From the NCBI RefSeq assembly GCF_000025945.1, contig NC_006138.1, positions 60,001 to 92,000 of the forward strand: a DNA stretch of 32,000 nt, written 5' to 3'. The DNA comes from Desulfotalea psychrophila LSv54. GTDB taxonomy: Bacteria; Desulfobacterota; Desulfobulbia; Desulfobulbales; Desulfocapsaceae. The notes under the pieces are model-generated. The model had not been told where the DNA came from. It was given only the letters and a program-made list of their open reading frames with translations, and did not search any database. The position numbers and the translations under genes are program-made. Numbering within the stretch: position 1 is the stretch's first letter; each line of letters begins with the position of its first letter. This document shows, one piece after another, positions 1 through 32,000 of the stretch.

Positions 1-18
1 TTTAAGCAGTTAGCAGTT

Positions 19-50
19 CACCAAAAAACCTCTGTGTTCTCTGTGGTGAT
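19..50 (-). repeat. mosaic repeat, module A (degenerate)
   Basis: CACCAAAAAACCTCTGTGTTCTCTGTGGTGAT has CTCTGTG at 30-36 and 39-45 (9-nt phasing). It is the reverse complement of the TTAACCACAGAG..CACAGAG..T-run module and lies directly downstream of the GxxExxY pseudogene. Confidence 0.75.
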
Positions 51-60
51 GTAGTTGTCT

Positions 61-428
61 TTACAAAACAAGACGTCGAACGCCATCCACCAAGCGAAGC
101 ACATTAAAATTGATCAATAATCCAGTATGTACCCCAGCAAGCTTCATATAGGTCAACACCTGAGCAGTATGAAGTGGCAACAATGCTTCCACCACCTTCA
201 GTTCAATAATGAGCTCATCAACGACAAGAAGATCAATACGATATCCCGCATCAATCTCAATTCCCTTATAGCGAAGAGGTAACATAACCTGAGTACGCAC
301 AGCATGAGACCTTACAACTCATACAGCAAACAACGTTCATAGCTTGATTCAAGCAAACCAGGACCAAGCTCACGATCAACTTCTATAGCACAACCAATCA
401 CTACGCCTGTCAACTCTTTGGCATCCAT
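61..428 (-). pseudogene. GxxExxY protein (small PD-(D/E)XK nuclease-like family), disrupted by a frameshift
   Basis: The ATG at 428 reads MDAKELTGVVIGCAIEVDRELGPGLLESSYERCLLYEL and then hits TAA at 314-312. The family C-terminus (RTQVMLPLRYKGIEIDAGYRIDLLVVDELIIELKVVEALLPLHTAQVLTYMKLAGVHTGLLINFNV, ORF 61-300) continues in a different frame. GLLESSY is the GxxExxY signature. A single indel near 311-320 would restore a protein of about 121 aa. Confidence 0.8.
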
Positions 429-491
429 AGCATCCTCTGTGTTCTTGGTCTCAATAATTAAAAACAAAGATAAGAACAGAAAAAACTACAG

Positions 492-527
492 TTAACCACA
501 GAGAAAAGGAGTTCACAGAGAAGAGCA
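492..527 (+). repeat. mosaic repeat, module A
   Basis: TTAACCACAGAG at 492-503 and a second CACAGAG at 514-520 (17-nt phasing). Confidence 0.8.
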
Positions 528-632
528 TTATAGATAAACTGCTTAAAGACAAAAAACAAAGATCAACTACTATAGTAGTTATCAATGTCCCCAAAAGAAC
601 TAGGTATTTAATCTTTATTTTTACTACTTTTA

Positions 633-673
633 AATAATTTCCTCTGTGTCCTCTTCTTCCTCTGTGGTTAACC
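633..673 (-). repeat. mosaic repeat, module A, abutting the ddl stop codon
   Basis: CTCTGTG at 642-648 and CTCTGTGGTTAA at 660-671 (18-nt phasing). The TAA of GGTTAACC on the minus strand (670-668) is the ddl stop codon. Confidence 0.85.
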
Positions 674-1636
674 CTTTTTGCCCTTGCTTTTCTCTAATCC
701 AAGCTCGATGAGGGTATCAAGGAGGGAGGGGAAGTCCATGCCGGTGGCGGCGGCTTCCTGAGGGAGGATGCTGGTTTCGGTCATGCCGGGGATGGTGTTG
801 GTTTCGAGCAGGTAGAGCTTACCGTCTTCACCGTAGATGAAGTCTGTGCGAGAGTAGCCGCGCAGCCGCAGGGCTTGGTGGGCACGAATGGCATGATCCT
901 GCACCTGCTCACGAAGGGCATCGGCAATGAGGGCGGGACAGATCTCCTCGGAGGCACCGGGTTGGTATTTTGCCTCATAGTCAAAGAAGGCATATTTATC
1001 ACCGGGAACAATTTCCAGTACCGGTAGGGCCTGTAGATCGTCGTTACCGAGGACTGCACAGGTAAGCTCCCGGCCCTTGATAAATTGCTCCACCATGATG
1101 GCCCCGGCACTACAGTCTCGGGCATGGTTTATCCCGGCCAGCAACTCTTCTTCTGTATGGGCCAGAGAGATACCAATACTGGAACCTGCACAGGCAGGTT
1201 TGACCACCAAAGGCAGACCGAGATCCTCGATAAGTTCCTCTGAATAAAAGAAATCCCCTGCGGCAATGGTATGCCAATCAGCCACGGGAAGTTCAGCGTT
1301 ATAATAGAACTCCTTGGCCAGGTCCTTATCCATGGCCAGGGCACTGCCCAATACCCCGGAACCTTGGTAGGGAATGCCGAGCAGGTCGAGAAAGCCCTGG
1401 ATTGTACCGTCTTCACCATGCAGACCATGGAGGAGAATAAAGGCAAAGTCGATGGAGGCGGCATCGGCGGCAAGTCGGGGCAGATCGGTGGCCGAATCAT
1501 AGCGCGAGACCAGATACTTCTCTTTATCGAGGATCCTCTCGACACCGTCGGCCCCGGTCAAAGAGACCTCTCTCTCACCGGAGGTTCCACCAGCTATCAG
1601 GGCTATACGTAATCTTTCTGCTCTTTGTTCTTGCAT
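668..1636 (-). CDS. ddl: D-alanine--D-alanine ligase
   Basis: 322 aa ORF. The N-terminus IALIAGGTSGEREVSL, the HGLHGEDGTIQGFLDLLGIPYQGSG block and the ATP-grasp C-terminus (LLETNTIPGMTETS) are typical of Ddl. GGAG lies upstream of the ATG at 1636. Confidence 0.95.
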   Translation of the reverse strand: MQEQRAERLRIALIAGGTSGEREVSLTGADGVERILDKEKYLVSRYDSATDLPRLAADAASIDFAFILLHGLHGEDGTIQGFLDLLGIPYQGSGVLGSALAMDKDLAKEFYYNAELPVADWHTIAAGDFFYSEELIEDLGLPLVVKPACAGSSIGISLAHTEEELLAGINHARDCSAGAIMVEQFIKGRELTCAVLGNDDLQALPVLEIVPGDKYAFFDYEAKYQPGASEEICPALIADALREQVQDHAIRAHQALRLRGYSRTDFIYGEDGKLYLLETNTIPGMTETSILPQEAAATGMDFPSLLDTLIELGLEKSKGKKG

Positions 1637-1758
1637 TTATTTCTTTCTCCGTGGTATTCGATCTCTATATTTATGCATCCTCACTCCTTTTAAAATTTCC
1701 CGGGAAGGATGTTCATTTGCCTCAAACCTTTAAAAATATTTCTTCCAGCCACTCTATT

Positions 1759-3165
1759 ATGACTTCATTGAATTCGAATATCATTAAAAAAATATCTGCC
1801 ATTGTAGGAAAGGAGTACTGCACCACCCGCATGGCCGACCTCCACTGTTACTCCTATGACGGCAAGGGCATTATCTATCTCCCTGAAGCCGTTGCCTTTC
1901 CTCGCACCACAGAGGAGGTCAGCGAGATCATGAAGCTGGCCAGCCTACACCGCTTTGCCGTGGTTCCGCGGGGTGCTGGCACGGGGATGACCGGCGGCAG
2001 CCTGCCCATCGCCGGAGGCCTTGTTATGGCCATGACCCGGATGAACAGTATTGTGGAGATTGACCACCGCAATCAGGTAGCCGTGGTGGAACCGGGGGTG
2101 ATCACCATTGATCTGCAGAAGGCAGTGCAGGCGGTGGGCCTCTTCTATCCTCCTGACCCGGCAAGTCTTAAATTTTGCACGGTGGGCGGCAATGCGGCTG
2201 AGTGCGCAGGCGGGCCATCGGCGGTGAAATACGGGGTGACCAAGGATTATATCATGGGTCTTGAGGCAGTACTGCCCTCGGGAGAGATTGTCACTGCCGG
2301 CACCAGGACAGAGAAAGGGGTAACTGGCTACGACCTCACCCGTCTCTTTGTCGGCTCCGAGGGAACCCTAGGCATTATCACCAAACTTTACTGTCGACTT
2401 CTGCCCCTGCCCGAGAGCAAGGCCACCTTTCTGGTTCTGTCAAAGAGCCTGGACAAGGCAACGGAGCTGGTCAGTACCATCCTCAACCGGGGCATTGTCC
2501 CCTCCACTCTGGAGTATATGGACAGGACGGCCATTCGTATTGTCTCAGATCTACTCAGCGAGCCACCGGCTAAAGGCACCGAGGCCCTCCTCCTTCTTGA
2601 ACTTGATGGTACACAGAAGAGTATTGACGAACAAACAGTACGACTCAGGCAACTGCTGGCGGACGACGATGACATCAGCTTTCGTCAGGCAAAAAACGAG
2701 GCTGAGGTCAAGGAACTCTGGCTAGCCCGCCGATCCATCTCGCCTGCAGCCTTCAAACTCAAACCGCATAAGATCAGCGAAGATGTGGCGGTACCGCGCA
2801 GTCGTATCCCCGAGCTTGTCCGTTTTACCGAAAAGCTTTCGCAGGAACTTGATATCACCATCCTCACCTTCGGTCACGCTGGCGACGGTAATATCCATGT
2901 CAATATCATGATTGATAAGGCAAATGCCAATGAACTGGAGCGGGGCGAAAAGGCCAAGGAACTGCTCTTTGTCCATACCATCAGCCTTGAGGGAACACTT
3001 TCAGGGGAGCATGGTATCGGCATAACCAAGTCTGCCTACCTGGGCCTGGAGTTAAACGAGGCTACTATCAAACTGATGAAGAGCATTAAATCGGTGATGG
3101 ATCCGCATAATATACTCAATCCCGGAAAAATATTTCCAGAAACGATAGAATCAGGGGATAAGTAA
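1759..3165 (+). CDS. FAD-binding oxidoreductase, GlcD / D-lactate dehydrogenase-like
   Basis: It has an FAD_binding_4-type N-terminus (VVPRGAGTGMTGGS) and an FAD-oxidase C-terminal domain (GTLSGEHGIGITK, DPHNILNPGKIF). I prefer the ATG at 1759 (MTSLNSNIIKKI) over the GTG at 1651, because the extension is low-complexity and would crowd the divergent ddl start. Confidence 0.85.
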   Translation: MTSLNSNIIKKISAIVGKEYCTTRMADLHCYSYDGKGIIYLPEAVAFPRTTEEVSEIMKLASLHRFAVVPRGAGTGMTGGSLPIAGGLVMAMTRMNSIVEIDHRNQVAVVEPGVITIDLQKAVQAVGLFYPPDPASLKFCTVGGNAAECAGGPSAVKYGVTKDYIMGLEAVLPSGEIVTAGTRTEKGVTGYDLTRLFVGSEGTLGIITKLYCRLLPLPESKATFLVLSKSLDKATELVSTILNRGIVPSTLEYMDRTAIRIVSDLLSEPPAKGTEALLLLELDGTQKSIDEQTVRLRQLLADDDDISFRQAKNEAEVKELWLARRSISPAAFKLKPHKISEDVAVPRSRIPELVRFTEKLSQELDITILTFGHAGDGNIHVNIMIDKANANELERGEKAKELLFVHTISLEGTLSGEHGIGITKSAYLGLELNEATIKLMKSIKSVMDPHNILNPGKIFPETIESGDK

Positions 3166-3173
3166 AAAACCCG

Positions 3174-3203
3174 TTGACAATGGCCAATCCCATTTAGTAT
3201 ATA
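3174..3203 (+). promoter_or_regulatory. candidate sigma70-type promoter upstream of rpsU
   Basis: TTGACA at 3174-3179, an 18-nt spacer, then TATATA at 3198-3203. This lies about 170 nt upstream of the rpsU ATG. Confidence 0.4.
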
Positions 3204-3370
3204 TGGGAGATTATCCTTTTAAAAAAGACCTTAAATTTTCATTTTTCAATGCCTCCGGGGGTGATAGAAGCTCTTTAGCTTTGATTTATTAGATATATAT
3301 AGACCATTGTATAAACACCGATCCCGTTGGGGATCTACAGATAATTGAATATTCGTAAAACGGAGCAGTC

Positions 3371-3565
3371 ATGATTGAAGTAGAAGTTAGAGGAGATCTC
3401 GAGTACGCGATCCGCCAATTGAAGAAAAAGTTGCAAATCGATGGTATCAAAAGAGAGCTCAAGCGTCGTGAGTACTACGAAAAACCAAGTGTTAAGAAGC
3501 GTCGCAAGCAGGCTGAGGCTCGCCGCAAGTTGCGCAAGTTCAACCGCATGAAGAAGTCTTACTAA
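3371..3565 (+). CDS. rpsU: 30S ribosomal protein S21
   Basis: 64 aa, highly basic, with the typical S21 sequence (LEYAIRQLKKKLQIDGIKRELKRREYYEKPSVKKRRK). GGAG lies 5 nt upstream of the ATG. Confidence 0.95.
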   Translation: MIEVEVRGDLEYAIRQLKKKLQIDGIKRELKRREYYEKPSVKKRRKQAEARRKLRKFNRMKKSY

Positions 3566-3572
3566 GTGTGGT

Positions 3573-3606
3573 GTTTCCAGTCCTATCTTTCGATAGGGCT
3601 GGAAAC
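3573..3606 (+). terminator. stem-loop directly after rpsU (no U-tract)
   Basis: GTTTCCAGTCCTATC (3573-3587) pairs with GATAGGGCTGGAAAC (3592-3606) over 15 positions, including one G-U. It starts 8 nt after the stop codon. No T-run follows, so it may be a processing or stability hairpin rather than an intrinsic terminator. Confidence 0.45.
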
Positions 3607-3650
3607 TACAGATGTCAGAAAGAACTTAAAAGCAACAACAAGAAAAAAAG

Positions 3651-3690
3651 TTAACCACAGAGGAAAATGAGGACACAGAGAGATTTTTTT
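3651..3690 (+). repeat. mosaic repeat, module A
   Basis: TTAACCACAGAG at 3651-3662, CACAGAG at 3674-3680 (18-nt phasing), T7 at 3684-3690. Confidence 0.85.
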
Positions 3691-3788
3691 GTGAACGGCA
3701 AACAAGCTCCCCCCTCTCTCTCATCGTACCCACCTCCTAGCATAATCAGCAAACGGGCCACCCACTCCCCACCCCAAAAAAGCTCTAT

Positions 3789-3807
3789 CGGAATGGCGAG
3801 CTGTCAG
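3789..3807 (+). repeat. mosaic repeat, 3' half of module C plus a CTGTCAG unit
   Basis: CGGAATGGCGAGCTGTCAG is identical to the corresponding part of 20330-20350. Confidence 0.7.
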
Positions 3808-3992
3808 TTAAGAGCAAAAAACGCTTTAAAGTTACATGTTAGTAAGAATTTATTTCACCATTGCATTACCCCTCCAGACAGATCCTTCTCACAGCACAAA
3901 TCTTTTTAAAACAAATAAATATTCACCATCTCTATCCCCATTTTTTAAAATTCAGCTCCTTGCTCTAACCCCAGCATCTTTTTCTTGTTTCT

Positions 3993-4048
3993 CCGCCACT
4001 CCGCTGCGCTTTGCTGCTGCTTTTTAATTAGTTTCCTCTGCGGTTAAC
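3993..4048 (-). repeat. mosaic repeat, degenerate module C plus partial module A
   Basis: CCGCCACTCCGCTGCGCTTTGCTGCTGC (3993-4020) is followed by CCTCTGCGGTTAAC (4035-4048). Confidence 0.6.
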
Positions 4049-4089
4049 TTTTTTCTTCTCCTGTTTTTCTCGCTGTTTCTCTCGTTGTT

Positions 4090-4183
4090 GCTTTTCGTCG
4101 TTCGCTTTTTATCAAAAAACCTCTGTGCTCTCTGTGATCTCTGTGGTTAGCTGTCTTCGCCACTCCGCCCTGCTTCACTGCTG
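4090..4183 (-). repeat. mosaic repeat, modules D + A (3 units) + C
   Basis: The reverse complement of 4090-4110 matches 16290-16310 (AAAAAGCGAACGACGAAAAGC) at 21/21. CTCTGTG occurs at 4121, 4130 and 4139 (9-nt phasing), followed by GTTAGC. CTTCGCCACTCCGCCCTGCTTCACTGCTG is at 4155-4183. Confidence 0.85.
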
Positions 4184-4309
4184 TCCTGTTTTTCTTTTCT
4201 TTTTTATTGGTCGATTGAAAGCCTGTGAAGCTTTAGCCTCAACATGTTACACTTGCGAAAAATATCTCGTTTACTATCAAAGTGATCTTGAAAAAATATA
4301 AGGACAAAC

Positions 4310-6958
4310 ATGCACATCATCACCACCCACCAGAATGCTGATTTTGACGGGCTTGCCTCCATGATTGCCGCCCAAAAACTCTACCCTTCGGCCATTCTTG
4401 TTTTCCCTGGATCAAGAGAGGAATCCCTGCATGAGTTTATTGCTCAGAATATCTCCTGCAACTACGACTTCCAAACAGCCGACAGCATCGAGTTAGCAGA
4501 TGTGCGCCGCCTAACCATCGTCGACTGCCAGTCCAGTGACAAGATTGGCCGCATCGCAGAATGTCTGCAAAACCAAGATCTCCGACTTGATATCTACGAC
4601 CATCACAGCCAGGGAAGGGGCGACCTCAGAGGTGATTCTGACCACAACAGAATCTACGGGGCCTGTACCACCGTCTTCACCCGCCTCTTTCAAGAACAGA
4701 AGACAAGCATCAGCCCGGAAGAGGCCACCATATTTGCCCTCGGTATCTACGGCAACACCCAGTCAATGACCCGCTCCCAGACCAGGGCGGAAGATCTCTA
4801 TGCAGCTGGCTGGTTAGTCGCCCAAGGGGCCAAGCTCCATGTGATTTCCCATTTTCTGGGAGGCGCCCTCGGAATTGCCCAAGACGAGATCCTGCATGAG
4901 CTCAAACAGGAAGCCGATCTCTTCACCATAAAAAAATTCCCCGTCACCATTGCCAGCCTCTCCCGTCCCCAATATATCAACGATTTTGGCCTGATCGTTA
5001 AGAGATTTTATGAGATGGAAAACCTCGACGCCATCTTTGTTCTCCTGGCTACAGAGAACCGCATCCACCTAACCGCAATAAGTCGCATTACCGATATTGA
5101 TGTAGGACTTATTGCCCGAGAAATGGGGGGGGGCGGCTACGCCAGCACTGCCTCGGCAACCCTGATAGGGCTCTCCATGAACGAAGTCGAAGAGAAGCTC
5201 ATCGCCCTCCTTCATCGCCATATCCAGCCACAACCACTGGCCTTGGAGATGATGACAAGACCCGTGATCACTATCTCTCCGGAGATATCCATAGCCGAGG
5301 CCAACACCACCCTCACCCGCTATAATATTACCGCCGTCCCCGCCATCAGGGACGGCAAGGTGGCAGGAATTATCTCGCGTCAGGTAGTGGAAAAGGCCCT
5401 TTACCACGATCTCGGCCATCTGCCCGTCAAATCATATATGAGTACCGAGGTACAGAGCCTGGGACCAGATGCTGAATTAGCCGAGGTACAGGAGTTAATT
5501 GTAGAACAGCGACAACGTCTGGTTCCCATTCTGGAACAGGGAGAGCTCATTGGCGTTGTCACCCGCACAGACCTGCTCAGAAAACTTGTCACCAGCCCGG
5601 AAAATTTACCCAACGATAGACAGAGTGGTAGCAAAATGCCTCTTCCCACCAAAAGAAAAAATCTCAACAACCTCATCCACGAGACCCTCAGCCCGGAAAT
5701 AATCACCCTCCTACAGGAGGTAGGAGAACTGGCCGACGAAATTGGCTTCAAGGCCTTTGCCGTTGGCGGTTTTGTCCGGGATCTCTTACTCAAAACAGCA
5801 AACCTGGACCTTGATATTGTGGTAGAGGGCAACGGTATTGCCTTTGCCAAAAAGGTTGCCGAACATTTTAAGGGTAAATTTTTCCCCCACGAAAAGTTCC
5901 TTACCGCAACCGTCACCCTGCCCAATGATTTCAAGATTGATATAGCCACGGCACGCCTGGAGTACTATGAATCACCGGCTGCCATGCCCATGATCCAACT
6001 CTCCTCCATCAAGCTTGACCTCTCCCGTCGTGATTTCAGCATCAATGCCATGGCCCTGCAGATCAACCGGGAACAGTTTGGTACCCTGATTGACTACTTC
6101 AACTCCCAAAGCGACCTGCGTAATCAGGTCATACGGGTACTGCACAATCTCAGCTTCGTTGAAGATCCGAGCAGGATATTCCGGGCCATCCGCTTTGAAA
6201 AGAGGATGAATTTCCATATAGGGCCGCATACAAAAGGCTTAATAGGAAATGCAGTGGCCATGAACCTCTTTGGCAAGTCCCGAGATAGCCGCTTTCTCTC
6301 TGAACTCAAGATCATCTTCAAGGAAAAAGATCCACTTGGCCCTCTGGTACGCCTTGCCGAATTTGGTCTTTTCCAATATCTCTGGCCAGATTTGCGACCT
6401 AATTATCGCACCGACAGACGATTTTGCCACGGCATCAGACAGACAAAGGCCGCCATCAAAAAACTCTACGAAATAGAGCCAAAGGCCAAGATCGATAAAT
6501 CTGTAGCCTTCCTCCTCACCATCTTCCACCGCTCGGGACCTGAAGAGATACAGGCCTTTTGCAACCGCTTTAATGAAGAGGAGAAAATCTGCAAGAAACT
6601 GCTGCAGACCAAACAAAGATGCGATGCCCTCCTCCCCATACTCTACACGCCCATGGCCAAGAGCGAGCTCCATCAGCATCTGCAGGATCTGAACTACGAA
6701 GACCTTCTCTATATCTGCTCTGTGGCCAAGAAGAGCCATATCCACAAATCCGTCCTCGACTATCTCTGCCAACTGCGACATATAAAACCGCTTCTGAAGG
6801 GCAAGGATCTGATGGAAATGGGTTATCCACGAGGACCAAAGTTCAGCGAGATCCTTAATTCGCTTAAGAGGGCGAAGATGGACGGTTTAGTCTCAAGCAG
6901 GGCCGACGAAGAGGAGCTTCTGCAAAAAAACTTTCCCCTTAGCAACTTGCACTGCTGA
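4310..6958 (+). CDS. DHH/DHHA1 phosphoesterase - CBS pair - poly(A) polymerase/CCA-adding nucleotidyltransferase fusion protein
   Basis: 882 aa. DHH motifs are present (HQNADFDGLAS, IYDHH), followed by a GGGG-Y DHHA1-like motif. Two CBS repeats span roughly aa 315-430. A PolyA_pol head domain follows (AVGGFVRDLLL..LDLDIVVEG, RRDFSINAM). AAGGA lies 5 nt before the ATG. Confidence 0.85.
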   Translation: MHIITTHQNADFDGLASMIAAQKLYPSAILVFPGSREESLHEFIAQNISCNYDFQTADSIELADVRRLTIVDCQSSDKIGRIAECLQNQDLRLDIYDHHSQGRGDLRGDSDHNRIYGACTTVFTRLFQEQKTSISPEEATIFALGIYGNTQSMTRSQTRAEDLYAAGWLVAQGAKLHVISHFLGGALGIAQDEILHELKQEADLFTIKKFPVTIASLSRPQYINDFGLIVKRFYEMENLDAIFVLLATENRIHLTAISRITDIDVGLIAREMGGGGYASTASATLIGLSMNEVEEKLIALLHRHIQPQPLALEMMTRPVITISPEISIAEANTTLTRYNITAVPAIRDGKVAGIISRQVVEKALYHDLGHLPVKSYMSTEVQSLGPDAELAEVQELIVEQRQRLVPILEQGELIGVVTRTDLLRKLVTSPENLPNDRQSGSKMPLPTKRKNLNNLIHETLSPEIITLLQEVGELADEIGFKAFAVGGFVRDLLLKTANLDLDIVVEGNGIAFAKKVAEHFKGKFFPHEKFLTATVTLPNDFKIDIATARLEYYESPAAMPMIQLSSIKLDLSRRDFSINAMALQINREQFGTLIDYFNSQSDLRNQVIRVLHNLSFVEDPSRIFRAIRFEKRMNFHIGPHTKGLIGNAVAMNLFGKSRDSRFLSELKIIFKEKDPLGPLVRLAEFGLFQYLWPDLRPNYRTDRRFCHGIRQTKAAIKKLYEIEPKAKIDKSVAFLLTIFHRSGPEEIQAFCNRFNEEEKICKKLLQTKQRCDALLPILYTPMAKSELHQHLQDLNYEDLLYICSVAKKSHIHKSVLDYLCQLRHIKPLLKGKDLMEMGYPRGPKFSEILNSLKRAKMDGLVSSRADEEELLQKNFPLSNLHC

Positions 6959-7021
6959 AAAAGAGATCTATCTTTTCTGCCGAAACCAGACGCTCTGAAG
7001 ATAAACACTAGAGGAAATTTG

Positions 7022-7654
7022 ATGACTGAAACTATTAACCAAATAATTCTGCTTGCCCCTCCCCTCCTGTTGGCCCTGACTATCCATGAATTTTGCCATG
7101 GCTATGTGGCCTATAAACTTGGTGATCCGACGGCAAAGCTTGCGGGCAGACTGACCCTCAACCCCCTCTCCCACCTTGACCCCATTGGCACCATTGCCTT
7201 TTTCTTTATCAAGATTGGCTGGGCTAAACCCGTTCCCGTTAACCCCAATTATTTCAAAAATCCGAGAAGAGACATGCTCTGGGTGGCACTTGCCGGCCCG
7301 ATCAGCAATCTTCTTTTGGCAATCATCAGTGCCATTGCCGCCAAGACCCTATGGGCCATTGCCCCCAGCCTACCGGCCACGGCCCTGATTAAGGCCATCG
7401 TCATCCCACTGAATGGCATGCTGGTGGCCTCCGTCTGGATCAACCTTGTCCTCTGTATCTTTAACTTCATCCCCATTCCTCCTCTCGATGGCAGTAAAAT
7501 CGTGGCAGGCCTTCTTCCCCGGGACCTGGCCATTGCCTATGAAAAGGTGGAAAAATATGGCTTTGTTATTCTGATACTTTTGGCCTTTAGCGGTTTGCTG
7601 TCAAAGGCTATTGTGCCTATTATTCGCTTTGCTAATGGGCTCTTACTATCATAA
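7022..7654 (+). CDS. site-2 protease family (peptidase M50) membrane protein
   Basis: It has the HEFCHG (HExxH) motif in the first TM segment, several hydrophobic helices, and the conserved LTLNPLSHLDPIGT block. I prefer the ATG at 7022 (GAGGA 6 nt upstream) to the adjacent TTG at 7019. Confidence 0.85.
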   Translation: MTETINQIILLAPPLLLALTIHEFCHGYVAYKLGDPTAKLAGRLTLNPLSHLDPIGTIAFFFIKIGWAKPVPVNPNYFKNPRRDMLWVALAGPISNLLLAIISAIAAKTLWAIAPSLPATALIKAIVIPLNGMLVASVWINLVLCIFNFIPIPPLDGSKIVAGLLPRDLAIAYEKVEKYGFVILILLAFSGLLSKAIVPIIRFANGLLLS

Positions 7655-7660
7655 AAGCAG

Positions 7661-7702
7661 ATGCTAGATGCTAGATGCTAGATGCTAGATGCTAGATGCT
7701 AG
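7661..7702 (+). repeat. tandem heptad array (ATGCTAG) x6
   Basis: Six perfect units start 6 nt after the site-2 protease stop codon. Confidence 0.95.
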
Positions 7703-7713
7703 AAAAAAATTAA

Positions 7714-7739
7714 CAGCAGCAGCGAAGCGGAATGGCGAG
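7714..7739 (+). repeat. mosaic repeat, module C variant
   Basis: CAGCAGCAGCGAAGCGGAATGGCGAG shares the GCGGAATGGCGAG core with 20328-20343 and 31944-31958. Confidence 0.65.
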
Positions 7740-7818
7740 TGCTAACGGCAAAAACTAAAAGAAAAAAGCAGAAACTGCGAACAGCAACAGCAAGGGAATT
7801 TACAGCCTGGAGGAAGAG

Positions 7819-8178
7819 ATGCTTTATGAGAATCTTGATGTCTGGAAGCGCAGTAGAGTGTTGGCTATCGAAACGTATACTGTTTTTAAAAATTGCAGAG
7901 ATTTTGGTTTTAAAGATCAAATTACTCGCTCATCTCTATCTGTTCCCAGTAATCTTGCAGAAGGTTGCGAAAGAACATCGATTCTCGAACGTATTCGCTT
8001 TTTTGATATTGCTAAAGGTTCTTTGGGCGAATTCAAGACGCAGGTCGACATTGGTATTGCGATTGACTATATAGAGTCCCGGCAAGGATCTCTTTGGTTG
8101 CGAGAGTCTGATGAAATTTCGCGGATGATTGCTGCAATGATGATAAAAATGAGACAGCAAAAAGAAAGCAAGAGCTGA
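7819..8178 (+). CDS. four helix bundle protein (23S rRNA intervening-sequence protein family, Avd-like)
   Basis: 119 aa. NLDVWKRSRVLAIETY...FKDQITRSSLSVPSNLAEGCERTS..ERIRFFDIAKGSLGEFKTQVDI matches the family signature (SxPSNIAEG, F..IA.GS..E). GGAGGA is at 7809-7814. Confidence 0.9.
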   Translation: MLYENLDVWKRSRVLAIETYTVFKNCRDFGFKDQITRSSLSVPSNLAEGCERTSILERIRFFDIAKGSLGEFKTQVDIGIAIDYIESRQGSLWLRESDEISRMIAAMMIKMRQQKESKS

Positions 8179-8188
8179 CACTAGGTAT

Positions 8189-8236
8189 TAGAAGCTACAG
8201 ATGCTAGAAGCTACAGATACGAGATACTAGATACTA
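8189..8236 (+). repeat. degenerate heptad-derived tract
   Basis: TAGAAGCTACAGATRC occurs twice (8189-8220), followed by GAGATAC and TAGATAC heptads. It is related to the CAGATACGAGATGCTAG prefix seen at 16147-16163. Confidence 0.7.
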
Positions 8237-8404
8237 AAAAGCGCAACTGCAAGAAAAGCCTAAAAGCAGCAGAGAGTCGGAGCGGATCGTCTCACATTAA
8301 AGCACTATTTTTTATATATTTTTTGTGTTTGTTCTTCTTTTGTCTTTCTGCCCTTGCGCTGGCTTTTTTCTGATAGCTTCAAGCTTATAGCTTTACCGCT
8401 TTTT

Positions 8405-8460
8405 CTAGCATCTCGAATCTAGCATCTAATATCTGTCTTTCTGCTCTTTCTAGCATCTCT
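8405..8460 (-). repeat. inverted heptad blocks (CTAGCATC x3)
   Basis: CTAGCATC at 8405, 8419 and 8450 is the reverse complement of the GATGCTAG units at 7661-7702. The interspersed CTGTCTTTCTGCTCTTTC is the reverse complement of the GAAAGAGCAGAAAGACAG-type prefix. Confidence 0.75.
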
Positions 8461-8476
8461 AAAGGATTTTTCACAA

Positions 8477-9352
8477 ATGCTTCCACAATCGAATCAGTCC
8501 AAGGGCCTTCTCATCGCCGCCCTTGGTGTCCTGGCCCTGACACCCGACACCCTGCTCGTTCGTCTAGCCCATCTTGACAGTACCACCCTGCTCTTTTGGC
8601 GAGGACTTGCCACCCTCATTGGTATGAGCGCAGTCACCCTCCTCCAGCATGGCAGGGACACGGCCCATCAGTTTCGCCAAATCGGCAAGACCGGTATCGG
8701 GGTGGGACTGTTGATGGGTTGCAGTAGCTGCTGTTTTGTCATGGCCCTCTACTATACCAGTGTTGCCAATACCCTGGTCATCCTCTCCTCCTCGCCGATA
8801 TTTGCCGCCCTGTACAGTCGAGTCTTCCTGAAGGAAAGGGTGGCCGGCAGAACCATTATCAGCATAATAGTGGTAATCACCGCCATCTCCTTCATTGTCG
8901 GCGACAGCGAGGGTAGCACCAGTCTCCTGGGCAACTGCATCGCCCTCTGTGCAGCAATGTGCATGTCAGCCGGTTTCACCATGATGCGCAGTGGGAAAAA
9001 ACGCAATATGATACCTGCCACTGCCCTGGGAGGAATCATCCTCATCTGCGTCGGAGCAAGTCTGGCTCCATCCCTGGCACTCTCCTGGCAACAGGCGGCC
9101 CTTATTGTCTGCATGGGCGTCTCCTCTGCGGCGGGATTTATCATGATCACCATGGCCACCCGTTATATCAGTTCACCCGAGGTCAGCCTTCTGATGCCCA
9201 TCGAAACGGTGCTGGCCAGTTATATCGTTTGGCTCGTTCTGGGAGAGGCCCCCGCGACCATAACCATCATCGGTGGCATAGTCATTATTAGCACCCTCAG
9301 CCTCCACTCCTTGCTGTCACTACGTTCCATCCCAGCCCGGCCCCTCGATTGA
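8477..9352 (+). CDS. DMT (EamA-like) family transporter
   Basis: 291 aa with about 10 hydrophobic helices in two EamA-like halves. Confidence 0.8.
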   Translation: MLPQSNQSKGLLIAALGVLALTPDTLLVRLAHLDSTTLLFWRGLATLIGMSAVTLLQHGRDTAHQFRQIGKTGIGVGLLMGCSSCCFVMALYYTSVANTLVILSSSPIFAALYSRVFLKERVAGRTIISIIVVITAISFIVGDSEGSTSLLGNCIALCAAMCMSAGFTMMRSGKKRNMIPATALGGIILICVGASLAPSLALSWQQAALIVCMGVSSAAGFIMITMATRYISSPEVSLLMPIETVLASYIVWLVLGEAPATITIIGGIVIISTLSLHSLLSLRSIPARPLD

Positions 9353-9384
9353 TTTCCAAAGCGGGCAGACACAACACTTAGTAG

Positions 9385-9414
9385 TTGACATTGCCCTGTC
9401 ATACCATATATGAT
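9385..9414 (+). promoter_or_regulatory. candidate sigma70-type promoter of nrdDG
   Basis: TTGACA at 9385-9390, an 18-nt spacer, then TATGAT at 9409-9414. The -10 is embedded in the AT-rich near-palindrome CCATATATGATGG (9404-9416). This implies a leader of about 260 nt. Confidence 0.4.
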
Positions 9415-9677
9415 GGCCTCAGCCAACATCATCGATATTGGCAGCACCTATAAAAATCGAACATACCGCGCATATTTAGGATGATTCTGCAAGAGTTACT
9501 CAAAGAATTATCCATCGTCAGACACGGCAAACAACAACATACAAAAAGGCCAGGGCATCGATAAAAAGCAGGCTTGTTATCTTGAGTAGCACGACTTTTT
9601 CACCATGATAACAGCAAGACCTGAACATCCCGGCTGCCAATATCAACCCTTACCTACACCTTCAAGGAAAAATAATT

Positions 9678-11795
9678 ATGTCAGCGCATACCGCCTCTCT
9701 CCGTCCTGTAGTCTTTACCCATGTTAAAAAAAGAACTGGTAATATTGTTCCCTTTGAGTCTGCCAAGATAACCGCCGCCCTCGAGAAAGCAGGTCTTGCC
9801 ACAGAGGAATTTGCCCAGGACGAGGCGCGCCGTCTAACTATTCGTGTTCTCACCCTCGCCTATGAGGTATTGCCTGAGACACCAGAAGTTGAACAGCTCC
9901 AGGATCTGGTGGAGGAGGTACTTCTCGCCTCTCCCCATAGAAAAACAGCCAAATCTTATATTCTCTACCGCGATCAGCAAAAACGACGCCGGCAGATGAT
10001 TGAGCAGGCGGATATTCAGCTCATTGACAACTACCTTGAGCGTCTTGATTGGCAGGTAAACGAGAACAGCAATATGGCCTACTCCCTTCAGGGTCTCAAT
10101 AACTATATTGCCAACGAAACCAGCAAGAACTACTGGCTGCACCGCATCTACCCACCAGAGGTGCGTGATGCCCACGAGCAGGGTGATCTCCATATCCATG
10201 ATCTTGGCCTGCTGTCGGTATACTGCGTTGGCTGGGACCTTCAGGATCTTCTTAAAAACGGTTTTCGTGGAGTAGCAGGCAAGGCTGCATCTGCTCCGGC
10301 AAAACACTTCCGAAGCGCCCTGGGTCAGGTGGTAAACTTTTTCTACACCCTGCAGGGAGAAGCTGCCGGTGCCCAGGCTTTTTCAAGTTTTGATACCCTG
10401 CTCGCCCCCTTTATCCGCAAGGACGGTTTAACCTTCAAGGAGGTTAAACAAGCCGTACAGGAGTTTATCTTTAACCTGAACGTACCTACCCGGGTTGGTT
10501 TTCAAACACCCTTCACCAACCTGACCATGGATCTGCAACCACCCTCCACCCTACGTGATGAGCCAGCTAAGATTGGTGGCGTAGACCAGGAGAACTGCTA
10601 CAGTGATTATCAGGTGGAGATGAACATGATCAACGAGGCCTTCCTCGAGGTTATGTCCGAAGGTGATGCCAATGCCCGTGTTTTCACCTTCCCTATTCCG
10701 ACCTACAATATCACTGAAGATTTTAACTGGGACGACAAGAGCCTGGACAAGCTCTGGAGCGTCACGGCAAAATACGGCATCCCCTATTTTGCCAACTTTG
10801 TTAACTCGGACCTCTCCGTTGACGATGCCCGTTCCATGTGCTGTCGCCTTCGTCTTGATACCCGCGAACTGGAAAAACGTGGTGGTGGTCTCTTTGGTGC
10901 CAATCCACTCACCGGTTCCATCGGTGTTGTGACCATGAACCTGGTGGCACTTGGCCAGCAAAGTAACAGCGAAGAAGAATTTTTCACCCGACTTGACCAC
11001 CAGTTAGAGATTGCCCGTACCAGTCTTGAGATTAAACGTAAGGTGCTCGAAGACTACACTGCCAAGGGACTCTACCCATACACCAAGTATTATCTGCGTC
11101 AGGTTCACAATCGTTTCCAAAAATATTGGGAAAACCACTTCTCCACCATCGGCGTTATCGGTGCCAATGAGGCCTGTATCGGCGTTGTCGGCCATAATAT
11201 CGGCGACCCTGAAGGCAATAAATTTGCCACGGATATCCTCGACTATATCAGAGAAAAACTCCAGCAATTCCAAACAGAAACAGGGAATCTCTACAACCTT
11301 GAGGCAACCCCTGCCGAGGGCACCGGTTTTCGTTTGGCCCAGATAGACAAGAAACGTTTTCCTGAAATGAAGACAGCTCTCTGCACCGACGATGGCAGCA
11401 CCCCCATCTACACCAACTCGACCCAGTTGCCCATCAACTACAGCGATGATATTTACAAGATCCTTGATCTGCAGGATAACCTCCAGACCAAATATACAGG
11501 CGGTACTGTACAGCATATCTTCCTCGGTGAGGCAGCACCTGATCCAGTGGCAGTAAAAGCATTTGTCAAATCTATCTGCAATAACTACCAGATTCCATAT
11601 TTTACCATCAGCCCTTCATTCTCCATCTGCCCTGAGCATGGCTACCTGTTAGGGGAAGTTGAAAAATGCCCCACCTGTGATGGCCCAACGGAGATTTACT
11701 CACGGGTTGTGGGCTATCTTCGCCCCGTACAACAGTGGAACGATGGCAAAAAGGCAGAATTCAAACAACGCTCTCATTTCAAGGTCGGTAAATAA
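9678..11795 (+). CDS. nrdD: anaerobic ribonucleoside-triphosphate reductase (class III)
   Basis: 705 aa. It has an N-terminal ATP-cone (VKKRTGNIVPFESAKITAALEKA) and a C-terminal zinc site (CPEHG...CPTCDG). The glycyl-radical motif RVVGYLRP is near the C-terminus. Confidence 0.95.
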   Translation: MSAHTASLRPVVFTHVKKRTGNIVPFESAKITAALEKAGLATEEFAQDEARRLTIRVLTLAYEVLPETPEVEQLQDLVEEVLLASPHRKTAKSYILYRDQQKRRRQMIEQADIQLIDNYLERLDWQVNENSNMAYSLQGLNNYIANETSKNYWLHRIYPPEVRDAHEQGDLHIHDLGLLSVYCVGWDLQDLLKNGFRGVAGKAASAPAKHFRSALGQVVNFFYTLQGEAAGAQAFSSFDTLLAPFIRKDGLTFKEVKQAVQEFIFNLNVPTRVGFQTPFTNLTMDLQPPSTLRDEPAKIGGVDQENCYSDYQVEMNMINEAFLEVMSEGDANARVFTFPIPTYNITEDFNWDDKSLDKLWSVTAKYGIPYFANFVNSDLSVDDARSMCCRLRLDTRELEKRGGGLFGANPLTGSIGVVTMNLVALGQQSNSEEEFFTRLDHQLEIARTSLEIKRKVLEDYTAKGLYPYTKYYLRQVHNRFQKYWENHFSTIGVIGANEACIGVVGHNIGDPEGNKFATDILDYIREKLQQFQTETGNLYNLEATPAEGTGFRLAQIDKKRFPEMKTALCTDDGSTPIYTNSTQLPINYSDDIYKILDLQDNLQTKYTGGTVQHIFLGEAAPDPVAVKAFVKSICNNYQIPYFTISPSFSICPEHGYLLGEVEKCPTCDGPTEIYSRVVGYLRPVQQWNDGKKAEFKQRSHFKVGK

Positions 11796-12415
11796 TGCGT
11801 ATAGGTGGTCTACAAAAATTCACCCTCTCTGACTATCCGGGAGTACCCGCTGCCATCATCTTCACTCAGGGATGCAACTATCGTTGCCCCTTCTGCCACA
11901 ATGGGAACCTATTGCCCATGCAGGGGAGTGAAGAGATCGAGGTAGAAGAGGTCCTCTCCTGGTTACGGGAGAGACAGGGAAAGCTCGACGGGGTAGTCAT
12001 TACCGGTGGTGAACCCACCCTGCAGGCTGATCTTGGTTCCTTTATCTGCCAGATCAGAGAGATGGGGTATAAAATCAAGCTCGATAGCAATGGCAGCCAT
12101 CCAGAAGTATTGGAAAAGCTGCTCGATCAGGGCCTCATTGATTTTGTGGCCATGGATGTTAAGGCCCCGGCAGCTAAATACTCTCGGCTTTGCGGGGTCA
12201 AGGTTAATCTTGAGCACATAGAGCAGAGCATGGAGATCATTGCCAAATCTGGTGTTGAGCACCTCTTCCGGACCACCTATGTCGAGGCCTTTTTGGATGA
12301 GGCTGATTTAGCGGAGATCCGGGGACTGATACCGACGGGCTCAACCTATGTGCAACAGTCTTTTCGTCCTGAGAATGCTCTTAGTGAGGAATTGAGACAA
12401 ACAAAAAGCGATTAA
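11795..12415 (+). CDS. nrdG: anaerobic ribonucleotide reductase activating protein (radical SAM)
   Basis: It has the CNYRCPFCHN radical-SAM cluster motif and a GGEPTL block. The start overlaps the nrdD stop (TAATG). Confidence 0.9.
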   Translation: MRIGGLQKFTLSDYPGVPAAIIFTQGCNYRCPFCHNGNLLPMQGSEEIEVEEVLSWLRERQGKLDGVVITGGEPTLQADLGSFICQIREMGYKIKLDSNGSHPEVLEKLLDQGLIDFVAMDVKAPAAKYSRLCGVKVNLEHIEQSMEIIAKSGVEHLFRTTYVEAFLDEADLAEIRGLIPTGSTYVQQSFRPENALSEELRQTKSD

Positions 12416-12451
12416 CCACAGAGAGAAGGAGAACACAGAGAAAGACTTTTT
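12412..12451 (+). repeat. mosaic repeat, module A, abutting the nrdG stop codon
   Basis: TTAACCACAGAG at 12412-12423, where the TAA at 12413-12415 is the nrdG stop. CACAGAG at 12434-12440 (17-nt phasing), followed by a T-run. Confidence 0.85.
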
Positions 12452-12548
12452 AGGTAAAGAACCAAAAAACTTTGACTGTGAAGCTCTAGCGAAATGATGA
12501 ACCTCTCTCCGACAGAAGTTCAAGCAGTTAATCTTTTCACAAAAAACA

Positions 12549-12638
12549 CTCTGTGGACTCTGTGGACTCTGTGGACTCTGTGGACTCTGTGGACTCTGTG
12601 GACTCTGTGGACTCTGTGGACTCTGTGGACTCTGTAGT
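12549..12638 (-). repeat. tandem 9-nt array (CTCTGTGGA) x9 plus one degenerate unit
   Basis: Nine perfect units span 12549-12629, followed by CTCTGTAGT. This is an expanded module A core in minus orientation, preceded by A6 (T-run on the minus strand). Confidence 0.95.
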
Positions 12639-12675
12639 TGATTTTAAAAGCCAACTATTAAGGGCAACAAAAAAA

Positions 12676-12709
12676 GGAGCTGACCTCGAAAGAGATCAGC
12701 TCCTTTTTT
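12676..12709. terminator. bidirectional intrinsic terminator between nrdG and the fadL-type gene
   Basis: GGAGCTGA (12676-12683) pairs with TCAGCTCC (12696-12703), and an inner CTC/GAG pairing closes a GAAA tetraloop. A7 lies upstream (12669-12675) and T6 downstream (12704-12709). Confidence 0.8.
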
Positions 12710-12879
12710 ATTGGACAACTACTTGAAAAATATAGCTGATAAATTATCTCTTTAAGGCTTTTTCGACAAACCCCTCCCAGCCTCCCCTTACCAAGAGGAG
12801 GAGTGGACCCTGCCCATTTCAACCCATTATCTACGAATCAACAAGGCATTGCCTCTAAGAAAATATTTCTGCCTTTAAG

Positions 12880-12940
12880 TTTTTTCTAGTATCTAGCATC
12901 CGCCATTCCGCGATGCTTCACTGCTCGTATCTGTCTTTTC
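12880..12940 (-). repeat. mosaic repeat, prefix + module C + heptads, abutting the fadL-type stop codon
   Basis: The reverse complement reads GAAAAGACAGATACGAG-GCAGTGAAGCATCGCGGAATGGCG-GATGCTAGATACTAGAAAAAAC. The C core (12901-12924) matches 20318-20341 at 22/24. It starts immediately after the TAG at 12943-12941. Confidence 0.85.
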
Positions 12941-14131
12941 CTAAAAACGATAATTCAGGCCAGTGCTAACCAAGAAGGCACCACCATTGGTAAATTCACC
13001 AACAGCGCCAATGCCTGGATGATTAACATCTCTTTCTTCTTTGTAGTCATAGAGGACAGCCATACCTACATCGAGGTTCTCGGTCATGGCATACTGAAAG
13101 CCAACGGAGTAGAGCCAGGCAGGTGCGTCTGGGAGCTCAAAGCCCACGGTGCTATTGGGGGACGGACACTCATCGTAGGCAAAACCAGCCATCAGGGTCA
13201 GGGCATCGTTAAGATCATAGCTAAGGCCAAGACGGTAGGCATTGCCATCATCCCAATCTTTCAGAAAAGATTTTGAATAACCTGCTGGATTTGTTACAAT
13301 ATTAAGCTGATCGTATGCTGACCAAAATGTTCTATCTACGGTCAGTTCTACGGTCAGATTTTCAAGGGGTTGAAACGAGGTACTGAGGGCTAAGACTGCA
13401 GGTGCTGGCACACTAGTGGACGCCGATATTATAGCCGATGGGGGCAAGAGACCACTAGCTGTAGGATTAAAGCGTACATCGCTCTCAGAAAAGTTCAGAT
13501 CAATCTTGGAACGATAGGTGGCCGAGATATTCCAACTCTCCACAGGACGAACAGAGAGGGCCAGATTATAGCCCCACTCGATAGTATCCCCCTCCATATC
13601 GTACAATACATTTTTTATGGTGGCATTGGCGTACATCATCCGTACTCCACCGGCCAGAGAGACCTTATCGTTAATACGATAGGAGAGGGTGGGGTTCAGC
13701 TCGAAGGTCTCCATGGAAAACTCGCGGGCAGAGCCAGTTCCGGCATTATTCTTCCATCTCTTGGCAAGGCCATAGGGAGAGGTATTGGAGATACCAAAGC
13801 GAAAATCTCCAAAATACGGGGAGACGATAAAACCGGTGGGCATCACAAAATTTTCATCCTCTGCATTAGACGAATATCCATCAGCTCCATGGTACTCATT
13901 CTTGGTGAGATGGATATAGGTCAGGTTACCCTGAATCATGGTCCCATCTTCCAGCCATGACATATTGGCAGGGTTAAAATAGGTGGCATCGGCCCGGGTA
14001 GACGAGGCTATATTGGCACCGGCCTTAGCCGTGGAATCAACAGATTGCTCTGGAATTCTAAAACCTGAGGCAGAGGCGTTTGCCGCCACCATAAGGCTTA
14101 TCAGGGCCAGTGCAGAAATCTTCTTTTTCAT
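12941..14131 (-). CDS. fadL: outer membrane transport protein, OMPP1/FadL/TodX family
   Basis: 396 aa with a signal peptide (MKKKISALALISLMVAANASA) and the GFRIPEQS N-terminal hatch motif. The composition is beta-barrel-like and the protein ends in a terminal F (GLNYRF). AGGAG lies 5 nt upstream of the start. Confidence 0.85.
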   Translation of the reverse strand: MKKKISALALISLMVAANASASGFRIPEQSVDSTAKAGANIASSTRADATYFNPANMSWLEDGTMIQGNLTYIHLTKNEYHGADGYSSNAEDENFVMPTGFIVSPYFGDFRFGISNTSPYGLAKRWKNNAGTGSAREFSMETFELNPTLSYRINDKVSLAGGVRMMYANATIKNVLYDMEGDTIEWGYNLALSVRPVESWNISATYRSKIDLNFSESDVRFNPTASGLLPPSAIISASTSVPAPAVLALSTSFQPLENLTVELTVDRTFWSAYDQLNIVTNPAGYSKSFLKDWDDGNAYRLGLSYDLNDALTLMAGFAYDECPSPNSTVGFELPDAPAWLYSVGFQYAMTENLDVGMAVLYDYKEERDVNHPGIGAVGEFTNGGAFLVSTGLNYRF

Positions 14132-14257
14132 CTTCTCTCCTCTTTTTTAACAATTCCACACTCTCTCTCCCAAAAGAAGGTGAAAAAATAAAGCGCCACT
14201 CCCCCACGAGCCTCTCGACCCCACAGGCCCCAGGAACATCCCGGGCCAGGAATAGCA

Positions 14258-15940
14258 TTACGTGTCGTACAGATAGCGTTTTATCTTATGGGTCGCCGTT
14301 TTGGTAAAGGGCTCCCGTCTTTCAAATATCCTGGCAATATGGGAAGACCTGGAGAGGGTCGCATTCACCTCTATCCGCATCTCCTCCAGGAGATGCTCAA
14401 TGAACCGCCGTCGTTCCTCACCGGACTGCCCATTCGTCTGTTCGTCGACATACTCATAATCGGGATAAACCGATGCCTCCAGACCATTCTCCTTTTCAAG
14501 GAGAAGGCTCTCCACTACCCAGAGGAAAGAATTTATCTTATGTTCAATGACCTCGGGATAAACATTTTCACCGTTGGCCATAACAATGACATTTTTCAAA
14601 CGACCACTGATATGGAGATTACCAGCGGCATCCAGACGGCCAAGGTCTCCCGTGGACAACCAACCATCCTCGCTCAGTACTCTGCCGCTCTCTTCCCTAT
14701 CATTATAGTAGCCCTGCATCACATTTGGACCACGGGCAAGAATCTCGCCAACCCCTGTCTCAGCATCACCATCAACGATCTTTACCTGCACACCGGGAAG
14801 AGGTTTACCCGTTGAACCGGTGGCAATAGTCTTATCACCAAGGGGTCCCCCGGCAATAAGAGGAGCAGCCTCGGTCATACCATAGCCAATGAGATATGGA
14901 AACTGAGCATCTGTTAAAAACTGGGCGACCTCAGGATTCAGGGCAGCTCCACCAATCCCCATAATCCCCAGATTACCACCAAAAAATTCAATAAGCTTTC
15001 GCCCTATTCTTTTATAGATAAAATTACGACCAAGAGATGTTTTACAGATCAGGGTCAGGAGTTTACTCTTCTCTATCTGTGGCAGCACTCGTTTTTTATA
15101 AATTTTTTCTAAGACAAGGGGCACAGCAAAGATGGCAAAGGGCCTCTCGTGCTGACAGAGTTTTTGCAAAATAGCAGGAGTCGGGGTCTTGCCCGCATAG
15201 GCTATACGCGCCCCACAGAGGAGTGGCAAGATAAAACCACAGGTAAACTCATAGGTATGGGATATGGGCAAGATGGAAAGCCAGACAGCACCAGGTTCAA
15301 TTTCGGCAAGCTCGGAAGCCGCATGAGCATTTGCACTAAAATTTCCATGGGAAAGCATAACTGCCTTTGAATACCCCGAGGTACCAGAGGTATAGAGAAT
15401 AGAGGCAATATCATCTTCTTCCACCTCAGGAAAATGAGGTGCCCCCTCCTGCCCCTGCAAACCTTCAAGGGCATTTTCAAGATAGGTACTATAGGAGGTA
15501 ACGGTAAAGACTTCGGCAAAACTATCACTATCATCAAGGGTTACAACTAACTCTGGAAAGGAACCACTAAAATCATAGACCTTCTCTAACTGGCGATGGG
15601 TGATAAAAAGTGCCCCCACCTTCATTTCGGAAAGGATATGATGCACATCACTTTCCGGCAGGTCGGGCAGGATAGGCACGACAATGGCACCTATTCGAAC
15701 AGCAGCAAGATAAACTACACCCCACCTATCGGAATTTTCAGCAAGGATTGCAATACGGCCACCCTTTTTTATCCCCTCTGCCTGCAGGCTGGCGGCAAGG
15801 GCAATAATCCTCCTCTGCATCTCCTCATAGGTTAGAGGATGAGCCATAGCCATGCCAATGGCTGGCAGGGCAGCAAATTTTTCACAGCTCATATCAACAA
15901 GATGATTGAGGGTCATAGACAGTTCTTCTCCCGCATTCAT
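14258..15940 (-). CDS. AMP-dependent synthetase / long-chain fatty acid--CoA ligase
   Basis: It has the AMP-binding motif ILYTSGTSGYSKAV, GYGMTEA, and TGDLGRLD...GRLKNVI. I chose the ATG at 15940 (MNAGEE..., GAGGTGG 6 nt upstream) over the TTG at 15988. It lies upstream of the fadL-type gene on the same strand. Confidence 0.85.
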   Translation of the reverse strand: MNAGEELSMTLNHLVDMSCEKFAALPAIGMAMAHPLTYEEMQRRIIALAASLQAEGIKKGGRIAILAENSDRWGVVYLAAVRIGAIVVPILPDLPESDVHHILSEMKVGALFITHRQLEKVYDFSGSFPELVVTLDDSDSFAEVFTVTSYSTYLENALEGLQGQEGAPHFPEVEEDDIASILYTSGTSGYSKAVMLSHGNFSANAHAASELAEIEPGAVWLSILPISHTYEFTCGFILPLLCGARIAYAGKTPTPAILQKLCQHERPFAIFAVPLVLEKIYKKRVLPQIEKSKLLTLICKTSLGRNFIYKRIGRKLIEFFGGNLGIMGIGGAALNPEVAQFLTDAQFPYLIGYGMTEAAPLIAGGPLGDKTIATGSTGKPLPGVQVKIVDGDAETGVGEILARGPNVMQGYYNDREESGRVLSEDGWLSTGDLGRLDAAGNLHISGRLKNVIVMANGENVYPEVIEHKINSFLWVVESLLLEKENGLEASVYPDYEYVDEQTNGQSGEERRRFIEHLLEEMRIEVNATLSRSSHIARIFERREPFTKTATHKIKRYLYDT

Positions 15941-16140
15941 GGAACACCACCTCACAGGTAAAAAGGAGAGCCAGGGACCTACAGTCAAGTAAACCCCATA
16001 AAAAAAAAGACCAGCACATCTGTTGATGCAGGCCCTTTCTCATATAGCACACGCTAATTCTCTTCAATAAAAGTAAAGAATATGACTTATAATCAATTTT
16101 TATACTTTTAACAGCCTTAAATTTTTAGGGAAAGGGCGGA

Positions 16141-16310
<170 letters not shown>

Positions 16311-16393
16311 AGGAAGGGCAGAGGGCACAGAGGAAATTATTAAAAAAGCAACAGAGAGAGAAACAACGAGAAAAATCAAGCTATTAGCGCAAT

Positions 16394-16419
16394 CGACATT
16401 CCGATCTGCTTCACTGCTG
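16394..16419 (-). repeat. mosaic repeat, degenerate module C
   Basis: CGACATTCCGATCTGCTTCACTGCTG resembles CGCCATTCCGCGATGCTTCACTGCTC at 12901-12926. Confidence 0.55.
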
Positions 16420-16500
16420 TTTTTTAGGCTTTTCTAGCCTCTGCTCTTTCTGACAGCTGATAGCTCCAGTCTTAAAGCTGTCTTTTCTGTAGTTTATATA

Positions 16501-16625
16501 AAAAGTTTCTCTGTGTTCTCCTAAGCAGTGGTTAACATTTGCTGTTGCTGCTGTTTTTAGGTTTTTTCTAGCATCCGCCATTCCGCGGTGCTCCACTGCT
16601 CGCATCTAGTATCTGCTCTTTCTGC
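16501..16625 (-). repeat. composite mosaic element (inverted partner of 16141-16310)
   Basis: The reverse complement reads GAAAGAGCAGATACTAGATGCGA-GCAGTGGAGCACCGCGGAATGGCG-GATGCTAGAAAAAAC..CAGCAGCAACAGCAAATGTTAACCAC..CACAGAGAAACTTTT. The C core at 16576-16599 matches 20318-20341 at 24/24. Confidence 0.9.
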
Positions 16626-16635
16626 CCTAGACCCC

Positions 16636-16689
16636 AAAAAGCAGGTAACGGGAAATAAGGGAGGTCTCCATATCACTGTTCCTGCTTTT
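16636..16689 (-). terminator. possible terminator hairpin downstream of the DUF1566 gene
   Basis: On the minus strand, AAAAGCAGGAAC pairs with GTTACCTGCTTTTT. That is a 5+3 bp stem with a bulge and a large loop containing the GGAGACCTCC palindrome, followed by T5. This is a weak call. Confidence 0.3.
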
Positions 16690-16723
16690 CTATCTGCACC
16701 AATGGCTTACCAACTACAATCGC

Positions 16724-17662
16724 TTAAACAGTCCTCACAAGCCGGGCAAAAGCACCGGGAATGGTACCAGAAGACCAAAAGGCCCGCCCCTGCTTATAGT
16801 CAACAAACCAATATCCACCTGGCTTACGCTGAGCGGCAACAAAGATAAAAGGCTGCTGCTTGGAAAAGCAGAGGGGCAGAAAGAGATCCTTACCATTTTT
16901 GCCAGGCTCCATAAGTGACATAGCCTCCTCCATGCTTGGGAGCCGCCAATCATGAAAACCGGCAAGACCTCGCTCATTAAGCTCAGCAATGCCACGCTGT
17001 ATGGTTCTGATAGAGGCAATATCCAGACCTCCACGCTGCCACATCAGCCCTGTAGCACTGTCAACCACCGCATCATCGCCGAAAGCCGACAACCTGCTAG
17101 CGAAGCCTCCAGAATGGTTAATATTGCTATCATAAAAATTCCATTTTTTGATAATTCCTTCGATCTCATCATCCTTAATAATAGCCGATTCACGAGGGAG
17201 TTCCGTTATAGCCTCTGAACTGGCCAAACCCGTAAATTCAGGGAGTGACTCACCCATATCCTCGCCCTCACCCTCCTCATCAACCAGGGGAATAAGAAGA
17301 TCTTCCCTGCCACCATCAAGAACATTTTTAAGCAGCCAATCTTTAATCTCTTCGTTAATAGGGTAGCTTTGCTCAAAGCGAGAGGCAACTCCCTGACTGG
17401 CAACACAGTGCTCCAACATGACAAGAGGGGCAAGTACCTCCGCTATGACCTTGGCGTGTTTCACCGCCCGTTCCATCAGACAAAGTTTGGGTTTATCACC
17501 CCAATTATCAACAAAAAAATAGTAGACACACTCAGCATTATTGCGCACACGCTCACGACCGCCCCAAGATTCATAGGTGCCAAAGCAGAGATCCGGACTC
17601 ATTTCCCAATCAATTGGACTAATAATTTTTTCGCCAACCTTCACCTTATTAAACAAACTCAT
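16724..17662 (-). CDS. hypothetical protein with C-terminal DUF1566 (Lcl C-terminal-like) domain
   Basis: 312 aa. The C-terminal roughly 110 aa (TGLMWQRGG...AGFHDWRLPSMEEAMSL...) fit the DUF1566 pattern. The N-terminal roughly 190 aa are unrecognised and there is no signal peptide. GAGGAG lies upstream of the ATG. Confidence 0.7.
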   Translation of the reverse strand: MSLFNKVKVGEKIISPIDWEMSPDLCFGTYESWGGRERVRNNAECVYYFFVDNWGDKPKLCLMERAVKHAKVIAEVLAPLVMLEHCVASQGVASRFEQSYPINEEIKDWLLKNVLDGGREDLLIPLVDEEGEGEDMGESLPEFTGLASSEAITELPRESAIIKDDEIEGIIKKWNFYDSNINHSGGFASRLSAFGDDAVVDSATGLMWQRGGLDIASIRTIQRGIAELNERGLAGFHDWRLPSMEEAMSLMEPGKNGKDLFLPLCFSKQQPFIFVAAQRKPGGYWFVDYKQGRAFWSSGTIPGAFARLVRTV

Positions 17663-17766
17663 GATAGCCTCTCCTCGCCTAAAAGCAGCAATATTGAATA
17701 GGATTTCAAAATGAACAGCATCTGTTTGGTAATGATTACCAATACTACCAACATAAATTATATCAA

Positions 17767-17790
17767 CTCACTTGTCCAGAAACAAGTGAG
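17767..17790. other. perfect 8-bp inverted repeat in the divergent promoter region
   Basis: CTCACTTG-TCCAGAAA-CAAGTGAG lies between the DUF1566 gene and the GDSL gene. It could be an operator or a hairpin. Confidence 0.3.
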
Positions 17791-17946
17791 AATAGTTCCC
17801 AACTAAATCGCCAGAGCCAGGCATCATATTTTATCCATCCCTTGCATATTGGCTTTTGGACGAGAAAATTGTAGAGTGGTGCAGACGAGAATATGGGCAG
17901 AAAAAAGAAAGCCCTTCAGTAGTACCCATCAACTATTTAGGTTATT

Positions 17947-18471
17947 ATGGCTCAATTGCTATTTATCGGTGATTCTCTCATAGAGGGCGGTGCCCCCTGG
18001 TCAGATCGTATTCCACAGCACAAAATAGAAAGTCTCGGTATTCCTGGAGCACGGACAGATGAGCTTCTAGCCAGACTGCCCCTGCTCACCACTGCTACTC
18101 CACCTGACCTGACCCTTATCTCTATCGGCACCAATAATATCTACCAGCAAGATCTCTCTTTTCACCAGTCCCTGCAGGAGATTATCCTTTTCTGCCGAAA
18201 GAATTTTCCCTCTAGCAAAATTTTGCTGGAAAATATTTTTCCCATGCACCTTTCCCATATTACTGCAGAACAAATAGAGGCTGTCAACAGGGATATTGCC
18301 CTACTTGCCAGACAAACGGGCAGTTGCCTCCTTGATATGCATGCTGTATTTACAGCAGCAAAGTCAGAAAACATTTTTCAACAGGACAATATCCATCTCA
18401 CCGAAAGAGGTTATGCCGTCTGGACCAGGAAGATCCAAGAGCATGTCGCCTTTCTTATCGAGGCTGAATAA
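17947..18471 (+). CDS. SGNH/GDSL hydrolase family protein
   Basis: It has the GDSL block (LFIGDSLIEGG), a GTNN block and a DNIH (DxxH) block. Confidence 0.8.
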   Translation: MAQLLFIGDSLIEGGAPWSDRIPQHKIESLGIPGARTDELLARLPLLTTATPPDLTLISIGTNNIYQQDLSFHQSLQEIILFCRKNFPSSKILLENIFPMHLSHITAEQIEAVNRDIALLARQTGSCLLDMHAVFTAAKSENIFQQDNIHLTERGYAVWTRKIQEHVAFLIEAE

Positions 18472-18565
18472 GAGGTGGTTTGAAAAGTCAGCACAAACAT
18501 TGTTTATATCAAGGTCTATACTTACCTTCGTAGATATTTTTCATCTAAGGTTGATATTTGAATAA

Positions 18566-18588
18566 AGTGGTCTCCAACCAAGACCACT
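18566..18588 (+). other. intercistronic hairpin
   Basis: AGTGGTCT-CCAACCA-AGACCACT has a perfect 8-bp stem. It lies between the GDSL gene and the next ORF, and no U-tract follows. Confidence 0.3.
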
Positions 18589-18608
18589 CACATTACAGGA
18601 GTAGCATC

Positions 18609-19382
18609 ATGCAGACAGGACAACAAGAAAGAGCAGTAAAGACACTTCTTACCACCTCCCTCCTATTTTTTTCCCTTATCATCTCAACTACAGGTTTTGC
18701 CGGAGCAATACATAATGGCATAATTAAAGAGACTATGAACTCAGGTGGCTACACCTATATGCTCATGGACGAGGGCAACAAGGATATCTGGGTAGCAATC
18801 CCAGAGAGCAAGGTAACAGAGGGCAGCAAGGTAAACTATATCAAGGGAATGGTGATGTCCAACTTCACCAGCAAGACCCTTAACAAGACCTTTGCCACCA
18901 TCATCTTCTCACCAGGACTGACCACAGAAGAGGCCACAACTGCGGAGAGTGGCGATCTTTTTGCCGGCGCCATTAAGGCAGAAAAGGCCCAGAAAAAGAT
19001 GGAAACGGACGAATCACCGGGTAGCGAGGGGGCCGTCAGTAGCTATCAGGAGGTAAAGATAGAGAAGGCTCAGGGCGACAATGCCTATACCGTTGCGGAG
19101 CTCTTTGCCAAACGGCAGGAACTTGTCGGCAAGACAGTTCGGGTGCAGGGCAAGATCACCAAGATCAATATGAGTATTCTGGGGAAAAATTGGATCCACA
19201 TTCAGGATGGTAGTGGCAATCCCATGGAAAACACCCATGATCTGGTGCTAACAACAGCCAAGACCCTGCAGGAGGGTGATACCCTTGTTCTTGAAGGAAA
19301 GGTCACCATTGACCGTGATTTTGGTTATTCATATAAGTATAACCTTCTGATCGAAGAGGCAGTTCCCGTAGAAAATCAGTAG
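18609..19382 (+). CDS. secreted hypothetical protein (possible OB-fold-like C-terminal half)
   Basis: ATG at 18609 with AGGAG 7 nt upstream. A signal/TM segment is present (LLTTSLLFFSLIISTTGFAGA). The GGYTYMLMDEGNKDIWVAIP block and the C-terminal VGKTVRVQGKITKINMS...LVLEGKV look like beta-barrel/OB fold. The TTG at 18558 was rejected as the start. Confidence 0.6.
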   Translation: MQTGQQERAVKTLLTTSLLFFSLIISTTGFAGAIHNGIIKETMNSGGYTYMLMDEGNKDIWVAIPESKVTEGSKVNYIKGMVMSNFTSKTLNKTFATIIFSPGLTTEEATTAESGDLFAGAIKAEKAQKKMETDESPGSEGAVSSYQEVKIEKAQGDNAYTVAELFAKRQELVGKTVRVQGKITKINMSILGKNWIHIQDGSGNPMENTHDLVLTTAKTLQEGDTLVLEGKVTIDRDFGYSYKYNLLIEEAVPVENQ

Positions 19383-19394
19383 GACAAAAAACAG

Positions 19395-20317
19395 ATGAAA
19401 ATTGTTATTATCGGCCCGGGTTCCATGGGCCTACTCATCGCCTCAAAACTTGCCTTGGCAGGTAATGAGCCGCTCCTGCTTGATTATCGGCAGGAGCGGG
19501 CAGAGAGGCTGAACCAAACGGGAATCATCTACCAAAACCGGCAGGATAAACAGATCTGCCGACCGAAATTTATCTCCCAGCCCAGGAACCTCACCAACAT
19601 TGATGCCCTTATCTTTTGTGTCAAGTCCTACTCACTGAGCCAATCCCTTCAGTTTTGCCAACCTCTTTTAGAGCGGTGCTCCCTGGCCCTCTTTATGCAA
19701 AATGGCATCAGTCATCTCCAACCACGCCGGCCCGATCATGTAAGCGCCGCCTTTGCCAGCACCACCGAAGGCGCTTACCTGGTAGAGCCGGGCCATATCT
19801 ATCATGCCGGTCAGGGAATAACTAAAATCGGCTTTCTTGCCAATGCCCCCGAGAAGAGCCAACGTCTTCTTAAAGAGCTTATTACGGAACTGAACAGTTC
19901 AGGTCTAAAAAGCGAAGAGAGCAAGACGATAGAGGAGGTTGTCTGGTCTAAGCTCCTGGTCAATATTGGCATTAACGGCCTGACAGCCATCTACAACTGC
20001 ACCAATGGCGAGCTACTCAAACGACCCGAGGCGCAGGCACGAATGAAAAGGGCCGTGACCGAGGCAGAAGAGGTGGCCCGGGCAATTGGTATAAAACTGC
20101 CGCCAGACCCCCTTGAGCAGGTACGGGCCGTCTGCCGGGCAACAGAAAACAATATATCATCAATGCTCCAGGATATCAGGGCGGGACGAAGTACTGAGAT
20201 CAGGGCTATCAATGTGGCTCTGTTAGAAATTGCCACGCAGCATGGTATTGCCTGTCCTGAAAATGCCCTTATAGTATCTGAGGTGCTCCGAAAAGAAGCT
20301 TTAAGACTGGAGCTATA

Positions 20318-20318
<1 letters not shown>
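19395..20318 (+). CDS. panE: 2-dehydropantoate 2-reductase
   Basis: It has the N-terminal Rossmann motif MKIVIIGPGSMG and a ketopantoate reductase C-terminal domain (SSMLQDIRAGRSTEI). Confidence 0.85.
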
Positions 20319-20487
<169 letters not shown>

Positions 20488-20540
20488 AAATTAAACTGCC
20501 TAAAAACAGAGATGAAATTTTAATTTTAAAGACTTTTAAT

Positions 20541-20750
20541 ATTATTTCTCTGTGTACTTGGTTGCCAGCGGCTAACTGTTTTCGCTTTTCTCGTTCTACC
20601 TCTCGCCTTTCGCTACTTCGCTGCTATCTTTTAGGCAGTGGCAGTTTACCAAAAAGATCTCTGTGTGCTTGGTTGCAGTGGTTAACTTTTTTTTGCTTTT
20701 TGTTTTTCGCTTTTCGCTTTTCGCCACTTCGCTACGCCCCGCTGCTACTG
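20541..20750 (-). repeat. two tandem degenerate [A-D-C] module sets in inverted orientation
   Basis: CTCTGTGTACTTGGTTGCCAGCGGCTAAC (20548-20576) and CTCTGTGTGCTTGGTTGCAGTGGTTAAC (20659-20686) lie 111 nt apart. Each is followed by a TTCGCTTTTC-type D remnant and a CGCC(T/A)(T/C)TTCGCT..GCTGCTA C remnant (20606-20627 and 20722-20750). Confidence 0.75.
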
Positions 20751-20827
20751 ACAACTGAAATCTATAACAAGACTAACGTAAAACAGAAAAATCACTACAA
20801 AAGTAGAAAATATAAAGAGAGAAAAAC

Positions 20828-21397
20828 ATGCAAATTCCAGCAGGAGAGATAGGATTTGATTTTGATGGGGTAATAGCCAACACCGCCTCATACTTTATCA
20901 ACTTGGCCAAAGAAAAACACAACATCCACATTAACCTTGAAGATATCACCAATTTTGACGTGGAAGAATGCCTCAACATGAGCAAGGAGATGGCCGACGA
21001 CATTTTCATGGAGATCATGCAGGACTCAATGAGCACAAGACTGCAGCCACTGGCAGGTGCCATCCAGACCCTGAGCAAAATTGCCCAAAAGCACTCCGCA
21101 ACCATTATCACCGCCCGCCCCATCCAGAGGCCCGTAGAGATCTGGTTGGAGAGACATTTTTCTGCAGAGATACTGCCTAAAATCAATCTGGTGGCCATGG
21201 GAGATCACGACGGCAAAGTTCGCTACGCACGGGAGCGGGGCATAAAATACTTTGTTGACGACAGGGCCGATACCTGTCTCCAGTTCGCCCGTGAAAACTT
21301 CACCCCCCTGGTATTTGAGCAACCGTGGAATAGGGGACGACATAGTCTCACCACCGTTTCCAATTGGCAGGAGATTCAAGACCTTGTCGAAATATAG
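20828..21397 (+). CDS. HAD-superfamily hydrolase, 5'(3')-deoxyribonucleotidase (NT5C)-like
   Basis: It has the DFDGVI motif I (DxDxV), ITARP, and the C-terminal YFVDDR...VFEQPWNRG typical of NT5C-like nucleotidases. Confidence 0.6.
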   Translation: MQIPAGEIGFDFDGVIANTASYFINLAKEKHNIHINLEDITNFDVEECLNMSKEMADDIFMEIMQDSMSTRLQPLAGAIQTLSKIAQKHSATIITARPIQRPVEIWLERHFSAEILPKINLVAMGDHDGKVRYARERGIKYFVDDRADTCLQFARENFTPLVFEQPWNRGRHSLTTVSNWQEIQDLVEI

Positions 21398-21415
21398 AAC
21401 GAAGAGAGAACGCAT

Positions 21416-21856
21416 ATGAAATGCCCACACTGCCAAGGACCAATCACTATCTACAGAAATCCAATCCCCACCGTTGATATCATTATCGAAATAGAGGAAA
21501 AGGTGGTGCTGATAGAGAGAAAAAACACTCCTCATGGTTGGGCCATTCCGGGCGGCTTTGTCGACTACGGTGAATCCTTTGAGACAGCGGCATTGCGCGA
21601 GGCAGAGGAGGAGACAGGGATAAAGCTAAAGGAGATAGAGCAGTTTAGAACCTATTCAGCCCCGGACAGAGACCCACGCCAGCACACCGCCTCAACCGTT
21701 TTCTTTGCCAGAGGAGATGGACAACAGCCCCGAGGTGGAGACGATGCCCTCCGGGCAGAACTCTTTTCCTGGGATGACCTGCCTGCAGGAATTGTCTTTG
21801 ATCACAAAAAAATACTCGCCGAATTCAGAGCATTTTCTCAGAATTTGAGGACATAA
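21416..21856 (+). CDS. NUDIX hydrolase with N-terminal zinc-ribbon-like CxxC
   Basis: It has a perfect Nudix box, GFVDYGESFETAALREAEEETGI (Gx5Ex7REUxEExGU), and CPHCQG at the N-terminus. Confidence 0.85.
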   Translation: MKCPHCQGPITIYRNPIPTVDIIIEIEEKVVLIERKNTPHGWAIPGGFVDYGESFETAALREAEEETGIKLKEIEQFRTYSAPDRDPRQHTASTVFFARGDGQQPRGGDDALRAELFSWDDLPAGIVFDHKKILAEFRAFSQNLRT

Positions 21857-21860
21857 AAAA

Positions 21861-21890
21861 AGGGCTGAGAAGAAAATTCCTCTCAGCCCT
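21861..21890 (-). terminator. intrinsic terminator of typA (the hairpin also closes the NUDIX gene)
   Basis: A perfect 10-bp stem forms between AGGGCTGAGA (21861-21870) and TCTCAGCCCT (21881-21890). The A7 tract at 21855-21861 gives a T-run on the minus strand. The hairpin starts 5 nt after the NUDIX stop on the plus strand. Confidence 0.7.
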
Positions 21891-21892
21891 TA

Positions 21893-22062
21893 ACTAGTGC
21901 TCTGTAAAACTTTATCCACCGTATATTGTTTGCCCTTTTCTCGCGCTGACTTCGTTTCTCATTCGGTCACATAGCGCTGCTATGCTCCTTCATTCGTGCC
22001 TTGTAGCGCACCAAAATGGCTAAACAATATTGACGATATCTAAATCTCTACAAAGCACTAGT
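21893..22062. repeat. roughly 170-bp element bounded by imperfect inverted repeats (MITE-like or structured typA 3'UTR)
   Basis: ACTAGTGCTCTGTA (21893-21906) matches the reverse complement of 22049-22062 (ACTAGTGCTTTGTA) at 13/14. The arms extend to about 42 nt (..CGTATATTGTTTGCC versus ..CGTCAATATTGTTTAGCC). There is an internal direct repeat TCATTCG-N-TAGCGC (21959-21978 and 21990-22010). Confidence 0.5.
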
Positions 22063-22078
22063 ACGGAGTCAGCGAATA

Positions 22079-23881
22079 CTAACTACGAATTCGTACGCCT
22101 GGCTTCTTACGCAGACGAATGGACTGAGGAGTTACCTCAACGAGCTCATCATCGTTGATATAGGCAATACAATCTTCCAAGGTCATTGCCTTTGCTGGAA
22201 CAAGAATAACGGCTTCATCGGAACCAGAGGCACGCATATTGGTAAGTTTCTTGCCCTTAGCTGGGTTAACAACCAAATCAGCTGCACGAGCATGCTCACC
22301 AACAATCTGTCCCGCATAAAGGGGATCGCCCGGCTTAACAATAAGGTAACCACGATCCTGAAGGTTGAAGAGTGCGAAGGCTACGGCTACACAGGTCTCT
22401 TTTGCAATCAGAACGCCGTTCACACGGTTAATAATATCACCAGCATATGGACCGTACTCGGAGAAGACATAAGCCATCATGCCCATTCCCTTGGTATCGG
22501 TCATAAATTGTGATTTATAACCCAAAAGACCACGGGTTGGAATCTTGTAAATCAAACGAACCATGCCATTTGCAAGGGTCATCTCTTCCATCTGACCTTT
22601 CAATTTACCAAGCTTCTCAATAACCGGTCCCTGATAGAGTTCATCAACGTCAACGGTAAGGGTTTCGTATGGCTCAAGTACCTGACCATTATCATCTTCG
22701 CGCATGATAACTTGAGGACGGGTTACCTGAAACTCAAATCCTTCACGACGCATATTCTCAATAAGAATGGAAAGATGCAATTCACCACGACCAGATACCT
22801 TAAAACCTACAGCATCGGTGAGAGGCTCATAGCGAAGGGCAACATCGGAGAGAATCTCTTTTTCAAGACGATCACCAATATGACGTGAGGTAACATACTT
22901 TCCTTCACGACCAGCAAAAGGTGAATCGTTTGGAATGAAATGCATGGAGATGGTAGGTGGATCGATCTCAATGAGTGGCAGAGGGGTTGGATTCGCAAGG
23001 TCGGTAAATGTTACACCAACGTTTACATCATCCATACCGGCAACAGCAACAATTTCACCAACGCTGGCACTCTCTATTGACACCTTGCCATCACACTCAA
23101 AACGGTAAATTTTGGTGATACGAACAGGGGTGAGAGATCCATCACGACGGGCCACAGCAATGGGTTGATTGATGGTCATGGTGCCATTCACAACTTTACC
23201 AATGCCAAGACGACCAAGGTATGGAGAATAATCAATGGTACCAACCTGCATCTGCAGAGGAGCATCAACAGAACCCACTGGTGCTGGAGTCTGTTCGATG
23301 ATCATCCTGGAGATACACTCCATACTACCACCATCAACGATCTCATCATCAGGATTAAGAAGGGCATAGCCCTCTTTCGCCGAGGCGTAGACAATAGGAA
23401 AGTCAAGGATATGATCAGGGGCATTCAACTTAACAAAGAGGTCGAAAACCTGATCTACAACCCAGTCACAACGAGCTGCTGGCTTGTCAATTTTGTTAAT
23501 TACCACGATTACAGGAAGATGGTTCTCAAGGGCCTTCTTAAGAACAAAGTAGGTCTGTGGCATTGGTCCTTCCTGAGCATCAACGAGGAGCAGGGCTCCA
23601 TCCGCCATACGCAAAACACGCTCTACCTGGCCACCGAAATCGGCATGGCCTGGGGTATCAATGATGTTAATCATATGATCGTCGTAATGGTATGAACCGT
23701 TTTTAGCGGTAATGGTAATTCCGCGCTCTTTTTCAATATCGCCGGAGTCCATAAGACGCTCGGACACTGCCTGGTTATCTCTGAACATACCAGACTGTTT
23801 AAAAAGCTCATCAACCAAGGTTGTTTTTCCATGATCAACGTGGGCGATAATAGCAACGTTACGAATTTTACTTTGTTCCAT
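22079..23881 (-). CDS. typA: translational GTPase TypA/BipA
   Basis: 600 aa with IRNVAIIAHVDHGKTTLVD, DTPGHADFGG and NKIDK G-motifs. Colinearity across the full length is typical of BipA. Confidence 0.95.
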   Translation of the reverse strand: MEQSKIRNVAIIAHVDHGKTTLVDELFKQSGMFRDNQAVSERLMDSGDIEKERGITITAKNGSYHYDDHMINIIDTPGHADFGGQVERVLRMADGALLLVDAQEGPMPQTYFVLKKALENHLPVIVVINKIDKPAARCDWVVDQVFDLFVKLNAPDHILDFPIVYASAKEGYALLNPDDEIVDGGSMECISRMIIEQTPAPVGSVDAPLQMQVGTIDYSPYLGRLGIGKVVNGTMTINQPIAVARRDGSLTPVRITKIYRFECDGKVSIESASVGEIVAVAGMDDVNVGVTFTDLANPTPLPLIEIDPPTISMHFIPNDSPFAGREGKYVTSRHIGDRLEKEILSDVALRYEPLTDAVGFKVSGRGELHLSILIENMRREGFEFQVTRPQVIMREDDNGQVLEPYETLTVDVDELYQGPVIEKLGKLKGQMEEMTLANGMVRLIYKIPTRGLLGYKSQFMTDTKGMGMMAYVFSEYGPYAGDIINRVNGVLIAKETCVAVAFALFNLQDRGYLIVKPGDPLYAGQIVGEHARAADLVVNPAKGKKLTNMRASGSDEAVILVPAKAMTLEDCIAYINDDELVEVTPQSIRLRKKPGVRIRS

Positions 23882-23957
23882 CCTGGTTGTCCTATAGCCA
23901 AAAAAGGCGGGGTTGGGTAATCTTAGTCAGAAGTACATCCCCAGCCTTTGGGGGTGC

Positions 23958-23990
23958 AAAAAAAAAAAGGCTTCGCAATCATGCGTCGCC
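23958..23990 (-). terminator. hairpin plus T11 in the typA upstream/leader region
   Basis: On the minus strand, GGCGACGCA-TGAT-TGCGAAGCC forms 7 bp with a 2x2 internal loop and is followed by 11 T (A11 at 23958-23968 on the plus strand). It lies between the predicted typA promoter and the typA ATG. Confidence 0.35.
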
Positions 23991-24005
23991 TTAGAGTAAC
24001 ATTAC

Positions 24006-24033
24006 ATTATACACAAAGTATCAAACTTGGCAA
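24006..24033 (-). promoter_or_regulatory. candidate sigma70-type promoter of typA
   Basis: On the minus strand: TTGCCA (24033-24028), a 16-nt spacer, then a perfect TATAAT (24011-24006). Confidence 0.45.
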
Positions 24034-24145
24034 GTATAAAAATCCACACCAACACCACCTATTACCGAAGAAAATGTTTGTCTGTCATCTTTATTTGGAC
24101 TTATGCATGCATCTTTACCGGAGAGACTCGACCCTGTCAGAACCA

Positions 24146-24307
24146 TCACCCCATTCCTCTGCCAGAGCCGCCACCCCGCCCAGAACGGCCTTTTCCCCCA
24201 GCACGATCACCATTTTTCCGCTTCGATCCACCCTTAGGTCCAGAGCGAATAACCAATAAAATAAGAACTAAACCAACAAGTAAACCTAATAATGCACCTA
24301 AGGTCAT
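24146..24307 (-). CDS. possible small membrane protein with Gly/Arg-rich tail
   Basis: MTLGALLGLLVGLVLILLVIRSGPKGGSKRKNGDRAGGKGRSGRGGGSGRGMG has one clear TM helix followed by a basic tail. There is an alternative ATG at 24319. The RBS is weak and I recognise no family. Confidence 0.3.
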   Translation of the reverse strand: MTLGALLGLLVGLVLILLVIRSGPKGGSKRKNGDRAGGKGRSGRGGGSGRGMG

Positions 24308-24569
24308 CACGTCCCCCATTCTAAAATTGCCACAAGGCCAGGAAAAGAAACAGGCTGCCATAGCCAAAGCTATATAACTACATTCATCACAAAGCTACTA
24401 TGATAAGTAATAATGGCGACAGGGCCTCCCTGTCAAGAAAACTTCGAAGCAAAGGAAGTACAGCTGCCGCCAAGAGAGGAGTAGCCTCACAACTATTTGC
24501 ACTTCTAACAAAGCTTTTGTACTATTAGATTTTAAAATAATTGATCTCTTCTACCTTAAAGGAACCACC

Positions 24570-25172
24570 ATGCTGAAATACATCGCCCTGCTGACAATCA
24601 GCCTCTGCTCTTTTTGCCAAGCAGCCTACGCCCAACCAGGCACCCCACCCATTATCGTTGACCTCCCCGAGGCGGTAATAGAAAAGGCTCTCCAGGAAAT
24701 TATCCCACTGTCCATCCCTACCAATTCCGACAGCATCTCTGGTACCATCGAAATTGCCCAGATAAGCGAACTCAAGCTCAGCAACAAGATACTCTCCTGC
24801 AAAACCAAACTGAAGGGTCACAATATCCAACTGGGAACCAAACTTGGCAGCCAGGTCATCCACCTTAATGTTGGTGAGGTAGAGACTAATTTTTCCACCG
24901 AGGCAACTCTCCGCTTTGACCCCGCAGGCAAACAAATATTCATCAAACCCGTTCTCAAAAATGGCTCCTCAGATGGTGATGCCCTCAGTAACGCCCTGCT
25001 CCTACTCTTAAGCGGCAAGGAGTTCCCCCTAAAACTTGAGAAGATAAAGCCCATCACCGCCCAGATAGATCAACAGAAACTATTTATCGACATGGCGCTC
25101 TCAGACATCATCATCAAAGAGGGTCTCCTGCGAGTACTTTTGCACCCTAAAGTATATAAGGAAAAGCTGTAG
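24570..25172 (+). CDS. secreted hypothetical protein
   Basis: 200 aa with a signal peptide (MLKYIALLTISLCSFCQAAYA). AAAGGA lies 6 nt upstream. I recognise no family. Confidence 0.6.
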   Translation: MLKYIALLTISLCSFCQAAYAQPGTPPIIVDLPEAVIEKALQEIIPLSIPTNSDSISGTIEIAQISELKLSNKILSCKTKLKGHNIQLGTKLGSQVIHLNVGEVETNFSTEATLRFDPAGKQIFIKPVLKNGSSDGDALSNALLLLLSGKEFPLKLEKIKPITAQIDQQKLFIDMALSDIIIKEGLLRVLLHPKVYKEKL

Positions 25173-25219
25173 GAGAACAACAGCTGGCAGTTATCAAATA
25201 GATGAGGACAAAAAAACAA

Positions 25220-25500
<281 letters not shown>

Positions 25501-25529
25501 ACTAAAACTAACAGCAAACGAGGGACATA

Positions 25530-26960
25530 ATGAGAATTCTCCTCACAGGCGCAACAGGATATATAGGCAAAAGGCTTCTGCCCGCCCTTATCATCAAGGG
25601 GCATCAAGTTGTCTGTGCTGTTCGGGACCCCAAGAGGTTCCACCCTCCCAAATCATTGCTCGACCATATCGAAGTCATCCAATTAGATCTGCTCGATCAA
25701 GACTCTCTGCAAACTATCCCCACCGACATAGGAGCTGCCTACTATCTCATCCACTCCATGGCCGCTACCTCCGACTACGAGGAGATGGAGCTCCAGTCAG
25801 CTCATAATTTTCGCCGGGCAATCGAAGGTACAGAGGCTCAACAGGTTATCTACCTCAGTGGCATCGCCAACCAGAAAAAACTCTCTAAACACCTTCGCTC
25901 CAGAAAGATGGTCGAAAAAGAACTCCGAAGGGGAGACTACCACCTGACAAGCCTTCGAGCCGGAATTATTATCGGCTCGGGAAGCGCCCCCTTCGAAATC
26001 ATTCGAGACCTGGTGGAAAAGCTCCCCCTGATCGTTGGCCCCAAATGGCTTGAAACCAAATCTCAACCAATCTGTATTACCGATGTCATCACCTATCTCT
26101 CCGAATGCCTCTTTCTACCGGCAAGCTATAATAAAAACTTTGATATAGGCGGGCCGGACATTCTCACCTATCGGGAGATGCTTCTGATCTGTGCTGAGAC
26201 ACGTGGTCTGACGAGAAAAATATACACCGTCCCTCTCATGACACCACGTCTGGCCTCATACGGCCTGCACTTTCTCACCTCCACCTCCTACCCCCTAGCC
26301 AGGTCACTGGTGGACAGCATAACAGTGGAGGTCACCTGCCGCGGCAATGACATTAAGAAGATTATTCCAAGCAAGAACATCTCGTACCGGGAGGCACTGG
26401 AAAGGGCCTTCTTAAAAATCGAGAGCAAGGAGATCCCATCAAGCTGGAAGGACTCCTTCGCAAGCGGGGGGCTGAAGATGAGCATTTCTGATTTTATCGA
26501 TGTGCCCACCTTTGGTTGCTTTATCGATAAACAGATAGAGACAATAGAAGACAGAGAGGCGTGTCTCAATAATATATGGCGAATAGGAGGCAATACCGGT
26601 TGGTACTGCGCCGACTGGCTCTGGCGTATACGGGGAGTTGTCGACAAAATATTTGGCGGTGTCGGCCTGCGAAGAGGACGCACCCACCCGGATCATATCG
26701 CCACAGGAGATGCCCTCGATTTCTGGCGAGTACTCTACGCCGACAGAGACGAGGGCCGCCTCCTTCTCTTTGCCGAGATGAAAATTCCCGGAGAGGCCTG
26801 GCTTGAATTCAGGGTGGAGGACAACAAGCTCTACCAAACCGCCACATTTCGTCCACGGGGTGTTCTCGGCCGTCTCTACTGGTACTCCATCCTGCCCTTC
26901 CATGGCTTCATCTTCCCCAACATGAGCAAAAGGCTGGGGGGATCAGGCTACAAGAGGTAA
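25530..26960 (+). CDS. SDR-family NAD(P)-binding protein fused to a DUF2867-like C-terminal domain
   Basis: The N-terminus MRILLTGATGYIGKRL is a Rossmann GxxGxxG motif. The C-terminal WYCADWLWRIRG...DFWRV...EMKIPGEAWLEFRV is typical of DUF2867. GAGGGA lies 4 nt upstream of the ATG. Confidence 0.8.
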   Translation: MRILLTGATGYIGKRLLPALIIKGHQVVCAVRDPKRFHPPKSLLDHIEVIQLDLLDQDSLQTIPTDIGAAYYLIHSMAATSDYEEMELQSAHNFRRAIEGTEAQQVIYLSGIANQKKLSKHLRSRKMVEKELRRGDYHLTSLRAGIIIGSGSAPFEIIRDLVEKLPLIVGPKWLETKSQPICITDVITYLSECLFLPASYNKNFDIGGPDILTYREMLLICAETRGLTRKIYTVPLMTPRLASYGLHFLTSTSYPLARSLVDSITVEVTCRGNDIKKIIPSKNISYREALERAFLKIESKEIPSSWKDSFASGGLKMSISDFIDVPTFGCFIDKQIETIEDREACLNNIWRIGGNTGWYCADWLWRIRGVVDKIFGGVGLRRGRTHPDHIATGDALDFWRVLYADRDEGRLLLFAEMKIPGEAWLEFRVEDNKLYQTATFRPRGVLGRLYWYSILPFHGFIFPNMSKRLGGSGYKR

Positions 26961-27006
26961 TAAAGATCCATAGAGAAGAGATAAGCCCTTACTACCCGAG
27001 GGAGAG

Positions 27007-27549
27007 CTACCACATAAGATCATCGGGGATTTGATACTCCGCATAGGGATCTTCTTCATCAAGATCAGCTGTCATTTCAGCAATAAAGACAAAGGTACCT
27101 GTGGCAAGACTCTCTATTTTCTCAATGACAGCCCGGTTCACAACCTCATAACCTGCCGCAAAAGCAACAATACCCAATCGCCCCTTGCTGAGTTGATCGG
27201 CAACCTCTTTAGCAACGAAGATGCGCTGTATTTTTTTATCATCGGTAAAATGATAGGCAAGACCTTTCTTGTCTTTTTCTATACGATTCTGAGTAATAAT
27301 CTGTTTTACCGCAGCCATCGCTTCACGCTTGCGTAATTTTTCCTCACGCTGACGATTAAGCTCCTGAGCCCGAATCCGTTTCTTCTCCTGAGCCTCCTGA
27401 GCCAAGAGGGCGTTTTCATCAACTACAGGTGCTGCATTTTTGGCAACCTTTTGTTTCTTCTTCTGATGTTGAACTTTTTTACTCTTGGTCACCTGCTTCT
27501 TATCAACTAGGCCAAGCTTTAAGAACTGGTCCTGAAATGGATTGCTCAT
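27007..27549 (-). CDS. yaiL: DUF2058 family protein (YaiL-like)
   Basis: It has the N-terminal FQDQFLKLGLVDKKQ, a long Lys/Glu-rich helix, and the C-terminal EDPYAEYQIPDDLMW that closely matches E. coli YaiL. I use the ATG at 27549 (MSNPF), not 27594. Confidence 0.85.
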   Translation of the reverse strand: MSNPFQDQFLKLGLVDKKQVTKSKKVQHQKKKQKVAKNAAPVVDENALLAQEAQEKKRIRAQELNRQREEKLRKREAMAAVKQIITQNRIEKDKKGLAYHFTDDKKIQRIFVAKEVADQLSKGRLGIVAFAAGYEVVNRAVIEKIESLATGTFVFIAEMTADLDEEDPYAEYQIPDDLMW

Positions 27550-27617
27550 AACATTATTTATGGTGTTAATATTTAATAAGAAAAACAAAATCATAACAGG
27601 ATGAATGGATAACAGAC

Positions 27618-28259
27618 CTACCTGTTCACCTCAACCCGTTCTATGCCTTTAACCACAAAGGGCAAGATATTATCAACAATTATTTGATAGCCCGCCTGGT
27701 TGGGGTGAAGCCTATCCAACTGATTATAACGCCAGTCGAGGGCAACACCCTCTAGAAAAAATGGAAAAAAGACAGGACTATAATCCTCTTCCAGCTGAGA
27801 ATAGATCCTATTGTATCTCTGCATATAGGCCTGCCCCCTGGTCGCCCTAACCTTCATCCCCGCCAGGACAACAACAACGTCATTATCTGCAAAAATTTGC
27901 AGTAACTGAGAAATATTATCCTTTATTTTGGCAGGGGCATAGCCCCTAAGGCCATCGTTAGCGCCTGTCTCCAGGATAACAATATCAGGCTCATAGGCCA
28001 AAATATCAGATGCACGGGCAAGGGTTTGAGCACTGACCTCCCCACTTACGCCAAGGTTTATAACCTCAAAGGCATAACCCATCCGGGCAAGTTTTGTCTG
28101 GAGTAGGGCTGGGTAGGCATCCTCCTTTTCCAGGCCATAGCCAGCAGTCAGGCTATCACCCACAGCAAGAATACGCCCCCCATTTTTCCCGGACACAACA
28201 CCCTCGCCACGGCAGGCACAAAGGGCGAATAACAGCAGTACAGCATATATTTTATTCAT
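27618..28259 (-). CDS. SGNH arylesterase / TesA-like lysophospholipase, exported
   Basis: It has GDSLTAGYG, GANDGLRG and DRLHPNQAGY blocks. I use the ATG at 28259, which gives a signal peptide (MNKIYAVLLLFALCAC). The longer ORF running to 28364 was rejected. Confidence 0.8.
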   Translation of the reverse strand: MNKIYAVLLLFALCACRGEGVVSGKNGGRILAVGDSLTAGYGLEKEDAYPALLQTKLARMGYAFEVINLGVSGEVSAQTLARASDILAYEPDIVILETGANDGLRGYAPAKIKDNISQLLQIFADNDVVVVLAGMKVRATRGQAYMQRYNRIYSQLEEDYSPVFFPFFLEGVALDWRYNQLDRLHPNQAGYQIIVDNILPFVVKGIERVEVNR

Positions 28260-28358
28260 AGAGTGGCAGTACCTCCAGGATACAATCATTTTTTGGTGTA
28301 AGTTACCCATATCTGGTATGATAAAGAAATCATCAAACCTCAACCCAGAATAACCACC

Positions 28359-30128
28359 TTGCAATCATCCGCATCAGAAAAAAGACCTTCTCTCCGCCAA
28401 CTCCTCCTGCTGGTGGCCCCCTCCTTTAAAAGGTATCGCCTCCGGATATCCCTGGGGCTCATGGCCCTGATTATCGTTGATATCCTGCAACTACTAATTC
28501 CACGTATCCTCAAGCAAGGCATTGACTCCATCTCCACGAAAGCAGAGACGACCAATCTGGCCCAACTTGCAATTTTTATTATCTGCATTGCCTGCACCGT
28601 TATCATCCTTCGCTTTTGCTGGCGCTATATGATTTTAGGCTTTTCCCGTATCCTTGAGTGCACCATTCGCAACAGTATATTTTCCCATATCCTGCAAATG
28701 GACGCCACTTTTTTTGAAAAAAACAGTACGGGAAAATTAATGGCCCACTCATCAAATGACTTAAGCGCCGTGCAAATGGCCTTTGGCATGGGTACAGTGG
28801 CAGCCGTCGACTCCTCCGTAATGCTGACCGTAGCCATCGCCTTTATGCTCTCCATCAATGTCAAGCTCACCATTCTGGCCCTCGTCCCCCTGCCTCTTCT
28901 GGCGATAAGCACTAAAATACTGGCAGGACAGTTACACACCCGATTCGAGACAGTACAGGAACAATTTTCCCATCTCACCGAGTTTTCCCGTTCAGCCATC
29001 TCTTCCATATGGTTAGTAAAGGCATACACAATGGAAGATCTACAGACAAATCAATTCGATGCCCTTGGCAAAGAGTATGTCAGGGCAAATCTGAAGGTTG
29101 GCGTCATAAATGGCCTATTGCAGCCCCTCTCCACCCTGGTTGGAAATCTCGGCATACTATCGATATTCTTTTTTGGGGGGAGAATGGTCATCCAAGAAGT
29201 GATCAGCCTCGGTGATTTTGTTGCCTTTATCACCTATCTCTATATGCTCATCTGGCCCATGATGGCCATCGGCTGGGTGACCAACCTCGCTCAAAGAGGA
29301 TTAACCTCACTACAGAGAATACGCCTCCTTATGGAGCAAAAATCGATGATGCTCGATGGCCCGGAAAAGGCCTCAAGAGAGACCAAGGGGGCACGAATAG
29401 AACTCTGTGACCTCTCCTTCACCTACCCCAATGCCTCACAGCCAGCCCTGCACCATATAAATCTCACTTTCTTAGAAAAAACATATGGACTCACGGGGCG
29501 AACAGGCTGCGGCAAGACCAGCCTCTGTCGAATTCTTTGCAGGCTTTATCCTGTAGAGGACGGTATGTACCTCCACAACGAAATAGACGTTAACAGGCAA
29601 GGCCTCAACGAACTGCGAGAGCAGATCAGTTATGTCAGCCAGGAGTCCACCCTCTTCTCCGATACGGTGAAAAACAATATTCGTTTTGGCAATGAGGAGG
29701 CAAGCGAAGAGGAGATAACAGAAGCCGCGCGACGGGCAGACATACACAATAATATCAGTGAATTGAGCAATGGCTATGACACACTCATCGGCGAACAGGG
29801 CGTTAAGCTCTCCGGTGGCCAACGACAACGCATTGCCCTGGCCCGAGCCCTGCTGACAAAACGGCCCATCCTCCTGATCGACGATGGTCTCTCCGCCGTC
29901 GATGTCGAAACCGAGCACCAAATTTTCTCCCGACTCCGGGAAGGAGAAAACAAAACTATCATCATCATCTCCAACCGGATAAAACTCCTCTCCATGACCG
30001 ATGAGATTATTATTTTAGACAGTGGCGAAATAGCCGACCGTGGTAGCCACCAACACCTCCTGAGACACAATTCCCTCTATCAGTCCATGGCTAAAAAACA
30101 ACAGGAACAGAGGGAGGAGAAACTATGA
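28359..30128 (+). CDS. ABC exporter fused permease/ATPase, subunit with non-canonical catalytic residues
   Basis: It has six TM helices plus an NBD. Walker A is GRTGCGKTS and the signature LSGGQRQR is canonical. Walker B is ILLIDD-G (Asp in place of the catalytic Glu) and the H-loop is IIISNR (Asn in place of His). It appears to start at TTG with no convincing SD, so the start is uncertain. Confidence 0.85.
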   Translation: MQSSASEKRPSLRQLLLLVAPSFKRYRLRISLGLMALIIVDILQLLIPRILKQGIDSISTKAETTNLAQLAIFIICIACTVIILRFCWRYMILGFSRILECTIRNSIFSHILQMDATFFEKNSTGKLMAHSSNDLSAVQMAFGMGTVAAVDSSVMLTVAIAFMLSINVKLTILALVPLPLLAISTKILAGQLHTRFETVQEQFSHLTEFSRSAISSIWLVKAYTMEDLQTNQFDALGKEYVRANLKVGVINGLLQPLSTLVGNLGILSIFFFGGRMVIQEVISLGDFVAFITYLYMLIWPMMAIGWVTNLAQRGLTSLQRIRLLMEQKSMMLDGPEKASRETKGARIELCDLSFTYPNASQPALHHINLTFLEKTYGLTGRTGCGKTSLCRILCRLYPVEDGMYLHNEIDVNRQGLNELREQISYVSQESTLFSDTVKNNIRFGNEEASEEEITEAARRADIHNNISELSNGYDTLIGEQGVKLSGGQRQRIALARALLTKRPILLIDDGLSAVDVETEHQIFSRLREGENKTIIIISNRIKLLSMTDEIIILDSGEIADRGSHQHLLRHNSLYQSMAKKQQEQREEKL

Positions 30129-31933
30129 AAAGCTATGGATACGACGAGGCCGGGCAGACAGGCTCCCTGACAGACGGGCAACTCTGGGGCCGCATCCTGC
30201 AAATGACGGCTGCCTACAAATGGCACCTGCTCGCTGCTATCATTCTCTCCCTACTCATCACCGCCACCAGCCTCAGTCTCCCCCACCTTATCCAAAGGGG
30301 TATCGACGATTTTATGACAGCGACCAAACTGCCCATGGACACCAGGTTTTCCGGCATTGGTCAAATAGCTGTTCTTTACGCAGCATGCATTACCCTTTTT
30401 TTCGCAGCCAACTTTCTCCAGATCGTCCTCCTCGAGTGGATTGGACAAAAGGTAATGCACCATATTCGCCAAACCCTCTTCCGTCGCATGTTAGGCTTCG
30501 ACCTCCGCTTCTTCAGCGATCATCCGACGGGCAGCTTAGTCACCAGGCTCACAAACGATATTCAAAATATGCACGATATGTTCACCTCGGTGATCGTCAA
30601 CCTCTTTAATGACTGCCTACGCCTTATTGGCATTCTGGCCATCCTTATCCTGATGAATGCCCGTTTAGGGCTCTTCATGACCCTCTTCCTCCCCCTCGCC
30701 CTGATCAGCACCATCATCTTTTCCCGCCTGGCCCGGAAAAAATTCAGGGCCATGCGGGTCGGGATCGGCAAAATCAACACCTTTCTCAGCGAAGCGATAT
30801 CAGGGGCATCAACCATCCAGCTCTTTGGCCGTGAGCGAACATTCTTTTCTCAGTTCAAAGAGATAAATCAAACCTACCTAGGCCACTGCCTGGGACAGGT
30901 AAAGGTGTTTGGCGCCTTTATGCCCTTCACCGAGTTTATGGCAACCATCGCCACGGCCTTTATCCTTTGGTATGGCGGTGGCCAGGTAATACAAAAGCAT
31001 CTCAGCCTGGGGGAACTGGTGGCCTTCCTCTCCTATATGCGCCTCTTCTTCCAACCACTCCGGGAACTCTCACAAAAATACTCCATCGTCCAGGCGGCCA
31101 TGGCCTCGGCTGAGCGAATCTTCCATCTACTCGATACAGAGTCACAGATAAAGGCACCGGAAAGACTTTCTGGCCCGTCCTCCCCTGTTCAGGGAGAGAT
31201 TATCTTCAATGACATCCACTTTAGCTACAACCCCAAGGTACCGACACTCAGAGGCATCAACCTCCATATCCAAGCCGGCCAGACCATAGCCATCGTCGGT
31301 ACCACCGGAGCAGGTAAAACCAGCCTTATCAACCTCCTGCTACGATTTTATGACCCCGAAAAGGGGCAGATAACAATCGACGGCAATAATATCAGCCAAT
31401 ATCCCTTCAAGACCCTTCGTTCCATGGTGGGGGTTATTTTACAGGATATTATTTTATTGCAAGATACCCTCCTTGCCAATATTATCATGGACACCAACCG
31501 ATCACGCGCCGAGGTTGAAAAAATATTAACAGAGACGGGGATGAACCGTTTTGTAAAAAAACTCCCCAAAGGCTTAGACAGCGCCATTGGCCCGGGCGGT
31601 CAGAATCTCTCTACCGGAGAAAAGCAGCTCCTCTCCTTTGCCAGGGTACTCTGCCGCAGACCGGCTATAATCGTCCTTGATGAGGCAACCGCCGCCATCG
31701 ATACCGAGTCTGAAAATATCCTTGAAGAGGCCTTAGCTAAAACATTTGTCAACCGTACTTCCATCATCATCGCCCATAGACTTTCCACCATAAAGAGGGC
31801 TGATAAGACTATTGTTATGGACAGGGGCAGGATAATCGAACAGGGTAGCCACCAGGAACTGCTGGCTCTTAAGGGTCGATATTATCACCTCGTTCGTCTT
31901 GACCAGAAGCAATTAGGGGGAAATAAGCTGTAG
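30125..31933 (+). CDS. ABC exporter fused permease/ATPase, partner subunit
   Basis: Walker A is GTTGAGKTS, Walker B is IIVLDEAT and the H-loop is IIIAHRL, but the signature is LSTGEKQ (degenerate). There is an ATGA overlap with the upstream gene and a strong GGGAGGAG SD. Confidence 0.9.
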   Translation: MKSYGYDEAGQTGSLTDGQLWGRILQMTAAYKWHLLAAIILSLLITATSLSLPHLIQRGIDDFMTATKLPMDTRFSGIGQIAVLYAACITLFFAANFLQIVLLEWIGQKVMHHIRQTLFRRMLGFDLRFFSDHPTGSLVTRLTNDIQNMHDMFTSVIVNLFNDCLRLIGILAILILMNARLGLFMTLFLPLALISTIIFSRLARKKFRAMRVGIGKINTFLSEAISGASTIQLFGRERTFFSQFKEINQTYLGHCLGQVKVFGAFMPFTEFMATIATAFILWYGGGQVIQKHLSLGELVAFLSYMRLFFQPLRELSQKYSIVQAAMASAERIFHLLDTESQIKAPERLSGPSSPVQGEIIFNDIHFSYNPKVPTLRGINLHIQAGQTIAIVGTTGAGKTSLINLLLRFYDPEKGQITIDGNNISQYPFKTLRSMVGVILQDIILLQDTLLANIIMDTNRSRAEVEKILTETGMNRFVKKLPKGLDSAIGPGGQNLSTGEKQLLSFARVLCRRPAIIVLDEATAAIDTESENILEEALAKTFVNRTSIIIAHRLSTIKRADKTIVMDRGRIIEQGSHQELLALKGRYYHLVRLDQKQLGGNKL

Positions 31934-31986
31934 CAGTGGAGCGTAGCGGAATGGCGAGCTATCAGCTGTCAGCTGTCAGCTGTCAG
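31933..31986 (+). repeat. mosaic repeat, module C plus CTRTCAG heptads, abutting the ABC gene stop codon
   Basis: GCAGTGGAGCGTAGCGGAATGGCG at 31933-31956 (21/24 to 20318-20341) starts at the G of the TAG stop. CTATCAG plus (CTGTCAG)x3 spans 31959-31986. The window ends inside the element. Confidence 0.85.
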
Positions 31987-32000
31987 CTAAAAGCAAAAAC

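Follow-up and report, generated by a model that had tools for sequence, protein, structure and literature searches.

Mosaic intergenic repeats of Desulfotalea psychrophila as probable arms of small ORF-in-a-hairpin cassettes

Introduction

Repeats fill half of the intergenic gaps in the stretch of the Desulfotalea psychrophila LSv54 chromosome analyzed here (the window, 32,000 nt), and the question raised by this locus is what kind of element they represent. An earlier note, made from the sequence alone, had described a mosaic of modules (A, C and D) and tandem arrays without terminal inverted repeats or an associated gene. The explanation favored here, with a probability of roughly 0.6, is that the repeats are the inverted arms of small selfish cassettes, each an ORF in a hairpin, together with their ORF-less, slippage-expanded remains.

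Results

Repeat Vocabulary of the Window

The window contained 40 copies of CACAGAG/CTCTGTG, compared with 4.0 ± 2.1 in shuffled sequences, none of which reached 40. The excess over the approximately four copies expected was therefore borne out, although the number located in spacers, given earlier as at least 35, was 34 on recount. All ten spacers named as module carriers held modules on a gene map of the window, which gave about 19–22 spacers. The tandem arrays of period 6, 7, 9, and 10 were confirmed with Tandem Repeats Finder, several of them being 100% perfect, with the consensus units AGATGCT, AGATGCG, AGCTGTC, and TTTTCGC and the hexamer AGCAAC:

16196–16241 and 20356–20443: period-6 arrays
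7659–7703, 16155–16192, 25467–25498, and 31957–31988: period-7 arrays
12548–12635 (9.8 perfect copies), 4121–4145, and 16256–16280: period-9 arrays
25269–25321: period-10 array

These arrays run head-to-tail without spacers and no cas domain was found among the window ORFs, in agreement with the view that this is not a CRISPR locus. The module identities also checked out when modules C and D were compared again. Module C was complementary at 25/25 positions between 16576–16600 and 20317–20341 and 92% identical at 12901–12925, the module D region was 84% identical over 43 nt (4078–4120 and 16280–16322), and the half element starting at 31926 was 88% identical to 20311–20350 over 40 nt. Modules C, D, and A (with its TTAACC head) reappeared in several spacers, in either orientation and with their order conserved. 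That the repeats form a true mosaic family located between genes is supported.

If the repeats had no identity as elements and had arisen neutrally from replication slippage in long spacers, the perfect arrays would be accounted for, as would the unequal copy numbers in two assemblies of a single locus. This origin is very improbable, since the non-repetitive modules C (25/25), D, and A recur in conserved order and both orientations, and modules are found again in other phyla and classes; slippage would account for the growth of the arrays, not for their origin. The module recurrence, and the association of arms with GxxExxY genes described below, already contradict it.

Elements and Cargo Genes

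The elements and the genes that they enclose or adjoin were as follows ("unstranded" marks elements without an assigned strand):

1–60, minus strand: antisense module-A arm, CTCTGTGTTCTCTGTGG at 30–46 with an A-run before it, adjoining the 3′ end of a broken GxxExxY gene; inverted match to 25223–25253
61–430, minus strand: broken GxxExxY gene (TIGR04256, PD-(D/E)XK-type), phmmer 2.7e-23 to the protein of locus L066
470–685, unstranded: ORF-less hairpin element, sense arm 491–520 (TTAACCACAGAG..CACAGAG) pairing with antisense arm 640–672; MFE -50.5 kcal/mol
3607–4215, unstranded: composite element 3′ of rpsU, with sense arm 3650–3680, antisense arms 4030–4047 (degenerate) and 4121–4150, antisense module D 4090–4110, and antisense module-C-like units 3990–4012 and 4150–4180
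7650–8476, unstranded: cargo-bearing element occupying exactly the interval from the M50 peptidase gene to the EamA gene; (AGATGCT)6 and sense modules 7655–7818, gene 7819–8178, sense modules 8179–8290, then antisense heptamers and modules 8300–8476
7819–8178, plus strand: four-helix-bundle/S23p "23S rRNA IVS protein" gene (PF05635 3.6e-29, TIGR02436)
12412–12940, unstranded: composite element between convergent nrdG and fadL; sense arm 12412–12440, whose TTAA includes the nrdG stop codon, ACTCTGTGG as an antisense array of 9.8 copies (12548–12635), an ordinary terminator-like hairpin near the center (~12662–12710), and module C, antisense, with heptamers (12880–12940)
16124–16636, unstranded: best-preserved composite hairpin, MFE -168.6 kcal/mol; sense left half with ACAGATACGAG, (AGATGCT)5, (AGCAAC)8, module A 16250–16280, and module D 16290–16310; antisense right half with a module-C-like unit, degenerate module A 16509–16537, (CTGTTG)n, module C 16576–16599, and heptamers
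20311–20765, unstranded: composite element in the panE–NT5C gap; module C, whose first base is the last of the panE stop codon, (GCAACA)14.7, module A 20446–20476, and an antisense half 20540–20760 with two degenerate arms (20548–20575 and 20659–20685)
25173–25529, plus strand: sense-only half element upstream of a DUF2867 gene, with no antisense partner within the spacer; module A 25219–25240, (AGTAGCAGTG)5 at 25269–25321, CGGAATGGCG, CTGTCAG units, and (AGATGCG)4.6 at 25467–25498
31926–32000, plus strand: beginning of another sense half that runs past the window end; module C starting on the last base of an ABC-transporter stop codon, then (AGCTGTC)4.6

The partner of the arm at 1–60, if any, would lie to the left of position 1.

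The earlier statement that no gene is associated with the modules is contradicted by the genes at 61–430 and 7819–8178, both of which are bracketed by modules. The frame of the first is broken: its N-terminal part, starting at 430, is ended by an in-frame stop, and the remainder, 318–64, lies in another frame. The residues encoded by 64–318 scored 86.2 bits with TIGR04256 (family cut-off 35), which places them in the GxxExxY family (TIGR04256/PF13366), and in the NCBI annotation the region is a 74-aa fragment. Two further intact paralogs of 123 aa, 90% identical to this fragment, are present in D. psychrophila. GxxExxY proteins are about 123 aa long, with invariant residues D67, E77, K79, Q91, and Y95, and the structural model (pLDDT 96.8) was nearest to Cas4 SSO0001, lambda-exonuclease-like enzymes, and the nuclease domains of AddAB/AdnAB. 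The protein is therefore predicted to adopt a Cas4/RecB-like PD-(D/E)XK fold.

Inverted Layout and Folding

Within a spacer, the modules on the left are sense and those on the right antisense, an order that allows several modules or whole spacers to form one long hairpin. End-to-end folding into a single hairpin was obtained for 16141–16625 (z = -6.55), 8179–8476 (z = -3.39), and 470–685 (z = -4.86). The overall z-scores were not significant for 20318–20765, 3607–4215 (only -0.66, with the left arm paired with the right half in the MFE structure), and 7650–8476, where the MFE structure brings both ends together and inverted arms lie at 7650–7707 and 8400–8443. The individual units are direct repeats without self-complementarity and pair only with a distant inverted partner, so that the description of the family as direct-repeat based and not palindromic holds for single modules but fails at the scale of the spacer, whose halves are inverted.

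Long stable hairpins flanked by A-runs and T-runs would also be expected of host-serving elements of the REP/BIME type, which might stabilize mRNA on their 5′ side, terminate or divide transcripts, or serve as binding sites for nucleoid proteins or gyrase; the neighboring small genes would then be incidental. The elements are also strictly intergenic whatever the orientation of the flanking genes, and somewhat enriched where genes converge, which fits this proposal as well. On the other side, a scan for terminator-like patterns gave background levels, and no T-run consistently followed the stem in the flanks, the order in Bacteroides (T-run…A-run) being the reverse of that in D. psychrophila. 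A host-serving role is considered unlikely also for the reasons of gene association and distribution given below.

Module A Arms Around GxxExxY Genes in Many Phyla

Module A is not specific to Desulfotalea. Its consensus is (T)TAACC/CACC with three CRCNNAG units after it, phased at ~9 nt (arm length ~27 nt, three 9-nt units). Matches numbered at least 120 stretches, spread over Acidobacteriota, Planctomycetota, Verrucomicrobiota, Chloroflexota, Bacteroidota, Cyanobacteria, and further phyla, compared with about 40 expected by chance in the whole collection by arithmetic; the GC content of the hosts among the matches listed was 27 to 72%. Convergent pairs formed hairpins of 55–230 nt. Module A is thus the terminal arm of an inverted-repeat element in many phyla, contrary to the earlier note, which could define no terminal inverted repeats. 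Arms enclosed GxxExxY genes exactly in L066 (two copies) and L075, and in L071 such a gene adjoined a hairpin.

The association was quantified in a set of 80 metagenomic GxxExxY genes selected on protein similarity only. A sense arm was present within 200 nt upstream in 62 of the 80 and an antisense arm downstream in 54, with both in 46, against a background density of 0.28 arms per kb. The median spacing was 28 nt between the upstream arm and the beginning of the protein-profile match, and 6.5 nt between the stop codon and the downstream arm. Cognate arms covaried: their variable heptamer positions were complementary in 88.2% of cases vs. 55.4 ± 3.4% with shuffled partners, and the duplex energy was -56 vs. 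-41.7 kcal/mol (p = 2.7e-10). Enclosure of 58–78% of genes selected by protein argues against an incidental gene association and hence against a host-serving role, as does the patchy distribution across phyla despite a conserved arm sequence.

The proximity of the arms to the gene, their covariation, the third heptamer, which often provides a Shine-Dalgarno-like GGAG/GAGG, and the broken gene copy in the window could alternatively mean that the arms are only cis-regulatory parts of the cargo gene, either tandem operators bound by the encoded protein or a 5′–3′ fold-back that silences a toxic nuclease mRNA (hok-type), and that ORF-less copies are decayed genes and not mobile units. This seems improbable, to about the same degree as a host-serving role. 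ORF-less hairpins of 55–170 nt are common, with several copies per contig (L151, L092) and no trace of a decayed ORF, and the window holds 14 arms but only one GxxExxY remnant. Furthermore, G:U pairs were not favored among arm mismatches in the ORF-sense transcript (12 vs. 16), which gives no sign of selection at the RNA level.

No target-site duplications were detected in 136 elements, in which direct-repeat lengths equaled those of the shuffled-partner control, and no recognized transposase or integrase was found in or beside any element; mobility is consequently deduced from distribution only. None of the cross-phylum loci (120 listed) matched module C, module D, or the hexamer or decamer arrays, which probably belong to the same elements, judging from adjacency and shared order within the window.

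Four-Helix-Bundle Arms and Close Relatives

A second kind of arm was recognized in a Paraglaciecola locus (L207), where (AGATGCT)n, AAAAAGCAACTGCAGG, and TCTAGCATCTCGAATCTAATATCTG surround a homolog of the gene at 7819–8178. On this sequence similarity, in six loci of one subfamily, the AGATGCT/AGATGCG/AGATACG heptamer arrays and their purine-rich neighbors appear to be the arms of a four-helix-bundle (S23p/23S-rRNA-IVS protein) gene lineage common to D. psychrophila and marine gammaproteobacteria. In the favored explanation, the cassettes are of two kinds, module-A arms with GxxExxY and AGATGCT-type heptamer arms with the four-helix-bundle gene. They normally enclose one tiny gene, and in D. 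psychrophila most arms are now empty.

In the regions compared, the close relatives L121 and L123 contained none of the tested modules, and their panE–NT5C junction measures 4 nt vs. 509 nt in D. psychrophila. Orthologous junctions that lack the elements likewise speak against a host-serving role.

Discussion

The closest known architecture is the ORF-bearing intervening sequence (IVS) of 23S rRNA, of the Coxiella burnetii and Leptospira type, a selfish cassette with a length of about 430–490 nt, a stem of about 27–28 bp, a ~120-aa ORF in the loop, and a sporadic distribution from which horizontal transfer was inferred (PMC4990558). That of Coxiella is 428 nt long, carries an S23p ORF, is closed by a terminal stem of 28 bp, and is excised by RNase III (PMC4990558). 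The window elements are likewise closed by terminal inverted repeats with a stem of about 25–30 bp, 7650–8476 encloses an S23p/PF05635 ORF (the others have GxxExxY or no ORF), and the sporadic distribution again suggests horizontal transfer. Unlike the IVS, all window copies lie between protein genes and not in helix 9, 25, or 45; their arms consist of 7–9-nt tandem units, many copies are ORF-less and probably slippage-expanded, and the GxxExxY cargo is a predicted nuclease-fold protein. No conserved rRNA motif was present in any sampled locus and no rRNA was detected by Rfam in the window, so the link to the IVS is by architecture and cargo family only.

BIMEs, proposed earlier as the closest concept, remain a fair analogy for short extragenic units arranged as a mosaic in both orientations, although the IVS is closer. 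Enterobacterial BIME/REP sequences also occupy a large share of spacers and may form transcript hairpins. The REP unit is an imperfect palindrome in its own right, about 35 nt long, and is tied to RAYT transposases. The units here, by contrast, are direct repeats, the family crosses phyla, and no RAYT (Y1 transposase) gene was found among the window ORFs scanned with Pfam. The elements resemble MITEs in being small, non-coding, and multi-copy, with terminal inverted repeats and longer gene-bearing relatives with the same ends; they differ in the lack of target-site duplications and in relatives that encode a 123-aa putative Cas4/RecB-like nuclease or a four-helix-bundle protein and no known transposase.

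The STRR/TAACTGA heptamer repeats of cyanobacteria and Beggiatoaceae, with 169 direct sets vs. one indirect and some copies just upstream of start codons (MacGregor, 2015; PMC4679880), share the intergenic tandem heptamer arrays and a patchy cross-phylum spread, which points to horizontal transfer although no mechanism is evident. The heptamers differ, none of CCCCAGT, TTGGTCA, CAACAGT, or TAACTGA being among the consensus units of the arrays, and the arrays here form inverted pairs around a gene or loop. Additionally, Rfam returned no match at the gathering score in the window and 15 loci, and its E-value mode gave sub-threshold noise only, mostly from generic miRNA-type hairpin models. Literature searches with arm sequence strings matched no bacterial-repeat paper, and no description of these arms was found.

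In the cassette explanation, horizontal transfer would have brought the cassettes into the D. psychrophila lineage. By analogy with the ORF-bearing IVS, the 25–30-bp arm stem may be cut by RNase III in read-through transcripts, in which case the cassette would leave the polycistronic RNA at little cost to its neighbors. For spread at the DNA level, the leading candidate is the encoded putative nuclease acting in trans on arm DNA. Multiplication may have occurred mostly as non-autonomous ORF-less hairpins that later fused into composites. The arrays would have grown by replication slippage, which would explain their perfection; array length is not the same in L212 and L214, two assemblies of a single locus.

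Repeat Content and Folding of the Intergenic Spacers

The genes of the window were identified by a Pfam scan of its ORFs as housekeeping genes: ddl, a FAD oxidase, rpsU, a CBS-DHH-poly(A) polymerase, an M50 peptidase, an EamA transporter, nrdD/nrdG, fadL, an acyl-CoA ligase, panE, NT5C, a NUDIX gene, typA and two ABC transporters. No tRNA genes and no Rfam families were detected in it. The earlier note had described a mosaic of modules A, C and D and tandem arrays recurring in ten of the spacers, and this repeat family proved to be real and broader in distribution than had been supposed. The reported excess of CACAGAG was confirmed, with 40 copies on both strands compared with 4.0 ± 2.1 in shuffled sequences, 34 of the 40 being located in spacers. 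The tandem arrays of period 6, 7, 9 and 10 were reproduced by Tandem Repeats Finder, several of them with 100% identity, and length variation between strains is likely for the perfect arrays. The recurrence of module C was recovered by a repeat finder (25/25 between 16576-16600 and 20317-20341, and 92% at 12901-12925), as was that of the module D block.

The modules in one orientation were purine-rich and T-poor. In most of the spacers the left part was sense and the right part was its reverse complement, with the module order roughly mirrored, so the description of the modules as non-palindromic had to be corrected at this larger scale. Because of these mirrored halves, several regions fold end to end as one long imperfect hairpin. 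The minimum free energy of 16141-16625 was -168.6 kcal/mol (z = -6.55), and significant values were also obtained for 470-685 (z = -4.86) and 8179-8476 (z = -3.39). The ends of 20318-20765, 3607-4215 and 7650-8476 were likewise joined in the minimum-energy fold, but their overall z was non-significant, and 25173-25529 contained the sense half only. A 25-nt T-poor/A-poor composition filter for setting the arm limits was dropped, as it was too permissive within genes.

Distribution of Module A in Other Genomes

Module A, an arm of three CRCNNAG heptamer units, was searched for as TTAACCACAGAG-N(2-11)-CACAGAG in a 596-Gb collection containing one genome per species, where approximately 40 chance matches are expected by arithmetic. 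At least 120 stretches matched. Those listed belonged to Acidobacteriota, Planctomycetota, Verrucomicrobiota, Chloroflexota, Bacteroidota, Cyanobacteria, Nitrospirota, Chlamydiota and other phyla, as well as to a Methanothrix bin, and the GC content of the genomes ranged from 27 to 72%. Module A is not a Desulfotalea-specific family. Its usual form was an A- or T-run, (T)TAACC or TCACC and three heptamers in 9-nt phase, followed by a loop of 10-200 nt and the reverse complement of the arm, which completes the hairpin. Among the matches listed, the elements were almost always intergenic, between co-directional (73), convergent (24) or divergent (14) genes; 17 more were inside crudely called ORFs and 29 were at locus ends, where the context was not callable. 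Only module A k-mers were in common, those of modules C and D and of the hexamer and decamer arrays being found in none of the 120 listed loci.

In three of these loci, L151 (1195-2379), L092 and L117 (2443-3008), several near-identical ORF-less hairpins were present per contig, in tandem or scattered. The sequence flanking the arms was also common to the copies, which suggests recent local amplification of the hairpin in these genomes. A search of a plasmid collection returned two Bacteroides finegoldii records only, D. psychrophila plasmids not being among them, and the same hairpin was found in these records directly 3' of miaB and between pheT and dnaB. The two records (NZ_OY725921.1 and NZ_OY725914.1) are circular "plasmids" of 72 and 192 kb that carry miaB, pheT, dnaB and ispE; given these core chromosomal genes, they look like chromosome pieces.

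GxxExxY Genes Between Inverted Arms

Genes for GxxExxY proteins (TIGR04256/PF13366) and for four-helix-bundle "IVS proteins" belong to the most frequent small gene families of environmental bacteria that lack an explanation, and a single genome often has many copies. Several of the module A hairpins were associated with the first family. Two GxxExxY genes of an Omnitrophota locus (L066) were each located between a sense and an antisense arm, the arms of a Planctomycetota locus (L075) abutted the start and the stop of such a gene, and in a Terriglobales locus (L071) the gene adjoined a hairpin. The arms of a Geobacteraceae locus (L020, 1398-1669) enclosed instead a 59-aa Cys-rich ORF (CxxC...CxxC...CxxC) with no NCBIfam matches. 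The window itself contains one copy of the gene:

61-430, minus strand, broken GxxExxY gene with modules on both sides

Two intact paralogs, 90% identical to this fragment, were found elsewhere in the D. psychrophila chromosome.

The association was examined independently in 80 metagenomic loci chosen solely by similarity to GxxExxY proteins, an arm being counted upstream if two or more sense-oriented CRCNNAG units stood in tandem no more than 200 nt from the gene. A sense arm was present upstream in 62 of the 80 loci, an antisense arm downstream in 54, and both in 46, compared with a background of 0.28 arms per kb elsewhere in the same loci. The median distance was 28 nt from the 5' arm end to the start of the protein-profile match, and 6.5 nt from the stop codon to the 3' arm. 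The heptamers varied among elements (CACAGAG, CACGAAG, CACGGAG, CGCAGAG, CGCGGAG, CGCCGAG and others), and the two arms covaried: the variable positions were 88.2% complementary, compared with 55.4 ± 3.4% when partners were shuffled (maximum 66.7% in 1000 trials). The duplex energy was -56 kcal/mol for cognate flanks and -41.7 kcal/mol for non-cognate flanks (p = 2.7e-10). No G:U bias was observed among the arm mismatches in the sense transcript (12 vs 16), so the constraint on the arms could equally act on DNA. Neither target-site duplications nor a recognised transposase were found for the elements.

The AlphaFold model of one D. psychrophila paralog (P0242) was confident (pLDDT 96.8) and was nearest to Cas4 SSO0001, lambda-exonuclease-like enzymes and the nuclease domains of AddAB/AdnAB, with remoter matches to Hjc resolvase and tRNA-splicing endonucleases. 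Residues D67, E77, K79, Q91 and Y95 were invariant across 42 homologs, and their positions agree with the D...ExK and QxxxY motifs known from nucleases of the RecB family. No solved structure matched GxxExxY by sequence, and the sole functional note found for PF13366 was "unknown, multiple transfers" (PMC3424549).

The Four-Helix-Bundle Element

A second gene of the window is enclosed by arms of another type, and this element fills exactly the gap between the M50 peptidase and EamA genes:

7819-8178, four-helix-bundle gene (PF05635, TIGR02436), with inverted (AGATGCT)n-type arms at 7650-7707 and 8400-8443

The nearest relatives of its protein among the 120 best matches were from marine gammaproteobacteria (60-70% identity), with no close D. 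psychrophila paralog among them, and the only structure match was the uncharacterised XCC0516. In the gammaproteobacteria the gene was located in polysaccharide-synthesis operons, not in rRNA, and had purine-rich stretches and inversely ordered arrays of heptamers or octamers on its flanks. A Paraglaciecola locus (L207) and the window have (AGATGCT)4, AAAAAGCAACTGCAGG and TCTAGCATCTCGAATCTAATATCTG in common; from these common sequences, in a small sample, the gene and its arms appear to have moved jointly between bacterial classes. In two assemblies of one four-helix-bundle locus (ERZ928181 and ERZ928254), (CGTAACT) was present upstream in three copies in one and five in the other, and (CGCAACT) downstream in 8 and at least 13 copies, respectively, which is direct evidence for array length change. 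A tblastn search with the window protein gave no matches in the 120 motif-selected module A loci, so this family is not generally linked to CACAGAG arms.

At the right end of the element, an outward-facing Shine-Dalgarno-like sequence was seen by eye immediately ahead of the following host gene's start codon (CTAAAGGATTTTTCACAAATG at window 8455-8479 and CCTAAGGATTATAGTATG at L207 2868-2895), two stretches that MAFFT did not align. Such a sequence might limit the polar effects of insertion.

Comparison With Relatives and With Known Elements

22079-23881, minus strand, TypA/BipA gene

The BipA of two Desulfotalea sp. genomes (L121 and L123) was 87% identical to that of the window. In approximately 22 kb around typA in each relative, a partly syntenic region, none of the tested modules and no comparable tandem arrays were found. 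The distance between panE and NT5C was 4 nt in L123 compared with 509 nt in the window, where the gap holds a complete sense-antisense composite. The GC content of the relatives' loci was around 40%, against 45-55% in the window, a large composition shift inside one named genus.

The elements have features in common with several known systems. As in BIME/REP sequences, they are mosaics of extragenic units, but they lack the palindromic unit, and no RAYT gene was found in the window. MITEs resemble them in having inverted ends and relatives that carry a gene, but the elements have no target duplication and no transposase. Tandem heptamers with an unexplained cross-phylum distribution are also known from cyanobacterial STRR and Beggiatoaceae TAACTGA repeats, whose sequences are different and which were reported as direct repeats only (PMC4679880). 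ORF-bearing intervening sequences (IVS) of rRNA resemble them in size and stem length, have one cargo family in common with them, and differ in location; that of Coxiella 23S rRNA, 428 nt long with an S23p ORF enclosed by a terminal stem of 28 bp, is excised from the rRNA precursor by RNase III (PMC4990558). No Rfam family was found for any part of the elements, and a literature search by arm sequences returned no bacterial papers. The multicopy "class 4" elements of G. metallireducens were rejected because they consist of CCYTC pentamers. Integron attC sites, CtrA boxes, sigma-54 promoters and a piggyBac-type TTAA duplication were also considered and were dropped since their features or partner genes were absent or were inseparable from palindrome extension.

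The elements were filed as IVS-like selfish hairpin cassettes with MITE-like empty derivatives, and there is a substantial chance that they constitute an unrecognised class of mobile element. They have inverted covarying arms, enclosed genes and ORF-less copies, and are patchily distributed and absent from the regions compared in the relatives. Most likely, such cassettes were acquired horizontally and, in D. psychrophila, multiplied mostly without the gene, fused as composites and expanded by slippage. By analogy with the Coxiella IVS, the arm stem in a read-through transcript would be an RNase III site, and the cut would part the cassette from the neighbouring genes in the RNA, so that little harm would result. 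For spread at the DNA level, the obvious candidate would be an action of the encoded nuclease on the DNA of the arms.

A wider reading joins three parts and, taken as a whole, is tentative, with a probability of roughly 0.3. The CRCNNAG-armed hairpin and its GxxExxY Cas4/RecB-like nuclease would form an unrecognised cross-phylum mobile element that makes no target-site duplication, the nuclease acting on arm DNA; the ORF-less hairpins would be a near-universal REP/MITE-like repeat family, with a parallel class around four-helix-bundle (S23p/Avd-like) genes; and ORF-bearing 23S rRNA IVS would be the special case of cassettes that landed in rRNA. If both gene families generally travel in a conserved, covarying hairpin shell that also multiplies geneless, they gain a concrete genetic context, rRNA IVS are then one landing site within a broader class of elements, and an abundant cross-phylum intergenic repeat now ignored by genome annotation is explained. 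In D. psychrophila, the explanation covers approximately half of the long spacers in the window.

Junctions With Host Genes

Some elements begin on or inside the upstream stop codon. At 12412-12415 the TAA of nrdG falls in the TTAACC head of module A, and at 20316-20341 and 31931-31956 panE and an ABC transporter gene both end in ...GCT(A/G)-TAG, with module C (TAGCAGTGGAGC) starting at the G of TAG. The 688 nt between typA and a 200-aa ORF at 24570 (23882-24569) were T-poor on the plus strand and free of modules, with short TTG-start ORFs only and no Pfam matches. A scan for promoter and terminator consensus sequences gave counts equal to those of shuffled sequences. By eye, terminator-like GC-rich stem-loops with flanking A/T runs were present at 3570-3606, after rpsU, and at 12662-12710, between nrdG and fadL. 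They adjoin composite elements or sit at their centre, so the modules supplement the normal terminators and are not substitutes for them.

Follow-up and report, generated by a model that had tools for sequence, protein, structure and literature searches.

A repeat-flanked four-helix-bundle gene resembling rRNA intervening sequences is inserted between protein-coding genes of Desulfotalea psychrophila

Background

The intervening sequences (IVSs) in the 23S rRNA genes of Leptospira and Coxiella burnetii hold a gene of the PF05635 family in a loop that is closed by terminal inverted repeats, which form a long stem, and their distribution is patchy and horizontally acquired. In the Coxiella IVS, the 28-bp terminal stem is cut by RNase III, and three tandem heptamers, (GACAGAT)x3, lie upstream of an ORF of the same family (PMC4990558). 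Intergenic heptamers have also been reported elsewhere: TAACTGA in Beggiatoaceae, cyanobacteria and Bacteroidetes, the same unit being found in distant phyla with no known route of transfer, convergent pairs of GGGAATC in Xanthomonas, heptanucleotide hairpins in Geobacter and the STRR of cyanobacteria (PMC4679880, PMC4692102, PMC2700814).

We analyzed a window of 32,000 nt of the Desulfotalea psychrophila chromosome, in which a block at 7655-8476 resembles the rRNA IVSs in having a PF05635-family protein encoded in the loop, terminal inverted repeats that can form a long stem, tandem heptamers upstream of the ORF as in Coxiella, and a patchy, horizontally acquired distribution. Unlike the rRNA IVSs, it sits between protein-coding genes, and its arms are tandem heptad arrays. 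As in the REP/BIME elements with RAYT genes (REPtrons, REPINs), a short repeat stands in inverted copies on both sides of a gene, and ORF-less hairpin copies of mosaic composition are scattered between genes. However, there is no HUH/Y1 transposase, the enclosed genes of these cassettes belong to PF05635 or PF13366, two unrelated small families, and the repeats are tandem 7-9-mers, whereas REPs are palindromic units of 20-40 nt. Integron cassettes and MITEs are similar in their small, promoter-less, co-directional ORFs, imperfect inverted repeats and ORF-less derivatives, but the block described here has no integrase or attC site and carries repeats on both sides of the ORF. The intergenic heptamers of earlier reports are likewise tandem and sometimes arranged in convergent pairs; those reports make no link to PF05635 or PF13366 genes, whereas the link presented here is statistical and directional. 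In the searchable literature on TIGR02436, PF05635, GxxExxY and heptamers, the Coxiella IVS was the only case we found of a link between these families and flanking repeats, and we found no earlier description of a repeat-flanked cassette class.

Identity of the encoded protein

The initial annotation assigned the gene at 7819-8178 to the 23S rRNA IVS protein family, and profile searches bore this out. The 119-aa product exceeded the curated cut-offs of PF05635 (3.6e-29, 101.5 bits, cut-off 33.8), TIGR02436 (1.6e-28, 99.1 bits, cut-off 24) and NF008912 (1.1e-44, 151.3 bits, cut-off 124, residues 1-115 of 119), and it is 100% identical to a D. psychrophila protein at NCBI. Its best PDB match by sequence was 2GSC (XCC0516; E=5.3e-15, residues 3-114), a representative PF05635 structure, which is homologous to Avd (review, PMC10053308).

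PF05635 is indeed a Pfam family that resembles Avd (PMC10053308), and the Avd proteins of diversity-generating retroelements (DGRs) share the four-helix-bundle fold and superfamily with the 119-aa protein; the gene could therefore be read as an Avd accessory protein of a DGR, but the kinship with Avd named in the initial annotation holds only at the level of the superfamily. A DGR would have an adjacent reverse transcriptase with a template/variable repeat pair, and its genomic context differs. Of the window's 20 larger ORFs, none encodes a reverse transcriptase (RVT domain), template repeats are absent, the bAvd profile PF22296 gave no match to the protein at E<=0.01, only PF05635 being reported, the neighbors are housekeeping genes, and close homologs are located in polysaccharide operons. 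We regard a role in a DGR as extremely improbable. The idea of a Vibrio superintegron cassette was also dropped, as the close homologs lie in polysaccharide clusters and not in integrons.

Architecture of the block

The block consists of the following parts.

7655..8476, plus strand: whole inserted block, ~820 nt, bounded by the stop codon of the M50 protease gene and the start codon of EamA
7659..7703, plus strand: left arm, perfect (AGATGCT)x6.4 heptad array (TRF, 100% perfect), partner of 8403-8458 in the MFE as well as the centroid structure
7704..7818, plus strand: purine-rich leader with other mosaic modules, GGAATGGCGAG at 7729 and GCAACAGCA at 7784
7819..8178, plus strand: intact four-helix-bundle gene, 119 aa, PF05635 / TIGR02436 / NF008912
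8183..8236, plus strand: inner left arm, degenerate heptads in direct orientation (GAAGCTA, CAGATGC, AGATACG, AGATACT)
8335..8399, plus strand: inner right arm, pyrimidine-rich partner of 8183-8236 (inverted-repeat search and fold)
8400..8458, plus strand: right arm, TTTTTCTAGCATCTCGAATCTAGCATCTAATATCT...TTTCTAGCATCT, reverse complement of the left arm

The bracketing of the gene by a heptad array and inverted blocks, as described in the initial annotation, was confirmed. TRF recovered the left array, which starts 4 nt past the M50 stop codon (TAA, 7652-7654) and is the (ATGCTAG)x6 of 7661-7702 in another phase; three inverted CTAGCATC blocks occupy 8405-8412, 8419-8426 and 8450-8457, and the best inverted pair (7673-7707 against 8400-8434, 35 nt) is 89% complementary. 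With at most two mismatches, AGATGCTAGATGCT occurs in 19 copies in the window, compared with 0.26 expected. The leader ends at its 3' side in a Shine-Dalgarno sequence (GGAGG, 7809-7813), 5 nt before the ATG. The inner arms form an ORF-less hairpin, which follows the ORF, precedes the right arm and is nested within the outer stem. The right arm lies 226 nt past the stop codon, with this hairpin in between, unlike the compact cassettes at other loci.

Insertion between the M50 protease and EamA genes

In the closest syntenic relative, contig L177 of a Desulfotalea sp., the site is empty, and the M50 TAA is followed by 1 nt and the EamA ATG. The EamA proteins of L177 and the window are 59% identical, and the DNA is syntenic on both sides of the site. 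Because the flanking genes are contiguous in this relative, the ~820-nt block is an insertion. The pentamer ATGCT stands at both ends of the insert (7661 and 8477), which might reflect a duplication, although 5 nt could match by chance. No mosaic module was found across 12.6 kb of L177.

Searches for a mobility enzyme found no transposase, integrase or HUH enzyme among the larger ORFs of the window, and tblastn detected no remnant of the L177 integrase in the mosaic at 3566-4309. Between the three co-directional genes (M50, four-helix-bundle and EamA) no terminator was found, and promoter-like sites were not above chance. With respect to rRNA, no Rfam family matched the window, and the genes that flank 7819-8178 encode the M50 protease and the EamA transporter.

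Predicted RNA structure

The initial annotation proposed that the flanks of the gene pair in a transcript and leave the ORF in the loop. Modeling of the 821-nt RNA supports this as the thermodynamically favored fold of 7655-8476: the two outer arms pair in the MFE as well as in the centroid structure, and the mean ensemble probability for pairing of 7659-7707 into 8395-8465 is 0.85. The predicted outer helices are 7659-7668/8449-8458, 7672-7677/8430-8435, 7679-7690/8417-8428 and 7694-7704/8403-8413. The inner helices of the MFE (8191-8217 with 8369-8394) have a pairing probability of 0.37, and the z-score of the whole-region fold is only -2.0 (20 shuffles).

PF05635 genes in other bacteria

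The family-wide set comprised 80 PF05635 loci from many phyla, among the matches listed. Within this listed set, period-7/8 arrays occurred within 150 nt of 61/76 PF05635 genes (80%) compared with 91/426 control ORFs (21%; p=7e-23). Such a frequency might in principle be a coincidence, in which slippage-prone simple heptad repeats arise wherever DNA is intergenic and the gene happens to lie among them; bacteria have long been known for an excess of heptamers (PMC4692102), and arrays are present in 27% of the remaining intergenic gaps of these genomes. However, the enrichment survives a comparison with these gaps only (51/77 against 61/222 among the matches listed, p=4e-9). In addition, of the 41 listed loci with arrays on both sides, 30 have a downstream unit that is the reverse complement of the upstream one, whereas units from mismatched locus pairs are complementary in 1.95% (p~1e-42), and inverted array pairs outnumber direct ones by 28 to 1. 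Coincidence is effectively refuted by the orientation ratio, the complementarity and the intergenic enrichment, and we give it next to no weight.

The arms covary: the units of PF05635 arrays vary by locus, even between paralogs of one genome, while complementarity within the locus is kept across phyla. A flank-to-flank stem with a median of 30 nt was found in 45/76 of the listed PF05635 loci and in 4/218 controls, and the ORF-in-loop arrangement of the 23S rRNA IVSs recurs in these 45. Three loops between inverted arrays that had not been used as seeds each held another PF05635 gene. Duplex folding of the 150-nt flanks gave only a modest separation of PF05635 genes from controls (-70 vs -58 kcal/mol), and array complementarity was judged by unit-level and local-alignment tests in its place. 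The two arrays of one Vibrio locus (L001) are not complementary. Both neighbors are co-directional with the PF05635 gene in 49 of 69 loci among the matches listed, and the upstream arm shows a purine-rich polarity. The possibility that the arrays are universal stop-codon insulators was rejected, as upstream units with stop codons numbered 29, compared with 27.7 expected.

In the closest homologs of the D. psychrophila protein (62-70% identity), which come from marine gammaproteobacteria and from metagenomes, the upstream flank has AGATACG/AGATGCT and the downstream flank (CTAGCAT)n, so that heptads are common to the locus and its nearest relatives. Units are shared by 26% of protein pairs that are at least 60% identical and by 4-6% of the others. 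This preference of shared heptads for close relatives, together with the presence of an own heptad at every cassette and of different heptads at paralogs in the same genome, might indicate that the arrays are putative binding sites of the encoded oligomeric four-helix-bundle protein, serving autoregulation or the packaging of RNA or DNA, and the kinship of the superfamily with the nucleic-acid-binding Avd is documented (PMC10053308). Such a role would be compatible with a mechanism at either the RNA or the DNA level. However, protein and heptad correlate only weakly (Spearman -0.07), the 26% is equally explained by co-inheritance, and the AGATGCT heptad is also part of ORF-less elements far away from the gene. 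We consider binding-site function an unlikely explanation of the arrays.

No 23S or 16S motif was found in ~170 related loci. Carriage of the family by phages was rejected, with only 3 relatives among 2.9 million viral contigs. Members of PF05635 and PF13366 are present in many copies per genome and lie inside capsule and O-antigen clusters and a type I-D cas operon. Many of the related contigs end within heptad arrays.

GxxExxY genes and ORF-less mosaic elements

Three further features of the window bear on the relationship between cassettes and repeats.

61..428, minus strand: apparent GxxExxY pseudogene, PF13366, PD-(D/E)XK-like, with a frameshift near 300-312 and one CACAGAG directly upstream of the ATG
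490..670, minus strand: ORF-less module-A hairpin, read along this strand as TTAACCACAGAG..CACAGAG, loop, CTCTGTG..CTCTGTGGTTAAC
16148..16614, plus strand: ORF-less mosaic hairpin with mirrored module order, on the left AGATGCT x5, GCAACA x8 and TTAACCACAGAG x3, on the right their complements

The placement of a GxxExxY gene at 61-428 between inverted module-A copies was confirmed in part. The locus matches PF13366, and the copies at 30-45 and 497-520 are mutually inverted; however, the frame is split into two ORFs that both match the family (profile positions 1-35 and 43-116), by pseudogenization or a sequencing error, and on the sense strand the copies have the wrong polarity for canonical arms of this gene, and therefore look like the ends of neighboring elements. 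Two intact paralogs with 85-86% identity exist elsewhere in D. psychrophila, one of which (P0121) matches TIGR04256 with 145.6 bits. An association of both gene families with CACAGAG- or GCCAAGA-type repeats had been suggested in the initial annotation. For CACAGAG it applies to the GxxExxY genes: CACAGAG-type triplets and their complements stand on either side of 45/75 PF13366 genes, compared with 0/119 controls. The four-helix-bundle genes lacked CACAGAG-type repeats (0/79), and GCCAAGA-type repeats were absent from 160 flanks (0/160). The arms of the GxxExxY cassettes are conserved in sequence, with sharp termini (tcaCCACAGAG ... CTCTGTGGtga) and 9-nt spacing, and the termini of the 490-670 hairpin match those of metagenome GxxExxY cassettes.

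The CACAGAG-type motif of the PF13366 flanks is module A of D. psychrophila, and the heptads of the PF05635 flanks correspond to module H of the window. On these grounds, IVS-type cassettes and the mosaic repeats of D. psychrophila share building blocks, in agreement with the earlier proposal that they belong together (inverted heptads 30/41 vs 2%; CACAGAG 45/75 vs 0/119). ORF-less copies of the arm modules occupy 11 of the 23 intergenic regions of the window and are absent from L177, and the mosaic hairpin at 16148-16614 has an RNA fold z-score of -6.14.

RNA-level or DNA-level maintenance of the arms

Mismatches in the stems revealed no excess of G-U over A-C pairs (38 vs 51 for PF05635, 57 vs 53 for PF13366), and sense and antisense duplexes had equal energies, with no asymmetry. 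Therefore, nothing in these data favors selection on the sense RNA over upkeep of complementarity at the DNA level. The same two observations speak for a model in which the inverted arrays act as DNA, either as terminal inverted repeats or as hairpins in cruciform or single-stranded form, and are recognized by a trans-acting enzyme that moves the cassette and also multiplies ORF-less copies as RAYT transposases do with REP/REPIN, RNA pairing being a by-product. A candidate for this enzyme would be the PD-(D/E)XK-like GxxExxY protein. The conserved GxxExxY arms, with the sharp termini and 9-nt spacing typical of protein recognition sites, the spread of ORF-less modules in the window and not in L177, and the possible ATGCT duplication are consistent with this scenario. 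However, PF05635 arms conserve complementarity only and no sequence, PF05635 has no catalytic domain, the window encodes no transposase, integrase or HUH enzyme, and the co-directional neighbors (49/69) and purine-rich upstream arm suggest dependence on the sense transcript. A DNA-level element is a possible but rather unlikely explanation.

Proposed origin and implications

We consider it probable that 7655-8476 is an inserted IVS-type cassette, a selfish mobile unit whose arm stem loops out the ORF and is a likely target of RNase III. The cassette comprises a promoter-less PF05635 gene with its own ribosome-binding site between a purine-rich heptad array and its reverse complement, oriented like the M50 protease and EamA transporter genes on either side, and would move horizontally as a unit bounded by the inverted arrays. 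When transcription of the host operon runs through the cassette, the arrays could pair into an interrupted stem of ~46 bp with the ORF in the loop. Because 23S rRNA IVSs with the same protein family are cut in the stem (PMC4990558), the stem 7659-7707/8400-8458 is by analogy a likely RNase III substrate, and such a cut would either insulate the insert or excise it from the host transcript. Arms that persist or spread without the ORF may give rise to the ORF-less hairpins that compose the mosaic intergenic elements of D. psychrophila.

Since the repeat-flanked layout recurs for PF05635 and PF13366 across a set of 160 loci from other bacteria, elements known mainly from rRNA genes also occur, judging from sequence, between ordinary genes. 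More tentatively, PF05635 and PF13366 genes with inverted arms might constitute a widespread, undescribed class of stem-loop cassettes, of which the rRNA IVSs are a rare special case and whose ORF-less derivatives explain much of the heptanucleotide excess and the mosaic elements. Each encoded protein might then act on the arms of its own cassette, the four-helix-bundle protein binding the locus-specific heptad and the GxxExxY nuclease cutting CACAGAG hairpins. This architecture predicts that RNase III cuts in the arms, that the four-helix-bundle protein binds (AGATGCT)n, that the GxxExxY protein acts on CACAGAG hairpins and that new copies vary by strain. In practical terms, heptad arrays break short-read assemblies, and the cassettes enter operons that are used for serotyping. 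One explanation could cover the nature of ORF-containing rRNA IVSs, the multiplication per genome of two small families of unknown function and their entry into conserved operons, and the excess of tandem heptamers that is common to distant phyla.

Structure of the cassette

The M50 protease gene and the EamA gene are separated by an 822-nt gap (7655-8476), in which we identified the following features:

7659-7703: left arm, perfect (AGATGCT)x6.4 array
7819-8178: PF05635 gene, with GGAGG 5 nt 5' of the ATG
8183-8236: degenerate heptad run in direct orientation
8335-8399: pairing partner of this run in the predicted fold
8405, 8419 and 8450: copies of CTAGCATC in the right arm, found by sequence inspection

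The initial annotation had described inverted heptad arrays around a gene of this family, and this was confirmed by TRF, a repeat finder, HMM scores and the predicted RNA fold. The inverted arms (7673-7707 and 8400-8434) are 35 nt long with 89% complementarity, and a two-heptad pattern allowing at most 2 mismatches gave 19 matches in the window against 0.26 expected. The ORF exceeds the curated cut-offs of PF05635, TIGR02436 and the NF008912 subfamily; its 119-aa product is 100% identical to the NCBI four helix bundle protein of Desulfotalea psychrophila, and its best solved relative is 2GSC. In the predicted fold of a single 821-nt RNA, both arms pair in the MFE and centroid structures, the mean pairing probability of 7659-7707 into 8395-8465 in the Boltzmann ensemble is 0.85, and the arm-arm helices comprise 10, 6, 12 and 11 bp. 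In addition, 8183-8236 and 8335-8399 are predicted to form an inner ORF-less hairpin nested in the outer stem; both the run and the hairpin had been overlooked.

A role in a diversity-generating retroelement, which the initial annotation had also considered, was excluded for the window, as no reverse transcriptase was found among its 20 larger ORFs and the bAvd profile was unmatched. The stretch from the M50 gene through the cassette to the EamA gene showed no terminator, and its promoter-like sites were not above chance; thus, EamA expression plausibly depends on read-through.

Gain of the cassette in the D. psychrophila lineage

Among available sequences, the upstream M50 protease has its closest relative (78% identity) on L177, a contig labelled Desulfotalea sp. 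with synteny to the window (Ddl, FAD oxidase, S21, CBS-polyA polymerase, M50, EamA, FadL and AMP-binding enzyme). The DNA alignments continue on either side of the insertion site, where the M50 stop and the EamA start in L177 are only 1 nt apart (TAA A ATG AAA ATG CTA...); the EamA proteins are 59% identical. Modules of the mosaic elements are essentially absent from L177 and a second relative, L178 (1 CACAGAG and 0 AGATGCT in 12.6 kb, compared with 33 and 21 in the window's first 16.7 kb), and TRF revealed no heptad array in L177. These comparisons place the arrival of both the cassette and the mosaic elements in the D. psychrophila lineage.

The insert opens with ATGCT (7661, first heptad), which recurs just after it (8477, EamA start ATG CTT) and may represent a 5-nt target duplication or chance; the EamA gene of the relative likewise begins ATGCTA. 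Between EamA and FadL, the window carries ORFs of 705 and 206 aa (9678-12415), which from their translations we take to be the anaerobic ribonucleotide reductase NrdD and NrdG; they are missing from that position in L177, indicating that the locus underwent several lineage-specific insertions. In both relatives, the S21 gene is separated from the CBS-polyA-polymerase gene by a tyrosine recombinase (XerC/D-like) gene, which is full length in L177 (2229-3149, 306 aa) and an 80-aa fragment in L178. The matching place in the window is a 744-nt ORF-less mosaic element (3566-4309), in which tblastn found no recombinase remnant.

Closest homologs

Outside D. psychrophila, the best matches of the 119-aa protein came from marine gammaproteobacteria and metagenomes (60-70% identity), and in all cases examined the gene was co-directional and lay within a polysaccharide cluster, adjoining epimerase, Wzz or CpsB genes. 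The Vibrio rotiferianus gene (L001 3959-4495) is flanked by (TAGAGAC)x5 upstream and (TCTAGCA)x15 downstream, two units that are non-complementary. The three nearest metagenomic relatives carry (AGATACG)n or related units upstream, and (CTAGCAT)n (contigs L175 and L176) or (CACCTAG)n (L173/L174) downstream, with the downstream array extending to the contig end in every case. The same heptads, AGATGCT, AGATACG and CTAGCATC, make up the arrays of the window; gene and arms move together across phyla.

In Paraglaciecola, there is an AGATGCT array in inverse orientation some 1 kb away, past the next epimerase gene (L002 5359-5388), and apparently host genes can also be enclosed by arms. Metagenomic contigs with these genes (L173-L176 and many short ones) often stop inside the downstream array; arrays break short-read assemblies, and the architecture will thereby be hidden in most metagenome data. 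Among 2.9 million viral contigs, only 3 relatives of the subfamily were found (L170-L172), so phages are not an obvious vehicle for the cassettes.

Inverted arrays across the PF05635 family

We collected at least 80 PF05635 loci (34-53% identity; one genome per species in the scan) from Gammaproteobacteria, Campylobacterota, Verrucomicrobiota, Planctomycetota, Bacteroidota, Clostridia, Acidobacteriota and others. Arrays were defined as tandem repeats of period 5-10 with at least 2.8 copies within 150 nt, and ORFs of at least 100 aa in the same loci served as controls. An array was present on at least one side of 61/76 PF05635 genes and 91/426 control ORFs (Fisher p = 7e-23), and on both sides of 34/76 and 21/426, respectively (Fisher p = 7.5e-18); the excess persisted in a comparison restricted to intergenic gaps 80-600 nt long (51/77 vs 61/222, p = 4e-9). 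The unit was 7 nt long in 102 arrays and 8 nt in 27.

Allowing at most one mismatch over rotations, the downstream unit was the reverse complement of the upstream one in 28 of the 35 two-sided loci and direct in 1. With extra loci, reverse-complement arms occurred in 30/41, compared with 1.95% for arrays paired across different loci (binomial p ~1e-42), and local alignment recovered a flank-to-flank stem (median 30 nt) in 45/76 loci but only 4/218 mismatched pairs. The units themselves vary by locus (AAGTAGC/ACTTGCT, TAGAGGG/TCTACCC, GTGAAAAG/TTTTCACT upstream/downstream) and differ even between two paralogs of one genome. The conserved property of the arms is complementarity, not sequence. 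The heptads could possibly be operator sites for the encoded protein; the one observation pointing this way is a weak protein-unit co-variation (26% sharing at ≥60% identity vs 4-6%). Stop codons were not enriched in the units, leaving a stop-codon insulator role unsupported.

On the sense strand, purines are enriched in the upstream unit (0.64 vs 0.45, p = 2e-7), and both neighbours are co-directional in 49/69 loci. Three further, unseeded inverted-array loops (350-460 nt) in these loci each contained a PF05635 gene, and short ORF-less hairpins of the same units were also present. Cyanobacterial plasmids show the same repeat-gene-repeat layout. On Anabaena sp. 90 plasmid pANA02 (L009 2620-3462), cas6 and cas4 of a type I-D CRISPR operon flank a four-helix-bundle cassette that has ~40 copies of TGACAGG/GAACAGG upstream and the complement CTGTCAC downstream; another CTGTCAC array lies between cas4 and cas1. 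On Nostoc PCC 7120 plasmid gamma (L006 910-3406), the left arm (AAGGCAG x5, 910-946) is separated from the four-helix-bundle ORF by an ISL3 transposase gene, apparently a secondary insertion into the loop; the right arm is CTTCTGC. The name of the family derives from its rRNA location. Because rRNA motifs were absent from all of the ~170 fetched loci, that location is the exception.

The GxxExxY family and the mosaic elements

The second family is represented at the start of the window:

61-428 (-): PF13366/GxxExxY gene, frameshifted near 300-312 into ORFs 312-467 and 61-300
30-45 and 497-520: module-A copies
490-670: ORF-less hairpin

Either the gene is a pseudogene or the frameshift is a sequencing error; elsewhere in D. 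psychrophila, there are two intact paralogs (85-86% identity). The module-A copies do bracket the gene, as initially noted, but their polarity is opposite to that of canonical arms, and they more likely represent the ends of adjacent elements: one is the hairpin at 490-670, the other an element that extends beyond the window and contributes its 5' arm here.

Among 80 metagenomic GxxExxY loci, arrays lay within 150 nt of 54/71 genes, compared with 20/112 controls (p = 3e-15). The initial annotation suggested that CACAGAG- or GCCAAGA-type repeats often precede both families. At least two upstream CAC[ACG][AG]AG copies were found in 45/75 GxxExxY loci but in 0/119 controls and 0/79 PF05635 loci, so the first association holds for GxxExxY only; GCCAAGA-type repeats were never seen in the flanks tested. 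The downstream complement was present in 48/76 GxxExxY loci and 2/119 controls. The arm sequence itself is conserved in this family, with 9-nt spacing and sharp termini (tcaCCACAGAG ... CTCTGTGGtga), and its motif is exactly module A of D. psychrophila (TTAACCACAGAG..CACAGAG / CTCTGTG..CTCTGTGGTTAAC).

Matches to seven module patterns numbered 115 in the intergenic DNA of the window (5.8 kb) and 26 in its coding DNA (26.2 kb), and occupied 11 of the 23 intergenic regions. The mosaics are composed of the arm types of both cassette families and further modules, usually with purine-rich forms on the left and their complements on the right in mirrored order; only two enclose a gene. Individual elements include:

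12548-12635: (ACTCTGTGG)x9.8, a very long perfect array; expanded module-A arm with the 9-nt spacing of GxxExxY cassettes elsewhere
16140-16625: mosaic element, fold z = -6.1
20356-20443: (GCAACA)x14.7, a very long perfect array
25190-25500: 'plus' modules only (TTAACCACAGAG, AGCAGTG, GGAATGGCGA, AGCTGTCAG, AGATGCG x4)

The last is followed by the next gene with no inverted partner in between; some elements are not hairpins.

Possible mechanism and relation to intervening sequences

The cassette is an inserted, horizontally shared unit whose arms stay complementary as their sequence drifts and which lies in sense orientation inside operons. By analogy, an IVS-type mechanism is the best-supported candidate. 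In Coxiella, an ORF of the same family lies in a stem-loop whose 28-bp terminal stem is cut by RNase III, with tandem heptamers (GACAGAT) 5' of the ORF (PMC4990558). Here, a read-through transcript would form a ~46-bp stem, a putative RNase III substrate, and cleavage would release or insulate the insert; the cassette is presumably transcribed, cleaved and mobile. However, stem mismatches showed no excess of G-U over A-C (38 vs 51 in PF05635, 57 vs 53 in PF13366), and sense and antisense duplex energies were equal, which counts against an RNA-only view. The main alternative operates on DNA and resembles REP/RAYT systems: the arms would be recognition sites and the PD-(D/E)XK-like GxxExxY protein a candidate enzyme. 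For the GxxExxY family, this alternative is favoured by the conservation and sharp boundaries of the CACAGAG arms.

Earlier papers describe, but do not explain, an excess of heptamers and their occurrence as convergent pairs: PMC4679880 for Beggiatoaceae, cyanobacteria and Bacteroidetes, PMC4692102 for Xanthomonas and Nostoc, and PMC2700814 for Geobacter. They draw no tie to PF05635 or PF13366. Searches under the family names and accessions, with thin coverage of subscription journals and curators' notes, returned no description of repeat-flanked cassettes outside rRNA. The locus is an IVS-type element that lies outside rRNA and shares its protein family, a predicted terminal stem and upstream heptamers with the Coxiella IVS. 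The family-wide regularity, inverted arrays around the gene, appears so far undescribed and is directly testable.
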